Shown here in pieces: positions 1-64,000 of a stretch of 64,000 bases of DNA; position 1 is the stretch's first letter, and each line of letters starts with the position of its first letter. The position numbers were made by a program, and so were the translations under genes. This stretch comes from Sphaerochaetaceae bacterium (GTDB lineage: Bacteria; Bacillota; Clostridia; Oscillospirales; CAG-272). The notes under the pieces were generated by a model. It was not told where the DNA came from. It did no database searches and saw only the letters and a list, made by a program, of their open reading frames with translations. The stretch lies in assembly GCA_963656825.1 (NCBI GenBank), contig CAVKJG010000001.1, positions 2,059 to 66,058 of the forward strand. The letters are read 5' to 3'.

Positions 1-101
1 TTTTCGCGCAGCTTTTCTATTTTCAGCGCAGAGCCAAGCTCCTTTACGGCTTCTTCGAGTCCCTGCAGTTTGTATTTGGCTTCTTCAAGTCTGATTATCA
101 T
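1..101 (-). CDS. 5' end of a CDS that runs off the window (33 codons, coiled-coil-like; possibly a peptide chain release factor N-terminus)
   Basis: ATG at 99-101 (minus strand) with a GGAAGGA RBS-like element at 113-119. Translation is MIIRLEEAKYKLQGLEEAVKELGSALKIEKLRE, which is too short for a firm family call. Confidence 0.35.
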   Translation of the reverse strand, partial: MIIRLEEAKYKLQGLEEAVKELGSALKIEKLRE

Positions 102-177
102 TTGTCAATACGTCCTTCCGCCGATATATCGGCTTTCTTGTTTATATTATATCAAAAAGCAAAGCGTTTGTAAACCG

Positions 178-558
178 CTATTTTTTATTTTTGCACGGAT
201 CCGCAAAAAATGCGGAAAGATTCATATATAATTTCCCTTCGCTTTCCGAAAATCCGAGAGAACGTATAAACGGAGTATCCTCACCGTTATAATAAGCGTC
301 GTGCGCGCCGACTATATCCATAAAGTTTTCAACCCCCCTGCCGAGTATAAACATAGCCTCGGAATCGAAGGTGTCCTTTACGGGCGCGATTTCGCTTATG
401 TAGCCTGCGTCGCCGCTTATTATAAACTGACTTACGCCGAGAGGGGTTTCGTCCTCATACGCGCCGTATGCAAGGTACGTTTCCTTGTATTCGATACCGC
501 ACAGCGCACAGAGCCGCTCCTGCTCGGACTTTTCTCTTATCGGTTTTATTTTCAGCAT
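178..558 (-). CDS. small hypothetical protein (126 aa), possibly acetyltransferase-like fold
   Basis: The ORF abuts the rluB stop codon and its codon usage resembles its neighbours. No diagnostic motif was recognised. Confidence 0.5.
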   Translation of the reverse strand: MLKIKPIREKSEQERLCALCGIEYKETYLAYGAYEDETPLGVSQFIISGDAGYISEIAPVKDTFDSEAMFILGRGVENFMDIVGAHDAYYNGEDTPFIRSLGFSESEGKLYMNLSAFFADPCKNKK

Positions 559-1275
559 TTACACCGTTCCTTTCAGTTTGTTTATCTGAGAGGCGTCAAG
601 CACTCTCCACTTCCCCGTCGGAAGCTCGCCGAGCCTTATCCCGCCTATCGATATTCTTTTCAGCTCCGCCACTTCAAGCGAGCATTTGTCGCACATTTTT
701 CTTATCTGCCTGTTTCTCCCCTCGAAAAGCTTTATCGAAAGCAGAGTCGTCCCCTCCGCCTCTCCGAGTCTTTTCACCTCCGCAGGTCTTGTTATGTAGC
801 CGTCGATATTGAACGGGCGGCAAAGACGGTCGAGCGTTTTTTCGTCAACCGTGCCGCGCACCTTCACATTGTAAACCTTCGGTTTGTGATATTTCGGGTG
901 AGTGAGCATATTCGCAAGCTCGCCGTCGTTTGTTAAAAGCAGCAGCCCCTCGGAATCACGGTCAAGCCTGCCTATGGGATAAACTCTTACGCCGACATCA
1001 GAAACAAGGTCGGCAACACACCTTCGCCCGCGCTCGTCTTCCATTGTGGTGATGTAGCCGCGAGGCTTATTGAGCATTATGCATATTTTTTTAACCTCGC
1101 CGCCGACGGGCTTTCCTTTATATATAACGACGTCGCTTTCCGGATCTATCTTTTGTCCGAGAACCGCAACCTTGCCGTTTATCGTAACCTTTCCGGCGGA
1201 AATTTCCTCATCTGCGGTGCGGCGTGACATTATTCCCTGCCCGGAAAGATATTTTGAAATTCTTATTTTTTCCAC
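559..1275 (-). CDS. rluB: pseudouridine synthase, RsuA/RluB family with N-terminal S4 domain
   Basis: S4-like N-terminus (RISKYLSGQGIMSRRTADEEISAGKVTINGK) and catalytic motif GRLDRDSEGLLLLTNDG. Confidence 0.9.
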   Translation of the reverse strand: MEKIRISKYLSGQGIMSRRTADEEISAGKVTINGKVAVLGQKIDPESDVVIYKGKPVGGEVKKICIMLNKPRGYITTMEDERGRRCVADLVSDVGVRVYPIGRLDRDSEGLLLLTNDGELANMLTHPKYHKPKVYNVKVRGTVDEKTLDRLCRPFNIDGYITRPAEVKRLGEAEGTTLLSIKLFEGRNRQIRKMCDKCSLEVAELKRISIGGIRLGELPTGKWRVLDASQINKLKGTV

Positions 1276-1278
1276 TTT

Positions 1279-2376
1279 TTATTTCCCAAATATATTTTTC
1301 TTTTTGGGCTTTACAGCCGAGCCTTCCTTTGCGACAAGCGCTGCTCTGCCTATCCGTTTTCCATCAAGATAATACGAAACAAAGCCGAGCGTATCGCCTT
1401 TTTCAAAGCCCGCATACACAAACGGCGAAAGCTCCGTCACGCTTTCTGTTCTTCCGCGCGATTTCGGCAGAGTCACCGAAAGCTCTTCTCCGCAGCATAC
1501 GCCGACGCTTGTCTTTTCCCCTCCGCACACGTGAACGATTTTCTCCTCGCCGCCCTTTTCGCAAAGGGTTACTCTTTCGTAAAGCTCCAGCCCCGCTGAA
1601 AGAAGCTTTCTGTGGTCGCGCCAGTCGTCTCCGTCGCAAAGCGTAACGCATATAACGGTAACGCCGTCACGCTCCGCCGCCGACACAAGCGTTCTTCCGC
1701 ACTTTTTCGTAAAGCCGGTCTTTACGCCGATTATATCATCGTATTCGAAAAGCAGTCTGTTGTGATTTTTGAACACGCGCGTGACGCTTCCTCCCGAAAG
1801 CTTTACCGCTTTCGTCCTTGTCGAAACGATTTTTCCGAATTCCTCGTTTTTCAGCGCTTCACGCGCTATCATAGCAAGATCATACGCAGTTGTATAGTGG
1901 CTCTCTCCGTCAAGCCCATGAGGATTTTCAAAGTGCGTGTCTGAAAGTCCCATCTTCTCTGCCCGTGCGTTCATCATTCCGGCAAAGCCTTCAACGCTCC
2001 CGCCGATATGATACGCTATCGCCGCCGCGGCGTCGTTTGCCGAGCCGAGCATCATCGCATAAAGCAGATCCGAAAGAGGCACTTCTTCACCCGCGCAAAG
2101 ATACGCACTCGAGCCCTCCGTGCCTGCGGCGCGGGGATCTATTTTCACAACGTCGTCCGTCCGACCGTTTTCGAGCGCGACGAGCGCCGTCATTATTTTT
2201 GTGGTGCTTGCGGGGCCGCGCCTTTCGTGAGCGTTTTTCTCAAATACAACATCTCCCGATTCGGCTTCGATAACGACCGAGCAGAGCGACGAATCGCCGG
2301 GAGACGGCGCCGCCGAAGCGCAAACCGAAAATATAAAAGCAATAAATAAAATTGCAGGAGCAAACCTTTTAATCAT
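1279..2376 (-). CDS. dacB: serine-type D-alanyl-D-alanine carboxypeptidase (PBP5 family)
   Basis: Signal peptide, SxxK motif (ASTTKIM), an SxN-like motif and KTG motif (KTGFT). Synteny with scpA-scpB matches the Bacillus scpAB-dacB region. Confidence 0.85.
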   Translation of the reverse strand: MIKRFAPAILFIAFIFSVCASAAPSPGDSSLCSVVIEAESGDVVFEKNAHERRGPASTTKIMTALVALENGRTDDVVKIDPRAAGTEGSSAYLCAGEEVPLSDLLYAMMLGSANDAAAAIAYHIGGSVEGFAGMMNARAEKMGLSDTHFENPHGLDGESHYTTAYDLAMIAREALKNEEFGKIVSTRTKAVKLSGGSVTRVFKNHNRLLFEYDDIIGVKTGFTKKCGRTLVSAAERDGVTVICVTLCDGDDWRDHRKLLSAGLELYERVTLCEKGGEEKIVHVCGGEKTSVGVCCGEELSVTLPKSRGRTESVTELSPFVYAGFEKGDTLGFVSYYLDGKRIGRAALVAKEGSAVKPKKKNIFGK

Positions 2377-2425
2377 CTGAAACCGCCTGTCATTTTTTTA
2401 TAAATGATGTGCAGTTTCCGATTTT

Positions 2426-2914
2426 TTATTCAGCGTCCTCCACAGCTGTTTCTTCCGTTTCGCAGGATTCCTTTTCTTCTGCCGCCTTTGCCGCCTTTTC
2501 GGCTTTCTTTTTGTCGATAAGCTCTTTTATTCTGCTGATTATTCCCTTGGCTTTTTCGGCGATTTCGCCTATCGAAGCGCCGTCTACGCCCATGGGATTT
2601 TCAATGCTTATGAAGTTCACGTCGCCGTCCGCGTTGACGACAACAAAGCCTATGGGCGATGCCGAAACGCCTGTTCCGCCTCCGCCGCCGAAATTCTTTT
2701 TGTCGTCCTTTTTGGAGCCGAAATCCGTGCCGCCGCCGACAAATCCGACGGAAACCTTTGACACGGGAATTATCGTCGTGCCGGAAGCCGTCGTTATCGG
2801 CGTACCCATAACGGTGTTTGAATCGACAACGTCCTTTACGCTATCAAGCGTTGATGCAAAAAGCTCGCTGATTTTGTTTTCTTCCATAAATTTATCCTTC
2901 CTTTCCCTCGGCAT
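2426..2914 (-). CDS. ytfJ: sporulation protein YtfJ (GerW family)
   Basis: GTPITTASGTTIIPVSKVSVGFVGGGTDFG and a GGGGGTGVSASPIGFVVV signature typical of YtfJ/GerW. Confidence 0.85.
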   Translation of the reverse strand: MPRERKDKFMEENKISELFASTLDSVKDVVDSNTVMGTPITTASGTTIIPVSKVSVGFVGGGTDFGSKKDDKKNFGGGGGTGVSASPIGFVVVNADGDVNFISIENPMGVDGASIGEIAEKAKGIISRIKELIDKKKAEKAAKAAEEKESCETEETAVEDAE

Positions 2915-3533
2915 CCTCTGTCCGAGGTTTTGTTTCGATAGGTTTTATCGCGCCGAAATTCCGCGCATACGCAACATATGTCGGAACAAGCATGGCAAGT
3001 GCGCCGAACACGCTTATGCTCACGTCTATTTTGACGTCGGCAGTTGTTTTCTCGCTTGTGAAGTCCACCCACACAAGCGAATTTTTCTTTGAAAAAGTGA
3101 ATTTTGCGTTTTCTCCCAGCACCGCGAAAAGATATGCCGTCGCCTGCTCGGCAGCGCCGTAAAGGAGCGCGGTCTTTGCGGCGTCGTCTGTTCCGATTAT
3201 TATTTTATACCGCAGAACCTTTATTTTTACGTGCTTTGAAAACTGTCTGAGAAAAACGCCCAGAATATCCGCAACGGAGTGTATAAGCGAAGGGATATCT
3301 CTTTTTTCCTTTTCTTTTTTCTCCGTTTTTTCCTTTGGCTTTTCCTGCTTTTGCTTTTGCTCTTTTTTCTTTTTTTCCGGCTTTTCTTTCACCGGAAAAA
3401 GCTTTATTTTCACAAAAAGTATCCGCAAAAAGACCTTTGCCTCGTCCTTTACCACGGCTGTTATATGCACGGGCATAAAAAGCAGCAGGGCAATGACTGC
3501 AAGTATTGCGCCGATTATGATAAGCGCCGTCAT
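2892..3533 (-). CDS. DUF2953-type membrane protein (YtfI-like), sporulation-associated
   Basis: N-terminal TM helix, K/E-rich low-complexity linker, and a 23-nt overlap with ytfJ as in ytfI-ytfJ pairs. Confidence 0.7.
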   Translation of the reverse strand: MTALIIIGAILAVIALLLFMPVHITAVVKDEAKVFLRILFVKIKLFPVKEKPEKKKKEQKQKQEKPKEKTEKKEKEKRDIPSLIHSVADILGVFLRQFSKHVKIKVLRYKIIIGTDDAAKTALLYGAAEQATAYLFAVLGENAKFTFSKKNSLVWVDFTSEKTTADVKIDVSISVFGALAMLVPTYVAYARNFGAIKPIETKPRTEDAEGKEG

Positions 3534-4111
3534 ATTGTTTCTCCGGTCGATGTTTTTATCGGCGGAAGCTCCTCTATCGACGAAAGCCCGAATATGCGCA
3601 GGAACTTTTCCGTCGTGCCGTAAAGACGCGGCCTGCCCGGAACTTCAAGCCGTCCGACCTCTTCAATAAGCTCTCTTTCGGCAAGCACACCGACGGAATA
3701 CGAGCTGTCCGCTCCGCGAACCTGTTCGATATAAGAGCGCGTCACCGGCTGATTGTAGGCTATTATCGCAAGGGTTTCAAGCGACGCGCGAGAGAGATTT
3801 CCGCCGCTATGTATGCCGAGCGCGGCTTTTACGTAGTCGGCAAAGGCTTCCTTGGTCACAAGCTGGCACGCCTTTCCCAGCACAAGCAGCTGTATTCCGC
3901 GCGGAAAATCGCCCTCGTATTCTTCCTTGTATTCAAGAACAACGCTTTTTACCGTTTCCTCGTCCGTACCCATTACCTCGGCAAGCTTGGCAAACGTCAC
4001 GGGATGTCCCGCCGCAAACAGCACGGCTTCCGTTATGCGTTTCATTTCGCTTGTGGTAAGCACCTTTTCGTCATTCATCGCTTTCAACTCCGCTCTTTTC
4101 GTCACGGGCAT
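3530..4111 (-). CDS. scpB: segregation and condensation protein B
   Basis: EAVLFAAGHPVTFAKLAEVMG and a C-terminal winged-helix pattern. It overlaps the scpA 3' end. Confidence 0.9.
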   Translation of the reverse strand: MPVTKRAELKAMNDEKVLTTSEMKRITEAVLFAAGHPVTFAKLAEVMGTDEETVKSVVLEYKEEYEGDFPRGIQLLVLGKACQLVTKEAFADYVKAALGIHSGGNLSRASLETLAIIAYNQPVTRSYIEQVRGADSSYSVGVLAERELIEEVGRLEVPGRPRLYGTTEKFLRIFGLSSIEELPPIKTSTGETI

Positions 4112-4838
4112 GAGTATAACTCAAGCCCAATATTATGTTTGTGCTGTCTGTATCGCCCTCGGCGCGTTTCATTGTGACTCTGCCCGTTCTCAGAAGCTCG
4201 AGCAGAGCGTAAAATATCGTTATTATTTCCGAACGCCCCTCTGCGCCCTCGAATATTTCGTCAAAATGCAAAGAACCCCGTCTGTACATTTTCCGCATGA
4301 TAAACATTACCCTGCCGCCGACGGAAACAACCTTTCTTCTCACCATCGGCGCGATTGCCTCCATGGGAGCGAGCTTTTCCGCCTCTCTTCTCTCCGCGTC
4401 GCGGATAAATATTTTCGCAAGCGCCGCCGAAAGCAGCGCGGAATCTATGCGGATATTATCGTCAAAATCGGGCTTTATTTCGTCGGTATCCTTTTCAAAG
4501 CGTCCGGCAAATTCGCTTTCGCGCTCGGAAAGCAGCTTTGCCGCCTCCTTTGCCGTCTTGTATTCCATAAGCTTGCGGACAAGCTCCTGTCTCGGATCCT
4601 CCTCTTCGGGCTTGGGAAGCAGCATCTTGCTTTTTATATACATAAGCTCCGCCGCCATAGTGATAAATTCGCCCGCTATCTCCATGTCAAGCTTCTGCAT
4701 TTCGCTTACATACGCCATATACTGATCAAACAGCTCCGATATGCGTATGTCGAAAATGCTCATTTTGTTTTTTGAGATCAGAGAAAGCAAAAGGTCGAGC
4801 GGACCTTCATACTTTTCCGTTTTGAATACAAGCTCCAA
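4071..4838 (-). CDS. scpA: segregation and condensation protein A (kleisin)
   Basis: N-terminal YEGPLDLLLSLISKNKMSIFDIRISEL motif and kleisin length. Confidence 0.9.
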   Translation of the reverse strand: MELVFKTEKYEGPLDLLLSLISKNKMSIFDIRISELFDQYMAYVSEMQKLDMEIAGEFITMAAELMYIKSKMLLPKPEEEDPRQELVRKLMEYKTAKEAAKLLSERESEFAGRFEKDTDEIKPDFDDNIRIDSALLSAALAKIFIRDAERREAEKLAPMEAIAPMVRRKVVSVGGRVMFIMRKMYRRGSLHFDEIFEGAEGRSEIITIFYALLELLRTGRVTMKRAEGDTDSTNIILGLSYTHARDEKSGVESDE

Positions 4839-4863
4839 ATGATTTGTTTCTCCTGTTTTTTAT

Positions 4864-5562
4864 TTACCCGAAAATCGGAATACGCGTTATAAGCCAGTTC
4901 ATTCCGAAGAAAAGCCTGTCGGCAAGCCAGCCTATCGTGCCGTCGAACACGCCGAGCCACAGCAGCGCAAACATTGCTATCATAATGTATCTTTCGTATT
5001 TCATCACGCCGAAGTAAGCCTTTGTCGGCAGGAAGATAAACGCTACTCTCGAGCCGTCGAGCGGCGGAATGGGCAAAAGATTGAACACAGCAAGATAAAC
5101 GTTCATCTCCGCCATCAGATAAAAGAATGTGCATCCGACAGCAATCACCGTCGCACCGAAGCCCGAATCCGATACGGGTATCAGCGAAAAAAGATTAAAG
5201 AACAGAACGTTCAGAAACGCCAGAATTATGTTTGAAAGCGGTCCTGCGGCGGCTGTTATCGCCATGCCGCTTCTCGGATGCTTGTAATATCTCGGATTTA
5301 CCGGACACGGCTTTGCCCAGCCGAATCCGAAAAGAAGCATGCACAACGCGCCCATGGGATCGAGGTGCTTCAAGGGATTGAGCGTCAGTCTGCCGTAGTT
5401 TCTCGCCGTGTTGTCGCCGAGAAGATACGAGGCGTAGCCGTGTGAAAATTCGTGTACGGTAAGCGATATAAGCACAATCGGAACGACTATAAGAAACGTT
5501 ATAAGAACGTCCCTGAACGTCGCCTGTCCGCTTGTAAGCGCTTTTATTGTCTGTATAAGCAT
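4864..5562 (-). CDS. peptidase M50 / site-2 protease family membrane metalloprotease
   Basis: HEFSHGYA (HExxH) sits in a TM helix of a polytopic membrane protein. Confidence 0.8.
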   Translation of the reverse strand: MLIQTIKALTSGQATFRDVLITFLIVVPIVLISLTVHEFSHGYASYLLGDNTARNYGRLTLNPLKHLDPMGALCMLLFGFGWAKPCPVNPRYYKHPRSGMAITAAAGPLSNIILAFLNVLFFNLFSLIPVSDSGFGATVIAVGCTFFYLMAEMNVYLAVFNLLPIPPLDGSRVAFIFLPTKAYFGVMKYERYIMIAMFALLWLGVFDGTIGWLADRLFFGMNWLITRIPIFG

Positions 5563-5581
5563 TTATTTTTTCCTCCGGAAA

Positions 5582-6187
5582 TTATTTCAGATGCTCCGAT
5601 ATCACGGAGATAACCTCGTCCTTTCCCTCGCCCGTAAGCGATGAAAAGGCGATTACTTTTATTTTCTCCGCCGCCATCGGAGGATTCAGCAGAGGATGCT
5701 CGCAAAGTGCCTCATAATTGCGCTTTCTGTCCGTTTTGTTCAGCTTGTCAGCCTTTGTCGCGACTATCGCATAAGGTATGCCGGACTTATCGAGCCAGTC
5801 GAACATCATGCAGTCGTCGCCCGTCGGACCGACCTTGAGATCGACGAGCTGAAGCACAAGCGACGGTGAGCTTTCGCCCGTAAGATAGCCGTTTGTCAGC
5901 GCCGACCAGACTCTTTTCTCCGATTCCGAGCGTTTTGCGTAGCCGTACCCCGGCAGATCGACAAGGTAGAATTTTTTATCTATATCGTAAAAATTCACTG
6001 TGATCGTCTTTCCCGGCTCGGAGCTTGTTCGCGCAAGCTTTTTTCTTCCGAGAACGGTATTTATAAGCGAGCTTTTCCCGACGTTCGATCGTCCGGACAT
6101 CGCTATCTGCGGTCTGCCGTCGCGCGGAAACTGATTTTCTCTTCCCGCGGAAAGCGCAAACTCCGCTTTTGAAAGGTTGAATTTCAT
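5582..6187 (-). CDS. engB: ribosome biogenesis GTP-binding protein YsxC/EngB
   Basis: G1 motif GRSNVGKSSLIN, DLPGYG, TKADK. It lies downstream of lon, as in Bacillus lonA-ysxC. Confidence 0.92.
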   Translation of the reverse strand: MKFNLSKAEFALSAGRENQFPRDGRPQIAMSGRSNVGKSSLINTVLGRKKLARTSSEPGKTITVNFYDIDKKFYLVDLPGYGYAKRSESEKRVWSALTNGYLTGESSPSLVLQLVDLKVGPTGDDCMMFDWLDKSGIPYAIVATKADKLNKTDRKRNYEALCEHPLLNPPMAAEKIKVIAFSSLTGEGKDEVISVISEHLK

Positions 6188-6203
6188 CGGCGTTCTCCTG
6201 TCC

Positions 6204-8645
6204 TTATTTTGCGGCTTCTATCGCCGCTCCCCTGCCGTGACTTTCCGGCACGGCAATATATTGCTTTTCGCTTTTTTCCCGCGGCAGACTCTTTTTTTCG
6301 TAGGCGAAAGGCTCAGCGCAGAGCGCAAGTCTTGCCGCCTCGTCCGCGTGAGATATGTAGATTATCTCCACATTTTCCTTGACTTCGGGAAGAATTTCTC
6401 CCTCGTCCTTGCGGTTTTCCTCGGGAAGAAGTATCGTCTTTACTCCGGCAAGATATGCAGCCATCGTCTTTTCGCGGAGTCCGCCTATGGCAAGCACTCT
6501 GCCGCGGAGCGTTATCTCGCCCGTCATGGCGATATCGCGCTTCACCGCTATGCCGGTAAGCTCGCTTATCAGCGCCACGGATATCGCAACGCCTGCGGAC
6601 GGGCCGTCCTTCGGAACAGCGCCTTCGGGAAAATGTATATGTATATCTTTCTTTTTGTAAAATTCCGGATCTATTCCGAGTCTTTCCGCGCGCGAACGGA
6701 CAAAGCTTATCGCCGCCTGCGCGGATTCCTTCATAACGTCGCCGAGCATACCGGTAAGCTCCGTTTTGCCCGTGCCTTCAAGCGAAAGCACCTCTATACG
6801 CATTATCTCTCCGCCGAGCTCCGTATATGCCATTCCGCACACCGTCCCGACTTCGTTTTCCGGCAGGATTTTATCCTTTGCCAGCCTTTCCGTGCCGGCG
6901 TAATCGGCAAGATTGCCCTCCGTTATCTTCACGCTCTTTTTCCCGTCGCAGACTATCTCCTTTGCGGCGCGACGACAGCATTTCGCTATCATTCTTTCAA
7001 GCTGACGCACGCCCGCTTCGGAGGTGTATTCGTCTATGAGCGCATAAAGCGCACCTTCGTCGATCTTCATCGTTCTGCCGCTCAGACCGTGACGCTTCGA
7101 CTGCTTTGGAATCAGGTGATGACGCGCTATGGAGAATTTTTCTCCGCGCGTGTATATCTTCATTTCCACTATCTCCATTCTGTCGATAAGCGGCTGAGGA
7201 ACGGTGGAAAGCGAGTTTGCCGTCGTTATGAAAAGACAGTCCGAAAGATCAACCGGCGACTCTATGAAGTGGTCGCGGAAGCTTTTGTTCTGCTCGGTGT
7301 CAAGCACCTCGAGCAGTGCCGACGCCGGATCGCCGTGCGCGTCGCGCGTCAGCTTATCGACCTCGTCCATCAGTATCAGCGGATTCATGCTCTTTGCCTG
7401 AGTGAGCGCGGTTATGATTCTTCCCGGCATCGAGCCTATATACGTCTTTCTGTGACCTCTTATGTCCGCCTCGTCGCGCACGCCGCCCAGAGAAATCCTT
7501 ACGAATTTTCTGTTCATTGCGCGCGCTATCGACGATGCCACCGAGGTTTTGCCCGTTCCGGGAGGTCCGACAAGGCACAGCACCTGATTTTTAAGCTCGG
7601 GATTGAGCTTCTGCGCCGCAAGATATTCCATTATCCTGCTTTTCACGTCGTCAAGCCCGTCGTGATCCTCGTCAAGTATTTTTTTCGCCTGCGGAATGTC
7701 TATTCTGTCCTTTGTCTTTTTGCCGAACGGAATTTCAAGGCAGGTTTCTATATAGTTGCGTATTACTGCGCCCTCAGCTGCTCCGAAAGGCGTTTTTGAA
7801 AGCTTTTTCACTTCTTTTACAAGCTTTTCGCGCATATCCGCGGGAAGCGGCGCTTTCATTACCTTTTCGTAATATTCGGCTACTTCCTCATCGTCGAATT
7901 CTTCATCCTCGCCAAGCTCGCTTTTTATGACCTTAAGCTGCTCGCGCAGATAATAATCGCGCTGATTTTTGTCCATTCTTGAATGAACCTCGCGGTTTAT
8001 CTTCGCCTCCTCGCGCATTACAAGCTTTTCGCTTTCGAGCTTGAGGAGCAGAAGCTCCGCGCGCGACTTGGGATCGAACACTTCGAGCAGCTGCTGACGG
8101 TCGTCAAACTCGGGCAGAATGTTCGCGGCGACAAAGTCGCACAGAAGCGACATATCCCCTATCGAAGCTATCACCGCCGAAAGATCCTTTGAAAATTTCG
8201 GCAAAAGCGATGAAAATTCGGCTACCGTGCTTTTTATGTCGCGCATCATCGCAATGCTCATAACGCCGCCGTCGTCAAAGCTTACGGATTTTTCCAGCGC
8301 TTCGGCAACGAAGTATTTTCCGCTGCGATAAAAATCGGTTATTTCTGCTCTTTCAATCGGCTCGATAAGCGTCCGGTATATTCCGCCGTCGGCTTTTACA
8401 AGCTGTTTTATCTTAGCCGTCACGCCCACGGAATACAGATCCTCCCTTTTCGGTTCTTCAACCGAGGGATCCTTCTGACATACAAGCAAAACAATTCCGT
8501 CCGAAGCGAGCGCCGCGTCGCACGCTTTTTTCGACGCGCTCCTGCCCACTTCGAGATTCATTGCTATTTTGGGGAAAGCGACAGTTCCGCGCATCGCTAT
8601 GCACGGAAGTATCGTTTTCTTTATCATTTCTCTGGTTACAGCCAT
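6204..8645 (-). CDS. lon: ATP-dependent Lon protease (LonA)
   Basis: Walker A GPPGTGKTS, a LonA N-terminal domain, and the catalytic PKDGPSAG serine motif with the downstream Lys region. Confidence 0.97.
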   Translation of the reverse strand: MAVTREMIKKTILPCIAMRGTVAFPKIAMNLEVGRSASKKACDAALASDGIVLLVCQKDPSVEEPKREDLYSVGVTAKIKQLVKADGGIYRTLIEPIERAEITDFYRSGKYFVAEALEKSVSFDDGGVMSIAMMRDIKSTVAEFSSLLPKFSKDLSAVIASIGDMSLLCDFVAANILPEFDDRQQLLEVFDPKSRAELLLLKLESEKLVMREEAKINREVHSRMDKNQRDYYLREQLKVIKSELGEDEEFDDEEVAEYYEKVMKAPLPADMREKLVKEVKKLSKTPFGAAEGAVIRNYIETCLEIPFGKKTKDRIDIPQAKKILDEDHDGLDDVKSRIMEYLAAQKLNPELKNQVLCLVGPPGTGKTSVASSIARAMNRKFVRISLGGVRDEADIRGHRKTYIGSMPGRIITALTQAKSMNPLILMDEVDKLTRDAHGDPASALLEVLDTEQNKSFRDHFIESPVDLSDCLFITTANSLSTVPQPLIDRMEIVEMKIYTRGEKFSIARHHLIPKQSKRHGLSGRTMKIDEGALYALIDEYTSEAGVRQLERMIAKCCRRAAKEIVCDGKKSVKITEGNLADYAGTERLAKDKILPENEVGTVCGMAYTELGGEIMRIEVLSLEGTGKTELTGMLGDVMKESAQAAISFVRSRAERLGIDPEFYKKKDIHIHFPEGAVPKDGPSAGVAISVALISELTGIAVKRDIAMTGEITLRGRVLAIGGLREKTMAAYLAGVKTILLPEENRKDEGEILPEVKENVEIIYISHADEAARLALCAEPFAYEKKSLPREKSEKQYIAVPESHGRGAAIEAAK

Positions 8646-8775
8646 TTCGTTGTCCTTTTTTGAATATATTTTGATTTCCGCTTTCCGCGGAGCATACTAC
8701 TCTAACTTAACTTTGAATATATTATATCACACTGTTTCTATGATTTCCACATATTTATTAAAAATTAACTCTTTT

Positions 8776-8815
8776 GAAACAAAAACGTGCCGCGATATGC
8801 TCGCAGCACGCATTT
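8776..8815 (-). terminator. rho-independent terminator after the TF-like lipoprotein gene
   Basis: The minus strand reads GCGTGCTGCGA-gcatat-CGCGGCACG followed by TTTTTGTTTC. Confidence 0.65.
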
Positions 8816-8816
8816 T

Positions 8817-10262
8817 TTACAGTCCGGGTATCGAGGGGGTGTCCTTCGGCAGCGACGTTTCGCACAGCTTTTCGTTGCAGGTCTGATAAAGGAACTGGAT
8901 TTTGAGCACGTCCCTTGTATATATGCCTTCAAGCTCGCTTGTCGTAAGATTATAGCCGCCGTAGTAGAACAGATACGTCTGAAGATTTGCAAGATCCTCC
9001 TTGTAGTCGCTGTTTGTGTATTCTATTCCGAGCGATTTCTTTACGGCGTGGGTGATGAGCGCCTCCTTTGCGGAAGCCTCCGCGCTCGATTTTATATATT
9101 CGTCTGCGGCTGCCGAGCTTCCGTAAACACGTTTTTTTGCCTCGTCCTCCGATATGCCGTAATTTGATGCCGCCTCGGAGACGGTAGCGGCGACCTCGTC
9201 CTCAAAATATTTTTCGTACTGCGTTATAAGCGACGCCGGATATTCCTTTACGCTTGATTTTTCCACCGTCATATCCATCATTTTGTTTTTCATGTAGTGA
9301 ATCACGCGAAGAGCGTTTTTAAGCTCGTAATAATCGGCAAAATCGGTATTCTGCTTTACCGTTTCGTCCGTGTTGTAAACTTCCTTTACCGTTATGGCAA
9401 ATTCGGCTTCCTTGCCGGCAATCGTGCTGTCGCCATAGCCCGAAGGAAACATTACCTTTATCGTGAATTTATCGCCCGAGCCGTGACCTTTAAGTCCTTC
9501 CTCAAAGCTTTCGAAAAGATATCCGCCGCCTATGCGTATTTTGTAGTCCTCGCCGGAGCCGCCGTCGAATTCCTTGCCGTCTATCGTGCCCTTGAAATCG
9601 AAAACTATCCAGTCGCCGTCCTCGGCTTTGTCCTTTTTGTAGCCGCATTCTTCAAAAAACGCGGATATTTCGGAATATATATCGTCGTCCGTCGTTCCGG
9701 GAAGAACGTCAAGCACCGTAATCGTAAAGCGCACGGACTTCCCCGCCACGCTGTCATCTTCATATGACGACGGGATCGTCATTGTGAAAGAAAACGCCTT
9801 GTCTATGGAAACCTCTCTTTCCGATTCGTAGCTATCTGAGGTATCCTTTATGTCGTAGTGAATTCCGCCGTCAAACTTTTCGTTTGCTACGGTCTTTCCC
9901 ACGCAATAGTTCTCTATGCATTTGTCGTCGCCGTCAAAGCACCAGCTTTCGTAGCGCTTGTAGGAAACGGTCGTCGTCGCGCCGTCCTCTGATGTTTCCT
10001 CCGTTACTATCTCCGCCGTAACGGAAATATCCACGGAAAAACCGTCCTCGACCACAAACGAGGAATCGTTGCTTTTTATTTCTTCGGCATAGCTTTTGCG
10101 GTATTCTTCGTATCTTTTTTCAAAATCGGCGTAGGTGAAGCTGTTGTAATCCGCAAGCTCGACGTATTTTGAAAGGTCCTCCTTGTCATAGTTGAAGCCG
10201 CACCCGCACAAAGCAACGGCAAGCACGGAAAGGAGCATAATAAAACAAACTGTTTTTTTCAT
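8817..10262 (-). CDS. lipoprotein with trigger-factor-type FKBP PPIase domain and TF C-terminal-like domain
   Basis: Signal peptide plus lipobox (LAVALCGCG). GDWIVFDFKGTIDGKEFDGGSGEDY...GLKGHGSGDKFTIKVMFP...IAGKEAEFAITVKEV closely parallels the trigger factor PPIase domain. Confidence 0.75.
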   Translation of the reverse strand: MKKTVCFIMLLSVLAVALCGCGFNYDKEDLSKYVELADYNSFTYADFEKRYEEYRKSYAEEIKSNDSSFVVEDGFSVDISVTAEIVTEETSEDGATTTVSYKRYESWCFDGDDKCIENYCVGKTVANEKFDGGIHYDIKDTSDSYESEREVSIDKAFSFTMTIPSSYEDDSVAGKSVRFTITVLDVLPGTTDDDIYSEISAFFEECGYKKDKAEDGDWIVFDFKGTIDGKEFDGGSGEDYKIRIGGGYLFESFEEGLKGHGSGDKFTIKVMFPSGYGDSTIAGKEAEFAITVKEVYNTDETVKQNTDFADYYELKNALRVIHYMKNKMMDMTVEKSSVKEYPASLITQYEKYFEDEVAATVSEAASNYGISEDEAKKRVYGSSAAADEYIKSSAEASAKEALITHAVKKSLGIEYTNSDYKEDLANLQTYLFYYGGYNLTTSELEGIYTRDVLKIQFLYQTCNEKLCETSLPKDTPSIPGL

Positions 10263-10348
10263 TTTTATCTCTTTCGCTGTTTATTTATTTCAATCTACCA
10301 CGCAAAGCGCGCCAAATCAACCGCAGACGCCGAATGTTTGCACTTTAT

Positions 10349-11191
10349 TCAAACATTCTTAACGTCGGGATGGTAAAGCCCGAATTTTTCGCGCAGATAG
10401 TCGAGCGAGCGGTTGAGCGTCGCTATATCAACGCCGCCGTCGTCTGAAAGCACGGGCGATTCAAGCGTCACGCTGCCCTCGTAGTGCGGCATATTTGAAA
10501 TAATATGGTCAAAATCGACCTTTCCCTCTCCGGGCTGAAGAATGGGACGTATAAGCCCGAGCTCGTTCTGAGTGCCGTTATATGAGCTTGCATGCATATG
10601 CTTTACGTTTTTCCACACCGGACTTGCGAAAATATCCATATACTGATCGTGAAATTTTCCGAAGCGCGTATCGAAAATAAATCCCATATCGGGAATTCTC
10701 GAATATATTTTCTCCCATATCGAAAGCGGATCGTTGTAAACGCACGGAATGTTTTCTATAAGCAGCTCCGTTCCCGCCTCCGCGCATATGTCGCGCATCT
10801 GCGGAAGAAGCTCTATCGCGCCGTCAACCGCGCTGTCGGACTTCGGCCCTCCCCACAGATGAAAGACCGCCTTTTTAGCTCCGATAAGCTTTGCCAGCCT
10901 TGCGTTTTCGCAGAAAAGCTTCATCGCTTCGGCATTTGTTTTTTCGTCGCCGTCGGCGAGCATTATGCCTATATCCTTGTCAAAATGTATTACGGGAATA
11001 TAAATTTCCGCTTTTTTTAATGCTTCCGCTATTTCGTCTGTCCTGTTGTACCAGAAGCGCAGCATCATAAGCTCAAGCCCGTCCGCGCGGATATCCTTTG
11101 CATTGTTTATTATAACTTTATAATCGAAATTGTTCGCTCTGCCCACGATCGTGCCCGTGGAAGCATAAAATTTGTTTTTCAGCTCACTCAT
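10349..11191 (-). CDS. xylose isomerase-like TIM-barrel protein (sugar phosphate isomerase/epimerase / AP endonuclease 2 superfamily)
   Basis: Length and pattern (LELMM..., VFHLWGG, LLIENIP, HMHAS) fit the AP_endonuc_2/TIM-barrel family. The preferred start is ATG 11191 (MSELKNKF), which overlaps the lexA stop by 8 nt; an alternative TTG is at 11209. Confidence 0.65.
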   Translation of the reverse strand: MSELKNKFYASTGTIVGRANNFDYKVIINNAKDIRADGLELMMLRFWYNRTDEIAEALKKAEIYIPVIHFDKDIGIMLADGDEKTNAEAMKLFCENARLAKLIGAKKAVFHLWGGPKSDSAVDGAIELLPQMRDICAEAGTELLIENIPCVYNDPLSIWEKIYSRIPDMGFIFDTRFGKFHDQYMDIFASPVWKNVKHMHASSYNGTQNELGLIRPILQPGEGKVDFDHIISNMPHYEGSVTLESPVLSDDGGVDIATLNRSLDYLREKFGLYHPDVKNV

Positions 11192-11807
11192 AATAACGTA
11201 CGTTTGCAATTACCTTTCCGAGAATGTATACCTCTTTCGCTATTATAGGCTTCATCGTTTTGTTTTCGGGCTGAAGTCTGAATACCCCGTTTTCCTTATA
11301 AAACGTTTTGACGGTCGCCTCGTCGCCCACAAGCACGACTGCGATATCGCCGTCCTCAACGTAGCTTGTCCGGCTGACTATAACATAGTCGCCGTCCATA
11401 ATGCCGGCATCTATCATGCTTTCACCCTTTACCGCAAGAGCAAAAAGCTCGTTGCGGACGCCTGCCGTTCTCGGAGGGCAGAAGTCTATAAAGCCGTCAA
11501 AGTTTTCCTCCGCAAGAATGGGAAGTCCCGCCGCGACCTGTCCCAGTACCGGAACGCTCACGTTTGAAGAAGCGGTCTTTTCGGAATCGCCGCCGAGACG
11601 CAGCGTCCTGCTTTTTCCCTGCTCCTTGCGGATATAATCCTTTTTTTCAAGACGTTCGAGATACGAATGAACGGTTGCCGTGCTTTTTATTCCGAGCGCG
11701 GTTTTGATATCGCGCACCGACGGAGAATACCCGTTTTTCTCCATCGTGGAGCAGATATAATCGTACACGCGGCGTTCGCGTTCGGTCAGCTTTTCCATAG
11801 AAAACAT
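11184..11807 (-). CDS. lexA: LexA repressor
   Basis: N-terminal winged HTH (SVRDIKTALGIKSTATVHSYLERLEKKDYI) and an S24 peptidase domain with GESM...K. An SOS-box-like site lies upstream. Confidence 0.95.
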   Translation of the reverse strand: MFSMEKLTERERRVYDYICSTMEKNGYSPSVRDIKTALGIKSTATVHSYLERLEKKDYIRKEQGKSRTLRLGGDSEKTASSNVSVPVLGQVAAGLPILAEENFDGFIDFCPPRTAGVRNELFALAVKGESMIDAGIMDGDYVIVSRTSYVEDGDIAVVLVGDEATVKTFYKENGVFRLQPENKTMKPIIAKEVYILGKVIANVRYYE

Positions 11808-11842
11808 CCCCCTTGTGAAAAATTTTATTTTCTTTTCTGCTT

Positions 11843-11871
11843 ATTATACCACACTTTTATTCAAAATGCAA
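11843..11871 (-). promoter_or_regulatory. sigma-A promoter of lexA (TTGCAT-N17-TGgTATAAT)
   Basis: -10 at 11843-11848 with an extended TG, and -35 at 11866-11871 (minus strand). Confidence 0.7.
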
Positions 11872-11881
11872 ACTTTTGTTC
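11870..11881 (-). promoter_or_regulatory. SOS (Cheo) box-like LexA operator, GAAC-AAAA-GTTT
   Basis: The minus strand reads AGAACAAAAGTTTG, one mismatch from the Firmicutes GAAC-N4-GTTC. It overlaps the -35 element of the lexA promoter. Confidence 0.6.
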
Positions 11882-11956
11882 TTGTTTTTTTGAAATTTTT
11901 CATCGCTTTGAAAAAATATTCCCCGTGCAAAGCGGTTTTAAGCCTTTTTTCCGTGC

Positions 11957-11985
11957 TTGACACAACTCGCCGCAAGTGATACAAT
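11957..11985 (+). promoter_or_regulatory. sigma-A promoter (TTGACA-N17-TGaTACAAT) for the beta-helix gene
   Basis: Exact TTGACA at 11957-11962 and TACAAT at 11980-11985 with an upstream TG. Confidence 0.7.
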
Positions 11986-12017
11986 TTAGAAAATCGCAGA
12001 AAAAAGGAGCCTTTCAA

Positions 12018-13145
12018 ATGGCTGATTATTATATCGATTCACTCACCGGTCTTGACGAAAACGACGGCAAAAGTCCGTCCTCTCCGCTTCCGTCGCACAC
12101 GGGCATTTCACTTTTGCCGGGCGACACCGTATATTTCCGCCGCGGAAGCGAATATCGCTGCGGAATTTTTTCTCCGAGCGGGGAAAGGGACAAGCCGATA
12201 ACCTTCAAGACCTACGGAGAAGGTCCCGCGCCGAAATTTTTCGGCTCGAAAAACTGCTCCGGCGGATGGCTCTGGGAAGAAACCGGAAAAAACATCTACC
12301 GCCTGAGAATGCCGCTTGCAAGCGAGCCGGGAAATATCGTTTTCGGATTCGGAAAAAGCTTCGGCACGCTCGTGTGGAGCAAAAGCGACCTTGACGAAAA
12401 CGGAAAATGGTGGTTTTCGGCATACGGCTGTCAGAAAAGCGTTCCGCAGGGCGCGGAGCTTTATCTGTATTCGGAGGGAAATCCGTCCGATGTGTTCGGC
12501 GATATAGAAATCGCGCTTTTCGGAAACCGCTGTCTTGCCTCGGGAAAAAGCTTTGTCCGCTTTGAAGGACTGCATTTTCTCTGCTCGGGACTTCACGGCT
12601 ACGCGCAGACAAAGCCGTCGGATATCGGAATTTCCGACTGCCGCTTTGACTTCATCGGCGGCTGCGTATGGAACGAAAAACGGAAAATACGCTACGGAAA
12701 CGCCGTTGAATTCTGGAACGGCGCGGAAAACTGCACAATCGAAAACTGTGAATTTCTCGAAATCTACGATTCGTGCTTTACGACTCAGGGCGGAGCGGAC
12801 TGCGGCGATTTTGAAAACATCGTTTTCAGAAGCAACACAATGTATAACTACGGCTTTGCGGCGTATGAAATACGCGACAGGATCGGCAAAAACGTTTCGT
12901 TTGAGTTCAACGTCTGCGACGGAGCGGGGCTCGGCTTTTCGTCACAGCACGAGGGCGGAACAAGAACCTCCGAAATATATCCCGAGCCTGTCGGAAGTCA
13001 CATCTTCGCGTGGCGGATAGAAAAGCCGACCGACAGCGGAAAAATACGCATAATGAGCAACGTCTTCCGCGGCACGCCGAAGGGCGATGTGTTCACGAAA
13101 AGAATAGCTCCGTCCGCGCTCGCGCAGATACAGACGGACTTTTAA
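12018..13145 (+). CDS. right-handed parallel beta-helix repeat protein, unknown function
   Basis: ATG 12018 follows an AAAAAGGAG RBS. The upstream GTG at 11976 falls inside the promoter. The N-terminus (DGKSPSSPL...PGDTVYFRRGSEY) is typical of beta-helix (pectate-lyase-fold) proteins. No signal peptide. Confidence 0.6.
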   Translation: MADYYIDSLTGLDENDGKSPSSPLPSHTGISLLPGDTVYFRRGSEYRCGIFSPSGERDKPITFKTYGEGPAPKFFGSKNCSGGWLWEETGKNIYRLRMPLASEPGNIVFGFGKSFGTLVWSKSDLDENGKWWFSAYGCQKSVPQGAELYLYSEGNPSDVFGDIEIALFGNRCLASGKSFVRFEGLHFLCSGLHGYAQTKPSDIGISDCRFDFIGGCVWNEKRKIRYGNAVEFWNGAENCTIENCEFLEIYDSCFTTQGGADCGDFENIVFRSNTMYNYGFAAYEIRDRIGKNVSFEFNVCDGAGLGFSSQHEGGTRTSEIYPEPVGSHIFAWRIEKPTDSGKIRIMSNVFRGTPKGDVFTKRIAPSALAQIQTDF

Positions 13146-13161
13146 TACACAAGTATAAAAT
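13144..13161. repeat. TTATAC-N4-GTATAA dyad, copy a (AATACacaaGTATAAAAT)
   Basis: It overlaps the stop codon of the beta-helix gene and runs into the terminator stem. One core mismatch. Confidence 0.7.
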
Positions 13162-13205
13162 CGGAAATTCCGTATTGCCGCTGTGAATTTCCGATTTTTT
13201 GTTTT
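13158..13205 (+). terminator. rho-independent terminator after the beta-helix gene
   Basis: A 13-bp stem AAATCGGAAATTC / GAATTTCCGATTT followed by a T-run. Confidence 0.8.
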
Positions 13206-13240
13206 GATTTTATTTTTTTCGCGGAAAGTATTGAAAAGTG

Positions 13241-13269
13241 TTGAAAAGCGCTGTTTTGCGTGATATACT
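13241..13269 (+). promoter_or_regulatory. sigma-A promoter of pfp (TTGAAA-N17-TGaTATACT)
   Basis: -35 at 13241-13246 (a tandem TTGAAAAG repeat also starts at 13231) and -10 at 13264-13269. Confidence 0.6.
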
Positions 13270-13309
13270 TATCCTGTAAATTTTGTTTTGACGAAAGGAT
13301 AAAACTGTT

Positions 13310-14539
13310 ATGAACAAACTCTACGGCAATGCTGTAATAGGTCAGTCCGGCGGTCCGACCGCGGCTATAAATGCTACGCTTTCGGGCGTTGTGCGCGGCT
13401 GTAAAAACGCAGACTGCATAGGAAAAATATACGGCGCGATAAACGGCGTCGAAGGCGTTCTTGCCGAGCGCTTCTGCGATCTCGGAGAAAGGCTTCCGGA
13501 CGAAAAATCGCTTGAGCTTCTCGAGCAGACTCCCGCCGCCGCTCTCGGCTCGTGCAGAAAAAAGCTTCCCAAGCCCGAGGACGATCCCGCAACGTTTGAA
13601 AAGCTCGTTGAGATTTTCAGAAAATACGATATCCGCTATTTCTTTTACATCGGCGGAAACGACTCGATGGATACCGTCGCAAAGCTTTCGCGCTACTGCG
13701 CTTCTGTCGGCTTCGATATGCGCGTTATGGGCGTACCGAAAACAATAGACAACGACCTTGCCGGCACAGACCATACGCCCGGCTTCGGCTCCGCCGCAAA
13801 ATATATCGCAACCGTAACGCAGGAAGTCCTGCTCGATACGGCGGTCTACACGGTGAAAGCCGTCACGATAATAGAAATAATGGGGCGCGACGCGGGATGG
13901 CTCACCGCCGCAGCGGCGCTTCCCTCGCTTTCGGGCATCGCTCCCGACCTTGTGTATCTGCCCGAAGTCCCCTTTGACTACGAAAAGTTCTATGAGGATA
14001 TTGCCGCGGCGTTTGAAAAGCACCCGAACGTTGTCGTTGCGGTTTCGGAGGGTGCGCGCACCGCGGACGGAACATACGTCGGCGAAGGCGCTCAGAGCGG
14101 TGCGGTCGATGTTTTCGGTCACAAATATCTTTCCGGCACGGGAAAAGCGCTTGAGCTTACCGTAAAGGAAAAATTCGGCTGTAAGGTGCGCTCGATCGAG
14201 CTAAACCTGCCGCAGAGATGCGCGGCTCACATCCGCTCGAAAACCGACATCGATGAATCCGTTATGATCGGCAAAGCCGCCGCGGATTATGCGGTAAACG
14301 GCGAAACCGGCAAAATGGCGTGCTTTGCAAGAATGTCATCCGAACCTTACAAATGCGAAGCCGGACTTTGCGATATCGCCTCCGTTGCGAACGCCGTCAG
14401 AAGCGTGCCGAGAGAATTTATCAATGCGCGCGGAAACGGCGTCACCGAGGAATGTGTAAAATACATCGCTCCGCTTATAATGGGCGAGGCTGAATGCACC
14501 TACAAAAACGGACTTCCCGATTTTATAACCCTCAAATAA
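13310..14539 (+). CDS. pfp: 6-phosphofructokinase, probably PPi-dependent (diphosphate--fructose-6-phosphate 1-phosphotransferase)
   Basis: GQSGGPTAAINA, GGNDS and MGRDAGW motifs. PKTIDND carries Lys where ATP-PFKs have Gly. Confidence 0.85.
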   Translation: MNKLYGNAVIGQSGGPTAAINATLSGVVRGCKNADCIGKIYGAINGVEGVLAERFCDLGERLPDEKSLELLEQTPAAALGSCRKKLPKPEDDPATFEKLVEIFRKYDIRYFFYIGGNDSMDTVAKLSRYCASVGFDMRVMGVPKTIDNDLAGTDHTPGFGSAAKYIATVTQEVLLDTAVYTVKAVTIIEIMGRDAGWLTAAAALPSLSGIAPDLVYLPEVPFDYEKFYEDIAAAFEKHPNVVVAVSEGARTADGTYVGEGAQSGAVDVFGHKYLSGTGKALELTVKEKFGCKVRSIELNLPQRCAAHIRSKTDIDESVMIGKAAADYAVNGETGKMACFARMSSEPYKCEAGLCDIASVANAVRSVPREFINARGNGVTEECVKYIAPLIMGEAECTYKNGLPDFITLK

Positions 14540-14550
14540 TCGGCGCACAT

Positions 14551-15684
14551 ATGTACACATACGAAAAAAAGACCGAATATTCCTATAATTTCGGCACGGT
14601 AAAGGAGCTTTCCTACGTCTGTCGCAGAAACGGGATAAACATCCCGATGCGCGAGGATGTATCTCCTCTTTCGGAAAAGCCGAAGATGCGTCTGAAAGAC
14701 GGAAGCCTTATCTCTCTTGCAAATCCGATTGCCGTAAATCCCATGGAATGTCTTGATTTCTGCGGCGACGGCTCGCCGTCCTTCCTTTCGGAAAGGCGGT
14801 GGCTTCGCTTTGCCTCGTCGGGCGCGGGACTTATATATTGCGGCACCGCCGCGCTTGACAAGGACTGCCGCCGATGTGACCGTCAGCTTGTTGTCACGCA
14901 TGATAATATACACAAGTATAAAATGCTGATAAGCAAGATGCGGGCTGTATCTTCCGCTCCTTTGATAATTCAGCTTTCGGCGGGAAAAGCAAATCACAAA
15001 GCCGTTGCGAAAAGGTTTTCCGCCGCCGCAAAGCTCGCCTTTGAGGCAGGCTTTGACGGCGTTGACATAAAGCTTTGTCACGGCGATGTTCTCTGCCCGT
15101 CCGATATCGGCGGGGTTTTCGGTTCGGTGGTCGATATAGCTCCGCGCGGCGCTGTAATCTCCTGCCGATACGGTCTTTCGGGAAACGCCGAAAATGACGC
15201 AAAAACCGTTTTGTCACTCTGCGAAAAAGGACTTTCCGCCGTGAATATAACCGCCGGCTCTCCCGACGGAAAAAGTCATCTTTGCTTTCCGTCAAACGTT
15301 TCCGAAGAAAAGCCGCCGGAGCATCCGCTGAAAAGCCTTGAAAGGCTTATCTGCGGAGCGGCTGAAATAAAAAAAGCCGCGCCGCAGCTGTGCGTCATAG
15401 CCTCAGGGCTGAGCTATCTCAAAAACCTTGCGCCGTATGTCGCGGCGGAAATTATCGCCTCGGGAAAAAGCGATATGGTCGGCTTCGGCCGCGCGGCTCT
15501 TGCCGATCCCTTTTTTGCGGAAAATTTCATTTCGGGAAAAGCCGAGCCGAAATGCTCGTGCATCGCATGCGGAAAATGCGCAAAGCTTTACCTTTCGGGC
15601 GAGGTCGTCGGCTGCCCGATAAGAGATCAGGAATTTTATCTTCCGGTTCTGAGAAAAATTTTAGGGCAAAATCCGCAGGATTGA
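14551..15684 (+). CDS. OYE/enoate-reductase-like TIM-barrel oxidoreductase with C-terminal Cys cluster motif (atypical active site)
   Basis: Family-like layout (LANPIAVNPME...DGSPS...GAGLIYCGTAAL...IIQLSAG) and CIACGKC...GC at the C-terminus. ATG 14551 lies after the pfp stop codon and has no strong RBS. Confidence 0.55.
   Translation: MYTYEKKTEYSYNFGTVKELSYVCRRNGINIPMREDVSPLSEKPKMRLKDGSLISLANPIAVNPMECLDFCGDGSPSFLSERRWLRFASSGAGLIYCGTAALDKDCRRCDRQLVVTHDNIHKYKMLISKMRAVSSAPLIIQLSAGKANHKAVAKRFSAAAKLAFEAGFDGVDIKLCHGDVLCPSDIGGVFGSVVDIAPRGAVISCRYGLSGNAENDAKTVLSLCEKGLSAVNITAGSPDGKSHLCFPSNVSEEKPPEHPLKSLERLICGAAEIKKAAPQLCVIASGLSYLKNLAPYVAAEIIASGKSDMVGFGRAALADPFFAENFISGKAEPKCSCIACGKCAKLYLSGEVVGCPIRDQEFYLPVLRKILGQNPQD
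14907..14924. repeat. TTATAC-N4-GTATAA dyad, copy c (TATACacaaGTATAAAAT)
   Basis: Perfect core, inside the OYE-like CDS (codons HDNIHKYKML). 17 nt are identical to copy a. Confidence 0.7.
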
Positions 15685-15715
15685 AAAACCCTTGCGCTGT
15701 CTGCGTTCTGGAATT

Positions 15716-15733
15716 TATACACAAGTATAGAAT
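15716..15733. repeat. TTATAC-N4-GTATAA dyad, copy b (TATACacaaGTATAGAAT)
   Basis: Perfect core, 30 nt after the OYE-like stop codon and directly before the bidirectional terminator. Confidence 0.7.
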
Positions 15734-15736
15734 ATT

Positions 15737-15773
15737 AAAAAACCGGCACGGCAGAAGCCGTGCCGGTTTTTTG
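15737..15773. terminator. bidirectional terminator between the OYE-like gene (+) and the serpin gene (-)
   Basis: AAAAAACCGGCACGGC-agaa-GCCGTGCCGGTTTTTT. Confidence 0.85.
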
Positions 15774-15782
15774 TCATCGGAT

Positions 15783-17081
15783 TTATTTTATCTCCGTAAC
15801 CACTCCCATAAAGAGCGGAAGCTTTGTATTTGTATCGATTATAAAATATACAAACGGTCTGTCGAGCCTTACGTCAACGATTTTTTTCGACTCTGCCGCC
15901 ACGCAATTTTCCCATATCACCGCCGTGACGGCTGCCGCTCTTGTGCCTGACTGCGTTACCTCAATGTGCGTTTTGTGAAGCACATCTCCTATATAAAGAT
16001 TGTTTTCGCAATCGCCTATGCCCGAAAAGTCGGCTTCGACGGGAGAGAAAGCTTTTTTCAGTCCCATTGACACGAGCGCATCGTAAAGACTGAGTTCATA
16101 GTCGTATTCAAACTTGGGGAGATATGCCCTTGCTTTGCGGGTATAATCGTTTTTCTTTCCGGAAAGTATCTGCCCGAGCTCATCGCCCGAAAGCGAAGCG
16201 ACATAATCGAAAACGTCGCCGTCCGGAAGCATTGCAACGAAAGCATAGCTTCCTTCATAATCTTTGCGGAAGCCGACGGCGCCTTTGGCGCTTATATATG
16301 TTTCCGTGCTTACCATAAACGTTGCGTTGCTCTTGCTGTTATCGTACGATTGGAATGTTCCGTTTGCACATTGATTGTCAGTATACTGATTGCTCCACAG
16401 AGCGTCGAAAACAAGCGCGTTTATAAGTATCATTACCGTATCCGAATCGATAGCGTCGATGATCTCATCTATCATATCGTCCGTATGCTCGCTCACCCAC
16501 TTGTTTATCTTATCGACGGTTTTCTGATTGAAGAAATCTTCTTCATATGCCTGAGCGTCGTAGTAGCTTTTGTTCAACTGCAAAAAGTCATCGTGAACGG
16601 CTACTCTGCCGTCCTTTCCGAACCATATAGAATTTGCCAGCTCAACCTTCGCCTTGTCTCCGCTGTAAAGCGAATGTGCAAGCGTGTAAAGATATGCGTT
16701 TGCTTCGTCTACTGAGAAGCCGAAAAGCTTTTCAAATTCTTCTCTTGTTTCTCCCATTGCTCCGTTCGATGTCATACCGAGAGCAACTATAACGGAAAGC
16801 GGCGAGATAAGCGAGCTTTTCTTGTCCTCGTCAAGCGTGCTTTGCATAAGCTTTACGGCAAAATCAAGCATGCCGCTTTTGAATTTTTCATCGGCGTTCT
16901 TTCCCGTAACCTCCGTTGCGACAAAATCCTTGAGCAGATCGCCTGCGGCTTTTGCGTTTGTAGGTTCAACCGTCGGCAGATCGCCCCTTGTTACTTTAGG
17001 TTCAACCTTTGTCTTTGCGCACGAGCAAAGCGAAAGCGCCAGCATTGAAAGCGCAAGTATCATTGCAAAAATTCTTTTCAT
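15783..17081 (-). CDS. serpin-family serine protease inhibitor, lipoprotein
   Basis: Lipobox LALSLCSCA, serpin hinge/RCL (EVTQSGTRAAAVTAV) and the C-terminal DRPFVYFIID motif. Confidence 0.88.
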   Translation of the reverse strand: MKRIFAMILALSMLALSLCSCAKTKVEPKVTRGDLPTVEPTNAKAAGDLLKDFVATEVTGKNADEKFKSGMLDFAVKLMQSTLDEDKKSSLISPLSVIVALGMTSNGAMGETREEFEKLFGFSVDEANAYLYTLAHSLYSGDKAKVELANSIWFGKDGRVAVHDDFLQLNKSYYDAQAYEEDFFNQKTVDKINKWVSEHTDDMIDEIIDAIDSDTVMILINALVFDALWSNQYTDNQCANGTFQSYDNSKSNATFMVSTETYISAKGAVGFRKDYEGSYAFVAMLPDGDVFDYVASLSGDELGQILSGKKNDYTRKARAYLPKFEYDYELSLYDALVSMGLKKAFSPVEADFSGIGDCENNLYIGDVLHKTHIEVTQSGTRAAAVTAVIWENCVAAESKKIVDVRLDRPFVYFIIDTNTKLPLFMGVVTEIK

Positions 17082-17110
17082 TTCGGTTTTCCTCCGTTAT
17101 AATAATATTT

Positions 17111-17788
17111 TTACTGCTCCGATATGCTTATCAGAGCCGCTTTCAGCCTTGCCGAATATTCGTCAAACGATTCCGAATGAGCGGGTGATTCGCCCGTAAG
17201 CTCAAACCGCACGCTGAGGACAGTGCCGTCGTCGCACTCCCACCTGTATATCGGCGCACCGAAAGCGGCTTTTCCGTCGCTTCCCAGCAGATCGCGTATT
17301 TCCCTGTACGACATTCCCTGCCTTACGGTTATCATCTTCCCGCCCACTGTGACGGTTACAAAGCCGCCCGCTGTCGTGGCGCTTGTTTCCGCTTTTGACG
17401 TGCAGGCTTTCGTCGTTTCGATTTGAGTAAACACGGGCGTTGTCGTCGTAATGACAAGCGGAGTTGTCGTGTAAACGGGAGTCGTGGTATAAGCCTCCTC
17501 GTCTGCAGTTGTGGTTTCGGCACATTCAATCGTGGATTTCTTTGTCGCCGAGCCGGATATGTCAACCTTTTCGTAATGACCGCTTCCGTTATAATTCTGC
17601 CACGGCTCTGCCGCTCCGTTTCCTTTCGGCAACGATCCCGCCACGAGTATTGCCGGAATAACAATTACGGCAAACGCCGCCGCCATCGCCGCGAATTTTA
17701 TTGTTTTCAGCTTTTTTGCTTTTTCTTTCGCGGCTTTCTTTTCGGCTTTTTCATACACCGAGCGGCGAAATTCGTCCATATTCTTCAT
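17111..17788 (-). CDS. single-pass membrane protein, putative anti-sigma factor, Thr-rich extracellular region
   Basis: 4-nt overlap with the upstream ECF sigma gene, one TM helix and a T-rich linker. No ZAS motif. Confidence 0.5.
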   Translation of the reverse strand: MKNMDEFRRSVYEKAEKKAAKEKAKKLKTIKFAAMAAAFAVIVIPAILVAGSLPKGNGAAEPWQNYNGSGHYEKVDISGSATKKSTIECAETTTADEEAYTTTPVYTTTPLVITTTTPVFTQIETTKACTSKAETSATTAGGFVTVTVGGKMITVRQGMSYREIRDLLGSDGKAAFGAPIYRWECDDGTVLSVRFELTGESPAHSESFDEYSARLKAALISISEQ

Positions 17789-18375
17789 ACCGATTCAACC
17801 CCCTTTCCTTCAAGCACTTTTCTTAAGGCTTCTTTTCCTCTGTAAAGCAGATTTGTCATCTGCTTTTTGTTTTTGTTCATTATAATACATATTTCATCGC
17901 CCGAAAATCCGTAAAAATACGTCAGCTTCAGCGCCGTCGCATATTCGGGATTTATCTCCTTCAGCGCGTCGCGCACCGCCTTTGCCTTTTCGTCGGCAAT
18001 AAGCCTGTCTTCAAGAAGCTTTCCGTCCGATATGCTTTCCTCACTTTCGCTTATGTCCTTATCGGAAAAACGTCTGCGACGGCGGATTTTGTCCACCGCT
18101 TTGTTTCTTGCAACGGAAAAAAGATACGTTTTAAGCGAGCATCCGAAAAAATATCTCTTCGGATGAACTATCACGTCCGCGAAAACATCCGCGGCTATAT
18201 CCTCCGCGTCGGCAAAGTTTTTTACAATGCCGTAAGCAAAAAATATAAGCGCGTCGTGATATATTTCAATTATTTTGTCAAATGCCGCGCCGTCGCCGCA
18301 AAGCCATTTTTTGTAAAGCTCCGCTCCGATATCCTTTTCGGATGTTCCGGCGCCGATATTTTTATCCTCCGACAT
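17785..18375 (-). CDS. RNA polymerase sigma factor, sigma-70 ECF-type
   Basis: Region 2 and region 4 patterns (DAEDIAADVF..., LKLTYFYGFSGDEICIIMNKNKKQMTNLLYRGKEALRK). Confidence 0.85.
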   Translation of the reverse strand: MSEDKNIGAGTSEKDIGAELYKKWLCGDGAAFDKIIEIYHDALIFFAYGIVKNFADAEDIAADVFADVIVHPKRYFFGCSLKTYLFSVARNKAVDKIRRRRRFSDKDISESEESISDGKLLEDRLIADEKAKAVRDALKEINPEYATALKLTYFYGFSGDEICIIMNKNKKQMTNLLYRGKEALRKVLEGKGVESV

Positions 18376-18480
18376 AATGCTTTTCCGCTCCTTTGTACCT
18401 ATTAGTCGCAGAGCTGTGAAAAATATCTCACCGCTTTTGCGATTTTTTTACTTTTCATATTGTATCACATTTTTTCTCCC

Positions 18481-18530
18481 GTGAAAAGAGAAAAGCGTTC
18501 TTCCCTGCGAAAAAACGCTTTTTTTGTTTT
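18481..18530 (-). terminator. stem-loop terminator downstream of galE
   Basis: AAGCGTT/AACGCTT stem flanked by A- and T-rich runs. Confidence 0.5.
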
Positions 18531-18540
18531 GTTTTTGCTT

Positions 18541-19557
18541 TTATTTATCGTAGCCGTTGGGATTTTTCGTCTGCCAGCGCCATGTATCCTCGCACATATC
18601 GTCAAGACCTTTTTCGGCTTTCCAGCCGAGAATTTCCTTTGCCTTTGTGGCGTCGGCGTAACATTCGGCAATATCTCCGGGACGCCTGTCGAGCATTACC
18701 TTTTTTATTTCCTTTCCGCACGCTTTTTCAAATGCGGATATCATTTCAAGCACGCTGTAGCCTACGCTCGTACCGAGATTGAAAACTTCAACTCCCTTGT
18801 GAGCGCCGACATAATCCGCCGCGGCAACGTGACCCTTTGCGAGATCGACAACGTGAATATAATCTCTTACTCCCGTGCCGTCCTTTGTGGGATAATCCGT
18901 TCCGTAAACGGTCATCTGAGAAAGCTTACCGACAGCCGTCTGCGCAATACGCGGCATAAGATTGTTCGGAATACCGTTCGGATCCTCGCCTATAAGTCCG
19001 CTTTCGTGCGCGCCGACAGGGTTGAAATAGCGGAGCAAAACCACCGAAAGCTCGGGATTCGCCTTTGCCGCCGACTGCAAAATGACCTCTATCATATATT
19101 TTGTCCAACCGTAAGGGTTCGTGCAGCGACCAACGGGAGCGGTTTCCTTTATCGGCACCTCGTCGGGATCGCCGTAAACCGTCGCCGACGAAGAAAAGAT
19201 GATGTTGTGCGCGTCGTACTTTTTCATCGTTTCAAGCAACGTCAGCGTTGAATCGAGATTGTTTCTGTAATATTTTACAGGCTGCGCAACGGATTCGCCC
19301 ACGGCTTTAAGTCCCGCAAAATGAATCACCGTGTCTATATGCTCTTTTTCAAACACCTTTGAAAGTGCTTCGGCGTCGCACACGTCCACTTCGTAAGCGG
19401 GAAAGCTCTTCCCCGTTATCTGTTTTATTCTGCGTACCGCTTCGGGCTTGCTGTTTGAATAGTTATCCGCAATAACTATGTCATAGCCTGCGGAAAGCAG
19501 CTCCACCGCGGTATGAGAACCTATATATCCGGCACCGCCGGCAAGTAAAATACTCAT
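18541..19557 (-). CDS. galE: UDP-glucose 4-epimerase
   Basis: GGAGYIGSH Rossmann motif, the YxxxK region, and full-length GalE-like sequence. Confidence 0.93.
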   Translation of the reverse strand: MSILLAGGAGYIGSHTAVELLSAGYDIVIADNYSNSKPEAVRRIKQITGKSFPAYEVDVCDAEALSKVFEKEHIDTVIHFAGLKAVGESVAQPVKYYRNNLDSTLTLLETMKKYDAHNIIFSSSATVYGDPDEVPIKETAPVGRCTNPYGWTKYMIEVILQSAAKANPELSVVLLRYFNPVGAHESGLIGEDPNGIPNNLMPRIAQTAVGKLSQMTVYGTDYPTKDGTGVRDYIHVVDLAKGHVAAADYVGAHKGVEVFNLGTSVGYSVLEMISAFEKACGKEIKKVMLDRRPGDIAECYADATKAKEILGWKAEKGLDDMCEDTWRWQTKNPNGYDK

Positions 19558-19596
19558 AATTGCACCCTCCTGTATTTCATTCTTTTTGAGATTACA

Positions 19597-19625
19597 TTAT
19601 ACAACAAACATTTTGATTTGTCAAT
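19597..19625 (-). promoter_or_regulatory. sigma-A promoter of galE (TTGACA-N17-TATAAT)
   Basis: Perfect hexamers on the minus strand, about 40 nt upstream of the galE ATG. Confidence 0.75.
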
Positions 19626-19686
19626 ACTTGCTTTTTTACGTCCGCTCCGAGCGGAAATCCGGCGGATAAAATCAAGGATTTTCACG

Positions 19687-19704
19687 ATTTTATACTTTCG
19701 TATA
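19687..19704. repeat. TTATAC-N4-GTATAA dyad, copy d (ATTTTATACtttcGTATA)
   Basis: Perfect core, about 35 nt downstream of the wecB stop codon and about 60 nt upstream of the galE -35 element. Confidence 0.7.
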
Positions 19705-19738
19705 ATTTGCGATTTATTCTTATAGCAGCTTGATTTTT

Positions 19739-20863
19739 TCAATTGTCGCGCAAAAGCACGTCCGCTATACGTTCCGACGCTTTCCCGTCGCCGTAGGGAT
19801 TTTTTGCGCATGCCATTTTTTCGTACTCGGCTTTATCGCAAAGCAGATTTTTGCACGCGGAATAAATGCTTTCTCCGGACGTTCCGGCAAGCTTAAGCGT
19901 TCCGGCTTTTATTCCCTCGGGACGCTCGGTGACGTCGCGCAGGACAAGCACGGGCTTTGCAAGCGACGGCGCTTCCTCCTGAATTCCTCCGCTGTCGGTA
20001 AGAATAAGATAGCTTTTTGCCATAAGATTGTGAAAACCGCAGACGTCAAGCGGCTCTATAAGCTTTATCCTTTCGCGACCGGAAAGCATCTCGCCTGCGG
20101 CTTTTCTCACCTGCGGATTCGGATGAACGGGATAAACTATTCTCACGTCTTCAAACTCGTCCGCTATTCTGCGCACCGCGCCGAACATTTCGCGCATCGC
20201 TTTGCCTATGCTCTCGCGCCTGTGCGCCGTAAGAAGTATCATTCTGCTGTCTTTCGCCCATTCGGTGACGGGAGAAGAATAGCCTTCTCTTACCGTGTAT
20301 TTCATCGCGTCTATGGCGGTGTTTCCCGTCACGGATATTTTTCTTTCGTCCGCGCCCTCGCGCAGAAGATTTTCGGCGGAAAGCTTTGTCGGCGCAAAAA
20401 GATATTCCGCCGTTATGTCTATCGCGCGGCGGTTGAATTCCTCCGGATACGGAGAGTAAACGTCATATGTGCGGAGTCCCGCCTCGACGTGCCCCACGGG
20501 TATCTTCATATAAAAGCAGGCAAGCGACGCCGCAAAGGCGCTCGTCGTATCGCCGTGAACAAGCACAACGTCGGGCTTTTCCCTTTCAAGCACCGCTTTC
20601 AGCCTTTCGGTAATCGAAAAGGTTATGTCGAAAAGCGTCTGCCCCGATTTCATTATGTCAAGGTCGCAGTCGGCGCTCACACCGAAAATATCCAGCACCG
20701 ATCGGAGCATTTCTCTGTGCTGTCCCGTTACACAAACGTATAAATCAACGTCTTTCCGCTTTTTCAGCTCGATTATCACGGGACACATTTTTATAGCCTC
20801 CGGTCGTGTTCCGAAAACCGCCATTATCTTTTTCAAACCGTGAAAAGCCTCCTTTTCGCTCAT
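19739..20863 (-). CDS. wecB: UDP-N-acetylglucosamine 2-epimerase (non-hydrolysing)
   Basis: FGTRPEAIKMCPV, HGDTTSAFA, LTDSGGIQEEAPSLAKPVLVLRDVTERPE. Confidence 0.93.
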   Translation of the reverse strand: MSEKEAFHGLKKIMAVFGTRPEAIKMCPVIIELKKRKDVDLYVCVTGQHREMLRSVLDIFGVSADCDLDIMKSGQTLFDITFSITERLKAVLEREKPDVVLVHGDTTSAFAASLACFYMKIPVGHVEAGLRTYDVYSPYPEEFNRRAIDITAEYLFAPTKLSAENLLREGADERKISVTGNTAIDAMKYTVREGYSSPVTEWAKDSRMILLTAHRRESIGKAMREMFGAVRRIADEFEDVRIVYPVHPNPQVRKAAGEMLSGRERIKLIEPLDVCGFHNLMAKSYLILTDSGGIQEEAPSLAKPVLVLRDVTERPEGIKAGTLKLAGTSGESIYSACKNLLCDKAEYEKMACAKNPYGDGKASERIADVLLRDN

Positions 20864-21016
20864 TTTTAATCTTACAGCATGAATATTATAGCATATAAAT
20901 GAGCCGTATGTTAAAGTTTTTTCACATATTTTTCAAAACGCTTGAAAAGATACGCCGTTTGCTGTAAAATATATTTGTTTGATTTTCAAAAACCATCCGA
21001 AAGGTAACTGTGTAAA

Positions 21017-21601
21017 ATGAAAAAGGTATTCAGAAATCACCCCGTACTCTCCGCGCTCGGACGAATTCTTTTGATTGCCGTCGTCTGCGCGTGCATAGCG
21101 ACGATAGCTTTGTCCTTTTGCGCATATCTGCGCTACAAGGAAGGGCGTTTTCTCGTTTCAAGCATTTCACTGCTCGTGCTTCTTTGCGTTTTCTGCGCGA
21201 TAGGTCTGCCGCAGATGTGGAAAAAATGCTCGGAAAAGCTTGTTGTCACCGATGATTCGGTAACGTGGAAATGTGCGTTTGCAAAAAAACATTCCGTTCC
21301 GATAAGTGAAATAAAATACTCAAAAACGGCGTTTTATAAAGCGGAGGACGATCCTCGCGCCGACATTTACAAAGCCGGAAAGTACTGCGTAATCGTATCG
21401 ACAGAGCCGATACCGCAGGTAAAAGCACGCAAATACAAATGCAGCGATACCCTGATAGTGTTCCCGACGACGTCGGGACTTTGCAGATGCCTGTCCGAAG
21501 CTCTGGGCGATTCTTCGTGCGGCGGAATATTCAAAGCGATGGCAAACAAGGAAGAGCGCCTTGTCAAAGAAGCCGGAAAATCAGCCAAACACAGAAAATA
21601 A
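21017..21601 (+). CDS. hypothetical membrane protein (2 TM helices plus a cytoplasmic domain)
   Basis: ORF preceded by a TTGAAA-N17-TAAAAT promoter-like element. No family recognised. Confidence 0.5.
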   Translation: MKKVFRNHPVLSALGRILLIAVVCACIATIALSFCAYLRYKEGRFLVSSISLLVLLCVFCAIGLPQMWKKCSEKLVVTDDSVTWKCAFAKKHSVPISEIKYSKTAFYKAEDDPRADIYKAGKYCVIVSTEPIPQVKARKYKCSDTLIVFPTTSGLCRCLSEALGDSSCGGIFKAMANKEERLVKEAGKSAKHRK

Positions 21602-21633
21602 CCGAAATATTTTTCTGAAAGGAAATTTTGTTT

Positions 21634-22455
21634 ATGATAAAATACGACAGATATGCAGGCGGCAAGCGTTATGCCGCAACCTTCAGCTATGACGACGGCG
21701 GCGCGGCGGACAGACGCCTTGTCGGACTTTTCAACAAGTACGGCGCAAAATGCACGTTCAACCTTATTTCCTCATCGCTTGTAAAAGCCGAGGGAACGGG
21801 AATAAAGACTGCCGAGCTTAAAGACCTTTACGACGGTCACGAGATCGCCTGCCATACATATTCGCACCCGCATCTTGAAAGAATGTCCGTTCAGGATCAG
21901 TACGAGGAGCTTATCCGCGACAGGCAGATAATAGAAGACGCCACGGGCAGAATCGTGCGCGGACTTGCGTATCCGTTCGGCACTTACAGTCCGGACACGA
22001 CCTTTGCCGCAATGAAAACCGCTTCCCTTGTCTACGGCAGGACGGCAACCGCCTCAAACTGCTTTGAGCTTCCGTCCGATTTCAGAATATGGAATCCCAC
22101 CACGCACCACAACGAGTGCGAGCCGTATGTGAAAAAATTTCTTTACAACGTTGAAAAGGCGATATGGCGCGCGGGCGGCGTGCTTTACATATGGGGACAC
22201 AGCTACGAGCTTGACAATAAAGACTATCCTGTTCAGTGGCAGCAGCTCGAAGGCGTGCTCGCCTCCCTTGCGGACGACGCGGACGGCATATGGTTTGCCA
22301 CAAACATAGAAATTTACGATTACGTAAACGCCCTCAAAGCGCTCCGCCGCTCAGCCGACGGAAAGACGTTTTACAATCCCACGGATATAGACCTGTGGAT
22401 TTCGGTTGACGATCAGCCGCTTGAAATTCCCAGAATATCGACGGTGACGATATGA
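21634..22455 (+). CDS. polysaccharide deacetylase (NodB homology domain), no signal peptide
   Basis: FSYDDG and HTYSHPHL motifs. ATG 21634 is preferred over the TTG at 21628. Confidence 0.8.
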   Translation: MIKYDRYAGGKRYAATFSYDDGGAADRRLVGLFNKYGAKCTFNLISSSLVKAEGTGIKTAELKDLYDGHEIACHTYSHPHLERMSVQDQYEELIRDRQIIEDATGRIVRGLAYPFGTYSPDTTFAAMKTASLVYGRTATASNCFELPSDFRIWNPTTHHNECEPYVKKFLYNVEKAIWRAGGVLYIWGHSYELDNKDYPVQWQQLEGVLASLADDADGIWFATNIEIYDYVNALKALRRSADGKTFYNPTDIDLWISVDDQPLEIPRISTVTI

Positions 22456-23252
22456 TAAAATACGACAGATACCCGGGCGGAAAGCATTTCGCCGTAACCT
22501 TCAGCTATGACGACGGAAACATCGCCGACAGGCGACTTGTCGCGCTTTTCAACAAATATAATCTCAAAGCGACGTTTCACCTTATACCGTCAAGATTCGG
22601 CGGCGACACGGTAATTTCCTCAGACGAAGTAAAAACGCTTTATTCCGGTCACGAAATATCGGGGCACACTTATTCGCACCCGCATCTTGTCGGAATGCCG
22701 GTCTCCGCTCAGCTTGAAGAAATAACGCGCTGCCGTACCGAGCTTGAAGCCCTTTCGGGAACGCTCGTGCGCGGAATGTCGCTTCCCTACGGCGGAAAAA
22801 ATACCGATACGGTAACGGCGATGAAGGCAGCGGGCATAGCATATTCACGCAACGCAGGCTCCACGGGCGGACTGTCGATTCCGGCGGACTTTCTTGATTG
22901 GAATCCCACCTGTCATCATTCGGCAGCACCGAAAATTATAGAAAGCTTCAAAAACGCGTGGATAAATCAGTCGTGGAGCTACGGCGGACTTATCGATATT
23001 TGGGGACACAGCTTTGAATTCGATCGTGCAGACAACTGGCAGCTTGCCGAAGAAATGTGCGCTTCGCTTTCCGGCCTGCCGGACGTCTGGTATGCGACGA
23101 ATATAGAAATCTGCGATTACATAACCGCCCGACGCGCGCTTATCGTATCACAGGATCAAAAGACAATTTTCAATCCGTCGGCGATTTCCGTATGGGTAAG
23201 CTCGGACGGCTCCGCGCTTGAAATAAAAGGCGGAGAAACCGTCAGGCTGTAA
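22452..23252 (+). CDS. polysaccharide deacetylase paralog (NodB homology domain)
   Basis: FSYDDG and HTYSHPHL motifs. Collinear similarity to the upstream gene, with an ATGA start/stop overlap. Confidence 0.8.
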   Translation: MIKYDRYPGGKHFAVTFSYDDGNIADRRLVALFNKYNLKATFHLIPSRFGGDTVISSDEVKTLYSGHEISGHTYSHPHLVGMPVSAQLEEITRCRTELEALSGTLVRGMSLPYGGKNTDTVTAMKAAGIAYSRNAGSTGGLSIPADFLDWNPTCHHSAAPKIIESFKNAWINQSWSYGGLIDIWGHSFEFDRADNWQLAEEMCASLSGLPDVWYATNIEICDYITARRALIVSQDQKTIFNPSAISVWVSSDGSALEIKGGETVRL

Positions 23253-23286
23253 TTTGAAAAAGCTCGACACCGGCGTGATTTTCGAT

Positions 23287-23304
23287 AATTTATACTTTTG
23301 TATT
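23287..23304. repeat. TTATAC-N4-GTATAA dyad, copy e (AATTTATACttttGTATT)
   Basis: One core mismatch. It lies 35 nt after the deacetylase stop codon and 24 nt before the ylmH ATG. Confidence 0.65.
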
Positions 23305-23327
23305 ATTTTTGTCGGGAGGATATACAT

Positions 23328-24104
23328 ATGACCGAAAAAGACGTGCTTATCTCTCACCTTTCGGACAAGCTCCGCCACTGTCGTGAGCGCGACTGTATTC
23401 AGAGCACGCACTTTCTCGACGCAGCCTCTCTGTCGGAGGCAAAGCGTTTCTGCGCCGCCGAAAAAGCGCGCGCGGTATTTTTCGGAGGCTACGAAAACGC
23501 CGAAAGAGTTATATGCGCCTTTGTACCCGATTTTTATCCGGACGAAATGTTTCCGTCGTATTTTTTCGACGAAAGCGAGGATCAGCCCGTCAAAGCCGTG
23601 AGATGCACGTGGGCGCAAGGCTCGCCGCAGCTTTCTCACCGCGACATTTTAGGCTCGATGCTTGCGCTCGGAATAACGCGCGAAGCCACAGGCGATATTC
23701 TCGTTTCGGAAGCTTTTGCTGACATTTTCGTACTTCCGCAGATGGTCGGGTTTTTGATTTCTCATTACGAAAAAGCCGGAAGAGCCGCACTTTCCGTGCG
23801 CGAAATTCCGCTTTCCGAGGTTGTTTTTCCGGAGGTAAACGTCGAACGTATGCGCGACACGGTCGCTTCCATGCGGCTCGACTGCGTGCTTTCGGCAATA
23901 TATTCTCTTTCACGATCGAAGGCGGAGGAAGCAGTGTCGGCAGGTATTGCCTTTGTAAACGACATAAAAGCATCGAAGCCCGACGCCCCGATAAAAGACG
24001 GCGATAAAATAGTTCTGCGCGGAATGGGCAAGGCAAAAATCATATCGTCGGACGGCGTATCCAAGCGAGGCAGAACCGTAATAATCTTCGACAGATACAG
24101 GTAA
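23328..24104 (+). CDS. ylmH: YlmH-like RNA-binding S4-domain protein
   Basis: GGGAGGA RBS then ATG 23328. A C-terminal S4 domain (MRLDCVLSAIYSLSRSKAEEAVSAGIAFVN) and YlmH-like length. Confidence 0.75.
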   Translation: MTEKDVLISHLSDKLRHCRERDCIQSTHFLDAASLSEAKRFCAAEKARAVFFGGYENAERVICAFVPDFYPDEMFPSYFFDESEDQPVKAVRCTWAQGSPQLSHRDILGSMLALGITREATGDILVSEAFADIFVLPQMVGFLISHYEKAGRAALSVREIPLSEVVFPEVNVERMRDTVASMRLDCVLSAIYSLSRSKAEEAVSAGIAFVNDIKASKPDAPIKDGDKIVLRGMGKAKIISSDGVSKRGRTVIIFDRYR

Positions 24105-24110
24105 TTTCAG

Positions 24111-24128
24111 ATATTATACTTTTGTATA
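24111..24128. repeat. TTATAC-N4-GTATAA dyad, copy f (ATATTATACttttGTATA)
   Basis: Perfect core, 7 nt after the ylmH stop codon and 18 nt before the rlmA ATG, abutting its RBS. Confidence 0.7.
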
Positions 24129-24145
24129 TTTCAAAGGAGCAGCAT

Positions 24146-24973
24146 ATGTCGGAATTCACTTGTCCCGTGTGCGGACAAAGACTTGAAAGACACGATTCGC
24201 AGATGAAGTGCCCTCTCGGGCACAGCTACGACATATCCCGCCGCGGATATGTAAATCTGCTGATGTCGCAGGCGTCGTCGAAAAAACGTCACGGCGACGA
24301 CAGCGAAATGGTGTCGGCGCGGACGCGCTTTCTCTCGCTCGGGCATTATGACAGGCTCCGCAGCGAAGTCTGCGATATCGCGCTCGGGCTTATTTCGCAC
24401 GGCGGCGTGATAGCCGACATCGGCTGCGGCGAATGCTACTACACGGAACATATCGCCCGTGCAATGAAAGAAAAAAACATTCCGTGCGACATATACGGAA
24501 TAGATATATCCAAAAAGGCTCTCGACGCCGCGGGAAAACGCAATTGCGGAATATCGCTTGCTGTCGCAAGCGCGTTTTCGCTCCCGCTGGCAGACGAATC
24601 CGCAGACCTTATTCTCAACCTTTTCGCTCCGCACGAGCCGAAGGAATTTTCAAGAATTTCCGCACCCGACGCAAAGATGATAAGGGTGTTCCCTCTTGCC
24701 CGTCATCTGTGGGAGCTCAAGGAAGCCATCTATGATGCGCCATACGAAAATGTCATTGACACGCTTGACTTTTCCGGTTTTACACTCATGTATAAAAAGG
24801 AGCTTTCGTACCGTATTCAGCTGGCTTCGCAAAGCGAAATTCTTGACCTTTTCACAATGACGCCGTACTGCTACAAAACCTCCGAAAAGGACAGAAAAAA
24901 GCTTGACGCGCTCACCTCGCTCGACACGCGCGTCGAATTCTGCATAGCGGTTTACGAAAAAAGCGAGAGCTGA
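24146..24973 (+). CDS. rlmA: 23S rRNA (guanine745-N1)-methyltransferase RlmA-like
   Basis: Zn-ribbon FTCPVCGQRLE...CPLGHSYDISRRGYVNLL and a SAM motif DIGCGECYY. AAAGGAG RBS precedes ATG 24146. Confidence 0.85.
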   Translation: MSEFTCPVCGQRLERHDSQMKCPLGHSYDISRRGYVNLLMSQASSKKRHGDDSEMVSARTRFLSLGHYDRLRSEVCDIALGLISHGGVIADIGCGECYYTEHIARAMKEKNIPCDIYGIDISKKALDAAGKRNCGISLAVASAFSLPLADESADLILNLFAPHEPKEFSRISAPDAKMIRVFPLARHLWELKEAIYDAPYENVIDTLDFSGFTLMYKKELSYRIQLASQSEILDLFTMTPYCYKTSEKDRKKLDALTSLDTRVEFCIAVYEKSES

Positions 24974-25002
24974 TTGACACACCCGTCTTTCCATGGTATA
25001 AT
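24974..25002 (+). promoter_or_regulatory. sigma-A promoter of the amidase gene (TTGACA-N17-TGgTATAAT)
   Basis: Perfect -35 and -10 elements with an extended TG, directly after the rlmA stop codon. Confidence 0.75.
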
Positions 25003-25033
25003 TTTAATCGAGTTGATATGAGAGGAGGCGCGC

Positions 25034-25852
25034 ATGAAGAAAAATAAAAGCTTCAGAGAAAACGGAAGATCGAGCGGCGGCTCGGTCGGATTTTTCAGGG
25101 TTCTGGGGCTTACTGTTATAATTGTGGCTGCGGCATTTATCATAAATCTGACTTCGCCCTTTGAGGAAGCGCACGAAACCACCGCATCGTCCGGAACGTC
25201 AACGGTTGCAACCACGACCACGCAGACAACGGCGCAGACGAGTGCCGTCACAACGACGACAACGGAAGCCAAACCTTCCACATCAACGTCAACATCGACG
25301 CCGCGGGAAACCGCCGCTCCGACCTCGCGCGTACCGACGGACGAGGAAATGAAAAAGCTGATAGAAGAAAAAGATCTGCCGATAAATCCTCATTCGCGTG
25401 TCGGGCACAAGCGTACAGCCACAACGCAAATAGTCGTTCACTACGTCGCAAATCCGTCCTCCACGGCGGAGCAGAACTGGAGCTGCTTTAACAACTACGC
25501 AACGTCCGGCGAACGCGACGCAAGCTCAAATTTCATCGTAGGTCTTGACGGAGAAATAATTCAGTGCATGCCAATAGACGAGGTTTCGTATCACGCGGGA
25601 AAGGTGAATTATTACTCAATAGGAATCGAAGTGTGCCACCCGACAGCCGACGGAAAATTCAACGAGGCTACATATAATTCGCTTGTGAAGCTTGTTTCTT
25701 GGCTTTGCAAAAAATACGGAATTTCAAAAGAAAACGTTATCCGCCATTACGATGTAAACGGAAAGGATTGTCCGCGCTACTATGCCGGCGAGCCCGGCAG
25801 CGACGGCTATCGCAGGTGGGAAGCCTTTAAGGACGACCTTATATTTGACTGA
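25034..25852 (+). CDS. N-acetylmuramoyl-L-alanine amidase (amidase_2/PGRP domain), membrane-anchored with Thr-rich linker
   Basis: N-terminal TM helix, T-rich linker, and VVHYVANP...SSNFIVGLDGEIIQ...SYHAG...IGIEVCH. Confidence 0.85.
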   Translation: MKKNKSFRENGRSSGGSVGFFRVLGLTVIIVAAAFIINLTSPFEEAHETTASSGTSTVATTTTQTTAQTSAVTTTTTEAKPSTSTSTSTPRETAAPTSRVPTDEEMKKLIEEKDLPINPHSRVGHKRTATTQIVVHYVANPSSTAEQNWSCFNNYATSGERDASSNFIVGLDGEIIQCMPIDEVSYHAGKVNYYSIGIEVCHPTADGKFNEATYNSLVKLVSWLCKKYGISKENVIRHYDVNGKDCPRYYAGEPGSDGYRRWEAFKDDLIFD

Positions 25853-25871
25853 CGCCGTCTTGATTTTTCGC

Positions 25872-25889
25872 ATATTATACTTTCGTATA
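25872..25889. repeat. TTATAC-N4-GTATAA dyad, copy g (ATATTATACtttcGTATA)
   Basis: Perfect core, 20 nt after the amidase stop codon and directly before the bidirectional terminator. Confidence 0.7.
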
Positions 25890-25893
25890 AAAC

Positions 25894-25926
25894 AAAAAGC
25901 TCCGCTTTTCAAAGCGGAGCTTTTTG
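25894..25926. terminator. bidirectional terminator between the amidase gene (+) and dut (-)
   Basis: AAAAAGCTCCGCTTTTCAAAGCGGAGCTTTTT. Confidence 0.85.
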
Positions 25927-25938
25927 TTTTGCGTTTTT

Positions 25939-26385
25939 TTATTTTGTTCCGGTAGAGCCGAAGCCTCCCGCGCCTCTTTTTGTTTCATCGAGAGTATCGC
26001 TTTCCTCAAATTCCGCGCGGATATAAGGAGCTATCACAAGCTGGGCTATCCTTTCTCCCGCGGAGATTGTCTGAGGCTGTCCCGAATGATTGTGAAGCGA
26101 AACGATTATCTCTCCGCGATAGTCCGAGTCTATAACTCCGACCTTGTTTGCCGGAGCAATTCCGCGCTTTGACGCAAGTCCGCTCCTCGCATAAACAAGC
26201 CCCACAAGTCCGTCGGGAATCTGAACGGCAATTCCCGTGCCGACCATCACCGTCTGCTCCGGAGCTATGACAATGTCGCTGTCCGTCGCGGCGTAAAGAT
26301 CAGCGCCCGCGGCAAAATCGCTCGAATACACGGGAACCTTTGCCAGAGGACAGAGCTTTTTAAGCATTACTTTTTCGCACTTCAT
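25939..26385 (-). CDS. dut: dUTP diphosphatase
   Basis: GLVYARSGLA, GVIDSDYRGEI, RGAGGFGSTG. ATG 26385 follows AAAGGAAG; the ORF could extend to the TTG at 26391. Confidence 0.93.
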   Translation of the reverse strand: MKCEKVMLKKLCPLAKVPVYSSDFAAGADLYAATDSDIVIAPEQTVMVGTGIAVQIPDGLVGLVYARSGLASKRGIAPANKVGVIDSDYRGEIIVSLHNHSGQPQTISAGERIAQLVIAPYIRAEFEESDTLDETKRGAGGFGSTGTK

Positions 26386-26438
26386 ATGCAAACTTCCTTT
26401 TCTGTTTTATAATTATCCTTATGCCAAGCGGATTTTTT

Positions 26439-26456
26439 GTTTTATACAATAGTATA
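26439..26456. repeat. TTATAC-N4-GTATAA dyad, copy k (GTTTTATACaataGTATA)
   Basis: Perfect core. It overlaps the last codons and stop codon of the GH78-like gene, about 55 nt upstream of the dut start. Confidence 0.65.
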
Positions 26457-28526
26457 TTTTATCTCGCTCGGAATTTTTATATCGGCAGGCTTGCCTCTTT
26501 CCATATCGACGGTTATGTAGCCGTAGGGAGTCGGAATGCTGACATTTGCACTTTCAAGACCGTAAAGGCGCGGAGCAAGCTTTATCTCCTCAAAGCCCGG
26601 GCGAACCATTTCAAACCCGAGAAGCGCGAGCGGCAGATAATATGCCGGAGCGCATCCTCCGCCGTAGCAAAAGCCTTTCCCCTCGCTGTTCCATTCCCTG
26701 CCGACGCCGTTTTTGCATTTATCACCGAAATCCTTCCAGCGACGGATAATATTCATACCGTATTTTTCAAAAAGTCCGTATTGCCAAACGGTTTCGAGCA
26801 GGTACGCCGCAAACGCCGGCTGAACATCTCCGAGCGACTTGTCCGAGGCGGCTCTCAGCGCTATCTGCTTTGACGAAACGCTGTCGCACAGTCCGTAGAG
26901 CGACGCAAGAATATTCACATGGCGCGTGTAGTATTTTCTTCCCGTGTTTTTCGGAGCGCGGCACGGCTTTTTGTCCTTTGTCGAAAGACCTGCAAAGCAA
27001 AGCTGACGTTCTCTGTCAAAAAACGCCGCCTCAAAGCCTTTTTTCACGGCGTCGGCGCGAAGCCTGTACGCAGTGCGAAGCTTGTTGTTGCCTGTTTCGG
27101 CATAAATTTTCGACGCAATATCGAGCGCTTTGCAGTAAAGTGCCGTGACCACAGCCTGACCGAGCGCCTTCGGCGGATTTTCAAGGGAATAGCTGCCCGT
27201 TTTCATACTGTCCACCGGAGCGTAATCGGGCGGAGTGTCTATTATTTTCGCGTCCGAAAGGTAGGAGTCGAACGTATCGAGAAGCGTCGTCAGCGCATCC
27301 TCCGCAGCCTCAAAAATCGAGGCGTCGCCCGTGTACATATAATAATCCCATATCATCGGCACAAACGAAAGCAGTCCCGCCGAGTTTTCAAGCTCTCCGG
27401 CGGATTTTTTTATTCTTTCGGAAAGCTTTAGTATATCGAACCGCGCAAGCGATACATCTCCGAACGCAACCTGAGAAAACAGCGCTTCAAGGCGGATATC
27501 TCTTATCGCGGATATGAACTTTTTGCTTGTGGGGCTTTCGATATAAGAATCTCTGCGACAGTTTTCAAGCGTCCCGACGCAGTTTTGCCATATCGAGCAA
27601 AGCTCCCCGTCCGAGCAGGAAAACGCCGCTTTTCTGATGATCGGATATTCGCTGCGGATAAGCTGTACGTCAAAGATTTTCACATCGCTTTTTCCGTTGT
27701 TCGTAACGTTTATTATCAGCTTTGAAACGCCCGTGTACTGAATCGAAGCATAATTTATTCTGCCGCAGGCGTGAATTGTTTCCGTGCGCGCGGGGACATC
27801 GCCCTCCTCCGCAAGCTCAAGGGTTATTTCGTAATCGTCGCCGTCCGCGGAAAGCACGGGATAAGCGGTAAGAAGCGTCGGAAAAGCGACGCAGAAGCGC
27901 GCCATCGAATGTTTCGGGCAAACATACATCTCCTGCGGATCGGGAAGCACAATATGCTCAGACAGCGGCGGAATCGGCGATTTTACAAGCGCCGCCGGAT
28001 AATTTACCGCAACGGCCTTTTCCCATTCGCAGGGCGCGACGGTAAAATCGGTTTCGGTATCGCTTATATGGCACGGCAGATATCTTATATCCCATTTTTC
28101 ATCGGTGCAGATGCTTTCAAGTGTTCCGTCGTCATATTCTATATCGCACGAAAGTATGAACCCTCCCTCTCCGTGCGAGCTTTCAGCCTCGCTTTCGGGG
28201 GTTTTTCTCACCACAGCCTTTATCAGAAGCGTATCGGGCGCGGAAGGAAGCTCATATTCGGAATAAAAGCTTGCTTTGTCAAGCGGATATACAGGTCCCG
28301 AGCCGACAAACGCTCCGTTTATCCAAAGCTTGTATACGGTATCCGCCGACACCTGCACACGAAGCCTTACGCCCGTTTTCATCAGCCTGTAAGCCTTTGA
28401 AATCTCAGCTACGCAATATCCGCCGCCGGCGGATATACCGTCTGCATGGGCGCTCTCGTCGAGCCATATCCATTTTGCATCGGAAAGCATAAGCGCAGTC
28501 CCTCCTTTTCCGTTTTTCGCAGTCAA
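26442..28526 (-). CDS. glycoside hydrolase, alpha-L-rhamnosidase-like (GH78-type six-hairpin domain)
   Basis: The size and the C-terminal (alpha/alpha)6-like region resemble bacterial rhamnosidases. The call rests on pattern recognition only. Confidence 0.5.
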   Translation of the reverse strand: MTAKNGKGGTALMLSDAKWIWLDESAHADGISAGGGYCVAEISKAYRLMKTGVRLRVQVSADTVYKLWINGAFVGSGPVYPLDKASFYSEYELPSAPDTLLIKAVVRKTPESEAESSHGEGGFILSCDIEYDDGTLESICTDEKWDIRYLPCHISDTETDFTVAPCEWEKAVAVNYPAALVKSPIPPLSEHIVLPDPQEMYVCPKHSMARFCVAFPTLLTAYPVLSADGDDYEITLELAEEGDVPARTETIHACGRINYASIQYTGVSKLIINVTNNGKSDVKIFDVQLIRSEYPIIRKAAFSCSDGELCSIWQNCVGTLENCRRDSYIESPTSKKFISAIRDIRLEALFSQVAFGDVSLARFDILKLSERIKKSAGELENSAGLLSFVPMIWDYYMYTGDASIFEAAEDALTTLLDTFDSYLSDAKIIDTPPDYAPVDSMKTGSYSLENPPKALGQAVVTALYCKALDIASKIYAETGNNKLRTAYRLRADAVKKGFEAAFFDRERQLCFAGLSTKDKKPCRAPKNTGRKYYTRHVNILASLYGLCDSVSSKQIALRAASDKSLGDVQPAFAAYLLETVWQYGLFEKYGMNIIRRWKDFGDKCKNGVGREWNSEGKGFCYGGGCAPAYYLPLALLGFEMVRPGFEEIKLAPRLYGLESANVSIPTPYGYITVDMERGKPADIKIPSEIKYTIV

Positions 28527-28670
28527 TTAACTTTACCGCAAAACCGCGCAATTGTCAATATCGCATATAAATTATATCAATTGCAAAGCAAAATGTCAAC
28601 ACAGCCTTGTAAAATGAAAAAATCGGTGGTAAAATAATAAATGAAAGTAAAAATTTCAGGAGGATATAAC

Positions 28671-30419
28671 ATGGGAATAACATATCCGTCAAAAGCAATA
28701 GAATATATAAAGCGTCTTACCGATCCGAAGGTTCCCGTCACGGCAACGACAAAAAGCCCCATTCTGAAAGCCGCGCCGAAAAACACGGCGACAGAGCAGC
28801 CGTTTGAGCGCGCAAAGCCGGAGGAGGTAGGAATACCGTCCGGAAGAATAGCGGAATTTCTCCGCGAGCTTTACGAAAACCGAGATGTCGATGTTCACGG
28901 CGTCACAATAATAAAAGACGGAAAACTCATAGATCAGGCTATGTTCGGTCCGTATGAGGCGACGCTTCCGCAGTCAACCTTTTCGGAATGTAAAAGCGTG
29001 ATATCCCTTGCGATAGGAATACTCATAGGCGAAAAGCTTCTTACCCTTGACGAAAAAGTGGTGGATATAATTCCCGATATAAATCCCATAACGAAAAAAC
29101 GGTACGAAAAGCTCACCGTCGAAGATCTTCTCACGATGCGGTCAAGCTCATGCTTCAATGAAATAGGCGCGGCGGTAGAGGAAAACTGGGAAAAAGAATT
29201 CTTTACCATAGTGCCGTTCGGCAGCATAGGAAAAACGTTTTTCTACAACAGCCTGAACACCTATATGCTCGCCTGCATAGTACGTCACAAAAGCGGGGCT
29301 ACCGTAACCGAATATCTCCGCCCGAGGCTGTTTGAGCCGCTCGGCATAAATAATATATTCTGGGAAAAGAGCGCGCTTGGAACGGAATGCGGCGGCTGGG
29401 GACTTTACATCTGTCCCGAGGATATGGCAAAGCTCGGTCAGCTTGTGCTTTGCGGCGGCGTATGGAACGGAAAGCGTCTTATTCCGAAAAGCTATATAAC
29501 CCGCGCGACGAGAGCGCACGCCAAAGCTCCCGAGGATTACGGCGATTTCGATTACGGCTATCAGATCTGGGTGGGCAGAAATTCCGACTCGTTCCTGTTC
29601 AACGGCATGTTCGGACAGAATATGCTCTGCTTCAGAAACACAAATACAATAATCACGGCAAACGCCGGCAACTGCGAATTTTTCCAGCAGTCGCCATTCT
29701 GCCGCATATGCGAAAAATATTTCTCGTCGGACTCTCCAAACGCTCCCGTCCGCGACGATACTCCTTCCCTTGACGCAATGATAAAGCGTCTTGCAAGAAA
29801 GGATTTCCGCTACGAAGGCTTTCTTGCGGCGCGCAAGGACAGAAAGCAGGCGTCCGAAATGATAGAAGAGCTTGACGGCAGATTCTGCGCGCTTTCCGAG
29901 GGAAAAACCACGTCGATAAGCGTTTTCCCGGTGGCGCTTCAGGTCTGCGGAAACACCTTCGGCAAGGGTCTTGAAAAAATAGGCTTTGAAACAAAGGACG
30001 GAAAATTTATCGTTTCCTTCTTTGAAGGCGACGACGTAATTTCCGTGCCGGTCGGATTTTCCAATTATGAAAAAACCGAAATAAAGCTCGGAGAGCTTCC
30101 GTTCAGGGTTGCCGTTCACGGCAGATTTGCCGAAAACGAGGATTATCTTCCCGTGCTTAAAATAAAGCTTGACTTTATCGAAACGCCCTGCTCGAAAACG
30201 ATAAAGCTGATTTTTGACGGAAACGAAATTCACTATAGCCAGGACGAATTCCCCGGGGCAAGATTTATAAGGTACGGAATAAACTTCCTTTCGGATAATT
30301 TCATTTCAAAAGGCATCTTCGGGAAAATGAACCTTGACAAAAGACTTGCCGACGCGGATTATATTTCATACAGAGCGGAGGCAAAGCTATCGGCAAAGGC
30401 GGATTTTGTTTTAATCTGA
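28671..30419 (+). CDS. serine hydrolase, beta-lactamase/transpeptidase-like family with C-terminal extension
   Basis: CAGGAGGA RBS then ATG 28671. SxxK motif (SECKSV) in a beta-lactamase-family context. Confidence 0.7.
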   Translation: MGITYPSKAIEYIKRLTDPKVPVTATTKSPILKAAPKNTATEQPFERAKPEEVGIPSGRIAEFLRELYENRDVDVHGVTIIKDGKLIDQAMFGPYEATLPQSTFSECKSVISLAIGILIGEKLLTLDEKVVDIIPDINPITKKRYEKLTVEDLLTMRSSSCFNEIGAAVEENWEKEFFTIVPFGSIGKTFFYNSLNTYMLACIVRHKSGATVTEYLRPRLFEPLGINNIFWEKSALGTECGGWGLYICPEDMAKLGQLVLCGGVWNGKRLIPKSYITRATRAHAKAPEDYGDFDYGYQIWVGRNSDSFLFNGMFGQNMLCFRNTNTIITANAGNCEFFQQSPFCRICEKYFSSDSPNAPVRDDTPSLDAMIKRLARKDFRYEGFLAARKDRKQASEMIEELDGRFCALSEGKTTSISVFPVALQVCGNTFGKGLEKIGFETKDGKFIVSFFEGDDVISVPVGFSNYEKTEIKLGELPFRVAVHGRFAENEDYLPVLKIKLDFIETPCSKTIKLIFDGNEIHYSQDEFPGARFIRYGINFLSDNFISKGIFGKMNLDKRLADADYISYRAEAKLSAKADFVLI

Positions 30420-30482
30420 TGCAGCGAATAAAAAAGCGCCGCGCGGGTAAAGCTTTATCCGAAAGGGGGCGGTGCTTTTTGT

Positions 30483-30698
30483 ATGGAAAAAAACGAAAAA
30501 TATCTTATCAGAAACACAACGCGCGAGCAGCGCAAGGAGATAGTTTTACGCTCGCTCGGAAGCGAGGGCTGCAGCGGCTGCTCCGGATGCGACGGCATAG
30601 GCTGCGGCGACGCATTTGAAATATATCGTGAATATATAGAAGGTAAAAAGGAGCTTGCCGAAATAAACCGCGCATTTCGCGGCGGAACGGTAAGCTGA
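30483..30698 (+). CDS. small Cys-rich hypothetical protein (71 aa)
   Basis: The ORF is bracketed by two stem-loop terminators, has codon usage like the host, and contains CSGCSGCDGIGCG. No obvious promoter. Confidence 0.4.
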   Translation: MEKNEKYLIRNTTREQRKEIVLRSLGSEGCSGCSGCDGIGCGDAFEIYREYIEGKKELAEINRAFRGGTVS

Positions 30699-30700
30699 CG

Positions 30701-30745
30701 AAAAGGCACTGTAAAAACGTTATTTTACAGTGCCTTTTGCTTTTT
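30701..30745. terminator. bidirectional terminator between the small Cys-rich ORF (+) and the DHHW gene (-)
   Basis: A 14-bp perfect stem AAGGCACTGTAAAA / TTTTACAGTGCCTT with a T-run. Confidence 0.85.
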
Positions 30746-31844
30746 ATTTTATTGTTTCGCTGTTGTTGAGAACAAGCGTGCTGTAAAGGAACAGAACGTC
30801 GCTCCCCTCAAAGCTTACAAATCTGCCGAGATAATCGGGATTGATATAACGTATATCGACAAGCGTTATCTTCGCATAGCCCTCGACAAGCAAAGGCGCT
30901 ATACTGCTTCCGAACGAATCGCGGAAAATTATAAGCTCTTTGTCCGTCGTCGCGCTCGGATTTTCTATCGTCATAAGCGATACCGAGCCCGAAAGAAACA
31001 TCTGATAAGGGTCCTTGCCGTATGCTTTTTCCATATCGTACACGGTTGCTTTCTTACCCGTTTCGTAATTTGTGACTATGCAGCCGTCAAGAATATCGCT
31101 TGTAAGATATTTTATCGTTTCCGCAGGCATCGGGAGCGCCGCCTGACCGTAATAAACGCCGTAGAAAGCGTTGTCAAGCGTGTTTTCCCTGTACTGAGCG
31201 GCAAGCGTTACGCCCATTCCCGAGGCAAGCGTCCTTGCCGTATCGACAAGCTTTTCCTGCCGCCAGTGAGTGTCTGTCTTGTAATAGTCTGAAATTTCAA
31301 GCGTGTTCATTATGTCTATATACTGCGCATAGGTCATTTTGTCTTTCATTTCGGCTACAAGCTTTTCGTAATCCATTTTAAGATATCCGCCCTTGTCCGC
31401 AAGAAAATAGCTTTTGTCCGGAACTATCGAAAGATATACGCCGGAGGCTTTTCCCTCCATATATTTTTTGTAGACGTATTCAAATCTTCCGGCGGCATAA
31501 TCAAGCGATTTGTCATTCAGCGGATATTCTATCTTTGCCGCATAGCCGTCCTTTATATAAATGTCGTTGTTGTCAAGCTGTCGGAAAACGTAGTAGCTCA
31601 TCATGGCTTTCAGCGTTCTGAACTTCTCACGCAGAGGAAACTGATCCTGCGTGTAGGATTCAAACTTTGTCATAAAGCTGCCGTCAAGAAGCGTCTTTAT
31701 ATCGACCTTCGGAAGCTGGGCAAGCTCTCTGCGCTCGCTGTCGGAATACTGCTTTGAGGGCATCGCCCAGCAGGCGATGACCATCGTGGCAAAAAACACG
31801 GCGAGCATCGCAAAGGATATTATACTTTTTACTTTTTTATTCAT
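30744..31844 (-). CDS. DHHW-family protein (AlgX/DltD-like accessory protein of MBOAT O-acyltransferases)
   Basis: N-terminal TM anchor and a TDTHW motif. It lies immediately downstream of the MBOAT gene. Confidence 0.75.
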   Translation of the reverse strand: MNKKVKSIISFAMLAVFFATMVIACWAMPSKQYSDSERRELAQLPKVDIKTLLDGSFMTKFESYTQDQFPLREKFRTLKAMMSYYVFRQLDNNDIYIKDGYAAKIEYPLNDKSLDYAAGRFEYVYKKYMEGKASGVYLSIVPDKSYFLADKGGYLKMDYEKLVAEMKDKMTYAQYIDIMNTLEISDYYKTDTHWRQEKLVDTARTLASGMGVTLAAQYRENTLDNAFYGVYYGQAALPMPAETIKYLTSDILDGCIVTNYETGKKATVYDMEKAYGKDPYQMFLSGSVSLMTIENPSATTDKELIIFRDSFGSSIAPLLVEGYAKITLVDIRYINPDYLGRFVSFEGSDVLFLYSTLVLNNSETIK

Positions 31845-31856
31845 AACATACCTCCG

Positions 31857-33260
31857 TCAGAAGCGGAAATAAAGGAACGGATTGTATGAGCCGTCCACAA
31901 GGCAAGCCGTGCATACCGCAAGCAACAAACAAAGCACCACGGGTGCAAGGAAAGTCATTACCTTTCCGCCGACCTTGCTTTCGTCTATCTTATTTACAGC
32001 AAGCTTCGGAAGCGGCGTAGAGCCGATAATTCCGACAAGAAGCACCACGCCGTAGCTGCGCAGATAATAGATAAACTCCGTTGAAACAAGCGGATAATCT
32101 CCCGCGCCGAACATCGCGCCGATGTAAGAAAAGGCGTCCTTTATGCTTGCCGCGTCAAAGATAACAAAGCTTATCACTATAAGCAGCAGTACGTAAACGT
32201 GACTTATCACCTTGCTTTTTTTCAGATATTTCAGCAAAAACAGCTTTTCTACCATCAGTATTACCGCAAAGTAAACTCCCCATACTATGAAGTTCCATGC
32301 GGCGCCGTGCCACATTCCCGTGAGCATCCATACGACGAAAATGTTGAAAAGATGACGCGCCTTGCTTACTCTGTTTCCGCCGAGCGGAATATAAACATAG
32401 TCGCGGAACCATGAGCCCAGCGACATATGCCATCTGCGCCAGAACTCCGTAACGCTGCCCGAAATATAAGGATAATTGAAGTTTTCAAGAAAATCAAAGC
32501 CGAATATCTTTCCGAGACCTATCGCCATATCGCTGTAGCCGGAGAAATCGAAATAGATGTGAAGCGTATATGCCACGGCATAAAGCCAGAAAAACAGCAC
32601 GGATTTATCGCCCGAGCCTTTGAAAATATCACAAAGCTCGCCGAGAGTATTTGCTATCAGTATTTTCTTTGAAAGACCCAGTATGAATCTGCCCATTCCG
32701 GCGGATATTTTTTCAAATGAATGACTGCGGCTTTTAAGCTGCTGCGCTATATCGGAATAACGCACGATAGGCCCTGCGATAAGCTGCGGAAAAAGCGCAA
32801 CATATGTGGCAAGATCTATGGGATTTTTCTGCGCGGCAACATCGCCCCTGTAAACGTCAACCGTGTAGCTGAGTATCTGGAAGGTATAAAAGCTTATTCC
32901 GACGGGAAGTGTGATTTTGAGAAGTGGAATCGAAAGTCCCGTAACAGCATTGATATTTGAAATAAAGAAATCTGCGTATTTGAAATATCCCAGCACGGCA
33001 AGACTGCTGACAACCGAAAGTATCATAAACAGCTTTGATATGCCGCGCTTTTCCTTGAAGCGCTCTATCAGAAGTCCGAAAATATATCCGAGCGCAATGG
33101 AAAGTATCATCCATATAACGTATCTCGGCTCGCCCCAAGCGTAAAACACAAGGCTTGAAAGCAACAGTACCGTATTTTTAAGAAACCGCGGAGCCGCAAG
33201 ATAAAGCAATATCACGCACGGCAGAAAATAATATAAAAACGGAATACTTGAAAATAACAT
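31857..33260 (-). CDS. MBOAT-family membrane O-acyltransferase (AlgI/DltB-like)
   Basis: Polytopic protein with the FWRRWHMSLGSWFRDYVYIPLGGNR motif and a conserved His region. Confidence 0.9.
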   Translation of the reverse strand: MLFSSIPFLYYFLPCVILLYLAAPRFLKNTVLLLSSLVFYAWGEPRYVIWMILSIALGYIFGLLIERFKEKRGISKLFMILSVVSSLAVLGYFKYADFFISNINAVTGLSIPLLKITLPVGISFYTFQILSYTVDVYRGDVAAQKNPIDLATYVALFPQLIAGPIVRYSDIAQQLKSRSHSFEKISAGMGRFILGLSKKILIANTLGELCDIFKGSGDKSVLFFWLYAVAYTLHIYFDFSGYSDMAIGLGKIFGFDFLENFNYPYISGSVTEFWRRWHMSLGSWFRDYVYIPLGGNRVSKARHLFNIFVVWMLTGMWHGAAWNFIVWGVYFAVILMVEKLFLLKYLKKSKVISHVYVLLLIVISFVIFDAASIKDAFSYIGAMFGAGDYPLVSTEFIYYLRSYGVVLLVGIIGSTPLPKLAVNKIDESKVGGKVMTFLAPVVLCLLLAVCTACLVDGSYNPFLYFRF

Positions 33261-33325
33261 AAATCCACCTTTTTACATAGCTGCGGCACCGCACAAGCGG
33301 TGCCGCTCATACTTTTTGATTTCGG

Positions 33326-33997
33326 TTATCCGTCTATGGCGTTGTCAAGAAGAACCTTAGCCGACGTATCGACGGCAAGACATTTTGCCTTGAAGGTCGA
33401 AACCAGTTCCGCGTCGCCGAACGCAACTATGATATATTCGCCGACGGAAACCGCAGTGACTCTGTCCGGAAAGCCGCACATCCAGCGCGTGTTCTGAATT
33501 GCGGTGTTGTAGTCGGCAGCAAACTTTTCCGCCGTCGAAGCGTCTTTGAGACGGAAAATCGCGGAGCTGAACGTATTTGTGTTCATCATATGCATAAGCG
33601 TTGCCACGTCGTTTGTAACCGTTCCGAGAAGCTCGTCCGTAATGTGCGTGTAGACCTTGAGCGATTCTCTGCTTTCTTCGTTTTCCGTATCGAAAACGCC
33701 GGGACCGTCCTCCGAGCCGTTTTCCGCGTCACCGCCGCCGCAGGGGAATTTTTCATCGTCCGTATAGGAAGCCCAGATTTTGTTGAAAAGGTCAAGTGCG
33801 CTTGTATAAGCGGGAGTAACGGGAGTTTCCGTTTTCTCTGTTGTAGTGGTTGCTTCTGTTGTCGTAGTGGTGGTTGTTGCTTCTGTCGTTGTGCCGTTTG
33901 TCGATTCGCCCGGGTTTTCCTTATTTCCGCAGGAAACAAGCGCGAGTGTAAAAGCAAGCATAATGCCTGCAAGCAAAAGTGCAATAATTTTTTTCAT
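33326..33997 (-). CDS. lipoprotein of unknown function with Thr-rich linker
   Basis: Lipobox LALVSCG and a T-rich linker. It sits between the anti-sigma-like gene and the MBOAT gene. Confidence 0.6.
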   Translation of the reverse strand: MKKIIALLLAGIMLAFTLALVSCGNKENPGESTNGTTTEATTTTTTTEATTTTEKTETPVTPAYTSALDLFNKIWASYTDDEKFPCGGGDAENGSEDGPGVFDTENEESRESLKVYTHITDELLGTVTNDVATLMHMMNTNTFSSAIFRLKDASTAEKFAADYNTAIQNTRWMCGFPDRVTAVSVGEYIIVAFGDAELVSTFKAKCLAVDTSAKVLLDNAIDG

Positions 33998-34028
33998 TTT
34001 GATTTTTCCCTTTTCTATTAAATGTTTT

Positions 34029-34610
34029 TCAGTTTTTGCCCTCCGCAGCGGACAAAATCATACATTCCTGTTCGCTGTCATAGAAGGCTCGGATTATAAG
34101 TGTTTGCTTTTTTGACGTTACCGTCAGCTCAAACCGGCTTTCGTGCGAAATGTCAACCACCCATTCGATGTCGGTGCCGATTTTTATTTTGAGCGTTTCG
34201 CATTCTTCTCCGCTTTCGGTGCGTATCGCTCCGCCCTCAGACGCCGTGACAAAAGCGGTTTTCCCGTCTGCGTTTATCTTTACGGGAACCGTCATTTTTT
34301 TCACGTTCCGTGCGGACGGGTCTTCCGTCTGAGCGGAGATGAGCGGCAGCGTTATTTTGTCGCCTTCCGCCGAAACAATCTGCCCGTCTACGCTTATGTC
34401 AAGTCCGCCGTCTCTTCCGTAATTTCCGAAGAAAACAAGCGAAAACACAAGCACAAAGCACGCCGCGACAGCCGCCGCATATCTTGTAATTATTACGCGG
34501 TAGTCCGGCTTTTTCTTTTTTACGGGCTCGTGCGCCTCTGCAAGCAGGTCATCGTCTATCTCGGTGATAGCTCTTGCAAGAATTTCATTTTTCATATATT
34601 CTTTTTTCAT
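34029..34610 (-). CDS. single-pass membrane protein, putative anti-sigma factor
   Basis: It starts 2 nt after the ECF sigma stop codon. N-terminal cytoplasmic helix plus a TM helix. Confidence 0.5.
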   Translation of the reverse strand: MKKEYMKNEILARAITEIDDDLLAEAHEPVKKKKPDYRVIITRYAAAVAACFVLVFSLVFFGNYGRDGGLDISVDGQIVSAEGDKITLPLISAQTEDPSARNVKKMTVPVKINADGKTAFVTASEGGAIRTESGEECETLKIKIGTDIEWVVDISHESRFELTVTSKKQTLIIRAFYDSEQECMILSAAEGKN

Positions 34611-34612
34611 TT

Positions 34613-35173
34613 CTATACCGTGATCCCTTCCCGCTCAAGATGCGTTTTTAATTTCAGGCGCGTGCGGAACAGCAATGATTTGACGTGGCTTTCGCTGATA
34701 TCAAATCTTTCGGCAAGTTCGGACACCTGATCGCAGTAAAAATATCTGCAGACAAAAACCTTGCGCGTAAGCTCCTTCTGCGTGTGCAGAAATTCGCTTA
34801 TGCTTTTTCCTATCAGCCTTGCCTGCTCCTCCGTATCCATGATTTCACCTCCCGGAACACATTCGTCTAGCTCATCGAGGGAAACCGCGAATTCTCCTTC
34901 GGCTCGTTTTCCGGCATATTTCATTTTATATTTGTTTATTGAAATATTCCGCGCGAGCTTCCCGAGATACGCCGCAAGACTCTGCGGACGGTTCGGCGGG
35001 ATCGAATTCCATGCTTTCAGCCAGACATCGTTTATACATTCCTCGCTGTCGGGCTCACTTTCAAGAATGTTCATCGCTATTTTCATACAATACGACCCGT
35101 ACTTTTTTTCCGTTTCGATTATTGCCGTTTCGTTTCTGTCAAAATACAGATCGATTATCTGCAAATCCTCCAC
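34613..35173 (-). CDS. RNA polymerase sigma factor, sigma-70 ECF-type
   Basis: Region 2 (ECINDVWLKAWNSI) and region 4 HTH (VSELAERFDISESHVKSLLFRTRLKLK). Confidence 0.85.
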   Translation of the reverse strand: MEDLQIIDLYFDRNETAIIETEKKYGSYCMKIAMNILESEPDSEECINDVWLKAWNSIPPNRPQSLAAYLGKLARNISINKYKMKYAGKRAEGEFAVSLDELDECVPGGEIMDTEEQARLIGKSISEFLHTQKELTRKVFVCRYFYCDQVSELAERFDISESHVKSLLFRTRLKLKTHLEREGITV

Positions 35174-35369
35174 GTTTTCACCTCCTGCTCTTATGCGCTC
35201 CTATCCCTATATACAGTTTTTTTGCGGAACGGTTTCATTTTTTATAAAAATTTTTGCCGGATTTTTTTTATTATAGTCGCAAAAGCCCGTTTCTTCTCTG
35301 TTTTTATGTCTTTTTTGTCGGGAAACAAAGCTTTCCTCAAATATAATACATTTTCTTTGTGAACATTTC

Positions 35370-35402
35370 AAATATGAAAAGAGCTTCCTTGCGAGAAGCT
35401 CT
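35370..35402 (-). terminator. rho-independent terminator after mgtC
   Basis: AGAGCTTC/GAAGCTCT stem followed on the minus strand by TTTTCATATTT. Confidence 0.65.
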
Positions 35403-35425
35403 TATTATATTCGGTTTTTTATCCG

Positions 35426-36145
35426 TTATCTCATTTCTTCGATATAGTAAACGTAGTCGAGAGTGCGCAGCGCCTCGATAATTTCCGCATGCGTCTTATA
35501 TTTTTTAAGCTCGTCGGAGCTTATCGTAATGGCTACCGTATAAACGCTGAGTCCGGAGTTGAGATACGCGGGATTTGCTTCGATATCGTCTATTCTCAGT
35601 CCGAGCTCGCGGATGGTCGTTACAAAATCCTGAAGATTGCTCTTGTTTTTGAGTTCAAGATGCACTTCAAAGTGATTTGAACGGTTTTTAAGGAATATTT
35701 CTATACGCATAAAGAATGAAAAGCTGAGAAGTATTGTCACAAAAGCGACAATGGTAAGAGTATAAAGTCCCGCGCCGGCGGAAAGTCCCACTATGCCGCA
35801 GGCCCAGAGTCCTGCCGAGGTTGTAAGTCCTTTTATCTGATTTCTTGAGCTGAAAAGCACGGAATTTCCGCTTATCATCGCAGAAGAAATTATCGTTGCC
35901 GCAGAAAGCAGCGGAAGCTTTATTCCAGTATTGCCCATAAGCGCAAGGTCAACAAGCATCGATACCGTTGACGCAAGGGATATTGTTATGAAGGTTCTCA
36001 GCCCCGCCGAATGTCTTTTGCTCGACCTTTCACAGCCTATTATGGCGGACAGAACAAGCGAAATAAATATTCTGAACACCACAGACCAGAGTCCCAGCTC
36101 CGACGACCATCCGCCGAGCATTTCCGCAATAGGATCGTAAATCAT
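35426..36145 (-). CDS. mgtC: MgtC/SapB family membrane protein
   Basis: GCERSSKRHSAGLRTF motif, 4-5 TM helices, and a C-terminal ACT-like domain. Confidence 0.85.
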   Translation of the reverse strand: MIYDPIAEMLGGWSSELGLWSVVFRIFISLVLSAIIGCERSSKRHSAGLRTFITISLASTVSMLVDLALMGNTGIKLPLLSAATIISSAMISGNSVLFSSRNQIKGLTTSAGLWACGIVGLSAGAGLYTLTIVAFVTILLSFSFFMRIEIFLKNRSNHFEVHLELKNKSNLQDFVTTIRELGLRIDDIEANPAYLNSGLSVYTVAITISSDELKKYKTHAEIIEALRTLDYVYYIEEMR

Positions 36146-36158
36146 TTTGTAATCTCCT

Positions 36159-37607
36159 TTACTTTCTGTTTATAAAGCCGCGCCGGCGTCCCATAGCGCC
36201 CATTGCCGCATACTGCTCCTCCGCCGCCTCAAGGAACGCCTGCTCCTCTTCGGACGGCGCAGGCTCGCTGTGAGCGGGAAGCTCGGCTTGAATTTTCTTT
36301 ATTCTCTCCGTCAGAATCTCGACTGGAGTTTTCGGAACGCCGTCGCTTGTAAGCGGCACGTCGCTTGTTATTTCTTCAAGCTTTGTCGAATACGAATGCG
36401 ACAGATACAGCGAAAGCTTTGCCGCCGCAGGACCTATAAGCTCATACAGCACGCTCGACGCCAAAATAACTGTTTCAAGCGCGTTGCCTGTTTCTCCGCC
36501 GAGCATACGCGCGCCGAGAGCGGAAAGTCCGATTGCAACCCCCGCCTGAGGAATGAGCGCAAGTCCGAGATAATTTCTTACCTTTTTGTCCTTTCCGACA
36601 AGGGCGCAGCCAATAAACGAGCCGGCATATTTGCCGATTATTCTTACAAAGAAATAAAGTACGCCGACAAGCAGAAGCGGTACGCCGCCGACAGCAGACG
36701 AAGTATTTACAAGCGCGCCGAGGTCAAAGGTCACGCCCGACCTTACGAAAAACAAAAGAAGTATCGGCGGACTGAAGTAGTTGAGCTGCTTGAAAAGCTT
36801 GTCGTCGTCGGTTGTGTTTATGTAAACCATTCCCATCGACATACAGCCCAGAAGCGGCGAGATATCCATCATGGCGCATATTCCGCAGAAAGTAAAAAGC
36901 AGCGCCACGGAAACTATAAGTCTGTTGTCCGTGGAGCGCTTGTTCATAAGGAATTTCAGCGCAAGCCCGAAAAGTCCTCCCAGCGCAAGCACGACAAGAT
37001 TGAGAATTATCGGCTTTATCACGCTTTCAAAGCCGGCAGAGCCTCCCGTAGCGGACGAGGCGAGCGCGATTGATATCGCCGCGCTGTAAGCCAGAAGTCC
37101 CACTACGTCGTCAAGGGCGACAACCTGAAGAAGAGTATCGACAAAATCGCCCTTTGCCCTTGTCTGACGTATCGTCATCATGGTCGAAGCCGGAGCGGTA
37201 GCGGCGGCAAGCGCCGCAAGCACAGCGGAAAAAGCAAGGTCTATCCCAAGCACCCAATATGTAACTATGAATACGAAAAACGTAGCCACAAGCGATTCAA
37301 GAAGCGTTATTATGACTACCTTCATTCCGTTTTTCTTTAACGTTGACAGCCGGAAGAATTCTCCCGTGCTGAAGGCTATAAACGAAAGGGCTATATCCGG
37401 CAAAAAGTCCATCCCGTCTATTACTCTTGTCGGTATCACATCAAGAACGTACGGTCCTATAAGAATTCCGACAACTATATAAGCGGTTACGTTCGGAAGC
37501 CGGAGCAGCTTTGTTATCCGCGTCATCAAAAAGCCGCAGAAAAGCATCACCGCTATGGAAATTATCACCGATGCAACCGACCCCGTGCTTTCCACCATTG
37601 CGCGCAT
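36159..37607 (-). CDS. cation:proton antiporter (CPA2/Kef-like Na_H_Exchanger family)
   Basis: About 12 TM helices with the typical N-terminal LPNVTAYIVVGILIGP motif. Confidence 0.8.
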   Translation of the reverse strand: MRAMVESTGSVASVIISIAVMLFCGFLMTRITKLLRLPNVTAYIVVGILIGPYVLDVIPTRVIDGMDFLPDIALSFIAFSTGEFFRLSTLKKNGMKVVIITLLESLVATFFVFIVTYWVLGIDLAFSAVLAALAAATAPASTMMTIRQTRAKGDFVDTLLQVVALDDVVGLLAYSAAISIALASSATGGSAGFESVIKPIILNLVVLALGGLFGLALKFLMNKRSTDNRLIVSVALLFTFCGICAMMDISPLLGCMSMGMVYINTTDDDKLFKQLNYFSPPILLLFFVRSGVTFDLGALVNTSSAVGGVPLLLVGVLYFFVRIIGKYAGSFIGCALVGKDKKVRNYLGLALIPQAGVAIGLSALGARMLGGETGNALETVILASSVLYELIGPAAAKLSLYLSHSYSTKLEEITSDVPLTSDGVPKTPVEILTERIKKIQAELPAHSEPAPSEEEQAFLEAAEEQYAAMGAMGRRRGFINRK

Positions 37608-37669
37608 ATCTTCTTTCCTTTCCCGTGTAATTTATCCCGTGCTTTTTTTCGGGAAGCGCTATACCGTAA

Positions 37670-37984
37670 TTATTTGTCTTCGCCGTTTGTTTCGTCGGGC
37701 TTGCCCTCTTCGGAGTTGCTTTCTTCCTTTTCGTCGCTTATAACTATGTCCTCTTCCACCTCTTTGCCGGCGTTTTCGTCAATTCCGAGCTTTTTGGAAA
37801 CCTTTTTCTTTACCTTTCTCCACCACACAAAGAACACCGCGCCAGCCGCAATAACTATTCCCGCTATCGCCTGCGCCGCATACGATACAACCGACGGATC
37901 TATATAAGCCGCCGCATTTACGGAAGCAAATATCATCATGCCCAAACAAAGATATGCCGATAAAATTATTTTAATACGTTTCAT
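37670..37984 (-). CDS. small membrane protein (104 aa), acidic C-terminal tail
   Basis: ATG 37984 follows an AAGGAGAA RBS. The longer ORF-track version overlaps the upstream gene. Signal/TM helix plus a second TM helix. Confidence 0.55.
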   Translation of the reverse strand: MKRIKIILSAYLCLGMMIFASVNAAAYIDPSVVSYAAQAIAGIVIAAGAVFFVWWRKVKKKVSKKLGIDENAGKEVEEDIVISDEKEESNSEEGKPDETNGEDK

Positions 37985-37997
37985 TGCCGAATTCTCC

Positions 37998-40058
37998 TTA
38001 TGAATCTTTCTTTTTCTTCTGTATTTCGCTGAGCCGCGAAAGAATATATTTTGCGCCTTCATCGCCGCCGCTGCCGTATGAATAAAGATGCTCGTGCAAA
38101 AGCGCTGTAATTTTCTCCTTGTACTTTTCTCCGCTTGCCATAAGCTCGTTTGCCGTGGCTTTTGTTTTGTCAAGCTCGCTCTTTTCGAGCGCTACGCCGA
38201 CCTTGTCGCGGAGGTATATTTCTGACGGCGTACAGCCTATCCTCTCCCATTCGGGATTTTCAACCTTCATTTTCGTATTTACGAAAAGCACCGGCTTTTT
38301 TGTCGAAAAGCAGAACTCATACGCAACAGCCGACCAATCCGTTATCAGAAGATCGGACGAATATATAGACTTATTCGTCGTAAAGTCAAGCTCAAAGCTC
38401 AGCTTTTCCTCGGGAACGCCCGAATATTTTTCCGTCATCAGCTTTATCTTTTCCGGATATCTTTTCACATATTCGGGATGAGGACGGACGGTTATATGAT
38501 TTTCGTCGCACATAAGCTGTTCTATAAGCTTATCGACGCAGCTGTCGAGCAGGTTGTCCTCCTGCCACGAAGGCGCGATAAGTATTTCTTTTTTTGAGTG
38601 CGGAGTCTTGTCCATATCATCATAAGCCTTTTCAAGCTTTTCTTCAAGAGGATATCCGAATTTTACAAGCGTTTTCTGCGGAAGCGAATAAACCTGTTCC
38701 GTCTTTCTCACTTCCCTTGCGACGTGCTCTCCCGTGCAGAATATCGTATCAAAATGATCGAGCGACGCCTTTCTGAAGCCCATATGAACGCTCATCATAT
38801 CGTGCGGAACGTAGATATATTCGACGTCCTTGCGGACAAGCGAGCGCTTTATATAAAAATTGTCAAGATCGGGCGTCGTCATAGCCACTATGTCGGCGTC
38901 CATTTTCATCATCAGCGTTATCAGCTTTTTCTGTCCTATGTAATAGGGCTTTATCTTCGGATTTGATTTCGCAAGCTCAAATATCGCGTCGTCCGGATCG
39001 TTTGTTATGTAATGAATCGTTATATTCGATTTTTTGAGCAGACTGTTTATAAGCGCTTCGTAATACTTATAAAATCCGCTGCGTTCGGAGTAAATCACAA
39101 AATGCTTGTTTACTATCTTGAAAAACCGTTTGTAATCGGCTTTTTCTCTTTTTGCGTTTTCCTTTGCTTTTTCATCGTTTTTGCTCTCGCCGAGACGTTC
39201 TATATCGGCAAGCGCGGCTCGACTTTCTTCAAGCTTGCCGTAGTCAACGTATTTTTTCGGATTTATGGCGGCGTTTAGCGCAAGCTGCTGAGCTATCGCA
39301 AACAGGTTGCTTGCCACCCAGTAAAGCGCCACTCCCGAATAAACGAAAAATCCGAGCGAAAGCGAAATCCCTACGGAAAGCACCGTCATTCCGTATTTAT
39401 TCAGCTTGCTCTGCTCCGCCTGAAGAACGTTTATCGCGTTCTGCACCCGGCAAAGGAGAAGCGACGAGCCGCCCGCGATAACGGGAACAAGCGTATAGAT
39501 TCCCCAAACCTTATAAGGCTCAGCACCGAGCGAAAAGCCCACAAACGAAAGGTCAAAGCCTTTTATCTGCATTGCGACAGCCGAAAGCGAAGCATCCGGC
39601 ACCGCGCCCGACTGTATCATGCGTATGATGCCGAGCTGATCGCCCTCTTCAAGTCCGAAGCCCTTTGCAAGCGCTGACACGGTTTCGCCGCTTATGTGAA
39701 GGATGCTTGTAAGCGGCTGTTTTACTATATAAACCACCGCGCTGAGAAGCAGCAGCTGCAAAAGCAGCGGCACTACCGACGCAAACGGACTGTACCCTAT
39801 CTTTTTATACAACGCCGTTTCTTCTTCGGCAATTCTGTCCCTGTCGCCGTAATACTTTGCTTTTATAAAGTTTATATCCGGCTGAATGGTAACCATCTTT
39901 ATTGAATTTTTGTGTACCCACACCGAAATGGGAAGAAGTATTATCTTTGTGCAGAGAGTAAATAAAATTATGGCAAGACCGTAATTGCCGAGAAGCTCCC
40001 AGCACCATTTCATAACGTATCCGAGCGGATAACATATATAATACATCAGGGTATCCAT
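37998..40058 (-). CDS. fusion protein: N-terminal YidC/Oxa1-family insertase domain plus C-terminal CDP-glycerol glycerophosphotransferase (TagB/TagF-like) domain
   Basis: N-terminus: NYGLAIILFTLCTKIILLPISVWVHKNSIKM...LYKKIGYSPFASVVPLLLQLLLL (YidC core). C-terminus: ILIAPSWQ, VRPHPEY, DLLITDWSAVAYEFCFSTKKPVLFV (Glyphos_transf-like). Confidence 0.75.
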   Translation of the reverse strand: MDTLMYYICYPLGYVMKWCWELLGNYGLAIILFTLCTKIILLPISVWVHKNSIKMVTIQPDINFIKAKYYGDRDRIAEEETALYKKIGYSPFASVVPLLLQLLLLSAVVYIVKQPLTSILHISGETVSALAKGFGLEEGDQLGIIRMIQSGAVPDASLSAVAMQIKGFDLSFVGFSLGAEPYKVWGIYTLVPVIAGGSSLLLCRVQNAINVLQAEQSKLNKYGMTVLSVGISLSLGFFVYSGVALYWVASNLFAIAQQLALNAAINPKKYVDYGKLEESRAALADIERLGESKNDEKAKENAKREKADYKRFFKIVNKHFVIYSERSGFYKYYEALINSLLKKSNITIHYITNDPDDAIFELAKSNPKIKPYYIGQKKLITLMMKMDADIVAMTTPDLDNFYIKRSLVRKDVEYIYVPHDMMSVHMGFRKASLDHFDTIFCTGEHVAREVRKTEQVYSLPQKTLVKFGYPLEEKLEKAYDDMDKTPHSKKEILIAPSWQEDNLLDSCVDKLIEQLMCDENHITVRPHPEYVKRYPEKIKLMTEKYSGVPEEKLSFELDFTTNKSIYSSDLLITDWSAVAYEFCFSTKKPVLFVNTKMKVENPEWERIGCTPSEIYLRDKVGVALEKSELDKTKATANELMASGEKYKEKITALLHEHLYSYGSGGDEGAKYILSRLSEIQKKKKDS

Positions 40059-40079
40059 TTGTTCTCCTTTGTCGCAGGA

Positions 40080-41894
40080 TCAGTTGTAAAGCGATCCTAT
40101 GTTTATATCCGAAACTGCTTTCCAGTTTGAAAAATCGCTTCCCTTGCCCGTTACGGCAAAGTCGATAAGTCTTGTTTTTCCGGCGTCGTAAAGCTCAAAA
40201 ATGTGATGACGCGTAACGTTTTCATTTTCGTCTATGTCAAAATACGATTTTCCGTAGTCGTTTTCCGTTTTTATCCCCGCGGATTTTACAAGCGTGGCTA
40301 TCAGATTGTCCTGACATACCTGCGCGTGAGAATATTCGAGCGGTTCGTCGCTTCTTCCGGACTGCTTTACGAAAAGCGAGGTTATTCTCGGCTGAGTGGG
40401 AATCTCACCGTCGTCCCTTGCGCTCGGATGGTCGCCCGTTATAACAATGGTCGAATCCTCGTAAACCCCGAGACGGCGCATTTCGTCAATGTATGAATAT
40501 ATCATTTTGAAATCGCCTCTGATAGCGGGGAGCGCCGCTCCGTTCTCAACGCGATTGCCGTCCTCGTCCATATTGTAAGGCTGGTGACAGCCGTTCATAT
40601 GAATGAATATATACGAACCCTTGCTGTCGTCCGCGGAAAGCCCGTCTTTCAGCAGCTCGTGCAGACGCGGATCGTCGATCTTGTACGCAGGCGCCTCGCC
40701 GTTGTAGCTTACGGCTCTGTCAAACGACGAGCTTGATACGCTCACGCTTGATTTCAGCACTGAGGGCAGACATCTGTAAAGCGAAAGCGCCATCATATTT
40801 CCGACAAGACCTGCCCTGTCGTTTACAGTGTACTTTGTGACGCTTGAAATGTTTTCAACCGTTCCCTTCATCGAATTTGCGTTTCTGTAGCCGTAATAAT
40901 CCGAGGTATAAAGCTTCACCTTGTAGCCGTTTTCCTTAAGATCCGAAAGGAAGGGCGATGTACCGTAGGCGTTATCGAGCCAGCTTTCCGCGCTTCTGTC
41001 GTACATATACGGAAGACCTGTTATCATCGTCGCAACGCCGGGATATGTCCTTGAGAAAAGCGATATGTTATCGTCAAAAAAGGTAAAGCCCGTAAGCTTT
41101 GAAAAAAATTCGGGATCGTCGCTTACAACGTCGTTATAATAGCTGATATCAAAGCGGTCAAGCACAAAAACTATGATGTTTTTGCCGCCGGAAACCTCGT
41201 TTATTCCCATTTCGGTAAGATATTTTCTTACGTCTTCGTCCTTTTTTTCGTCCTTTGTTTCGACAGTCGTTTCGGCCGAGGTCGTTTCCGAGCCGGAGGA
41301 CGAGCCGCCTTTTGTCGTGGCGCTCGTCTGCGCAGGTCTGTCCGTAAGCTTGGGAATGTTCGATACGCAGCCTACCGTCTGCATACCGACTATCATTACC
41401 AGAAGTACGATGGCGATTGTTTTTATCGTTTCGTGTTTTTTCATTTTAAGCGCTCCCAAAATACATAATCCCGCCGTGATTATCCACAGCGCGGTATCAA
41501 ATATCAGAAAGCCCGTACCTATTTTCGTGCCGACGTCGTCCTTTGCAAGCGAACCCATTCCCACGTTGAGAAACATTCCCTGAACATATCCCATAAGCGC
41601 CGCCCAGAAAAATATTCCGAAAAGCACGCGGAAAAGCGTTCCGTCCGCAATGAGAAGCAAAAGCGTTATCAGAAGCGAGATTGCCGCGGCAATAAGCGCA
41701 AGATATCCGCCGAAATCGGAAAAGGAAAAAAGAAATTCTTTCCTGTTTCCGGCAAACGTATCCGCCGCTCCGAAAAAGATATAAGTAAATCCGACAGCTA
41801 CGCCGCAAAGCAGCGACGGCAATATCTTCTGTTTGATATTTTTAATAACACTCACCTCCCCGTCGGTAACTAATAATATACCACACATATACAA
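40080..41894 (-). CDS. LTA-synthase-like sulfatase-family phosphotransferase (polytopic N-terminus plus extracellular alkaline-phosphatase-fold domain)
   Basis: 5-6 TM helices, then NIIVFVLDRFD, SRTYPGVATMITG, HMNGCHQPY, VITGDHP. The true start is uncertain: a sigma-A promoter at 41875-41904 overlaps the first ATGs, and a GGAGG RBS at 41855-41859 points to an ATT codon at 41846. Confidence 0.75.
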   Translation of the reverse strand: MYMCGILLVTDGEVSVIKNIKQKILPSLLCGVAVGFTYIFFGAADTFAGNRKEFLFSFSDFGGYLALIAAAISLLITLLLLIADGTLFRVLFGIFFWAALMGYVQGMFLNVGMGSLAKDDVGTKIGTGFLIFDTALWIITAGLCILGALKMKKHETIKTIAIVLLVMIVGMQTVGCVSNIPKLTDRPAQTSATTKGGSSSGSETTSAETTVETKDEKKDEDVRKYLTEMGINEVSGGKNIIVFVLDRFDISYYNDVVSDDPEFFSKLTGFTFFDDNISLFSRTYPGVATMITGLPYMYDRSAESWLDNAYGTSPFLSDLKENGYKVKLYTSDYYGYRNANSMKGTVENISSVTKYTVNDRAGLVGNMMALSLYRCLPSVLKSSVSVSSSSFDRAVSYNGEAPAYKIDDPRLHELLKDGLSADDSKGSYIFIHMNGCHQPYNMDEDGNRVENGAALPAIRGDFKMIYSYIDEMRRLGVYEDSTIVITGDHPSARDDGEIPTQPRITSLFVKQSGRSDEPLEYSHAQVCQDNLIATLVKSAGIKTENDYGKSYFDIDENENVTRHHIFELYDAGKTRLIDFAVTGKGSDFSNWKAVSDINIGSLYN

Positions 41895-41904
41895 ACATTG
41901 TCAA
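41875..41904 (-). promoter_or_regulatory. sigma-A promoter (TTGACA-N18-TGgTATATT) for the LtaS-like/YidC-TagF operon
   Basis: -35 at 41899-41904 and -10 at 41875-41880 (minus strand). Confidence 0.65.
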
Positions 41905-42122
41905 CCGAAAAAGGATTTTTCGGCGTTTTTAAGCATTTTATTGTGAACTTTTACATATACGCGGTACAGGCTTTATAATAATTGCCCGTTTTCTTATTAG
42001 TCGATAACAAAGGCGTTTTATCTCACCGCAAATGCAAATCAGCCCGAAAAATTTTTCTTCCGTCGCAATATGCCGCAGAAAGCATATCATAAAAGTGCGG
42101 GAGTTCTTTTTGGGGGTGGCAT

Positions 42123-43037
42123 ATGGACTTTGATTTCTGCACGGCGGCGCCGTCCGATAAAATAAGAAGCTGCTGCTTTTCGGCAGCGTCGGAATATCCC
42201 TGCATATCGCTTTTCACAATAGGGCATTCCCTTATCGGACAGCCCATAGAATGTATGGCTTTCGGAAAAGGAGAAGTGTGCCATCTTGTCGTGGGGGCGC
42301 ATCACGGCTCGGAGCATATCACCGCGCTTATATGCGTGAAGTTTGTGCTTGACTGCGCAAAAGCGCTGCGCGACGACGTTTTTCTTGCCGGCTTTGACGT
42401 AAAGCACATATTTTCAAGACGCAGAATGTTTGTCGTACCCGTCATAAATCCCGACGGGATAGATATTCAGCAGGGCGCTTTCCCGAAGGAGCACGTTTTA
42501 TATCCGCGCCTGATATCAATGAATCCGCGCGGAAGGGATTTTACTCACTGGCAGGCAAACGCGCGCGGCGTGGACTTAAATCACAATTACGACGCAGGCT
42601 TTGCAAAATGTCGTCTGCTCGAACGCGAAATGGGCATATATTCGGGCGGTCCGACGCGCTTCGGCGGTCAGTATCCCGAAAGCGAACCCGAAACGCGCGC
42701 GCTGTGCAATCTCACGCGGCTCCTTGCCCCGAAGCTGAAAACCGCAATCGCGCTTCATACGCAGGGCGAAGAAATCTATTACGATTATCTCGGCAGTTAT
42801 CCGCGCGGCTCGCTTATGCTTGCGGAGTGCTTTTCGCGTGTTTCCGGCTATACGGTTTCCCGTCCCGACGGCATCGCCTCCTACGGCGGATATAAGGATT
42901 GGGTCATAAACGAATTCGGAATTCCCGCATTCACGATAGAATGCGGCAAGGGAGAAAATCCCTTGCCGCCGTGCGATTTTGATAAAATTTACGAAAAAGT
43001 TCTGCCTGTTTTGCTTACTGCGGCTTCATTCGGATAA
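42123..43037 (+). CDS. M14-family metallocarboxypeptidase (gamma-D-glutamyl-meso-diaminopimelate peptidase-like)
   Basis: Zn motif HHGSEHIT, VDLNHNYD, HTQGEEIYY. GGGGGTGG RBS. Confidence 0.8.
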   Translation: MDFDFCTAAPSDKIRSCCFSAASEYPCISLFTIGHSLIGQPIECMAFGKGEVCHLVVGAHHGSEHITALICVKFVLDCAKALRDDVFLAGFDVKHIFSRRRMFVVPVINPDGIDIQQGAFPKEHVLYPRLISMNPRGRDFTHWQANARGVDLNHNYDAGFAKCRLLEREMGIYSGGPTRFGGQYPESEPETRALCNLTRLLAPKLKTAIALHTQGEEIYYDYLGSYPRGSLMLAECFSRVSGYTVSRPDGIASYGGYKDWVINEFGIPAFTIECGKGENPLPPCDFDKIYEKVLPVLLTAASFG

Positions 43038-43085
43038 AAAACTCTTGCAATCGTACCGCGGTATGCTTTATAATGATATTGTAAG

Positions 43086-43343
43086 TCAGATTCCGAGATA
43101 TTTTTTCACCATCGTGTTCATAAGCTCGTCCCTGTCTATTCTGCGGATGAGCGCGCGCGCGTTTCTGTGGCTTGTTATATATGTCGGATCCTCGGAAAGC
43201 AGATATCCCACTATCTGATTTATGGGATTATAGCCCTTTTCAAGAAGCGCTTCGTAGACGGTTGTCAGTATCTGTTTTGTATCTTCTTCGCTCTGCTCCT
43301 CTGCGGAAAAGGTCACTTCTCTGTCTGTGTCCTGTGCTTGCAT
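43086..43343 (-). CDS. ireB: IreB-family regulatory phosphoprotein (UPF0297)
   Basis: [46 protein letters not shown] is the family signature. Confidence 0.9.
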
Positions 43344-43470
43344 ACGGATATCCTCGCTTTCGTTTTTCGGTCTTTTTTATATTCTACACCAATGTATTTC
43401 ATTTTTCAACATTTTTTCGTACTTTAACGGCGCAAAGCCGTAAATATTTCTTAAAAAGGATGTGTATCAT

Positions 43471-44034
43471 ATGGAAATCAAACGCAGATCAATGTCCGAC
43501 GAGCAGCTTCTTGCGCGTCAGAGCGAGCTTATCGCCGAAGTAAACTCCGTTTGCGATGAATATCGCGAGCGTTTTTCCGCTCTCGGCTATGAGCTGAATG
43601 TCGAAATCGACGAAAAGAAAGCTGACGAATATGAGTTTTCTCCTCTCAAAGAAAACGCAAAGGACCTTGTTCCCGGCTATGCCAGCCGCGCCACCGTCAC
43701 GGTAAGACGCCCGAAAAGCGAGGAGGAGCTTCAGCAGGACGAGGAGCTTGAAGAGGAAATCGAAGAAGCTGAAACCGAGCTGAAAGAAAAGGAAGCGGAA
43801 AATGCCGAAGGCGAAGAATACGGCATAGACGAGCAGCTCACCGAGCAGGAAAGAGCGGACGCCACTCTTGCCGAAGCCGAGGACAAGCTCAATCGCAGCG
43901 TGGCTTATACTCAGCTTATGCTTATAAGAATATACAAAGCTTTCTGGGTTGAAAAGCTCAGCATCTGCGACAATGCGGACGAGCTTAAAAGCGACCTTGA
44001 AGAATTTTACGAAAAGCTTGCAAAGGGCGAATAA
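43471..44034 (+). CDS. hypothetical acidic (E-rich) protein
   Basis: ATG 43471 is suitably spaced from an AAAAAGGA RBS. The central region is E-rich and coiled-coil-like. No family recognised. Confidence 0.5.
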   Translation: MEIKRRSMSDEQLLARQSELIAEVNSVCDEYRERFSALGYELNVEIDEKKADEYEFSPLKENAKDLVPGYASRATVTVRRPKSEEELQQDEELEEEIEEAETELKEKEAENAEGEEYGIDEQLTEQERADATLAEAEDKLNRSVAYTQLMLIRIYKAFWVEKLSICDNADELKSDLEEFYEKLAKGE

Positions 44035-44062
44035 AGCAAAGCTCCGCCTGAATATCGGCACG

Positions 44063-44092
44063 AAAAAATCCCGCTCGCGCGGGATTTTTATT
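44063..44092. terminator. bidirectional terminator between the acidic protein gene (+) and the SDR gene (-)
   Basis: AAAAAATCCCGC-tcgc-GCGGGATTTTT. Confidence 0.85.
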
Positions 44093-44096
44093 GTTT

Positions 44097-44954
44097 TTAT
44101 ACGCCCGAATATGCGGCAAAACCGCCGTCTATCGGAACAACTACGCCGTTTACAAAGCCCGAAGCGCCGTTGTCGCACAGCCACAAAAGCGTGCCGGTAA
44201 GGTCTTCCACCTCGCCGAATCTGCCCATGGGCGTGTGAGCGAGAATTTTTTCGCTTCTCGGAGAGAGCGAGCCGTCCGCGTTTATAAGCATTCCGCGGTT
44301 CTGATTTGTCACGAAAAATCCGGGAGCTATCGCGTTTACTCTTATTCCGACCTTTGAAAAATGAACCGCAAGCCACTGCGTAAAGTTCGATACCGCAGCC
44401 TTTGCGCCCGAATATGCAGGGATCTTCGTAAGCGGACGGAAGCTGTTCATTGAAGAAACGTTGAGTATCAGCGTGCCGGTTTTCTTTGCCATGTCGCGCG
44501 CGAACACCTGCGTGGGAAGAAGCGTTCCGAGGAAGTTGAGGTTGAATACGAATTCAACGCCTTTGGGATCGAGATCGAAGAAGGTCACAAGGTCTTCTCC
44601 GCCGTCGATATCCTCGGGGAAAAGATATTCTTTTGTGGTCGTACCCTTGGGATTGTTTCCGCCCGCACCGTTGAGAAGTATGTCGCAGGTGCCGAGCTCT
44701 GCGTTGATTTTTTCTCTCGCGCAGAGAAGGCTTTCTTTGTCAAGCACGTTTGCTTCAACCGCAACAGCCTTGCCGCCGTCAGCATTTATTCTGTCGGCGA
44801 CAGCCTGAGCCGATTCAAGACGAAGATCGCATACCGCAACCTTTGCGCCGCAGGCTGCAAGCGCTTCGGCAAAGCCGGAGCAAAGCACGCCGCCGCCGCC
44901 CGTAACAACGGCAACCTTTCCGGAAAGATCGATTTTGAAAGGAAGTTTTACCAT
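44097..44954 (-). CDS. SDR-family oxidoreductase (mannonate/gluconate dehydrogenase-like)
   Basis: TGGGGVLC Rossmann motif, NGAGG, YSGAK catalytic motif. Confidence 0.85.
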   Translation of the reverse strand: MVKLPFKIDLSGKVAVVTGGGGVLCSGFAEALAACGAKVAVCDLRLESAQAVADRINADGGKAVAVEANVLDKESLLCAREKINAELGTCDILLNGAGGNNPKGTTTKEYLFPEDIDGGEDLVTFFDLDPKGVEFVFNLNFLGTLLPTQVFARDMAKKTGTLILNVSSMNSFRPLTKIPAYSGAKAAVSNFTQWLAVHFSKVGIRVNAIAPGFFVTNQNRGMLINADGSLSPRSEKILAHTPMGRFGEVEDLTGTLLWLCDNGASGFVNGVVVPIDGGFAAYSGV

Positions 44955-44968
44955 ATTTCATTTCTCCT

Positions 44969-45625
44969 TTAAGCATTTGATTTTTTTATAATTTCGTAAA
45001 TATCGCGCGGACTGTCCGCCGTTATGTCGGCACCCGCCCCGATAAGTATTTCTTTTTCACGGTAGCCCCATGTGGCGCCGACGGCTGTCATGCCGGCATT
45101 TTTCGCGGTTTTCATATCAACGTCCGAATCGCCGACAAACGCACATTCGCAGGGCTTTGCTCCGTATTTCTCCGCAAGATAAAGCGCCCCCTCGGGGCTC
45201 GGCTTTCCGGGGAATCTTCCCGTGCCGAGAATTTCATCGAAAATTTTGTCGCCGTAAAGCTTTTTCACTATATCGTTTGCATGGTCGTTGTCCTTGTTTG
45301 TGAACACCGCCAGCGCAAGTCCGTCCGCACGCAGCTTTGAAAGCGTTTCAGCCATACCGTCATACGCCGTGGTATTGTGAAGATAACATTTGCCGTATTC
45401 TTCAAGATACGTCTGCTTTGCTTTGCCGTAATATTCGTCGCTTTGCCCTTTCGGAAAAGCGTTATGGATAAACTGCTCCGTCGTTCCGTTTATAAAAGCG
45501 AGCAGAAACTGCTCGGTTATCGGCGGAAGTCCGTAGCGCGCCCTTGCCCTGTTCATTCCCTCGGTAAGATCCGGCAGAGTATAGGCAAGCGTCCCGTCAA
45601 GATCAAATATAACAGCCTTTATCAT
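44969..45625 (-). CDS. HAD-family hydrolase (phosphoglycolate phosphatase-like)
   Basis: DLDGTL motif I, a T/S motif II, and the GDSDVD motif. Confidence 0.85.
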   Translation of the reverse strand: MIKAVIFDLDGTLAYTLPDLTEGMNRARARYGLPPITEQFLLAFINGTTEQFIHNAFPKGQSDEYYGKAKQTYLEEYGKCYLHNTTAYDGMAETLSKLRADGLALAVFTNKDNDHANDIVKKLYGDKIFDEILGTGRFPGKPSPEGALYLAEKYGAKPCECAFVGDSDVDMKTAKNAGMTAVGATWGYREKEILIGAGADITADSPRDIYEIIKKSNA

Positions 45626-45708
45626 AAAAAACTCCTTCGGCGATTGTCGCTTTTATGATTTTATCAGCATTTGAGGCATTTGTCCATAGTTTTCTTCATT
45701 TTTTTGCG

Positions 45709-45737
45709 TTGACTTTATATATTTACTGTGTTAGAAT
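45709..45737 (+). promoter_or_regulatory. sigma-A promoter (TTGACT-N17-TGtTAGAAT) for the PPTase gene
   Basis: Hexamers at 45709-45714 and 45732-45737. Confidence 0.65.
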
Positions 45738-45790
45738 ATGTCTTGACCGAAAAATAAAGAAAGGAATTTCCGCCCCGACGGATTTACCGT

Positions 45791-46462
45791 TTGAAAAATA
45801 TGAGTTTTGTAAAAGTTTTTTATGCAGACGTATCGGAATATTTCAAAGAGGACGCGCTTCTCTCGCGCGTGTCGGGGATAAACGCCGCAAGGCAGGCACG
45901 GATCGAACGCGCAAAGCGTCCGGAGACAAAAGCGCTTCTGCTCGGCTCGGGACTTATAATTCCGACGGCGCTTGAAAGGGTTTTCGGGAGAAGCGACTTC
46001 AAAACAGAAATTTCCGATATGGGAAAGCCATATGTTTCCGATGCGGACGGCGTGTTTTTCAACGTATCGCACACGGGCAAATATGTGCTTTGCGCCGTAT
46101 CGGACGTCGAGGTCGGCGCGGATATCGAAGAAATCGACGAAGCAGAAACCGTAATGCCCATAGCCGACAGATTTTTCACCCCGCTGGAACGCGACGCCAT
46201 AAGCCTCAGCCCCTCGCCCGCGGAAGCCTTCTGCCGCCTGTGGACGCTTCGCGAAAGCTACGTCAAAATGACGGGCAATGGCTTTAACCGCGGTCTTGCG
46301 CCGCTCGCAATGGTATTCCCGTGCGGAGTTCCGAAAATAAAGGTGGACGGCAAAATACTTGACGATGTATTTTTTACCGAAATCCGAGACGTTTACAAAT
46401 GTCGCGGCGCGGCATGCACAAGGTGCAAAGCGGAATATTCGATTGAAAAAATTACCCTTTGA
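45791..46462 (+). CDS. 4'-phosphopantetheinyl transferase, Sfp-type
   Basis: FNVSHTGKYVLCA, GADIEEI, WTLRESYVKMTGNG. The start is either TTG 45791 or ATG 45800. Confidence 0.8.
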   Translation: MKNMSFVKVFYADVSEYFKEDALLSRVSGINAARQARIERAKRPETKALLLGSGLIIPTALERVFGRSDFKTEISDMGKPYVSDADGVFFNVSHTGKYVLCAVSDVEVGADIEEIDEAETVMPIADRFFTPLERDAISLSPSPAEAFCRLWTLRESYVKMTGNGFNRGLAPLAMVFPCGVPKIKVDGKILDDVFFTEIRDVYKCRGAACTRCKAEYSIEKITL

Positions 46463-46480
46463 AAAAGTGAGTGAGCTTAT

Positions 46481-46930
46481 ATGAAACTTGAATTCGGAGT
46501 CGGCGCGTGCGGAGTGCTTTTCGGAATGACGCCGAAGGACGTCGTGAACGTACTCGGCATGCCCGACAAAATAAACGTCTGCGAGGACGACGAGATCTAC
46601 GATCAGACGTATATATACAACCGTGAAATGATAATAGTCTGGTTTGAACGCGAAAAGGATATGCGCGTGACGCTTATCCAGTGCTTCTCTCCCGAAATGA
46701 CCGTTTTCGGCAAAAAGGTGTTCCTGCGCGAAAAGGACGAGGTTATGCGCCTTCTGAAATCGGCGGGCTGTACACGCTTTTCCGAAAACGACACGCCCAC
46801 GGAGGAAACCGTCTTTTTCGACGATATCGCCGCGTGGTTCAATTTTGAATTCGGAAAGCTTTCGTATGTCGAGCTCGGCGTTTTCTTCAATGAATCCACG
46901 GGCGAAGAAATATGGAGCTTCGGGGAATGA
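46481..46930 (+). CDS. hypothetical protein (149 aa)
   Basis: The ORF begins 18 nt after the PPTase stop codon and is followed by a strong terminator. No family recognised. Confidence 0.5.
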   Translation: MKLEFGVGACGVLFGMTPKDVVNVLGMPDKINVCEDDEIYDQTYIYNREMIIVWFEREKDMRVTLIQCFSPEMTVFGKKVFLREKDEVMRLLKSAGCTRFSENDTPTEETVFFDDIAAWFNFEFGKLSYVELGVFFNESTGEEIWSFGE

Positions 46931-46943
46931 AATAAAAATCGTA

Positions 46944-46985
46944 AAAATCAGCCTGCGGCGGTCGCCGCAGGCTGATTTTTGTTTT
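46944..46985. terminator. bidirectional terminator between the hypothetical gene (+) and the metallophosphoesterase gene (-)
   Basis: AAAAATCAGCCTGCGGCG-gt-CGCCGCAGGCTGATTTTT. Confidence 0.88.
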
Positions 46986-46991
46986 ATGAAA

Positions 46992-49283
46992 TTATTTGGA
47001 AAGAGAAGCCACGGCGTTTGTATAAGCCGTCGAAACCTCGTCTGCCGTAAGCGCGCCCTTGTAGATCTTTGCGTCCGTCATTATCATATTGCCGACGGGG
47101 AAATCGCCGCCGATAAGTCCGCTCGTTATGTCGTCGCCGAGGCAGAAATAATTGAATGTATTGCCGCCGCCGACCTTGAAATCGGTATTTATCGCGCCTG
47201 TTCCGGCAAGCTTGCCGTTGACGTAAATATAGCTCTTCTTTGCCGCAAAATCATACGTTGCGACAACGTGCGTAAGCTCCGTGTTCGATGACGCCGCACC
47301 TGCGACAACGCTCGGGTTGTAGCCCGATGAGCCGCCCGAGCCGCCTGTGATAAAGTACGGCTGACCTGTCACCAGCTCCGCAAGTCCCCAGCCGCCTGCC
47401 TGCGTTCCGCAGACAATGCCCTGAACCTTGCCCGTGCTTGTGGTCGTCATATAGAAGGCTTCTACCGAGAAGCCGCCTTCGGCAAAGTTTGCAAAGCTTA
47501 TCGCGCTTGTAAGCTCGTCGAATTTACAGAGCGCATAGTTGCCCTTTGTCGCGTGGAGTGCCTCGACCGTATATTTCTTTCCGGCGTGAGAAACCTCAAC
47601 CTTTTCCACGGAAGCACCCTTGCTCTGAACGGTTACATGACCGAGAGTATCCGTTATTTTCCCGTCGGCAAAATCTATGTCGGCGTAAACCTCGGCTTTC
47701 TGCGGTTCTTCCGAGGTGCCGTCCTCAACGGTGAACACCTTTGTTATCTTTTCGCTTTCCGCACCCCATGAGTCCACCGCTATTACCGACACCTCGTATT
47801 CGCTGCCCGGAGTAAGAGTGCCCATTGAGTATTCCCACTCTTTTTTCATATCGGCGGGATCGCCGTGACGGTAGAAGTCGGCAAGAATTTTGACCGTTTT
47901 CTTTACCGTGACCTTTGTCGTGCCGAAGGAAAGTATGTAGTGATGTGCAAATTCATCGTCCGTTGCGGATTTGAACTTGATAATCGTCTTTATCTTGCCG
48001 CTTGCGGATTTGCTTCCGTATTCGATTGTTATTGCGTCCTCGGGGAAAACGGGAGCGGTGTTCTTTTCCGCGCGCGTGTACTGATACGTCGAAAGGTGAG
48101 AATTGTCCGACGTCGGATGGCTTACCTCCCATGCCTCGCCTATGGTTGTTTCGTTGTAGAAGTCCATACGGTTGAGTCTTACGTTGCCGTTTTCGTCAAC
48201 CTGAACAAGATAGCCCTGAGAATATTCTTCGCAGTCGTTCATTACCGTGCCGGATTTCATATCCGCATAGCCGCCGTTTTCAATCGCCATATAACGAACC
48301 GAGCCGCAGCCGAGCGATGTAAAGGCTGTCTGCATTATGCTTCTCGGATCGTTGAGCGGGAAATGAAGGTGACCGCTGAACGTCATTACCTGAGGATAAT
48401 CCGAAAGGATATCGGTAAGATCCGTGGTATACCACATAAGGCTGTCGCCGGTGTAAAGCTCGCTTCCGTAAACCGTATGATATATCATCGGGTGAGTGAA
48501 AACGAATATCGGCTTTTCGGGGTCGTTTGTCTTGAGCATTTCAAGCGTGGTTCTGAGCCACTGCTTTGTGGAATCCTTATAGGGAGCGGCAACGCTGCCT
48601 ATCTTCTTATAGCTGTTTTGGCTGTCCGGCTGAAGGAATACGAAATAATAATCGCCAACCTTGCAAAGACGGCTGCCGTTTGAAAAATCGCTTTCATATT
48701 CGGCAAGGTCATACTTAAAGAACGATTCGCCGAATATGCTGCGGAAATCGTTCATATAAAGCACGCCGCCGTAGCATTCTTCGTGGTTGCCCGTTGTGAA
48801 AATAAGCGGAACTTCCGTTTCGTCAAATACCTTCTGATATGTGTCCTTTACAGCCTGAGCCTCGCTTACCTGCCCCGACTGCGTAAGGTCGCCCGCGATG
48901 ACAACGGCGTCGATACCGTCCTTATCGCCGGATTCTATCGCGTAGTCTTTAAGCAGATTGAGTGCTTTGTAAAACTTTTCCGTAGGCATCGCATATCCGT
49001 TCTGAAGATGTACGTCGGAAAGTGCGCCGAAGGAAAGCACTATTTTGCTTGAATCGAACTTGCCGAGATCGACTACGGGGGTTACCGTGGTAGTCGTTTC
49101 TTCGGTTTTTGTCGTTGTCGTGGTGGTTGTTGCAGTTGTCGTAGTCGTTGTGGTTTTTGTACCGCCGGTCGTCGTTTCTGTCGTTGTGCTTTCTGTCGTA
49201 ACGGAGGGCTCGACCTTTCCGCACGCACAGAGAGCAAGCGCCAGCATTATGACGGCAAGTACAAGTGCGAGTATTTTTTTCAT
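46992..49283 (-). CDS. lipoprotein metallophosphoesterase with C-terminal Ig/FN3-like and LamG/concanavalin-like domains
   Basis: Lipobox LALCACG, T-rich linker, calcineurin-like motifs (SDVHL, GDLTQ, GNHE, GHLH), and a C-terminal LamG-like region. Confidence 0.75.
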   Translation of the reverse strand: MKKILALVLAVIMLALALCACGKVEPSVTTESTTTETTTGGTKTTTTTTTATTTTTTTKTEETTTTVTPVVDLGKFDSSKIVLSFGALSDVHLQNGYAMPTEKFYKALNLLKDYAIESGDKDGIDAVVIAGDLTQSGQVSEAQAVKDTYQKVFDETEVPLIFTTGNHEECYGGVLYMNDFRSIFGESFFKYDLAEYESDFSNGSRLCKVGDYYFVFLQPDSQNSYKKIGSVAAPYKDSTKQWLRTTLEMLKTNDPEKPIFVFTHPMIYHTVYGSELYTGDSLMWYTTDLTDILSDYPQVMTFSGHLHFPLNDPRSIMQTAFTSLGCGSVRYMAIENGGYADMKSGTVMNDCEEYSQGYLVQVDENGNVRLNRMDFYNETTIGEAWEVSHPTSDNSHLSTYQYTRAEKNTAPVFPEDAITIEYGSKSASGKIKTIIKFKSATDDEFAHHYILSFGTTKVTVKKTVKILADFYRHGDPADMKKEWEYSMGTLTPGSEYEVSVIAVDSWGAESEKITKVFTVEDGTSEEPQKAEVYADIDFADGKITDTLGHVTVQSKGASVEKVEVSHAGKKYTVEALHATKGNYALCKFDELTSAISFANFAEGGFSVEAFYMTTTSTGKVQGIVCGTQAGGWGLAELVTGQPYFITGGSGGSSGYNPSVVAGAASSNTELTHVVATYDFAAKKSYIYVNGKLAGTGAINTDFKVGGGNTFNYFCLGDDITSGLIGGDFPVGNMIMTDAKIYKGALTADEVSTAYTNAVASLSK

Positions 49284-49333
49284 TATGAAGTTCCCCTTCT
49301 TATTCGATAATTTATCTCAACGCGCGGAGCGCG

Positions 49334-50272
49334 TCAAAATCTTTGACTCGGCTTTTCCGTTTTTATTGCGGAGAAAAGCTTTTCTATGTCCCTTTTTCCC
49401 GGAGGCTTTGTCCCCGTGGTAAGACACGCGGCGCTTCCGAACGCCACCGCCGTGCGCAGACATTCTTTTGGATTTTTCCCCTCCGACGCGGCTTTTATAA
49501 AACCCGCGACGGAGCTGTCTCCGGCGCCTATCGTCGATACGGCGTCAATTTCCGGAGGCTGCGCGAGGAAAACGCCCTTATCGCAGACAAGTATCGCCCC
49601 TCTTTTCCCGAGGCTTGTCATAACGTTTTCCGTTCCGCTTTTTCTCGCGCAGAGCGCAAAATCAATTATCTGAGCTATACTCGGCTCCGATATTCCGATA
49701 TAGCGCGCGACCTCTTCTTCGTTCGGCTTTATAAGCCACGCGCCGATGTCGAGCACGTCGGATACTTCAAACGAACTTGAATCGAGAACGATTTTTGCCC
49801 CCGTCGATTTTACGCGTTTTATCAGCGCTTTTATATCCCGTGCGGCTATTCCCTGCGGATTTTTGCCGGAAAACGCCGCTATCGTGTCCGCGTCGGTTTT
49901 TCCTATCGCCTTTTCGATTTCCGAAAGAAGCGATATGTCCGCGTCCGAGCCGCCGAAGCTTATTCTTGTTTCGGGAGCGTTTTCCGTATGAACGGTTATG
50001 TTTTCTCTTATTCTGCTGCTTGTCATAACGGCTGTGTAATTCACTTTTTCCGCGTCGAGTGCTTTAAGATATTCGCTTCCGTTTTCTCTTCCGACGGCAA
50101 CCACCGCCCTGCTTTTGACATCCGCCGCCGCAAGTGCGCGTGAGATGTTCACTCCCTTGCCGCCCGCGTCACGCTCCGTGACGACGGCAAGGTTTTCGCG
50201 ATACGCGCAAAAATCTTTGCAGAAGCAATGCATATCGAATGCTGGATTCAGAGTTACGGTAACGATGTTCAT
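49334..50272 (-). CDS. fruK: 1-phosphofructokinase-family (PfkB) hexose-phosphate kinase
   Basis: MNIVTVTLNPAFD N-terminus, the GKGVN motif, and the C-terminal GAGDSSVAGF motif. Confidence 0.8.
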   Translation of the reverse strand: MNIVTVTLNPAFDMHCFCKDFCAYRENLAVVTERDAGGKGVNISRALAAADVKSRAVVAVGRENGSEYLKALDAEKVNYTAVMTSSRIRENITVHTENAPETRISFGGSDADISLLSEIEKAIGKTDADTIAAFSGKNPQGIAARDIKALIKRVKSTGAKIVLDSSSFEVSDVLDIGAWLIKPNEEEVARYIGISEPSIAQIIDFALCARKSGTENVMTSLGKRGAILVCDKGVFLAQPPEIDAVSTIGAGDSSVAGFIKAASEGKNPKECLRTAVAFGSAACLTTGTKPPGKRDIEKLFSAIKTEKPSQRF

Positions 50273-50316
50273 ATTTTCTCCGTGCAACAAAAACTGTTTG
50301 ATTTTCAGATTTAATT

Positions 50317-50345
50317 ATTATACCACATATAAAACGCTCCGTCAA
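50317..50345 (-). promoter_or_regulatory. sigma-A promoter of the 1-phosphofructokinase gene (TTGACG-N17-TGTGgTATAAT)
   Basis: -10 at 50317-50322 with TGTG, and -35 at 50340-50345 (minus strand). Confidence 0.7.
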
Positions 50346-50463
50346 CGGATTTGAGGAGCGCACTCTGTACAAAAAAATCGCATTTTTTTGTGAATTTCGC
50401 TTGTAACGGATTGTTTTCGGTCAAAAATCCGCCCGTAGGCAGCAAAATAAATTTCATAGTGAA

Positions 50464-50492
50464 TTGACAACCGCTCCGTCGTGGGTTATAAT
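50464..50492 (+). promoter_or_regulatory. sigma-A promoter of nusB operon (TTGACA-N17-TATAAT)
   Basis: Perfect consensus hexamers with a 17-nt spacer. Confidence 0.75.
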
Positions 50493-50529
50493 TTATACTG
50501 TAAAAATAATTTATCGGAAGGTAACGACA

Positions 50530-50934
50530 ATGCAGAATCTTTCCAGAAGAGCGGCAAGAGAATGTGCGCTCAAAATGCTTTACGGCTACGAATTTTCAAG
50601 AGAAGCCGATCCCGCGGATTTTTTCGAGCTTTCCTGCTCCGAATCGGAAACTGCGTCCGACGATTTTTCAAAAAAGCTTTTCCTGACGGTTGCCGAAAAC
50701 CTCGCGGCGATAGACGAAACAATCGAGCAGAACGCAAAGGGCTGGAAGCTTGACAGAATATCGAAAATGACTCTTTCCATACTACGTCTTTGCGTGTGCG
50801 AAATGAAATATTTCGACGATATCCCGTTTGCCGTATCTATGAACGAAGCCGTGGAGCTTGCAAAAATATACGACGGAGACGACGCTCCCGCATTTATAAA
50901 CGGTATAATAAACGCCGTTGCAAAAGCATCATGA
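50530..50934 (+). CDS. nusB: transcription antitermination factor NusB
   Basis: RRAARECALKMLYGYEF and the C-terminal FINGIINAV motif. ATG 50530 lies downstream of a perfect promoter. Confidence 0.9.
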   Translation: MQNLSRRAARECALKMLYGYEFSREADPADFFELSCSESETASDDFSKKLFLTVAENLAAIDETIEQNAKGWKLDRISKMTLSILRLCVCEMKYFDDIPFAVSMNEAVELAKIYDGDDAPAFINGIINAVAKAS

Positions 50935-51890
50935 ACGTTTTGGGAATAGACACAAGCAACTACACCACCTCCGTGGCGCTTGTGACGGACGAAGGCTTCC
51001 GCCACGAAAGGCTGATACTTGAGGTGGCAAGCGGAGAGCGCGGACTGCGTCAGAGCAGTGCGCTCTTTTTGCATACGAAAAATCTTCCCGTTCTTATGGA
51101 AAAGCTCGCTCCTGCCGGCAGAATCGACGCCGTGGCGTACAGCGACAGACCGCGCGACGAGGAAGGCTCGTATATGCCGTGCTTCCTTGCCGGAGAGGCT
51201 GTCGCAAGATCGGTTGCCGCGTCCTTGGGCGTGCCTGCTCTGCGCTTTTCGCATCAGGCAGGACATATAATGGCTGCGGCGACCACCTGTAAAAATCCCG
51301 AAATTGCCCGTTCTCCGTTTCTGTGCTTTCACGTTTCGGGCGGAACGACGGAGCTTGTCTACGCCGCTCCGTCGGAGAAAAACGGCTTTGATGTGAAAAT
51401 AATCGGCGGAACGGCGGACATAAGCGCGGGGCAGCTTATCGACCGCACAGGCGTGCTTCTCGGGCTTAAATTCCCATGCGGCGGCGAGCTTGAAAGGCTG
51501 GCTGAAAAAGTCGGAAAACAAAAGGTGAAAATATCGGCAAAGGGTGCGCTTTGCAATTATTCCGGCGCCGAAAACAATACGGTAAAAATGCTCCGCGACG
51601 GAAAAAGCGCGGAAGAAACGGCGCGCTACGCGCTTGATTTCTGCTCGGCTTCGCTTATATCGTCGGTTCGCGCCGCAAGAAAGGACTGCGGAAATCTTCC
51701 CGTGCTTTTCGCGGGCGGCGTCATGCGCGATATGATAATCCGCCGCGAGCTTGAAAACGGGCTTGAAAACATATTCTTCGGTTCGGTGGAGCTTTCCTCC
51801 GACAATGCCGTGGGAACGGCGTGGCTCGGCAGAAAACGCCTGAAAGGAGCGACAGATGGAACGTCAGGTGATCTCCGTAACGGAGCTTAA
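50931..51890 (+). CDS. Kae1/TsaD-like (peptidase M22 / ASKHA fold) protein, non-canonical paralog
   Basis: MNVLGIDTSNYTTSVALV, HQAGHI, FHVSGGTTEL. ATGA overlap with nusB. Confidence 0.6.
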   Translation: MNVLGIDTSNYTTSVALVTDEGFRHERLILEVASGERGLRQSSALFLHTKNLPVLMEKLAPAGRIDAVAYSDRPRDEEGSYMPCFLAGEAVARSVAASLGVPALRFSHQAGHIMAAATTCKNPEIARSPFLCFHVSGGTTELVYAAPSEKNGFDVKIIGGTADISAGQLIDRTGVLLGLKFPCGGELERLAEKVGKQKVKISAKGALCNYSGAENNTVKMLRDGKSAEETARYALDFCSASLISSVRAARKDCGNLPVLFAGGVMRDMIIRRELENGLENIFFGSVELSSDNAVGTAWLGRKRLKGATDGTSGDLRNGA

Positions 51891-53103
51891 CCTATATATA
51901 AAAAACAAGCTGGACGGCGATCCCCTGCTTTCCGGCTTGCTCGTCCGCGGCGAAATATCGAATTTCAAGCGGTATTCGAGCGGTCATTGCTATTTTACCC
52001 TTAAAGATACGGGCGGCGCGGTCAGAGCCGTAATGTTCAATTCGTCCGCACAAAGATTAAAATTCGTCCCGACTGACGGAATGAAGGTCATCGCCTTGGG
52101 CAGAGCTTCGCTTTACGAGCGCGACGGTCAGTATCAGCTGTACGTCACCGCGCTTGAGCCGGACGGTCTCGGAACGCTTCATCTCGCCTACGAGCAGCTC
52201 AAAGCGCGGCTTTCCGAAGAAGGACTTTTCGACGACGCGCTGAAAAGAGAAATGCCGAAATATCCGCGCCGCATCGGCGTTATAACCTCGCCTACGGGCG
52301 CGGCGGTAAGAGATATAATAAACATCGCCGGCAGAAGATTTCCGCTTGCCGAAATATGCGTTTATCCCGCCGTGGTTCAGGGCGACGAAGCCGTCCCGAC
52401 GCTGCTTGCGGGACTTGAATATTTCGGGAAAGCGTCCCCCGCCGACGTTATAATCATAGGCAGAGGCGGCGGCTCGATAGAAGACCTGTGGGCTTTCAAC
52501 GACGAAGCCCTCGCCAGAAAGGTGCGCTCATCACCCGTCCCCGTAATATCGGCTGTCGGTCACGAAACGGATTTTACGATATGCGATTTCGTCGCCGATA
52601 TGCGCGCGCCGACGCCGTCGGCGGCGGCGGAACGCGCAACGCCCGACAAAGCGGAAATAATATCTGCGCTTGCGGCAAAATCCGCGCATATGACCTCACT
52701 TATAAACCGCAGGCTTGACATTCTGCGCGAAAGGCTCGGAAAGCTTTCGTCCTCGCGCATGCTGAAAAGCCCGATGAATTTTATAGACGACAGACGCCTC
52801 GCGCTCGATTCCGTATCGGAAAGGCTTTGCCTTAAAGCCTCCGCCGGCATAACCGAAAAGGCTTCGGAGCTGAAAAGTCTTGCGGCGGCGCTGAACGCTT
52901 TAAGTCCGCTTTCCGTGCTTTCAAGAGGCTACGGAGCGGTTTTCGATAACAACGGAAAGCTGATAAAAAGCGTGGGCGATGTAAGCATCGGCGACGGGCT
53001 TACGATAAAAATATCGGACGGAGAAATAAAAGCCGAAGCAATATCAAAAACGAAAACCCGAAAAGGAGGAAAAAACGGTGGAAAAGAAAAAACCGAGCTT
53101 TGA
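51856..53103 (+). CDS. xseA: exodeoxyribonuclease VII large subunit
   Basis: VSELNLYIKNKLDGDPLL...VRGEISNFKRYSSGHCYFTLKD OB-fold N-terminus, and the GRGGGSIEDLWAFN motif. Confidence 0.95.
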   Translation: MERQVISVTELNLYIKNKLDGDPLLSGLLVRGEISNFKRYSSGHCYFTLKDTGGAVRAVMFNSSAQRLKFVPTDGMKVIALGRASLYERDGQYQLYVTALEPDGLGTLHLAYEQLKARLSEEGLFDDALKREMPKYPRRIGVITSPTGAAVRDIINIAGRRFPLAEICVYPAVVQGDEAVPTLLAGLEYFGKASPADVIIIGRGGGSIEDLWAFNDEALARKVRSSPVPVISAVGHETDFTICDFVADMRAPTPSAAAERATPDKAEIISALAAKSAHMTSLINRRLDILRERLGKLSSSRMLKSPMNFIDDRRLALDSVSERLCLKASAGITEKASELKSLAAALNALSPLSVLSRGYGAVFDNNGKLIKSVGDVSIGDGLTIKISDGEIKAEAISKTKTRKGGKNGGKEKTEL

Positions 53104-53296
53104 AGAGGCGCTTGCGCGTCTTGACGAAATAGTTTCGGAAATGGACGGCGGCAAAGCGGAGCTGGACAAGCTTCTCAGTCTTTTTGAGGAAGGCACCGCG
53201 CTTGTCAGACAGTGCAGAAAAGAGCTTGACACGGCGGAAAGAAAAATAAAGCTTGTGACGGAGGATGGGGAAATTGACTTCCCCGCTGAAAAATAA
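53078..53296 (+). CDS. xseB: exodeoxyribonuclease VII small subunit
   Basis: SFEEALARLDEIVSEMDGGKAELDKLLSLFEEGTALVRQCRKELDTAERKI. Confidence 0.9.
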   Translation: MEKKKPSFEEALARLDEIVSEMDGGKAELDKLLSLFEEGTALVRQCRKELDTAERKIKLVTEDGEIDFPAEK

Positions 53297-53298
53297 TT

Positions 53299-54186
53299 AT
53301 GGATATACGCAAAGCTATGGAAAATTACGCTGGAAAGGTGACGGCGGAGCTTGAAAAATATCTTGTAACGCCCGATCCCGACCTTGAAACTCTTTACAGC
53401 GCGATGCGTTACAGCGCGCTTTCCGGCGGAAAAAGAATAAGACCTTTCCTTTGCGACAGCTTCTGCCGCCTTTTCGGAGGAAAAGAGGAAGCGGCAATGC
53501 CGTTTTCCTGCGCCATTGAGATGGTTCACGCCTCGTCCCTTGTCCACGACGATATGCCCTGTATGGACAACGACGCCCTACGCCGCGGAAAGCCGACAAA
53601 TCACATCGTCTACGGCGAAGACATTGCCCTTCTCTGCGGAGACGCGCTTATAACAAAAGGCTTTGAGCTCGCGGCAGGAAACCGTCTTGTGTCTTCGGAG
53701 GCCGCAAGAAGCGCAGCCGCAATGCTCACGCGTCTTGCCGGCGGAATCGGCATGATGGGCGGTCAGCAGATAGACCTGCTCGCCGAAAAAACAAAGCCGG
53801 ATTTTCCGCTGCTGCTGAAAATGCACGACAAAAAAACCGGAGCGCTTATGCGCGCTTCGGTGCTTCTCGGCTGTCACGCCGCCGAAATAACGGACGAAAG
53901 CGATCCGCGCTGCAAAGCCGCCGTCAGATACGCAGACGGCATAGGCACGGCGTTCCAGATAATCGACGATATTCTCGACGTTGAGGGTGATCCCGCTCTG
54001 CTCGGCAAAGCCACCCACGCGGACGCCGCCGAAGGGAAAACAACGTTCATCTCGTTTATGAGCGTCGCCGACGCAAGAAAATACGCAAAAGAGCTTACCG
54101 ATTCCGCGACGGAAGCGATTCGCTTCTATGACGGCTCGGAGGAGCTTACCTCGCTTGCCGAATTTCTTCTTTACAGAAACAAATAA
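53299..54186 (+). CDS. ispA: polyprenyl (farnesyl/geranylgeranyl) diphosphate synthase
   Basis: First DDxxD-type motif LVHDDMPCMDNDALRRG and second motif QIIDDILD. Confidence 0.92.
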   Translation: MDIRKAMENYAGKVTAELEKYLVTPDPDLETLYSAMRYSALSGGKRIRPFLCDSFCRLFGGKEEAAMPFSCAIEMVHASSLVHDDMPCMDNDALRRGKPTNHIVYGEDIALLCGDALITKGFELAAGNRLVSSEAARSAAAMLTRLAGGIGMMGGQQIDLLAEKTKPDFPLLLKMHDKKTGALMRASVLLGCHAAEITDESDPRCKAAVRYADGIGTAFQIIDDILDVEGDPALLGKATHADAAEGKTTFISFMSVADARKYAKELTDSATEAIRFYDGSEELTSLAEFLLYRNK

Positions 54187-54191
54187 CAAAA

Positions 54192-54236
54192 TCGCCCCGT
54201 TTTGCATAGAATTTTAGCAAAGCGGGGTGATTTTTA
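54192..54236 (+). terminator. probable terminator/attenuating stem-loop after ispA
   Basis: A 7-bp GC-rich stem (CGCCCCG / CGGGGTG) with a 23-nt loop, then TTTTT. It overlaps the yunB GTG start. Confidence 0.45.
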
Positions 54237-54880
54237 TTATTACCGAATGTTCTTTCCGGAAACGCAAAAAAGGCAAAAAGCTGCTTATATCCGTCCTTTG
54301 CGTTTTTCTGTCGGCGCTTTTTATCGTTCTGTATCTGAACAGAAAGCTCGATCCGCTCGTGTGCGATGCGGCAACTCCGCGCCTGAGAGCCGAGATGACG
54401 CGCGTGATAAACGAAGCGGTAAGTGAAGCGATGTCCGGCTACAACGAAAAGCTTATAAGCATAACCTACGGAGCGGACGGGAAAATACTTTCCGTAGAAA
54501 CGGACAGCGTAAAAATAAATCTTCTCCGCGCGCTCGTAACGGAGAAGATAAACGAAAAAATAAAAGAATACGGCGAATACACCGTCACCATTTCCGCTTC
54601 AAACATTATGGACGACGAAATAATTTTCGGCAGATTTCCGTCGTGGCGCATTCCCGCAAGCGTGGAACCGAGCGGCAGCGCGGAAACCACCGTAAAAAGC
54701 TCGCTTACATCCGCCGGAATAAATCAGAGTCTGCATAAAATAGTTCTTTCCGTAAAGGTGAAAGTAACCGCCATGCTCCTTATCTCCACCGTTGACGTCG
54801 AAACCGACACGGATATCTGCATAGCGGAAACCGTAATAATAGGCGAAGTCCCTTCGGTGTTTTTCGGCGGTGAAAATTAA
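54227..54880 (+). CDS. yunB: sporulation protein YunB-like
   Basis: Basic N-terminus plus a TM helix (FRKRKKGKKLLISVLCVFLSALFIV), with YunB-like length and pattern. The only in-frame canonical start is GTG 54227, inside the ispA terminator stem. Confidence 0.55.
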   Translation: MIFIITECSFRKRKKGKKLLISVLCVFLSALFIVLYLNRKLDPLVCDAATPRLRAEMTRVINEAVSEAMSGYNEKLISITYGADGKILSVETDSVKINLLRALVTEKINEKIKEYGEYTVTISASNIMDDEIIFGRFPSWRIPASVEPSGSAETTVKSSLTSAGINQSLHKIVLSVKVKVTAMLLISTVDVETDTDICIAETVIIGEVPSVFFGGEN

Positions 54881-55761
54881 ACTCCCGTATAATCGAAATC
54901 GGGAATAAAGCTTTCCGCGGCGGCGCTTCCCTCCTGAACGTAGGCTGTCGAAATTCCTATCTTATCGGCATAATCTACAATCTTTGAATATTCGTATTTT
55001 GTCAGCTTCCGGCAAAGCTCCGGATAATTTTCAAGGCGCTTTTTGTCCGGCGTGAACTGACTCATTATGCTGAGAATAATATCGTTTCCGTATTCGGAAT
55101 GAAGATAATCCATTACGCGCAGCGAATCGGAAACGCACCCGGGCAAAGCAAGATGCCGCACTATAACGCCTTTTTTCATAAGACCGTCACAAAGCACGGG
55201 CGCACCCTTTGTACGCACCATTTCGGCAAGCGCCTCCTTTGCCCTTTCGGGATAATCTCCCGCCGCCGAATATTTTCCGGCAAGCTCTCCCGACATATAT
55301 TTGAAATCCGTAAGATAAATATCGACCGTTTTGTCAAGCGAAACTATCGTTTCGGCTTTTTCGTATCCGCCGGTGTTCCATACAACAGGCAAGCCGAGTC
55401 CCTTCGCCTTCGCTTCGGCAACGACGCGCTTTATCTGCGGCGAAAAATGCGTCGGCGTAACGAGATTTATATTGTTTGCTCCCTGCGCTTTAAGCTCAAA
55501 GAATATCTCGCAAAGACGCTCATCGCTTACTTCTTTTCCAAGCTCGCCGCGTGAGATTCCGTAATTCTGACAGTACACGCACCGCAGATTGCAGCCCGAA
55601 AAAAACACCGTTCCCGAGCCTTTTTCGCCGGATATGCACGGCTCCTCCCAGAAGTGAAGCGCCGCGCGCGCAAGGCGGACGGTATTTTTCTCGCCGCAAA
55701 AGCCCTTGCCCGTATTTCTGTCGATTCCGCATCCGCGCGGACAGATATCGCATTTTTCCAT
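54877..55761 (-). CDS. radical SAM protein, PflX-like (putative glycyl-radical-activating-enzyme-like)
   Basis: An N-terminal Cys cluster (CDICPRGC) and the CNLRCVYCQN radical SAM motif. Confidence 0.8.
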   Translation of the reverse strand: MEKCDICPRGCGIDRNTGKGFCGEKNTVRLARAALHFWEEPCISGEKGSGTVFFSGCNLRCVYCQNYGISRGELGKEVSDERLCEIFFELKAQGANNINLVTPTHFSPQIKRVVAEAKAKGLGLPVVWNTGGYEKAETIVSLDKTVDIYLTDFKYMSGELAGKYSAAGDYPERAKEALAEMVRTKGAPVLCDGLMKKGVIVRHLALPGCVSDSLRVMDYLHSEYGNDIILSIMSQFTPDKKRLENYPELCRKLTKYEYSKIVDYADKIGISTAYVQEGSAAAESFIPDFDYTGV

Positions 55762-55826
55762 ATAACAATCAAGTCCTTTTGAATTTTTGTAAGCTTTACT
55801 GCGGCTCTGACGTCCTGCGTGCGACT

Positions 55827-55855
55827 ATTATATCACACAGCTCCGGCTTTATCAA
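55827..55855 (-). promoter_or_regulatory. sigma-A promoter of the radical SAM gene (TTGATA-N17-TGTGTGaTATAAT)
   Basis: -10 at 55827-55832 with a TG-rich extension, and -35 at 55850-55855. Confidence 0.65.
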
Positions 55856-56121
55856 TGAAATATTTACCTGATGTCCCGAGAAAATTTTCCGCGACGCTCT
55901 CGCATACTCCGCTTGCGGCAATGTTTCTTCCTTATTTATTGATATACATAGGGCTTATAAAACGCCTGAAATGAGAAAATCGGAAGACGGTTTTCCGGCT
56001 TCGGATTGCCCGAAAAGCTGTTTTTGCGGTCATGAGATGTGCATTTGTGTCATTTTTCAAAGCAGAAATGGCATAAATGCCGTGAAACCTGCCAAAATGC
56101 CGAAAAAATTTGCCGAAACGG

Positions 56122-56150
56122 TTGACAAGCCGAAATTTATGTGCTACATT
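56122..56150 (+). promoter_or_regulatory. sigma-A promoter of the opp-like operon (TTGACA-N17-TACATT)
   Basis: Hexamers at 56122-56127 and 56145-56150. The leader to ATG 56266 is about 110 nt. Confidence 0.6.
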
Positions 56151-56265
56151 TAATTAAATACTTGCGTAATTTTTTGCCTGCATTACGGTTTCTTTTATTT
56201 TCGGAAACTGCCGCGGCAAAAAAAGCAGCGGATATTGAAAAAATACTATGCAATGGAGGAAAACA

Positions 56266-58827
56266 ATGAAAAAGAAACTCAAACAAATGCTGACGGCAGC
56301 ATTGTGTCTGGTACTTGTGGCAGCTACGTTCATGGGCTGCGGCAAAAAGACTCCCGACGTTGTGCCCGCTACATTCAAGCAGGCTGAATACAACACCACA
56401 ACAGCTACAATGCCCAGCAACTGGAACATGCTCACGTACGTTGACAACAACGATACCCAGATTATGAACTATATTTCTTCTTCGTTCTTTGAATATGACT
56501 ACAAATTTGAGAACGACAAGAAGTACAACGAGGACGGTTCCATCAACAAAGCCGGCATAGTTGCCGGTGCGTACACCACAAACTACTCCGCAGCAACAAA
56601 GCTCGAAGACGTAACATCTTCGGTTGATGCAAAATGGGGCTACACCGACGCTCAGAAGAAAGAGGGCGGCTATGCATGGAAGATCACCTTCCGTGACGAC
56701 CTCAAATGGGACGACGGAACAGCCATCAAGGGCGCAGACTTTGAATATTCCATGAAGCAGCAGCTCGATCCCGCTTTCATGAACTACAGAGCCAACACCT
56801 ACTACGATACGCTTAAGATCAAAAACGCAAAGACCTACTTCTTCCAGAACCAGGAAGGAACCTACGAAACCGTAGGCAGCCTTGGTTATGAAAACAACGC
56901 GGCTGCAATCGCAGACGGCAAAACCATCTACATCGACGTTCACGGCTTCTGGGGTGCTGAAGGCTATGTTGACAAAGACGGCAACGAATGTCCTCAGTGG
57001 GTCAGCATCAACGACGAAACCGTTTACGATACCGCAGACGCATGGACAGCAGGCGCTGCAGCAGACGCTTTCTCCGGTAAAGAGCTGTGGGCAGCTTACG
57101 GCGCTTATCTCGAAGTCGGCGCAAACTATGCAAGCTATGCCGGTATTTACGTTGAGAACAAGGTCCGCAGCGTGAAGTGGGAAGACGTAGGCATTTACGC
57201 CGTTGACGGCGAAAACGCTATCGTTGTCTGCATGGACAAAGCGTTCGCTTTCCTTAAAGAAGACGGTTCTCTCTCTTATCTCGCAGCATACTATATGTCC
57301 AGCCTTCCCCTCGTTCACGAGGCTAAGTACGAAGCTTCAAAGATCGCTCCCGCAAACGGCGCGACTCTCTGGACATCAAATTACAACTCTTCTCTCGCCA
57401 CAACGGCAAGCTGGGGTCCCTACAAGCTCTCCGAGTTTGAAGCAGGCTCTCACTACAAGCTCGTAAAGAACGAAAACTGGTACGGCTGGGGCATGGAAGA
57501 TTTCAAGAACCAGTACAACATCACCGCCATCAACTGCCGCAAGGTTGAAGAATGGGCGACAAGATGGATGGGCTTCCTTAACGGCGACTACGACGACGCT
57601 TCTCTTGCAACCGAGAACGCAGCCGAATATGTAGACTCCAAGTACGTTTACTACACATCCACCGATACCGGCACATTCGGTATGCAGCTTTACAGCAACC
57701 TCAGCGTTCTTAAAAACAGCAAAAACAACAACGGTATTCTTGCAATACCCGAATTCAGACAGGCATTCAACCTTGCGCTCAACAGAAGCGACATCGTTGA
57801 AAAAATCTGGCCCGGCACGGCTATCCCCTGCTTCGGTCTTGTAAACGTTGCTTACTACTATGATATCGAAAACGCTCCTACCCTTGAGGACGGCGGTCAG
57901 TACCGTAACACAACGCAGGCAAAAGAGGGTGTCCTCCGCGCTTACGGATTTACTCAGGGCGCAGACGGCAAGTGGACATCGGGCGACCTCAAGAATCTTG
58001 ATCTTGACGAAGCATACGATTCTCTCACAGGCTACAACCCCACTCTCGCAAAAGAGAGAATGGCAGCCGCTATCGAAGAGCTTACAAAGAACGCCGAAAC
58101 ATACGGCTACGACGCAACAAAGAACATCACTCTTGTTTACGGTTCTTCCGTAGATAACGACAAACAGAGATTCAGAGCAAACTACCTCCAGGACATTCTC
58201 GATGATCTTACAAAGGGAACGGCTCTTGAAGACAAGATTGACGTTGTATTCGACGCATCCGCAGGCTCGAAGTGGTCCGACGCGTTCAGAAGCGGCGAAA
58301 CTCAGATCGGTTTCGGTTACGGCTTCTCCGGCAACGCATTCAACCCCTTTGACATTATCGGCGCATTCGTTAACCCCGACGACAGTCTGAACTACCATAT
58401 GTACTGGGATACTTCCGCTATCGATCTGACTCTCACAATGCCCGCAGGCGACTATGATGGCGCAGGCGAGACAATCACAATGAGCGTTCAGAACTGGTAC
58501 TTCTGCCTGAACGGTCTTGCAGAGAGCGAAGGCGCTGCAAAGACTTACAACTGGGACGCAGGCTACGCTCCCGTTGAAGCAAGACTTATGATCCTCTCCG
58601 CTCTTGAAGAGCTTACAATCAAGGAAAGCCGTTCCGTAATGCTTATCGCATCCTCCGGCGGTTCTTTCCTCGGCGCTAAATTCTCTTACTTCTCCGATGT
58701 TGAAAACGTGTTCATGGGCTTCGGCGGTATCAGATATATGGAAGTCAACTATACTGACGCCGAATGGACAGAATATGTTAAATCTCAGAACAACAACCTT
58801 GAAAGCGAGTACAAGAAGTCCGAGTAA
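56266..58827 (+). CDS. ABC transporter substrate-binding lipoprotein, family 5 (Opp/Dpp-like), unusually large (853 aa)
   Basis: GGAGGA RBS then ATG 56266. Lipobox FMGCG. SBP_bac_5-like pattern with extra segments. Confidence 0.8.
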   Translation: MKKKLKQMLTAALCLVLVAATFMGCGKKTPDVVPATFKQAEYNTTTATMPSNWNMLTYVDNNDTQIMNYISSSFFEYDYKFENDKKYNEDGSINKAGIVAGAYTTNYSAATKLEDVTSSVDAKWGYTDAQKKEGGYAWKITFRDDLKWDDGTAIKGADFEYSMKQQLDPAFMNYRANTYYDTLKIKNAKTYFFQNQEGTYETVGSLGYENNAAAIADGKTIYIDVHGFWGAEGYVDKDGNECPQWVSINDETVYDTADAWTAGAAADAFSGKELWAAYGAYLEVGANYASYAGIYVENKVRSVKWEDVGIYAVDGENAIVVCMDKAFAFLKEDGSLSYLAAYYMSSLPLVHEAKYEASKIAPANGATLWTSNYNSSLATTASWGPYKLSEFEAGSHYKLVKNENWYGWGMEDFKNQYNITAINCRKVEEWATRWMGFLNGDYDDASLATENAAEYVDSKYVYYTSTDTGTFGMQLYSNLSVLKNSKNNNGILAIPEFRQAFNLALNRSDIVEKIWPGTAIPCFGLVNVAYYYDIENAPTLEDGGQYRNTTQAKEGVLRAYGFTQGADGKWTSGDLKNLDLDEAYDSLTGYNPTLAKERMAAAIEELTKNAETYGYDATKNITLVYGSSVDNDKQRFRANYLQDILDDLTKGTALEDKIDVVFDASAGSKWSDAFRSGETQIGFGYGFSGNAFNPFDIIGAFVNPDDSLNYHMYWDTSAIDLTLTMPAGDYDGAGETITMSVQNWYFCLNGLAESEGAAKTYNWDAGYAPVEARLMILSALEELTIKESRSVMLIASSGGSFLGAKFSYFSDVENVFMGFGGIRYMEVNYTDAEWTEYVKSQNNNLESEYKKSE

Positions 58828-58881
58828 TTTCTGTCATGGCTGATAAATACATCCCGAACAGGACTGTATAATTTTGAAAAA

Positions 58882-58914
58882 TCGGCGGTGAGTCAAGTGC
58901 TCACCGCTGATTTG
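58882..58914 (+). terminator. stem-loop (partial terminator / mRNA stabiliser) after the SBP gene
   Basis: TCGGCGGTGAG-tcaagtg-CTCACCGCTGA then TTTG, a weak U-tract. Confidence 0.5.
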
Positions 58915-59139
58915 CATATTTACGGCTTGTCGGCAAACCCCGCAAATCCTCATAAAAATGAATTTTTAACTCTGTTCGCGGCAGAATCTGCGCCGAAACA
59001 GGCGAAATTCCGGCTGAAAATTTCATTTTTATATCATGCGCTTTCAGAGCGCACACAGAGCGCTGTGTACGATTGTACATATCCCGAAGCTCTGAAAGCC
59101 ATAAAATCGGGGAACAACAAAACAGAGGAGAAAAAATCC

Positions 59140-60147
59140 ATGTACATGTTCAAATACGTTATGAAGCGGTTGGGCTTGATGCTCTTCACATTTTTAATTA
59201 TCTTTACAATGTGTTTTGTGCTTATCAAGCTTCTGCCGATTCCTACAAATGTTCTTCCGGGGCAGGATCCGGAGATCATTATGAAGACACTTGAGGGAAG
59301 AGGTTGGATCACCAACATTCAAAAGGGTGAAAACGGCGTTTATTCCTACGACCGTGTTCCGATACTGTTCCAGTACGGAAATTATATCAAGAGAGTGATC
59401 ACAAAGGGTGACTTCGGTATTGCAACCACCTACGGCGAGTATCTCAATATGAATCTGCGCGAGGTGTTTCTCAGTCACCTTCCCCCCACAATCCTTATAA
59501 ATATTTATTCCACACTTATCGGCGTGCCGATCGGACTTGCCCTCGGCATTCTGGCTGCGCTGAAAAAGAACAAATGGCAGGATCAGCTGATAAACGTCTT
59601 CATTATTTTGCTTATATCTGTTCCTTCCGTCGTGCTGGCTCTTATGATTCAGTATGTATTCTGCTTCAAGCTCGGCTGGTTCCCGCTGACCATGTCAACA
59701 AGTAAAGCGTACTTTACGGCTCCGGTATTTCATTCGATGCTTCCCGCAGTATTTTCGCTGTGCCTCGGCTCGATTGCCGGATACGCACGTTATACGCGCG
59801 CCGAGCTTTCCGAGGTTCTGACAGGCGAATTTATGCTGCTTGCAAGAACAAAGGGACTTACCAAGCGTCAGGCGATATTCCGCCACGCGATGCGCAACTC
59901 CATGGTAGTTATCTTCCCGTCAATTCTTAGCGAATTCGTATCGGTTCTTTCCGGATCGCTTATTATTGAAAAAATGTTCGGCATCAACGGCGTCGGCGGA
60001 CTGTACCTTAACTCTATCACGTTTCAGGATTACGATTTCTTCATGCTGCTGTCCGGTTTCTATACCCTTGTCAGTCTGACGGCGGGTATCGTTATTGACA
60101 TCAGCTACGGTTTCATCGATCCGAGAATCAGAATGGGAGCGAAATAA
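59140..60147 (+). CDS. ABC transporter permease (OppB/DppB-like)
   Basis: MFKYVMKRLGLMLFTFLIIF N-terminus and the EAA-loop region LARTKGLTKRQAIFRHAMRNS. ATG 59140 follows GAGGAG. Confidence 0.88.
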   Translation: MYMFKYVMKRLGLMLFTFLIIFTMCFVLIKLLPIPTNVLPGQDPEIIMKTLEGRGWITNIQKGENGVYSYDRVPILFQYGNYIKRVITKGDFGIATTYGEYLNMNLREVFLSHLPPTILINIYSTLIGVPIGLALGILAALKKNKWQDQLINVFIILLISVPSVVLALMIQYVFCFKLGWFPLTMSTSKAYFTAPVFHSMLPAVFSLCLGSIAGYARYTRAELSEVLTGEFMLLARTKGLTKRQAIFRHAMRNSMVVIFPSILSEFVSVLSGSLIIEKMFGINGVGGLYLNSITFQDYDFFMLLSGFYTLVSLTAGIVIDISYGFIDPRIRMGAK

Positions 60148-60148
60148 A

Positions 60149-61741
60149 ATGGCAACGAATAATGTAAATAATATCGCGAATATTCCTGCGGACAAGTTCA
60201 GATTTGCAACCGGAAGGGATCTCAAGCACGACAGCAAGTTTGACACAAAGCCCGTAAGCTATTTTCAGGGTGCGCTGAAACGCTTCAGCAAAAACAAGGG
60301 CGCGGTCGTCGGAGGCATCGTAATAGCCGTTCTTGCGCTTTTTGCAATCATTGCGCCGTTTTTCACGCCCTTCACTCCGGCATACTACGACATGGTTTAT
60401 GCTTATGTCACTCCCAAATCTCAGCTTTTTGTGGACAGCGGTCTTGATTTCTGGGACGGCTGCAAAACAAAAAACACCAATTACCTCGGCTTTATCAAGG
60501 ATAAGGCTATCGCTGTCGAAACAGGCAGAGAGGTCATTAAGCGCGACGAATACACCGTAAGTGAGGACGGCGCAAATTATTCCTATCGCTACAACACCTA
60601 TTACGGAGTAGGCTTCGGCAAATATAAAATAATTTCTCAAGAAGAATTCGACAACATTCAGAAATATCAGCTTGAAACGGGCAGACAGGTTCTTTATCCG
60701 ATAGTCAAATTCTCCGACAGACCTACGCTTGAAAAGAACAAATACGACGCAAACATCTATTACAAAATGGAGGATCCGAATGCGTCAGTTGTCCGCCCCA
60801 AGCTCGACTACGAGGGAAATATTATCCCGAATTACTGGAAATACGAGAAAAGCTCGGCATCAGGTCTGATACCGGAGTACAACTCTCTCAGAATCGAAGG
60901 CGAGGACGGCATAAAGGAAAACGGCTCCACCTATTACTATGCATACGGCAGAAGAGTAGACGGCGGCATTGAAGTCAGAGCCGAATACTATGAATATTAT
61001 ATCTACAATCACACTCAGATAAAGAAAGACGGCATAGAAGAACCTTTCTTCTTTTTCGGCACGACCGACACCGGCAAGGATATCTTTGCCTGCCTTGCAT
61101 ACGGCGCAAGATTTTCGTTTGTTTTTGCCACAATCGTTGCGGCGGTAAACTTCATTGTCGGCGTTATCTGGGGTTCCATCTCCGGATATTTCGGCGGGAG
61201 AGTCGATCTTCTCATGGAGAGATTTTCCGATATCCTCGGCGCAGTTCCCACGATGATCGTCATTACCCTTCTGAAATATCATATGGGAGCGTCAAGTCAG
61301 GCGCTTGTTCTGTTTATCGCGTTCTTTGCGACGGGGTGGATAGGTATGGCAAGCAGGACGCGTATGCAGTTCTACCGCTTTAAGAATCAGGAATATGTTC
61401 TTGCGGCAAGAACGCTCGGCGCAGGCAATCTGAGAATAATGTTCAAGCACATTTTCCCGAACGGTCTCGGCACGATAGTAACAAGCGTCGCGCTTGTAAT
61501 CCCCTCGATGATCTACTCGGAAACAAACCTTTCCTACCTCGGAATCATCAATCTTGAAGCAGGAAACACAACCAGCGTGGGAACGCTTATTGCCGCAGGT
61601 CAGAAGTCCATTATGGCAGGCGCAGGCTATGTGGCGCTGTTCCCGTGCACGTTCCTTGTTCTGTTGATGCTCAGCTTTAACCTGTTCGGCAACGGCTTGC
61701 GCGATGCGCTGAATCCGTCGCTCAGAGGCTCGGAGGATTGA
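60149..61741 (+). CDS. ABC transporter permease (OppC/DppC-like) with a roughly 225-aa extracytoplasmic insertion after TM1
   Basis: The OppC_N-like start, FGTTDTGKDIF, and the EAA loop AARTLGAGNLRIMFKHIFPN. ATG 60149. Confidence 0.88.
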   Translation: MATNNVNNIANIPADKFRFATGRDLKHDSKFDTKPVSYFQGALKRFSKNKGAVVGGIVIAVLALFAIIAPFFTPFTPAYYDMVYAYVTPKSQLFVDSGLDFWDGCKTKNTNYLGFIKDKAIAVETGREVIKRDEYTVSEDGANYSYRYNTYYGVGFGKYKIISQEEFDNIQKYQLETGRQVLYPIVKFSDRPTLEKNKYDANIYYKMEDPNASVVRPKLDYEGNIIPNYWKYEKSSASGLIPEYNSLRIEGEDGIKENGSTYYYAYGRRVDGGIEVRAEYYEYYIYNHTQIKKDGIEEPFFFFGTTDTGKDIFACLAYGARFSFVFATIVAAVNFIVGVIWGSISGYFGGRVDLLMERFSDILGAVPTMIVITLLKYHMGASSQALVLFIAFFATGWIGMASRTRMQFYRFKNQEYVLAARTLGAGNLRIMFKHIFPNGLGTIVTSVALVIPSMIYSETNLSYLGIINLEAGNTTSVGTLIAAGQKSIMAGAGYVALFPCTFLVLLMLSFNLFGNGLRDALNPSLRGSED

Positions 61742-61743
61742 AT

Positions 61744-63987
61744 ATGAATAAAGAAATTAAGTTATCGGTAAACAATCTGAAGGTCAGCTTCCGGACGGAC
61801 GCAGGCAAGGTGCAGGCGGTACGCGATATCTCGTTCGACCTTTATAAAGGCGAAACTCTGGCAATCGTCGGAGAATCCGGCTCTGGAAAATCCGTTACGT
61901 CAAAAGCCATCATGGGAATTTCCGCTGTGAACTCCATCTACGAGGGCGGAGAAATCCTTTACGACGGTCAGGACCTTCTGCGTATTCCCGAGGAGGAAAT
62001 GCACAAGCTCCGCGGAGACAAGATCGCAATGATTTTCCAGGATCCGCTTTCCTCGCTCAACCCGATTATGCGTATCGGCAAGCAGATAACGGAGGCAATG
62101 CTCCTCAAAAACAAGGCGAACCGCAAGGAAGGCCGCGAAGCCTTCAACAAAATGCTTTCCACGCTGTATGAAACAATAAAGGTAGCTGCCGCAGAAAACA
62201 ATATCACGGATATCTCCATAGAAGAGGTTGAAAAATACATCAAGACCTTCGATGATTTCAACATTCAGGCGATAAAGCTGGAAAACAGCTACAACGAATC
62301 GCGCACGGCGGCTGAGGAAATGATAACCATCATTGAGGATTTTCTCTTCCTTACCGAAAAAAAGCAAAAGGTCGATGTCGTAGCGACCTTAAAGCGCATC
62401 AAAAATCACCTGAAAACTGTCAGCGACAAGTATTTTGTAACCGGATATGAGGAAATTTTGAAGGCTCACAGCGCGTCGCTTGACAGCGCAAAATCGATAG
62501 AAATATCAAAGCTGACAATAGGTGACGCCGCAAAGAAGCTGTTTGCGGGAAACGCGTACAAAAACGAAGCGTCTGCCGAAACAGTCGATGTACTCAAAAA
62601 GATAAAGAAAACAGCCGAAGAAATGCTCGCACGTCCCAAGTACGACTTTTTCAGAATCGGCTACTACGTATACAAGCACCCCGATACCGATCTCAGCCGG
62701 ATGCCCGCTTCCGAAGCGAACGAAATGGCATACGAATATCTCACAGAGGACTTTATGAAGTCCTTTATCGGCTATGAAAGGATCGCGGTTCAGTATTCGC
62801 TCGATAAAACTCTGGAAAACAAGAAAAAGGCTATCGCCGGACTGAAAAAGGCAATAGAATTTTTCAGGGCGGGAAACTTTACCCAGCAGGAAGCAAAGGC
62901 ACTTGCCTATGAGCTGAATCGGGATGTCCGCGCGGCAATCGATCCGCTTGCCGTAGTCAAGGACAACATCGCCTACACCTTCGGCGGAGCGATTGACAGA
63001 GAAATTGAAAAATATTTCTTCTACCTGAAAAACAATCCCAAGGAGGAGGCTCGCTTTGCGCGTCAGACCGCAAAAAGAGAGGCTCTGCTTGCAAAGGGCA
63101 AGAGCGGAAAGAAAGTAAACTGGAAAGTCGTTCCGAAGTCCGTTGTGGAGCCGGAGGATCAGATCCGTATCATCGTTTCCGTTCTTACGCATGTAATGGA
63201 CAAGTTTGAAGCGGACGTTTTATCCGAAAACAAGGTGGACGTCGATAAGCGCTGCATTGATATCATCGACTATCTCAAGGAAAAGGCTTCTCAGGTTGTC
63301 TACAAGCTTACAAAGCGTATCGCAAAGGAAAGAGCCATCAAGCTCATGGACGAGGTCGGTATTCCCGAAGCAAGACTTCGCTACAGACAGTATCCGTTTG
63401 AGTTTTCCGGCGGTATGCGTCAGCGTATCGTTATCGCGATCGCGCTTTCGGCAAACCCCGATATCCTGATCTGCGACGAGCCGACCACCGCGCTTGACGT
63501 TACGATTCAGGCTCAGATTCTTGAGCTTATCAACCGTCTGAAGCGCGAGCGTAATCTTTCCATTATCTTTATCACGCACGATCTGGGCGTGGTCGCAAAC
63601 ATGGCAGACAGAATTGCCGTTATGTATGCAGGTAAAATCGTGGAATACGGCACCGCGGAAGAGGTGTTCTACAATCCGCAGCATCCGTATACATGGGCAT
63701 TGCTTTCCTCCATGCCGGACCTCGACACCGACGAAAAGCTGGATGCTATCCCGGGAACTCCTCCCAATATGATATATCCTCCCGTCGGAGATGCGTTTGC
63801 GGAAAGAAACAGATACGCACTGGAAATAGATTATGAAATGCAGCCTCCGATGTTTGAGGTTTCGCCCACACACTACGCTGCAACATGGCTGCTTCACCCC
63901 AATGCTCCCAAGGTAGAGATTCCGAAAATCATTACCGAGCGAATCAAACGAATGAAGGAAAGAGGAGGCAATTATGGAGAACAATAA
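61744..63987 (+). CDS. ABC transporter ATP-binding protein (OppD-like) with a roughly 400-aa insertion between the Q-loop and the ABC signature
   Basis: Walker A GESGSGKSV, Q-loop IFQDPLSSLNP, then about 430 residues later FSGGMRQR, Walker B LICDEPTTALD, H-loop ITHDL, and an oligo_HPY-like tail. ATG 61744 follows GGAGGA. Confidence 0.88.
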   Translation: MNKEIKLSVNNLKVSFRTDAGKVQAVRDISFDLYKGETLAIVGESGSGKSVTSKAIMGISAVNSIYEGGEILYDGQDLLRIPEEEMHKLRGDKIAMIFQDPLSSLNPIMRIGKQITEAMLLKNKANRKEGREAFNKMLSTLYETIKVAAAENNITDISIEEVEKYIKTFDDFNIQAIKLENSYNESRTAAEEMITIIEDFLFLTEKKQKVDVVATLKRIKNHLKTVSDKYFVTGYEEILKAHSASLDSAKSIEISKLTIGDAAKKLFAGNAYKNEASAETVDVLKKIKKTAEEMLARPKYDFFRIGYYVYKHPDTDLSRMPASEANEMAYEYLTEDFMKSFIGYERIAVQYSLDKTLENKKKAIAGLKKAIEFFRAGNFTQQEAKALAYELNRDVRAAIDPLAVVKDNIAYTFGGAIDREIEKYFFYLKNNPKEEARFARQTAKREALLAKGKSGKKVNWKVVPKSVVEPEDQIRIIVSVLTHVMDKFEADVLSENKVDVDKRCIDIIDYLKEKASQVVYKLTKRIAKERAIKLMDEVGIPEARLRYRQYPFEFSGGMRQRIVIAIALSANPDILICDEPTTALDVTIQAQILELINRLKRERNLSIIFITHDLGVVANMADRIAVMYAGKIVEYGTAEEVFYNPQHPYTWALLSSMPDLDTDEKLDAIPGTPPNMIYPPVGDAFAERNRYALEIDYEMQPPMFEVSPTHYAATWLLHPNAPKVEIPKIITERIKRMKERGGNYGEQ

Positions 63988-64000
63988 CGAAGTGCTTCTT
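63974..64000 (+). CDS. 5' end of the next CDS (probably the OppF-like ATPase), truncated by the window edge
   Basis: GGAGG RBS at 63963-63967, ATG 63974 (MENNNEVLL), and an overlap with the oppD-like stop codon. Confidence 0.45.

Follow-up and report, generated by a model that had tools for sequence, protein, structure and literature searches.

Global regulators of mobile elements have dispersed operators, such as the KorB OB sites of IncP plasmids and the C1 operators of phage P1. The boxes of LysR-type regulators (BenM/CatM) read ATAC-N7-GTAT. REP palindromes are 20–40 nt long, GC-rich, present in hundreds of copies per genome, variable between strains and tied to RAYT transposases. Regulation by protein roadblocks is well established in Firmicutes, and at CcpA, CodY and LacI O2 sites a bound dimer within the transcription unit stops RNA polymerase (reviewed in PMC10310618, PMC4132739). 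In Mimiviridae, the "hairpin rule" describes AT-rich palindromes right after stop codons, with which these giant viruses form mRNA 3' ends (PMC4402537).

The window, i.e. the whole 64-kb stretch of DNA that we analysed, carries eight clustered copies of an AT-rich dyad. A preliminary description had offered four roles for it without choosing among them. We propose, with a probability of about one half, that the eight dyads are bound, as double-stranded DNA, by a sequence-specific dimeric helix-turn-helix protein that is encoded elsewhere and would act at gene junctions.

Eight dyads in 13 kb

Exact TATACNNNNGTATA occurs six times in the window (at 14907, 15716, 19691, 24115, 25876 and 26443) and not once in 100 dinucleotide shuffles. 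With one mismatch allowed, there are 12 matches where 0.59 are expected; two of these, at 13144 (AATAC...) and 23291 (...GTATT), complete a set of six exact and two one-mismatch TATAC-N4-GTATA dyads spanning about 13 kb (13144–26456). The 18-nt coordinates of the preliminary description are these 14-mers plus four flanking bases. Scored with a 26-nt weight matrix, the eight sites reach 25–34 bits and the next best site of the window, a half-site at 31815, reaches 17.5 bits; a scan of the remaining 51 kb found no comparable dyad site. Thus, the cluster is real and, as described, has no further full copies outside 13.1–26.5 kb.

The 31815 half-site and a one-mismatch dyad in the rlmA coding sequence (24781–24794; one mismatch in every relative too) had been called the only near-misses. 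Both were found again, but a further one-mismatch dyad in the epimerase coding sequence (20729–20742, codons L-Y-V-C-V/I) had been missed. It is exact in the relatives L001/L211 and carries one mismatch elsewhere, its changes tracking amino-acid changes. Both of these one-mismatch dyads in coding sequences are doubtful members of the set. The one-mismatch matches at 44098 and 54878 have GC-rich spacers and flanks that do not match, and are therefore probably due to chance.

The motif is an asymmetric dyad, xATAC-N4-GTATAA, in which the GTATAA half and the adjoining A-rich flank are invariant and the other half is tolerant; the half-site centres lie 9 bp, about one helical turn, apart. The longer flank (for example GTATA-AAAT-N3/4-GAAAWTC, 13158–13175, forward strand) is one-sided and moderately conserved in relatives. 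It lies to the right of sites 1–3 and to the left of sites 4–8 (19672–19690, 23272–23290, 24097–24114, 25858–25875 and 26428–26442), at every dyad on the side of the cluster centre.

Such a layout could reflect a parS-like palindrome set, bound by a spreading or bridging protein, that marks a 13–25-kb neighbourhood for segregation, condensin loading, sporulation anchoring or domain insulation and does not regulate individual genes. Besides the density of dyads and the inward flanks, this reading is favoured by the proximity of scpA and scpB (~8 kb away) and by functionally heterogeneous genes at the sites, which have no obvious common pathway (PPi-PFK, OYE-like, epimerases, deacetylases, ylmH, rlmA, amidase, dut, glycosidase). 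The cluster also stays together as a single region in every relative, although the ~90% species has a ~10-kb Opp operon within it. However, the motif is unlike parS, neither a parS nor a dif site was found in the window, and known centromere-like sites have no bias to gene junctions. The orientation pattern has a chance probability of about 6%, with two orientations ambiguous. The replication component of GC skew is the same to the left and to the right of the cluster, which is therefore not at the origin or terminus. We give a chromosome-organising role a slim chance.

Placement relative to stops, terminators and promoters

Checked against open reading frames and Pfam, seven of the eight dyads start 0–39 nt after a stop codon, in agreement with the preliminary description. 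Since most dyad-bearing spacers are short (41–98 nt; mean relative dyad position 0.31), this placement is partly forced; clear hugging of the upstream stop is seen only in two long spacers (164 and 181 nt). Three dyads directly before terminator hairpins, two shortly before start codons and one inside a coding sequence were likewise recovered, whereas two dyads (13144 and 26443), not one, overlap a stop codon.

Site 1 (AATAC-ACAA-GTATA, 13144–13157) overlaps the TAA stop (13143–13145) of a beta-helix gene (12018–13145, forward strand), and its last base is the first base of the stem of a terminator (13157–13198). Site 2 (TATAC-ACAA-GTATA, 14907–14920) is the copy within a coding sequence, in codons N-I-H-K-Y-K of an OYE-like flavoenzyme gene (14551–15684, forward strand). 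Site 3 (TATAC-ACAA-GTATA, 15716–15729) follows the stop of that gene by 32 nt and precedes a bidirectional terminator (15737–15772) by 7 nt. Site 4 (TATAC-TTTC-GTATA, 19691–19704) lies 35 nt 3' of the stop of a UDP-GlcNAc 2-epimerase gene (19739–20863, reverse strand); the galE promoter (19624–19596) has its -35 element ~70 nt further downstream.

Between the second polysaccharide deacetylase gene and ylmH, site 5 (TATAC-TTTT-GTATT, 23291–23304) is separated from the deacetylase stop by 39 nt and from the ylmH ATG (23328) by 23 nt. Between ylmH and rlmA, the corresponding distances of site 6 (TATAC-TTTT-GTATA, 24115–24128) are 11 nt from the stop and 17 nt to the rlmA ATG (24146). Site 7 (TATAC-TTTC-GTATA, 25876–25889), 24 nt 3' of the amidase stop (25852), abuts a bidirectional terminator (25888–25931) common to dut. 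Site 8 (TATAC-AATA-GTATA, 26443–26456) overlaps the stop (26442–26444) of a rhamnosidase-like gene (26442–28526, reverse strand), with the dut start (26391) 52 nt downstream; scores of 25.1 and 23.3 bits for the two directions leave its orientation ambiguous.

All copies thus belong to transcribed gene junctions, 3' ends or a coding sequence, as expected if a UAUAC-N4-GUAUA stem-loop in 3' UTRs and intercistronic regions were read by an RNA-binding protein or nuclease and set mRNA 3' ends, processing or stability. The stop-proximal placement and the perfect palindromic stem, which has the same sequence on either strand, favour an RNA-level element, as does the giant-virus precedent: there too, the palindromes are AT-rich and directly 3' of stop codons, and the giant-virus-like contig L418 carries TTATACAAAAGTATAAAT five times. 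That precedent, though, is a eukaryotic-virus system with dedicated RNase III-like cleavage and polyadenylation machinery, and we know of no evidence for anything similar in bacteria. The dyad hairpins are marginal (-1.0 to -4.0 kcal/mol), half of them not better than shuffles; at site 1 the terminator out-competes the dyad hairpin, and at the conserved copy in a coding sequence ribosomes would melt the stem. An Rfam search gave no family match even at E<=1. The invariant half and its flank point towards the 3' end of the transcript in five cases and towards the 5' end at sites 5 and 6; the palindromic stem reads alike on both strands, however, so orientation alone does not decide against a role in RNA.

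Could the dyads be promoters? The strong sigma-A -35/-10 pairs of the cluster (13241–13269, 18487–18459, 19624–19596, 20914–20885, 20942–20970 and 24974–25002, with a further TTGACA/TACAAT pair upstream of the beta-helix gene) do not overlap a single dyad, and the earlier remark that the dyads have no sensible -35 partner holds for canonical sigma-A promoters. Promoters of a local ECF sigma factor were considered too, and the dyads are not of that kind. Weak, repressible cassettes of the phage-switch type might still be present, in which the half-site and flank form a -10 (TATAWW) with a poor -35-like ATTTCA/TTTTCG element 15–17 nt upstream. Each would point outwards from the cluster centre, with ylmH and rlmA driven by two of them and antisense RNAs into the 3' ends of neighbours made by the other six. 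A consensus scan flags five of eight sites at 9–10 of 12 positions (site 4 reads TTTTCA-16-TATAAT), the distance between flank element and dyad is constant, all five species retain the site 4 TATAAT, those with a diverged flank included, and both switch promoters of a prophage discussed below have this dyad across their spacer and -10.

Against such cassettes, A/T flanks around any TATAC/GTATA dyad create TATAWW on each strand by default, conservation of the -35-like flank among relatives is poor and a TG extension is absent. The predicted start at site 6 would fall inside or after the rlmA ribosome-binding site, a site 7 transcript would enter the terminator at once, and L001 and L211 have TATTAC (site 5) and TATATA (site 6), without the critical last T. 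We consider promoter cassettes distinctly unlikely.

Conservation across sister species

Relatives were reached via the epimerase and beta-helix proteins and have marker-protein identities of ~96%, 90% and 79–80%. The whole set of eight reappears at orthologous positions in four to five related species, a check that the preliminary description had called for; in more distant relatives the motif is absent. L210 and L208 both have site 1 (5349 and 11127), again with the imperfect AATAC half, and site 2 (7113 and 12872). Site 3 is conserved in L208 (13687); its L210 counterpart (TATATATTTGTATT) is degenerate. Site 4 is present in L085, L082–84 and L001/L211 with spacers GAAA, ACAG, CGAA and GGAG, an example of how freely the 4-nt spacer drifts across species. 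Site 5 has the same imperfect GTATT half in every relative, though YlmH is only 45% identical in L001; neither this half nor AATAC changes in any species. Site 6 is identical in L085, L082 and L001/L211, site 7 is exact in L085 with one mismatch in L082 (TACAC) and L001/L211 (TATAT), and site 8 is kept in all relatives.

Overall, half-sites are ~96% identical among the relatives compared vs 58% for the rest of the same spacers (the rha-dut row of this comparison is a slicing artefact; half-sites there are 10/10). At site 2, third-codon positions are identical in 7/7 cases between the window and L208, vs 47% gene-wide. Comparison of the orthologous loci thus shows that selection keeps the dyads in place across sister species, silent codon positions included.

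Among 27 instances, GTATA and A6/A8 are invariant and the 5' half tolerates changes. Half-site pairing (80.4%, vs 81.3% in shuffles) gives no compensatory signal, and the outer pair is broken in 7/24 distinct instances with its 3' base invariant, which argues against selection on an RNA stem. On the other side, the dyad follows the upstream gene when the downstream neighbour changes: it stays with the epimerase gene when an ECF-transporter gene is inserted after site 4 in L211, and with the OYE-like gene in L210, which has a different convergent neighbour. On balance, we find an RNA-level element unlikely, though it is the alternative that we take most seriously; the hairpin role suggested earlier is weak on energy, on pairing and on a half that faces either way relative to transcription.

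Changing gene content beside two sites (the ECF-transporter gene at site 4, the Opp operon after site 3) might also point to miniature REP-like or mobile elements, recombinase targets or cassette boundaries. Like REP/BIME palindromes, the dyads are extragenic, at gene 3' ends and between convergent genes, some beside terminators, and a 23-nt inverted repeat (25876–25898 / 26434–26456, 91% complementary) brackets dut. Yet none of the REP properties given above applies to them: positions are fixed across species and strains (L082, L083 and L084 are alike), copies are AT-rich, only 14–22 nt long and limited to one region, and the shared unit is never longer than about 26 nt. One copy is maintained inside a coding sequence, and no transposase or recombinase gene lies nearby. 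A recombination site fares no better: the genes around the dyads keep their order, and known recombinase core sites are longer than the dyad. We regard both of these earlier suggestions as very improbable.

Proposed operator-type docking sites and known systems

Of the roles first offered, the operator of an unlinked regulator is thus the one that we favour: half-sites are fixed, the spacer is free, compensatory changes are lacking, the cluster and its immediate neighbours include no DNA-binding gene, and a prophage Cro/CI switch uses the same dyad twice. The dyads avoid every strong promoter of the cluster and sit in read-through stretches, so the docking protein is probably not a classical promoter-occluding repressor. 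It may instead form a roadblock or boundary that uncouples downstream genes, namely dut from the rhamnosidase-like gene, ylmH and rlmA from the deacetylases, galE from the epimerase and the distal OYE-like part from pfk. Alternatively, the bound protein could bridge the dyads into one nucleoprotein domain. The putative protein would be peculiar to this small group of uncultured Clostridia from the gut. Against this proposal, no candidate binder was found in the 64 kb or in the relatives' flanks, three dyads stand directly before efficient-looking intrinsic terminators, where a roadblock seems redundant, and the genes concerned have no evident pathway in common.

CcpA, CodY and LacI O2 roadblocks likewise lie downstream of promoters, within or between genes. 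In the known cases, each is a lone additional site of a regulator that otherwise binds chiefly at promoters, whereas the window copies are all non-promoter and their roadblock role is a proposal. LysR-type boxes share the ATAC and GTAT half-sites; the dyad spacer is 4 nt and not 7, so the T-N11-A frame does not fit, and no LysR-type gene is nearby.

The Gram-positive LexA SOS (Cheo) box, GAAC-N4-GTTC, has the same xxAC-N4-GTxx architecture and A/T-rich spacer, but its half-sites differ at two of four positions. The lexA gene at the left edge of the cluster (11184–11807) carries its own classical box (AAAC-TTTT-GTTC, 11870–11881) and no TATAC dyad, and the genes flanked by dyads are not SOS genes; the motif is not a LexA operator, which confirms this one entry of the earlier list of excluded operators.

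The geometry, with half-site centres about one turn apart, is that of LexA-type and of Cro/CI-type (XRE-family HTH) operators, the latter being 14–18-bp dyads. The closest match is the Enterococcus-like prophage L089 (contig IMGVR_UViG_2562617182_000002), in which a 66-aa HTH_3 gene and a 113-aa Cro/C1 HTH gene diverge from a spacer with TTTATACGAAGGTATAAA and TTTATACTTTCGTATAAA; an ImmA-like peptidase and an integrase are encoded alongside. The prophage and window motifs agree in core and flanks (TTTATAC-N4-GTATAAA), the spacer TTTC recurs at window sites 4 and 7, and a GGATTTT tract lies upstream of one copy. In L089, however, the two dyads overlap the -35/-10 spacers of divergent promoters beside the HTH genes that presumably bind them, whereas the window has no promoter or HTH gene at its dyads and spreads eight of them over 13 kb of ordinary chromosomal genes. 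As operators, both sets are putative. This prophage is one clean case, found by searching for the same dyad pattern.

In phages L303 and L383, 5–7 extended copies of the same core are scattered in gene junctions; L303 has five TGTTATAC-N4-GTATAACA copies, several directly after stop codons. Like these and like the KorB and P1 C1 operators, the window repeats one palindrome in many junctions over several kb, some far from promoters. Those dispersed operators lie on plasmids and phages that encode their own regulator, whereas the window dyads are chromosomal, syntenic across species and set among housekeeping-type genes.

Copies and placement of the dyad

The dyad TATAC-N4-GTATA, with its 14-nt core, is confined to a single neighbourhood of the window. 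An exact search for TATACNNNNGTATA returned six matches (14907, 15716, 19691, 24115, 25876 and 26443) and none in 100 dinucleotide-preserving shuffles. Allowing one mismatch gave 12 matches in the window against 0.59 expected, which adds 13144 (AATAC) and 23291 (GTATT). Two other one-mismatch matches are in coding sequence, at 20729 (UDP-GlcNAc 2-epimerase gene) and 24781 (rlmA); those at 44098 and 54878 have GC-rich spacers and flanks without a match, and are probably chance. Scored with a 26-nt weight matrix, the eight sites reach 25–34 bits and the next best sequence anywhere in the 64 kb reaches 17.5 bits, so that the clustering at 13.1–26.5 kb is genuine. Eight dyads fall within 13.3 kb, with none in the remaining 51 kb and none in about 20 kb of additional flanks from relatives, the 95-kb source contig and the relatives' long contigs being covered to 10 kb on either side of two marker genes. 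Thus, the shuffles and the matrix scan rule out chance or composition as their source, and pattern search, shuffles and matrix all bear out the six exact and two one-mismatch copies, clustered between 13.1 and 26.5 kb, of the preliminary description.

Where do the sites lie? To the left of the cluster are rluB, dacB, scpB/scpA, an M50 peptidase gene, engB, lon, tig and lexA (11184–11807, minus strand), and to its right are envelope and housekeeping genes; the lineage is a spore-forming one of the Clostridia, and the window (49% G+C) is an ordinary part of its chromosome. Site 1 (13144) overlaps the stop codon of a beta-helix protein gene (12018–13145, plus strand) and runs into a terminator at 13157–13198 (−17.8 kcal/mol). 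Beyond the PPi-phosphofructokinase gene, pfk (13310–14539, plus), site 2 is within the coding region of the OYE-like flavoenzyme gene (14551–15684, plus), and site 3 is 32 nt past the stop codon of the same gene, 7 nt ahead of a bidirectional terminator at 15737–15772. Site 4 is located 35 nt past the stop codon of the UDP-GlcNAc 2-epimerase gene (19739–20863, minus) and about 70 nt upstream of the −35 element of a perfect promoter (19624–19596) of galE (18541–19557, minus). Past a membrane-protein gene (21017–21601, plus) and two polysaccharide deacetylase genes (21628–23252, plus), sites 5 and 6 occupy the 75-nt and 41-nt junctions ahead of ylmH (23328–24104, plus) and rlmA (24146–24973, plus), respectively. 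Site 7, 24 nt past the stop codon of an Amidase_2 protein gene (25034–25852, plus), abuts the terminator (25888–25931) common to that gene and dut (25939–26391, minus), and site 8 overlaps the stop codon of a rhamnosidase-like gene (26442–28526, minus), 52 nt upstream of dut. This agrees overall with the placement first described, except that two sites, not one, overlap a stop codon.

The mean relative position of a dyad within its intergenic spacer is 0.31, and because most of these spacers are short, a rule of lying after a stop codon is mildly non-random at most. We find avoidance of promoters more telling than proximity to stop codons. A consensus promoter scan found no strong sigma-A promoter in the cluster that carries a dyad: those of pfk, the ECF sigma factor gene, galE, the epimerase gene, the membrane-protein/deacetylase operon, the amidase gene and the beta-helix gene are all dyad-free. 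All eight dyads are located in stretches that are transcribed through.

Several other features of the region were recorded. With their AAAACAAAAA flanks, sites 7 and 8 form a 23-nt inverted repeat, 91% complementary, that brackets dut (25876–25898 and 26434–26456). The genes for a secreted serpin (15783–17081, minus), an anti-sigma-like protein (17111–17788, minus) and an ECF sigma factor (17785–18375, minus) lie in this order in an apparent operon (15783–18375), a layout kept in all relatives. The two deacetylase genes are tandem paralogues sharing a 108-nt stretch at 81% identity (21633–21740 and 22451–22558). A 71-aa Cys-rich ORF (CSGCSGCDGIGCG, 30483–30698), between a beta-lactamase-like and a DHHW gene, has no family match and is conserved, a gene being called there in all relatives. 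Outside the cluster, a half-site GATATTATACTTTT at 31815–31840, the same as 24110–24123 and with no GTATA partner, is located in the junction of the DHHW gene (30744–31844) and an MBOAT gene (31857–33260), and a degenerate dyad-like sequence, TATAATTTCGTAAATA (15.7 bits, 44981–45006), is found in the junction of an SDR gene and a HAD hydrolase gene.

Conservation in relatives

None of the 185,579 representative genomes in the set belongs to the window species; the closest representative, UMGS660 (contig UQUT01000026, L001), has an epimerase of 79% identity and is syntenic with the window from 18.5 to 30.7 kb. Protein searches and exact look-ups gave further relatives, graded by marker-protein identity: a ~96% species (L085, L086), a ~90% species from human guts (L082–L084), additional contigs of the ~79% species (L211, L212) and, for the left part of the cluster, L210 (89%) and L208 and L209 (80%). 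Described at first from the window alone, the motif is kept in orthologous regions: all eight sites (8/8) have a dyad at the orthologous position wherever relatives' sequence covers it (four to five species, three strains). Between the window and the 79–80% species, half-site positions are ~96% identical, against 58% for the rest of the same intergenic spacers. The 4-nt spacer of site 4 drifts (GAAA, ACAG, CGAA, GGAG) between constant half-sites, and the imperfect half AATAC of sites 1 and 5 is inherited unchanged in all species, with YlmH just 45% identical in L001. Within the OYE-like gene, 7/7 conserved codons across the dyad have identical third positions between the window and L208; the proteins as a whole share 50% of their residues, and third positions agree at 47% of the conserved ones. 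Thus, site 2 is held at silent codon positions. Further away, 78 other epimerase-carrying genomes have neither synteny nor dyads, and beta-helix homologues of ≤64% identity have the stop codon with no dyad; the motif ends at the edge of this clade.

The comparison brought out local differences between the species. In the ~90% species, a ~10-kb insertion appears to separate the serpin gene from the OYE-like gene (L082 15202–21152; L210 8008–10173), as pieced together from L082 and L210, separate non-overlapping contigs of different samples. It carries a gene for an unknown 284-aa protein, an Opp-type ABC operon with no intergenic dyads and a 417-aa gene; if so, the cluster of this species would be stretched yet still one region. 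The window has an Opp-like operon of its own at 56248–63987. Between the epimerase gene and galE, the ~79% species has a gene for an ECF-transporter S component (PF12822; L001 10766–11353, L211 11162–11632, L212 11162–11722) that is missing from the window and from the 90–96% species, and site 4 overlaps the ribosome-binding site of this gene (TATACAGGAGTATAaATG). GalE itself is 97% identical between the window (18541–19557) and the ~79% species (L001 11416–12429; DNA 84%). Since this contrasts with the 45–90% protein identity of its neighbours (DNA about 74%), the comparison suggests that galE was recently transferred or gene-converted between the two.

Anatomy of the motif and candidate roles

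What recognizes the dyad, and in which form? An alignment of 27 instances gave the consensus AAATTATAC-AAAA-GTATAAAAT, in which G-T-A-T-A and both A's of ATAC are invariant, an A follows GTATA in ≥90% of instances, and the 5′ half also occurs as AATAC, TACAC and TATAT. Spacers are 4 nt long in 27/27 instances and rich in A when read on the GTATAA strand; on that side only, an extra A-tract (GAAAATC-like) lies 7–8 nt beyond GTATA. The flanks are oriented in opposite directions (3 left, 5 right); a pattern in which all flanks face the centre has ~6% chance probability, with two sites ambiguous, and carries no weight in our conclusions. The additional pairs of the 22-bp dyad proposed in the preliminary description are mostly unpaired in this alignment.

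A stem-loop recognized by a protein at the RNA level would suit sites that are stop-proximal and always transcribed. However, the predicted hairpins are weak (−1.0 to −4.0 kcal/mol), and stem pairing (80.4% paired cells vs 81.3% in shuffles) gives no compensatory signal. The conserved half points to the 3′ end in transcripts of sites 1–4 and 8 and to the 5′ end at sites 5 and 6, and one copy lies in a coding region. We consider an RNA element unlikely, and the hairpin role suggested earlier finds little backing in folding, pairing or orientation. Nor is the dyad an intrinsic terminator or structured RNA, as it folds weakly and does not covary; the real terminators are separate hairpins beside three of the sites. 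Rfam gave no match at gathering score or E≤1, only sub-threshold matches driven by terminators. Together, the invariant 3′ half, the free spacer, the missing covariation, the weak hairpins and the mixed orientation point to a dimer that reads duplex DNA by its sequence, through one strong and one weaker half-site, rather than to selection for base pairing.

Could the dyads instead be weak repressible promoter cassettes, firing outward and mostly antisense? A sigma-A promoter has a TTGACA-like −35 element 16–18 nt ahead of a TATAAT-like −10, and five sites match 9–10 of 12 consensus positions. However, the matches found are weak, with a TATAWW that the motif itself brings along; their −35-like flank fits badly and is poorly kept in relatives, and the geometry breaks down at site 7 and at rlmA, where the placement is wrong for a promoter. 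Such cassettes are quite improbable.

We favour, with a probability of about one half, the reading of the dyads as operator-type DNA sites, bound by an HTH dimer that is clade-specific and encoded at an unlinked locus. Of the roles offered in the preliminary description, the operator is thus retained for its constant half-sites, drifting spacer and lack of covariation, although the promoter overlap and adjacent HTH gene of an ordinary operator are missing. Besides LexA and two ECF sigma factors, no transcription factor is encoded in the 64 kb, and no other HTH regulator in the flanks of the relatives. The uncharacterized ORFs at 21017–21601, 17111–17788, 12018–13145 and 30483–30698 (71 aa) were considered as local binding proteins, and none is a DNA binder.

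The bound protein might act as a roadblock or boundary, uncoupling the genes downstream of it, or it might bridge between sites. These modes are the most economical for dyads that stay clear of promoters and occupy transcribed junctions, 3′ ends of genes and, once, a coding region. CcpA, CodY and LacI are established cases of roadblocking (PMC10310618, PMC4132739). A bolder and rather doubtful extension is that a dedicated protein, acting at gene ends (close to stop codons, before terminators, at junctions within operons and in one case within a gene) and not at promoters, forms a programmable, clade-specific roadblock or insulator punctuating transcription units over 13–25 kb; if true, protein- and condition-dependent punctuation of operons would be a regulatory layer of its own.

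If a dedicated protein binds them, the sites would define an unassigned regulon or a structural domain in an abundant uncultured lineage of human and animal gut Clostridia. With every copy where RNA polymerase finishes or passes between genes, bound sites would also offer a natural test case for roadblock or insulation versus promoter occlusion. If the dyad is an ordinary repressor site with odd geometry, it adds a further regulon motif to those of a little-known group. Being conserved, short and well delimited, the motif is a clade marker and a bait for DAP-seq or pull-down as a 26-mer (e.g., CGATTTTATACTTTCGTATAATTTGC).

Relation to known elements

The dyad differs from the regulatory sites with which it could be confused. 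Its half-sites are ATAC/GTAT, not the GAAC-N4-GTTC of the LexA SOS box, and lexA has its own classical Firmicute box upstream, AAAC-TTTT-GTTC at 11870–11881 (GAAC-AAAA-GTTT on the lexA strand); because lexA has this box, the dyad is not a LexA site, and the exclusion of LexA in the preliminary description stands. LexA boxes lie at promoters of DNA-repair genes and lexA, whereas the dyads flank the pfk, OYE-like, epimerase, deacetylase, ylmH, rlmA, amidase and dut genes. Nor is it a promoter used by the local ECF sigma factor (17785–18375): the conserved region ahead of the sigma gene, where autoregulation would place the motif, is sigma-A-like (TTTTCA-N17-(TG)-TACAAT) with no dyad, and a SigW-type TGAAAC-N16-CGTA does not fit the flanks of the dyads. 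A LysR-type box (T-N11-A, ATAC-N7-GTAT) is rejected by the 4-nt spacer of 27/27 instances. Full-text literature searches on motif strings returned nothing relevant.

Repeats and chromosome-organizing sites fare no better. REP-like or recombination sites, both offered at first, are highly improbable: positions are fixed between species and strains with no sign of mobility, the core is 14 nt, AT-rich and part of no longer common unit (REP elements being 20–40 nt and GC-rich with a tetranucleotide head), and no transposase is present at the cluster. A parS-like organizing cluster shares with the dyads the crowding of copies into a limited chromosomal zone (eight in 13.3 kb); the parS palindrome TGTTNCACGTGAAACA has 0 matches at ≤3 mismatches in the window and is unrelated in sequence, and we regard this reading as very doubtful. 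A Ter/RTP-type fork trap, an origin and a terminus were likewise rejected, the window having no skew switch, no dif-like site and no parS. GC skew is about −0.10 in minus-strand gene blocks and about 0 in plus-strand blocks on both sides of the cluster; since its replication component is equal on the two sides, no origin or terminus feature is present.

Do viruses use the dyad? Among the matches listed, IMG/VR pattern scans gave mostly singletons or noise and one informative stretch, the prophage end L089, which is Enterococcus/Lactobacillus-like by blast. There, two divergent genes, one for a 66-aa HTH_3 protein and one for a 113-aa Cro/C1-type HTH protein, have TTTATACGAAGGTATAAA and TTTATACTTTCGTATAAA in the spacer between them, 172 nt apart; genes for an ImmA-like peptidase, a second HTH protein and an integrase come next. 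Each of the two dyads spans a promoter's spacer and −10 element. Dyads over divergent promoters of HTH genes are the textbook layout of a lysogeny switch. Blast of this switch against annotated phages gave weak matches to Enterococcus and Lactobacillus phage HTH proteins and no characterized repressor. Scans for paired dyads were heterogeneous (10-bp GTATAC iterons, TATACACGTGTATA clusters, giant-virus contigs), and L089 is the one clean bacterial analogue among the listed viral matches. The viral matches would amount to an existence proof, and no more, for use of the dyad by Cro/CI-class HTH proteins.

Other viral contigs carry related palindromes. Two phage contigs have extended forms of the same core: L303 (422–6886) has five copies of TGTTATAC-N4-GTATAACA and L383 (2935–7110) seven of AGTTATAC-N4-GTATAACT, scattered in gene junctions over 4–6.5 kb, some directly past stop codons. 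In the giant-virus-like L418 (5161–6118; 31% G+C, C2H2 zinc-finger ORFs), five copies of TTATACAAAAGTATAAAT are split between two groups; this sequence matches window sites 5 and 6 exactly, spacer and flank included.

The closest known likeness is to Cro/CI (XRE) operators, from which the cluster departs in two respects: such operators overlap the −35/−10/+1 region of the promoter they control, whereas the cluster dyads overlap no strong sigma-A promoter, and they have an HTH repressor gene adjacent or on the same element, whereas the cluster dyads have none. In architecture the two agree: the dyad is 5-4-5 and ~14–18 bp long, its half-site centres are about one helical turn apart, and it is conserved by sequence, not by pairing. 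A dyad operator is a known kind of element; its exclusive placement away from promoters, in a single neighbourhood, is what makes this one unusual.

Follow-up and report, generated by a model that had tools for sequence, protein, structure and literature searches.

The window, the stretch of 64,000 nucleotides that was analysed, ends on its forward strand within an operon of six genes, of which it includes the 5'-most four-fifths. The genes encode, in this order, a substrate-binding protein (SBP), the permeases OppB and OppC, the ATPases OppD and OppF and a DUF3899 protein; together they specify a type I ABC importer of the Opp/Dpp (PepT) type. Hallmarks of the PepT family (TC 3.A.1.5) in gene content, namely a family-5 SBP, two distinct BPD_transp_1 permeases and two ATPases with an oligo_HPY domain, are found, and the Pfam domains in the window genes are SBP_bac_5, BPD_transp_1 twice, OppC_N, ABC_tran and oligo_HPY. 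The SBP gene (56266-58827, 853 aa) starts with an ATG at 56266 that is preceded 8 nt 5' by GGAGG. A gap of 312 nt separates it from the OppB gene (59140-60147, 335 aa), whose ATG at 59140 has AGAGGAG just 5' of it, and the genes for OppC (60149-61741, 530 aa) and OppD (61744-63987, 747 aa) follow. The first nine codons of OppF (MENNNEVLL, 63975-64000) overlap the end of oppD, and the window cuts off the remainder of this gene; the operon thus continues past 64000, where an earlier sequence-only reading of this DNA had taken it to stop. The features of OppF and of the DUF3899 protein were read in the related locus L001, in which OppF has an identical start, nine OppF codons being what was seen in the window genome; judging from the related loci, the DUF3899 gene is probably present 3' of the window end in this genome, too.

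A candidate promoter (TTGACA-17 nt-TACATT with an extended TG; 56122-56150, forward strand) was found by a consensus scan about 115 nt 5' of the SBP start and is regarded as a candidate only, since such sites are no more common in the region than in shuffled sequence. A G+C-rich hairpin (GCGGTGAGTCAAGTGCTCACCGC, 58885-58907, forward strand) lies in the SBP-OppB gap. It may act as a partial terminator, so that more SBP than translocator would be made. An Rfam scan of positions 55500-59300, covering the leader and the SBP-OppB spacer, returned neither a riboswitch nor a T-box at E <= 1. The GC content is even throughout the region, a second Opp-type SBP or permease gene was not found elsewhere in the 64-kb window, and an exact-sequence look-up of the window OppD gave no record. 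The operon is flanked by housekeeping genes, which differ between the clade of the window and a sister clade described below.

For comparison of sizes we used the family-5 SBPs in the PDB (490-564 aa), the E. coli subunits OppC (302 aa), DppC (300 aa), OppD (336 aa) and DppD (327 aa), and the lengths of the NCBIfam profiles for OppB (306), OppC (302), OppD (318) and OppF (334). The SBP is enlarged about 1.5-fold, OppC about 1.75-fold and OppD about 2.2-fold, while OppB is near normal; the open reading frames and reference lengths thus bear out that the first three are oversized and OppB is not. The broader statement of the sequence-only reading that every component is enlarged holds for the SBP, OppC and OppD, but not for OppB, and OppF of L001 exceeds the usual length by only about 90-100 aa. 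Its proposal of extra extracellular and cytoplasmic modules was confirmed by alignments and Pfam matches, which resolve discrete insertions in OppC, the SBP and OppD; none of these three insertions has a match to a family in Pfam, NCBIfam or the PDB.

The N-terminus of the SBP reads as a lipoprotein signal peptide with a lipobox-like ...TFMGC. It is a family-5 protein of the cluster C type (PF00496, 93.1 bits against a cut-off of 32.4), and the Pfam match is split into two stretches, with aa 130-193 corresponding to profile positions 11-76 and aa 370-698 to positions 105-357. Between them lies an insertion of about 175 aa or more (aa 194-369), and together with other expansions the protein is about 300 aa longer than canonical Opp/Dpp counterparts with solved structures. 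The permease OppB matches PF00528 with 124 bits and, as its top NCBIfam model, Opp3B with 207 bits, under the cut-off of 480. OppC carries OppC_N (PF12911) at aa 37-82 (55.6 bits, cut-off 23.9) and BPD_transp_1 (PF00528) at aa 338-526 (81 bits), and residues 16-71 and 81-300 of E. coli OppC align with its aa 29-86 and 300-524 (E = 1e-45 for the latter). The PDB alignment and a hydropathy scan place the insertion of about 220 aa (aa 78-299; 60380-61045, forward strand) in the extracytoplasmic loop between TM1 and TM2, which in E. coli OppC has about 10 residues. This insertion is tyrosine-rich, strongly conserved inside the window clade and homologous in the sister clade, where OppC as a whole is 44% identical.

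In OppD all motifs of the ATPase core are intact in the translation (Walker A GESGSGKS, Q-loop FQDP, signature SGGMRQR, Walker B ILICDEP, H-loop THD), with 99.7 bits for PF00005 and 51.2 bits for PF08352, the C-terminal oligo_HPY domain. Residues 5-116 and 123-317 of M. tuberculosis OppD align with aa 7-119 and 522-714 of the window protein (E = 2e-116), so that between MtbOppD positions 116 and 123 the window OppD has a helical domain of about 400 aa (aa 120-521; 62101-63306, forward strand), which interrupts the helical subdomain after the helix following the Q-loop and before the next helix. Structure prediction was informative for one of the two insertions modelled with AF2: the OppD insertion is predicted with confidence as all alpha-helical (pLDDT 85, pTM 0.70; 13 helices, the longest with 55 residues), while the model of the OppC insertion is unusable (pLDDT 45). 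A Foldseek search of the PDB with the OppD insertion gave no structural match below E = 0.1, its profile found only designed helical bundles among PDB sequences (E >= 0.046), and a tblastn search of 72,556 plasmids was without a match; among 1.84 billion representative proteins only 144 matched it. In nearly all full-length relatives the insertion keeps its length while its identity drops to 20-34%, compared with 71-80% in the core. It is under purifying selection, with dN/dS of 0.08-0.16 against 0.01-0.02 in the core. As its rate of evolution is about tenfold that of the core and purifying selection nonetheless acts on it, the insertion is unlikely to be catalytic; its rapid divergence also fits a merely tolerated structural appendage.

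OppF of L001 (415 aa; L001 coordinates 12231-13478) matches PF00005 with 112.5 bits and PF08352 with 36.8 bits, and OppF of the related loci carries a charged helical insertion of roughly 100 aa. The DUF3899 gene lies directly 3' of OppF as sixth gene in 78 out of 78 loci and encodes a membrane protein (PF13038; 40.9 bits in L001 and 44.3 bits in the sister-clade locus L082, threshold 23.4). OppF of the sister clade is much longer (816-820 aa) and has two transmembrane helices of its own and an ectodomain of about 310 aa; this N-terminal domain is absent in the window clade and shows no similarity to the OppD insertion in BLASTP.

A survey of homologue lengths showed that the enlarged sizes are standard. 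In all 80 loci of related species (Oscillospiraceae and allies), gene order and sizes are as in the window, with 839-906 aa for the SBP, 334-342 for OppB, 527-573 for OppC, 720-747 for OppD and mostly 397-424 for OppF. The closest loci come from Oscillospiraceae/Eubacteriales metagenome-assembled genomes and Ruminococcus sp. CAG:382, in agreement with the earlier assignment to a Clostridia-type genome. The sister clade, at 30-49% identity, keeps the enlarged SBP, OppC (512-514 aa) and OppD (722-734 aa); its SBP has 832-835 aa in L082 and L083 and was called at 617 aa in L081, and the 835-aa protein aligns end to end with the window SBP at 30% identity. Many of the metagenome clusters are large, e.g., P0468 with 1825 members and P0284 with 257. 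The oversized layout is therefore standard in many gut Clostridia, which makes the window operon an uncharacterised variant of a known transporter and not an oddity of a single genome. Of the two findings named beforehand as speaking against a special expansion, one was obtained, as these lengths are the norm in the 80 loci and the sister clade, and the other was not, as the added domains match no characterised family.

Opp systems are the chief routes of peptide uptake and peptide sensing in Firmicutes, and to our knowledge the solved Opp structures have compact subunits in every case. The E. coli OppBCDF (8Z21) and DppABCDF (8Z1V-8Z1Z) and the M. tuberculosis OppABCD (8J5Q) share with the window operon the five-component logic and the Pfam domains; the DUF3899 gene is an extra in operons of the window type. 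The two permeases of E. coli DppBCDF differ on the periplasmic side in their TM1-TM2 loops, and it is these loops that touch the SBP (PMC12136057). We consider it probable that the operon encodes an enlarged, lineage-specific Opp/Dpp importer, with oligopeptides as the likely substrate and with accessory modules whose roles are proposed as follows. The lipoprotein SBP would capture the substrate, most probably oligopeptides as judged from family membership, and the loaded SBP would dock onto the OppB/OppC heterodimer, while an OppD/OppF heterodimer with two canonical ATP sites would power translocation. The domain of about 220 aa in OppC would be exposed outside the membrane, next to the OppB loop corresponding to the scoop motif of E. 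coli DppB, and would most likely widen the docking platform for the oversized SBP, which is a conjecture. The OppD insertion would project from the helical subdomain, which within the nucleotide-binding domain (NBD) carries the coupling helix and rotates when ATP binds. Its most likely role would be that of an arm that regulates or binds a partner, or else of a brace for the structure. The insert of about 100 aa in OppF and the DUF3899 membrane protein would be further conserved accessories. Direct contact between the extracellular and cytoplasmic modules, as the sequence-only reading had imagined, is topologically impossible, since the SBP and OppC insertions lie outside and the OppD insertion inside; coupling could proceed only via the membrane domains.

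Partner-binding insertions that separate the half with Walker A and the Q-loop from the half with the signature and Walker B are well known from the coiled coils of SMC and Rad50, the insertion domains of UvrA and the arm of ABC-F proteins. The OppD insertion occupies the matching topological position, which is why the SMC_N and AAA_21 Pfam alignments bridge it. Membership of the SMC/RecF/RecN type is not indicated, as the SMC_N score of 22.6 bits falls short of the cut-off of 40; moreover, the SMC type forms one long antiparallel coiled coil, whereas the OppD insertion is predicted as 13 helices and has no structural match. SMC/Rad50, UvrA and ABC-F proteins are not transporters, whereas the window OppD belongs to an importer.

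A different substrate for the same translocator appears rather unlikely to us but is the rival that fares best. The oversized, very divergent SBP and the aromatic-rich OppC ectodomain would then handle another of the ligand classes known from family-5 systems (oligosaccharides, glycopeptides or muropeptides, opines or metal chelates), or else peptides of unusual length. It draws on the SBP, which is only marginally similar to characterised family-5 proteins: its best PDB sequence matches, only PrgZ (3e-6) and AccA (2e-5), are split between a peptide binder and a binder of sugar phosphodiesters, and its best NCBIfam match is a nickel SBP with 26 bits against a cut-off of 600. Moreover, with Y, W and F making up 17% of its residues, the OppC insertion is aromatic like many glycan-binding surfaces. 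However, the permeases and ATPases score highest with oligopeptide models (Opp3B, Opp3C, OppD, OppF), no gene for a glycoside hydrolase, a peptidase or a metal-related function consistently adjoins the operon in either of the two clades, and a metal or cofactor riboswitch was not found by Rfam in positions 55500-59300.

The sequence-only reading was also reminded of mollicute Opp systems, in which, as in the window type, internal insertions enlarge both ATPases. An orthologous system whose inserts are ancestral modules inherited from a common Firmicute ancestor is, in our judgement, improbable, as the likeness holds for the cores of the ATPases and the insertion site of OppF and fails elsewhere. 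With the NCBIfam models MMSYN1_0165-0168, built on JCVI-syn/Mycoplasma mycoides proteins, OppD scores best with MMSYN1_0167 (470 bits, enteric OppD 368) and L001 OppF with MMSYN1_0168 (418 bits against 321), and the preference persists for the C-terminal halves alone (380 against 234 for OppD and 348 against 264 for OppF) and in nine of nine full-length distant relatives that give a match. These scores are far under the equivalog cut-offs of 740 and 800, as are those of OppC (182, cut-off 370) and OppB (110, cut-off 350) under theirs, so that none of the four proteins qualifies as a mollicute equivalog by whole-protein score; NCBIfam may hold few other Firmicute OppD/OppF models. OppB and OppC score higher with S. 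aureus Opp3 models, and the enlarged permease differs, being OppB in the mollicute models (388 positions; the OppC model has 307 and no insertion) and OppC here. On the mollicute OppD profile, window aa 7-75, 84-123 and 521-738 correspond to positions 2-70, 298-337 and 338-556; the mollicute insert (positions 70-298, about 230 aa) thus precedes the Q-loop, whereas the window insertion of about 400 aa falls between positions 337 and 338, after the Q-loop helix. The two share no detectable similarity, and the OppD insertion alone has no NCBIfam match at E <= 1. OppF of L001, with aa 5-83 at profile positions 1-78 and aa 187-221 at 395-429, has its insertion at the mollicute site before the Q-loop (profile 78-395), but no homology of the insert sequences was detected and L001 OppF aa 101-200 match no family. 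A literature search on mollicute OppD/OppF insertions or structures found nothing relevant.

An origin of the added length as an artefact (ORFs fused by assembly or frameshift errors) or as selfish DNA (an intein or a mobile insertion within the genes) has nothing but the unusual lengths in its favour and is extremely improbable, because the ORFs are uninterrupted and of equal length in 80 independent assemblies and the sister clade, the inserts hold no Pfam intein, endonuclease or transposase domain, the OppD insertion has a dN/dS of about 0.1-0.15 and a confident fold, and regional GC is even. The conservation, the selection and the missing intein or mobile-element domains led us to reject an intein or mobile-element origin as well as ORF fusion.

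The favoured reading of an enlarged, probably oligopeptide-importing Opp/Dpp system by itself reveals no new principle. Three or four sizeable domains without a described family have been added to Opp and kept across many uncultured gut Oscillospiraceae and the sister clade, and some metagenome clusters comprise hundreds to thousands of member sequences. With 400 aa folded into the helical subdomain, the OppD insertion would offer an unusual point of access to the coupling machinery of an importer NBD. It also invites comparison with mycoplasma OppD/OppF, whose enlargement has long lacked an explanation, and clean domain boundaries are now defined for structural and genetic work. A more far-reaching idea, to which we give little credence, is that the inserts are more than passive additions and that the OppC ectodomain, the OppD helical arm, the oversized SBP and the DUF3899 protein, joined in the sister clade by OppF with its own transmembrane helices and ectodomain, make up a larger machine with an added function. 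Such a machine might take up substrates that are modified or of unusual size, for instance long peptides or glycopeptides; alternatively, it might link transport to a partner or a signal in the cytoplasm, the regulatory domain embedded in the NBD being of a new type. If true, it would be a common system among the abundant gut Clostridia and might be related by evolution to the unexplained giant Opp ATPases of mollicutes.

The C-terminal domains of E. coli DppD and DppF bind a [4Fe-4S] cluster through four cysteines (PMC12136057). These four residues of E. coli DppD/DppF and of the M. tuberculosis OppD subgroup are absent from the window OppD, whose aa 633-747 contain no cysteine, and from L001 OppF, whose C-terminus has only one. 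A DUF3899 gene of about 100 aa also occurs within the TldR-associated oppA-oppBCDF operon of Enterococcus faecalis V583 (bioRxiv 10.64898/2026.09.22.753285), where it is antisense to the opp operon, while in loci of the window type it lies directly 3' of OppF.

The importer operon near the 3' end of the window encodes an architectural variant of Opp that is well conserved and uncharacterised; it bears mainly on the structure and mechanism of ABC transporters and on the physiology of the gut microbiome. A six-frame ORF list gives four closely packed, co-directional genes on the forward strand, encoding the family-5 substrate-binding lipoprotein (SBP; 56266-58827, 853 aa, GGAGG 8 nt 5' of the ATG), OppB (59140-60147, 335 aa, RBS-supported start), OppC (60149-61741, 530 aa) and OppD (61744-63987, 747 aa). 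An ORF on the same strand from 63975 to the window end begins with MENNNEVLL, identical with the OppF start in the closest public locus (L001), and the operon therefore continues past the window end. Pfam matches comprise SBP_bac_5, BPD_transp_1 (twice), OppC_N, ABC_tran and oligo_HPY, and the SBP N-terminus, MKKKLKQMLTAALCLVLVAATFMGC, is a lipoprotein signal. The SBP ORF has an alternative ATG six codons 5', at 56248 (56248-56265); the GGAGG spacing favours 56266, in agreement with the 853 aa of the sequence-only reading. The OppB ORF reaches back to a GTG at 58888. Within the 312-nt SBP-OppB spacer (58828-59139), a hairpin rich in G+C occupies 58885-58907 and another palindrome lies near 59046-59070; the spacer matches no Rfam family and may be an attenuator giving SBP excess over the translocator.

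Comparison with E. coli OppC, DppC, OppD and DppD (302, 300, 336 and 327 aa), with the NCBIfam profiles for OppB, OppC, OppD and OppF (306, 302, 318 and 334) and with family-5 SBPs in the PDB (490-564 aa) shows that the sequence-only reading gave the enlarged SBP, OppC and OppD lengths correctly and rightly called OppB ordinary; the enlarged importer is thus confirmed as an observation, while its interpretation is partly supported. E. coli OppC residues 16-71 align with window OppC aa 29-86 and residues 81-300 with aa 300-524, which makes the TM1-TM2 loop, on the extracytoplasmic side, the site of a ~220-aa insert (aa 78-299); this insert is 17% Y/W/F and its AF2 model is unusable (pLDDT 45). 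The SBP Pfam domain is split (aa 130-193 on profile 11-76, aa 370-698 on profile 105-357), which places a ~175-aa insertion at aa 194-369, and a longer N-terminus and smaller expansions enlarge the protein further.

Window OppD aligns to its M. tuberculosis counterpart in two blocks, aa 7-119 with residues 5-116 and aa 522-714 with residues 123-317, so that ~400 aa (aa 120-521; 62101-63306, forward strand) are inserted in the alpha-helical subdomain, between the post-Q-loop helix (...FQDPLSSLNPIMRIGKQITEAM) and the following helix (LTKRIAKERAIKLMDEVGI), with all catalytic motifs intact. The AF2 model, built from a 34-sequence alignment, is confident (pLDDT 85, pTM 0.70) and purely alpha-helical: it comprises 13 helices, the longest of 55 residues. 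Foldseek found no PDB match below E = 0.1 (TM-scores 0.10-0.22), a profile of 16 diverse inserts matched just designed helical bundles in the PDB (E >= 0.046), and no isolated insert matched a Pfam or NCBIfam model, mollicute models included. An exhaustive phmmer search of 1.84 billion representative proteins gave 144 matches in total; in full-length matches (~600-900 aa) covering its start, the insert sets in near residue 118. In nearly all full-length relatives the ATPase (NBD) core is 71-80% identical versus 20-34% for the insert, whose length is held at 345-409 aa, and Nei-Gojobori dN/dS in comparisons with the closest loci comes to 0.08-0.16 in the insert versus 0.012-0.022 in the core, values that are approximate because dS is near saturation. 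The insert is therefore a folded, maintained and fast-evolving module, a pattern more in keeping with a scaffold or interaction domain than with an enzyme.

The survey of homologue lengths that the sequence-only reading had proposed found the enlarged sizes to be standard. OppD homologues among the first 120 clusters listed (78-94% identity) are all 742-752 aa long, and OppC homologues at 81-92% identity measure 521-530 aa. Out of at least 341 candidates, a scan with a single genome for each species yielded 80 loci of relatives (L001-L080), which belong to Oscillospiraceae, Faecousia, 'Eubacteriales' MAGs and Ruminococcus sp. CAG:382, and an ORF and BLAST survey showed gene order and sizes to be alike wherever the contig permits (SBP 839-906, OppB 334-342, OppC 527-573, OppD 720-747, OppF mostly 397-424 aa). 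OppF is the most variable subunit (352-482 aa), and a few OppC (541-573 aa) and SBPs (~904-906 aa) are outliers; this spread points to ongoing indel evolution of the accessory regions. In a sister clade, the P0160 family, the SBP has 832-835, OppB 319-326, OppC 512-514, OppD 722-734 and OppF 816-820 aa; OppD is 49% identical to that of the window overall (insert ~25%), and OppC (44%) and SBP (30%) align end to end, inserts included. The enlarged design is therefore ancient and co-inherited, beyond a single-genome feature. Downstream of OppF on the same strand, a DUF3899 gene (L001 13499-13921, just past the window end) was found in 78 of 78 loci, sister clade included. Its product (131-140 aa, four TM; PF13038 at 40.9 bits against a cut-off of 23.4) probably serves the transporter as a sixth subunit or an accessory, and a 2026 preprint (10.64898/2026.09.22.753285) reports a DUF3899 gene within an E. 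faecalis opp operon.

The proposed analogy to mollicute Opp systems holds in part. OppD and OppF match the mollicute NCBIfam models MMSYN1_0167 (470 bits) and MMSYN1_0168 (418 bits) best, the C-terminal halves alone prefer mollicute models strongly (380 versus 234 and 348 versus 264), and all nine full-length distant relatives giving a match do likewise; the charged, ~100-aa insert of L001 OppF (aa ~84-186) also falls where mollicute OppF has its insertion, between positions 78 and 395 of the profile. However, the scores fall far short of the cut-offs (740 and 800), and OppB and OppC prefer S. aureus Opp3 models. On the mollicute profile, window OppD aa 7-75, 84-123 and 521-738 map to positions 2-70, 298-337 and 338-556, and the two OppD inserts therefore occupy different sites, the mollicute one preceding the Q-loop and the window one following the Q-loop helix. 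The mollicute OppC model lacks an insert. Sparse Firmicute OppD/F coverage in NCBIfam may inflate the likeness.

Homology makes the system a standard SBP-dependent importer. In the E. coli DppABCDF importer, the permease-ATPase pairs are DppB-DppD and DppC-DppF, the permeases differ from each other in their TM1-TM2 periplasmic regions, and a DppB TM1-TM2 'scoop motif' inserts into the SBP cleft (PMC12136057). The OppC TM1-TM2 domain probably gives the 853-aa SBP a larger surface on which to dock. The OppD insert would arise from the subdomain that holds the coupling helix and rotates when ATP binds, and would thus be placed for modulating coupling or recruiting a partner in the cytoplasm; DUF3899 and the OppF insert may be additional accessories. 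Direct contact between extracellular and cytoplasmic modules is ruled out by their position on opposite membrane sides. Unlike E. coli DppD/DppF and M. tuberculosis OppD, which coordinate [4Fe-4S] by four Cys, both window OppD (oligo_HPY region, 63640-63984) and L001 OppF lack these residues. The oligo_HPY region is strongly conserved in the family despite the missing Cys (PGTPPNMIxPPxGDAFAxRNxYA...THxAATWLLHP). SBP homology to characterised proteins is too remote for substrate inference, no riboswitch or T-box was found, and the genes around the operon have housekeeping roles (in the window xseA-like, ispA-like and radical-SAM genes; for the sister clade, S6/S18 and uvrB); oligopeptides would be the default substrate because of the translocator's affinities.

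The long sister-clade OppF (L081 12166-14616, L082 12166-14628, L083 10878-13328) carries a ~395-aa N-terminal extension ahead of the NBD that is missing from the window clade, with one TM helix predicted at aa ~3-36, a ~310-aa hydrophilic domain and another TM helix at aa ~345-388. The extension matches no Pfam or NCBIfam model and does not resemble the OppD insert. It is unusual for an importer NBD to have a membrane anchor and an ectodomain of its own. The L081 SBP gene (5482-7335) is called at 617 aa, versus 832-835 aa in L082 and L083, and aligns only from window SBP residue 215 onward; the probable cause is a start called wrongly or truncation of the gene rather than a short variant.

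Follow-up and report, generated by a model that had tools for sequence, protein, structure and literature searches.

Described systems

Few molecular motors have been studied as thoroughly as the ATPases of ABC importers, whose helical subdomain passes ATP-driven motion to the permease. The window (the whole stretch of 64,000 nucleotides analysed here) encodes an OppD-type ATPase that can be compared with the canonical OppD and DppD proteins, namely E. coli OppD (8z21_C), E. coli DppD (8z1v_C) and M. tuberculosis Rv1281c (8j5q_D). The motifs of the nucleotide-binding domain (NBD), the oligo_HPY region and an operon containing a family-5 substrate-binding protein and two BPD_transp_1 permeases are common to all, and the window OppD can be aligned with the solved proteins over the full length of both NBD halves. 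The differences lie in the loop joining helices a3 and a4 of the helical subdomain, which has ~6 residues in the canonical proteins and 402 extra residues in the window OppD, and in the absence of the [4Fe-4S] cysteines from the latter. The a3-a4 loop is the 'structurally diverse region' of ABC NBDs.

Long OppD and OppF proteins, also enlarged by internal insertions, are described by the NCBIfam models NF043079 (MMSYN1_0167, 561 positions) and NF043078 (MMSYN1_0168, 649 positions) from Mollicutes, which are Firmicutes-derived bacteria. These are the top-scoring NCBIfam models for the window OppD and for the OppF partners of its relatives, respectively. The Mollicute insertions separate the 'ILYDG' strand from the Q-loop strand, at profile positions of about 72-297 (OppD) and about 72-391 (OppF). 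An insertion in the OppF partners occupies this same pre-Q-loop site, whereas the insert of the window OppD follows the Q-loop.

Several other ABC proteins carry additions to the helical subdomain. The SMC/Rad50/RecN-type ATPases share the topology of the window OppD: past the Q-loop, a long helical excursion departs from the helical lobe and comes back ahead of the signature motif. In those ATPases it is a two-stranded antiparallel coiled coil that bears a hinge or zinc hook, whereas the OppD insert is modelled as a 14-helix bundle in the context of a membrane importer. The 'arm' of ABCF/EttA and the UvrB-binding and insertion domains of the UvrA signature domain are elements of ~40-150 residues whose partners are the ribosome, UvrB and DNA. 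They are likewise grafted on the helical (signature) subdomain, move with the ATP cycle and contact a partner; the OppD insert differs in its length of ~400 residues, its presence in a transporter and the absence of any sequence or fold match. The regulatory domains of MalK, MetN and ModC and the CBS domains of OpuA, whose folds are beta-rich or of the CBS type and whose ligands are known, are attached at the C-terminus. They are extra cytoplasmic domains on importer ATPases that could gate NBD closure, and the OppD insert may be their functional analog, although it is internal to the NBD and predicted to be all-alpha.

The locus and its OppD

The features of the locus are given below with window coordinates; all are on the forward strand.

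56248..58827 (+), oppA: 859-aa family-5 substrate-binding protein, putative lipoprotein (PF00496 SBP_bac_5, 93 bits)
59140..60147 (+), oppB: permease (PF00528); NCBIfam Opp3B match starting at aa 87 of the long ORF
60146..61741 (+), oppC: permease in a 548-aa ORF (OppC_N aa 55-100, BPD_transp_1 aa 356-544)
61744..62100 (+), oppD, N-terminal NBD part: Walker A, Q-loop and helix a3 ending ...QITEAM121
61870-61893 (+), Walker A motif of OppD: GESGSGKS, G45-S52
about 62032-62064 (+), Q-loop motif of OppD: IFQDPLSSLNP, with Q101 at 62038-62040
62101..63306 (+), OppD insertion: aa 122-523, a predicted 402-aa all-alpha accessory domain in the a3-a4 loop of the helical subdomain
63307..63987 (+), oppD, C-terminal NBD part: helix a4, signature, Walker B, H-loop and oligo_HPY region
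63403-63417 (+), signature motif of OppD: FSGGM, aa 556-560
63463-63480 (+), Walker B motif of OppD: ILICDE, aa 576-581
63577-63579 (+), H-loop of OppD: H614
63975..64000 (+), oppF start (MENNNEVLL...): ends at the window edge; identical to the OppF start of the related locus L001

The uninterrupted ORF at 61738..63987 (+) has 749 aa, and its likely start is the ATG at 61744, with a ribosome-binding site (GGAGGA) at 61732-61737. The full ABC motif set is present in the correct order (Walker A, Q-loop, signature, Walker B, D-loop, H-loop). ABC_tran (PF00005) matches at 99.6 bits, broken into two stretches, and oligo_HPY (PF08352) matches aa 635-696 at 51.2 bits (gathering score 27.1). The best NCBIfam matches are OppD models, so that the preliminary description of the gene as an OppD-like NBD holds. 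Both NCBIfam scores are under the curated cut-offs (PRK09473, 367.8 against 575; NF043079, 470.5 against 740), as expected from profiles that contain no insert positions. A weak match of Pfam SMC_N to aa 40-630, at 22.6 bits against a gathering score of 40, is produced by the split ABC motifs. ATP-driven peptide import is the putative activity of the protein.

Position of the insertion

Residues 9-121 of the window OppD align with residues 5-116 of the solved structure of M. tuberculosis OppD (8j5q_D), and residues 524-716 align with its residues 123-317. Because both halves align, the 402 residues at aa 122-523 stand in place of a loop of ~6 residues, which in OppD is the loop joining helices a3 and a4. 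An insertion of roughly 400 aa between the Q-loop and the signature had been noted from the DNA beforehand, and its presence in the helical subdomain is borne out; the span then proposed, 62080-63355, brackets the insert but takes in ~7 extra residues at one end and ~16 at the other. The interval from the Q-loop motif to the signature motif is 458 aa in OppD versus 59 aa in the OppF partners of its relatives, the latter in agreement with the canonical interval of 55-60 residues that had been assumed.

In E. coli DppD, E114 forms a salt bridge with the coupling helix of DppB (PMC12136057). Mapping places E119 of the window OppD at this position, and the insert begins three residues later. It therefore adjoins the NBD-TMD interface, where it had been placed at first, without being inside it, and its exact site is the a3-a4 loop.

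Distribution and selection

The preliminary description allowed for a mis-assembly, which frameshifts or stop codons in other assemblies would betray. Such lesions are absent: the insert is read in a single uninterrupted frame at 82 of 82 related loci, all from independent assemblies, with interruption only where a contig ends. A relative is encoded in at least 409 GTDB species genomes, and those listed are mostly Oscillospirales gut MAGs. An exhaustive profile search of 1.84 billion (1.84e9) proteins returned 253 clusters only. Among the full-length matches listed with a domain start, the domain begins at aa 117-127 of an OppD of 690-900 aa in every case. The domain is real and conserved, which also answers whether the insert persists among relatives.

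Judged by dN/dS, which is 0.07-0.15 in the insert versus 0.01-0.03 in the NBD halves, the insert is under purifying selection. It evolves 5-10x faster than the NBD core, a rate that would also suit a domain serving chiefly as structure or spacer. The GC content is 0.41-0.51 across the insert versus 0.50-0.53 in the flanks and is unremarkable.

Family searches, composition and predicted fold

The insert had been described as lacking any recognisable motif, with the reservation that homology searches could identify a known, routine accessory domain. No significant match to aa 122-523 was found in Pfam-A, NCBIfam or PADLOC, among PDB sequences or among PDB and viral folds, and the fold searches revealed no ligand-binding fold. 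A defence-system ATPase was rejected, as the PADLOC matches were restricted to the generic ABC halves. The insert of P0239, a low-GC distant member, retrieved no relatives from a word-indexed database, and an Rfam scan of the window detected no structured RNA or riboswitch. No description of the domain was found in the literature on Opp NBD insertions, MMSYN1_0167/0168 or the 'structurally diverse region'. The insert is an accessory domain without a counterpart in these catalogues of domain families and solved structures.

The composition of the insert (K 12.9 %, A 10.7 %, E 9.7 %; pI 8.7) agrees with its earlier characterization as K/E/A-rich, and the lysine content sets it apart from the NBD. 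AlphaFold2 (AF2) modelling of the insert alone, of high confidence (pLDDT 88, pTM 0.74), yields an all-alpha model of 14 helices, three of them spanning 39-55 residues and several of them short, along with turns, in line with the guess of a helical sequence. The values obtained for the isolated insert point to an independently folding all-alpha domain, as had been thought necessary for an insertion of this size. In the full-length AF2 model, helix 113-153 runs unbroken from a3 of the NBD into the insert, which has a pLDDT of 80-94; the NBD halves are poorly modelled, so the orientation of the insert relative to the NBD is not resolved in this model. A comparison of the first half of the insert with the second by hhalign (probability 2.4 %) dismissed an internal duplication.

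The invariant residues of the insert are grouped in islands at 171-190 (FDxFNIQAIKLENSYN), 301-310 (DFFRIGYY) and about 401-471 (IDPL..KD..AYTF..KYFFY.KNNPKEEARFARQ..KREALLAKGK..V.WKVVPK), while a linker at about 250-280 is variable. The block at about 401-471 has a net charge of +6 and holds a conserved loop with low pLDDT. Such a loop is typical of an interaction site, and the modelled block is possibly an interaction surface.

Operon and partner proteins

The gene order oppA-B-C-D-F of the window, with oppA first, is shared by the related loci L001, L002 and L083, and the conserved module has six genes, the sixth encoding a DUF3899 membrane protein. A member whose insert is just 40 % identical keeps the six-gene operon, including the OppF insertion and a DUF3899-like gene. 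Past DUF3899, the neighbours vary between the three loci, and no conserved additional cytoplasmic gene was seen in the operon among them. An opp operon of Enterococcus is likewise accompanied by DUF3899 genes (bioRxiv 10.64898/2026.09.22.753285), so the association is perhaps not specific to the insert.

OppA of the window is far larger than typical OppA, PF00496 covers just aa 376-704 of it, and its N-terminus, MKKKLKQMLTAALCLVLVAATFMGC, looks like a lipoprotein signal. The start of oppB is approximate, as the ORF is open from 58888 and relatives have 323-335 aa; that of oppC is inferred from relatives of 532-538 aa starting MA.NN. In OppC, a loop of ~210 aa separates TM1 from the core.

The OppF of the window is cut off at its edge, and a matching insertion in the partner, an idea raised at the outset, was looked for in relatives. 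It is not borne out: their OppF proteins carry a shorter, unrelated, K/E/A-rich insertion of 37-106 aa, a helical hairpin, at another site, before the Q-loop. Homology of the two insertions was rejected (hhalign probability 0.3 %). The spacing from Walker A to the Q-loop varies between 90 and 159 aa in these OppF proteins whereas the length of the OppD insert is approximately constant, which argues against a strict one-to-one fit of the two insertions.

Possible roles of the domain

The most likely function of the insert, to which we give about an even chance, is that of an arm in the cytoplasm, carried by the mobile helical subdomain, that serves coupling or regulation. This subdomain turns by ~20 degrees in the ATP cycle (PMC12136057), and an attached domain must therefore, we infer, swing along with it. 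Helix a3 of the NBD continues, in the model, directly into the insert's first helix, and the insert would move rigidly with the helical subdomain. A partner could bind at the conserved basic surface of the domain and at its invariant GK..V.WKVVPK loop, and this binding may stabilise or gate NBD closure and the coupling between OppD and OppB. Candidate partners are the inserted hairpin of OppF, the cytoplasmic loops of OppB and OppC, the DUF3899 protein and the anionic face of the membrane. The role would be comparable to that of the C-terminal regulatory domains of MalK or MetN, delivered here from within the NBD.

As the helical subdomain transmits ATP-driven motion to the permease, a 400-residue domain located three residues from a predicted coupling-helix contact represents a natural experiment in elaborating this interface. 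The domain may reveal new regulation or stabilisation of peptide uptake in abundant, little-cultured gut bacteria. A more speculative proposal, which we think quite unlikely to hold, is that the OppD insert, the pre-Q-loop hairpin of OppF and DUF3899 together define an undescribed 'expanded' class of Opp importers, in which a cytoplasmic helical apparatus gates or regulates transport, perhaps by sensing a cytoplasmic signal or locking the NBD dimer. If true, such a class would embody a new regulatory principle for type-I ABC importers that is built on a new protein fold.

The insert may instead be mainly a structural brace or spacer that stabilises OppBCDF with no part in regulation, for instance by offsetting a lost C-terminal [4Fe-4S] cluster. 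The four cluster cysteines are missing in the C-terminal region of OppD (GCPFAPRC..C..C in chain 8j5q_D is replaced by GDAFAERN..Y..T), and the C-terminal tail of L001 OppF, as read from its sequence, has a single Cys. Assembly of the E. coli Dpp and M. tuberculosis Opp complexes requires the cluster (PMC12136057). The tolerance of the insert for faster evolution and for a variable linker also fits a brace. However, along the NBD sequence the insertion and the C-terminal cluster domain lie on opposite sides, and the strong conservation of the charged loop is suggestive of a specific interaction and not of bulk. Many Opp/Dpp ATPases that lack the cluster cysteines are not known to have such an insert, which would count against compensation. 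A brace is unlikely on balance; a merely lineage-specific brace would be of local interest, to the structural biology of ABC transporters.

A less probable role again is docking: a peptidase, signalling protein or nucleotide second messenger would bind the domain as a cytoplasmic client, and import would thereby be linked to downstream processing or sensing. The modelled domain is large, helical and surface-exposed, with conserved patches, and regulator-binding domains attached to an NBD have precedents, such as that of MalK, which binds EIIAGlc and MalT. Against this role stand the operon, with its differing neighbours past DUF3899 and no conserved extra cytoplasmic gene seen, and the fold searches, which recognised no ligand-binding fold.

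That the insert is a diverged version of the insertions in Mollicute OppD and OppF is very improbable. NF043079 does surpass the generic OppD model (470 versus 368 bits), and the OppF partners match the Mollicute OppF model NF043078 best, at ~410 bits. The score of 470 is nevertheless under the family cut-off of 740, and the sites differ: residues 9-78 of the query map to profile positions 2-71 and residues 86-135 to 298-347, which places the Mollicute OppD insertion before the Q-loop, and the NF043079 profile is continuous at the site of the insert described here. Neither this insert alone nor two distant inserts match NF043079 at E<=10.

That the insert is foreign or selfish sequence (an intein, for example, or a gene captured from a mobile element) which is not used but tolerated or removed is more improbable still. 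The insert is large, sits at a conserved site of a P-loop ATPase, where inteins are often found, and is basic and K-rich unlike the NBD. Yet it has no match to Hint, intein, endonuclease or transposase families, its predicted fold is all-alpha and not the Hint beta fold, and the junctions (EAM/LLKNK and YKLTK/RIAKE) lack the Cys/Ser/Thr and His-Asn splice residues. Fixation at one site in 409 species, purifying selection and unremarkable GC content also argue against it.

Annotation of the gene family

The chance that a chimeric contig or a frameshifted two-gene fusion mimics an insertion is negligible: one relative (P0028) does have a frameshifted C-terminus and NCBI annotates many relatives as proteins of 400-406 aa that start within the insert (P0069, P0090, P0088), but the 82 loci are uninterrupted save at contig ends, the insert has the dN/dS of a selected sequence, and the DNA upstream of the short calls in L001 and L002 is one open frame of 743 aa with Walker A and the Q-loop. 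The short proteins are thus mis-called starts, and the open frame upstream in L001, L002 and all 82 loci likewise dismisses a split gene or programmed frameshift. Annotation pipelines mis-call many such genes as 400-aa fragments in this way; there is no domain model for the insert, and adding one to Pfam or NCBIfam would put hundreds of annotations right.

Architecture of the opp operon and its OppD-type ATPase

The last feature at the 3' end of the window is an opp-type operon on the + strand, and the OppA, OppC, OppD and OppF of this system are all larger than their textbook Opp counterparts.

Features of the operon and its upstream neighbor in the window
54877-55761, - strand: gene upstream of the operon; 294-aa protein whose motif CNLRCVYCQN we take to resemble the radical-SAM CxxxCxxC motif
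56248..58827, + strand: oppA; 859-aa family-5 substrate-binding protein, N-terminus read as a lipoprotein signal
About 59140..60147, + strand: oppB
About 60146..61741, + strand: oppC; ~210-aa loop after TM1
61738..63987, + strand: oppD-type ORF, 749 aa
63760-63900, + strand: oligo_HPY region of OppD without the four cluster cysteines, aa about 680-720
63975-64000, + strand: start of oppF, first 26 nt only (MENNNEVLL)

OppA is matched by SBP_bac_5 over aa 376-704 only, and in OppC ~210 extra residues separate the OppC_N TM helix (aa 55-100) from the permease core (aa 356-544), so that the enlargement extends to the extracellular parts of the system. A sigma-70-like promoter match (TTGACA-17-TACATT with an extended -10 TG; 56122-56150, + strand) precedes the oppA start by ~100 nt, in a region where the overall count of promoter-like sites is not above shuffled expectation.

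The 749-aa ORF contains the full ABC motif set, consisting of Walker A (G45-S52), Q101, FSGGM (556-560), ILICDE (576-581) and H614, together with an oligo_HPY tail (PF08352, 51 bits), which is specific to Opp. By every sequence criterion apart from curated score cut-offs, the gene is an oppD. Its true start is likely ATG 61744, with GGAGGA 7 nt before; residue numbers throughout follow the 749-aa ORF. Alignment to chain D of the solved M. tuberculosis Opp structure (8j5q_D) places residues 9-121 on chain residues 5-116 and residues 524-716 on 123-317, so that 402 residues (aa 122-523, nt 62101..63306) separate the two halves of a normal nucleotide-binding domain (NBD), compared with ~6 in the reference chain. 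From Q-loop to signature the spacing is 458 aa; the OppF proteins of relatives have 59 aa. The preliminary description, which proposed from sequence alone a K/E/A-rich, helical insertion of ~400 aa between these motifs, is upheld in position by the alignment and the spacing, in size, in composition (K 12.9%, A 10.7%, E 9.7%) and in helical character by an all-alpha AlphaFold2 model. The same alignment reveals that all four [4Fe-4S] cysteines are missing (chain GCPFAPRC..C..C, query GDAFAERN..Y..T); in M. tuberculosis OppD, as in DppD/DppF of E. coli, these cysteines bind the cluster, whereas here they are replaced.

Conservation of the insert

A protein search with the insert alone matched 258 proteins. 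Among the matches listed, the 120 with Pfam domains are ABC-type ATPases, and the named sources are Clostridia, Oscillospiraceae, Ruminococcaceae or Eubacteriales metagenome-assembled genomes (MAGs). Many of the NCBI relatives are only 400-406 aa long and begin within the insert, as expected of a split gene. That reading is rejected at two fetched loci of relatives, L001 and L002, in which the 1 kb upstream of the short gene calls belongs to the same open frame. The full frame encodes a 743-aa protein with Walker A and Q-loop in both.

Annotated and full oppD frame in a relative
L001, 6990-9221: full frame, 743 aa
L001, 8001-9221: annotated gene, 406 aa, starting at an internal Met in the insert

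The NCBI gene in L002 likewise starts at an internal Met within the insert (406 vs 743 aa), and in both loci 1 kb of open, conserved coding sequence is left unannotated. The short entries there are thus mis-called starts. Other NCBI relatives of 399-407 aa (P0068, P0069, P0073, P0074, P0088, P0090 and others among those listed) look like the same start-site error, probably because the insert is covered by no protein-family model.

When one genome per GTDB species was scanned, 409 were found to encode a relative; the best match was in Ruminococcus sp. CAG:382, and Faecousia and many MAGs from ruminant and human guts came next. In all 82 of the 82 fetched loci, the N-terminal half, insert and C-terminal half share one uninterrupted frame, with truncations at contig ends only. 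Pairwise dN/dS is 0.07-0.15 for the insert vs 0.01-0.03 for the NBD halves, indicating that the insert is less constrained than the motor core and clearly under purifying selection. These ratios, the uninterrupted frames and the upstream DNA of L001 and L002 lead us to reject an artefact. An intein is rejected on the evidence gathered, namely the all-alpha model, the lack of a family match and the purifying selection. Conservation along the insert is patchy, with islands at 121-130, 171-190 and 301-310, the strongest at 401-470, and a gappy, variable linker around 250-280. One relative, P0028, has a frameshift after ARFARQT.

Fold and distribution of the inserted domain

The AlphaFold2 model of the insert alone, based on a 13-sequence alignment, has a mean pLDDT of 88 and a pTM of 0.74. 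It comprises 14 helices, three of which span 39-55 residues. In the full-length model the insert retains a pLDDT of 80-94 and helix 113-153 is unbroken, so that NBD helix a3 runs directly into the first helix of the insert; the orientation of the insert relative to the NBD is unreliable because the NBD halves are poorly modelled. Both models give low pLDDT to loop 453-471 (GK..V.WKVVPK), which is strongly conserved; this would be expected of a site ordered only upon partner binding. An hhalign comparison found no internal duplication.

The inserted domain is uncatalogued, with no sequence or fold match in the databases searched: Pfam (best E 0.078), NCBIfam (best E 1.2), PADLOC (none), PDB sequences (best E 0.2, or 0.3 with the A2 profile) and, by Foldseek with the insert model, PDB (best E 0.11, TM <= 0.24) and BFVD (best E 0.065). 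A literature search found no paper describing it. Hundreds of public assemblies already contain the domain, labelled generically or annotated in truncated form. When 1.84 billion representative proteins were searched exhaustively with an HMM, only 253 clusters were returned. Among the full-length matches listed with a domain start, the domain begins at residue 117-127 of a 690-900-aa protein, and the 13 such proteins fetched are OppD-like with one exception, P0204. This fixed start and the OppD-like carriers suggest that the domain family is dedicated to one site of one protein. In P0204 (707 aa) a single frame runs from an OppA-like lipoprotein N-terminus (~290 aa) into the second half of the insert and on through the C-terminal half of the NBD; its cluster, with P0285 and P0286, has three members of 707-722 aa, the longest contig being 93 kb. 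The arrangement suggests that a deletion has fused oppA to oppD, or that the sequence is an assembly chimera. A distant low-GC family member, P0187 (897 aa), carries an extra low-complexity, N/S/Q/K-rich C-terminal tail of ~180 aa.

Insertion sites in OppD and OppF

The insert takes the place of the loop between helices a3 and a4 in the helical subdomain, a part of ABC NBDs known as the 'structurally diverse region'. The NCBIfam DppD model aligns residues 9-134 to profile positions 4-129, which equates E119 with position 114. E114 of E. coli DppD, as seen in the DppBCDF structure, forms a salt bridge with K243 of the DppB coupling helix; between the inward- and outward-facing states, the helical subdomain turns ~20 degrees (PMC12136057). 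The insert therefore starts three residues past the predicted coupling-helix contact. It is a clean-cut and well-conserved peculiarity of structure, placed where the mechanism of a model molecular machine is sensitive.

Searched as a whole against NCBIfam, the protein scores best with NF043079, the OppD model of Mycoplasma mycoides syn1 (470 bits, below the cut-off of 740), which has 561 positions and is thus itself insertion-bearing. Residues 9-78 map to profile positions 2-71 and residues 86-135 to 298-347, placing ~225 extra profile positions before the Q-loop and leaving the profile continuous over the site of our insert. The Mollicute OppF model NF043078 likewise has its extra positions before the Q-loop (2-71, then 392-435). 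The insert alone matches neither model, and a Mollicute homologue is rejected on this and on the different site, which distinguishes the insert from the one class of long Opp ATPases described to date.

The OppF partners of relatives match NF043078 best and all carry an insertion at the Mollicute site, with a Walker A to Q-loop spacing of 90-159 aa vs 53. Where the preliminary description raised a matching insertion in OppF, a different, shorter one at a different site is found: a K/E/A-rich helical stretch of 37-106 aa with discrete length/deletion variants, unrelated in sequence to the OppD insert. Directly 3' of oppF, 73 of the 82 loci encode a conserved 4-TM protein of ~140 aa identified as Pfam DUF3899 (29.5-35.8 bits, gathering score 23.4); its absence from nine loci we attribute to contig ends.

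Genes of relatives downstream of oppD
L001 9211-10350; L002 9202-10485; 70 further loci: oppF, insertion between Walker A and Q-loop
L001 10357-10782; L002 10490-10912; L083 11326-11754: DUF3899 gene, just past the position equal to the window's 3' end

The same six genes are retained in locus L083, where the insert of the OppD (P0093) is only 40% identical: oppA (843 aa), oppB, oppC (524 aa), oppD (704 aa), oppF (404 aa, carrying an insertion) and the gene for a DUF3899-like protein of 142 aa. The DUF3899 protein may be a sixth subunit of the Opp system.

Proposed role of the insert

The models show a conserved, independently folding helical domain rigidly joined to helix a3, beside the predicted coupling-helix contact. 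Being rigidly continuous with the contact-bearing helix, the insert must move with the power stroke. We infer that it acts as a cytoplasmic arm that would swing with the helical subdomain and touch a partner through aa 401-471, a conserved basic block of net charge +6, and through its invariant loop, a contact by which NBD closure and coupling would be stabilised or gated. That the domain is no more than a structural brace, perhaps offsetting the lost Fe-S domain, is an unlikely reading; in its favor, this OppD is without the cysteines of the C-terminal [4Fe-4S] cluster, on which assembly of the E. coli Dpp and M. tuberculosis Opp complexes depends (PMC12136057). A role as a platform on which a cytoplasmic client docks appears more doubtful still. 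Candidate partners of the proposed arm are the OppF hairpin, the cytoplasmic loops of OppB, OppC or DUF3899, and the anionic membrane face. The length of the OppF insertion varies and that of the OppD insert does not, which weakens the proposal of the OppF hairpin. The DUF3899 proposal is weakened by the occurrence of a DUF3899 gene in the oppA-oppBCDF-tldR operon of E. faecalis (bioRxiv 10.64898/2026.09.22.753285).
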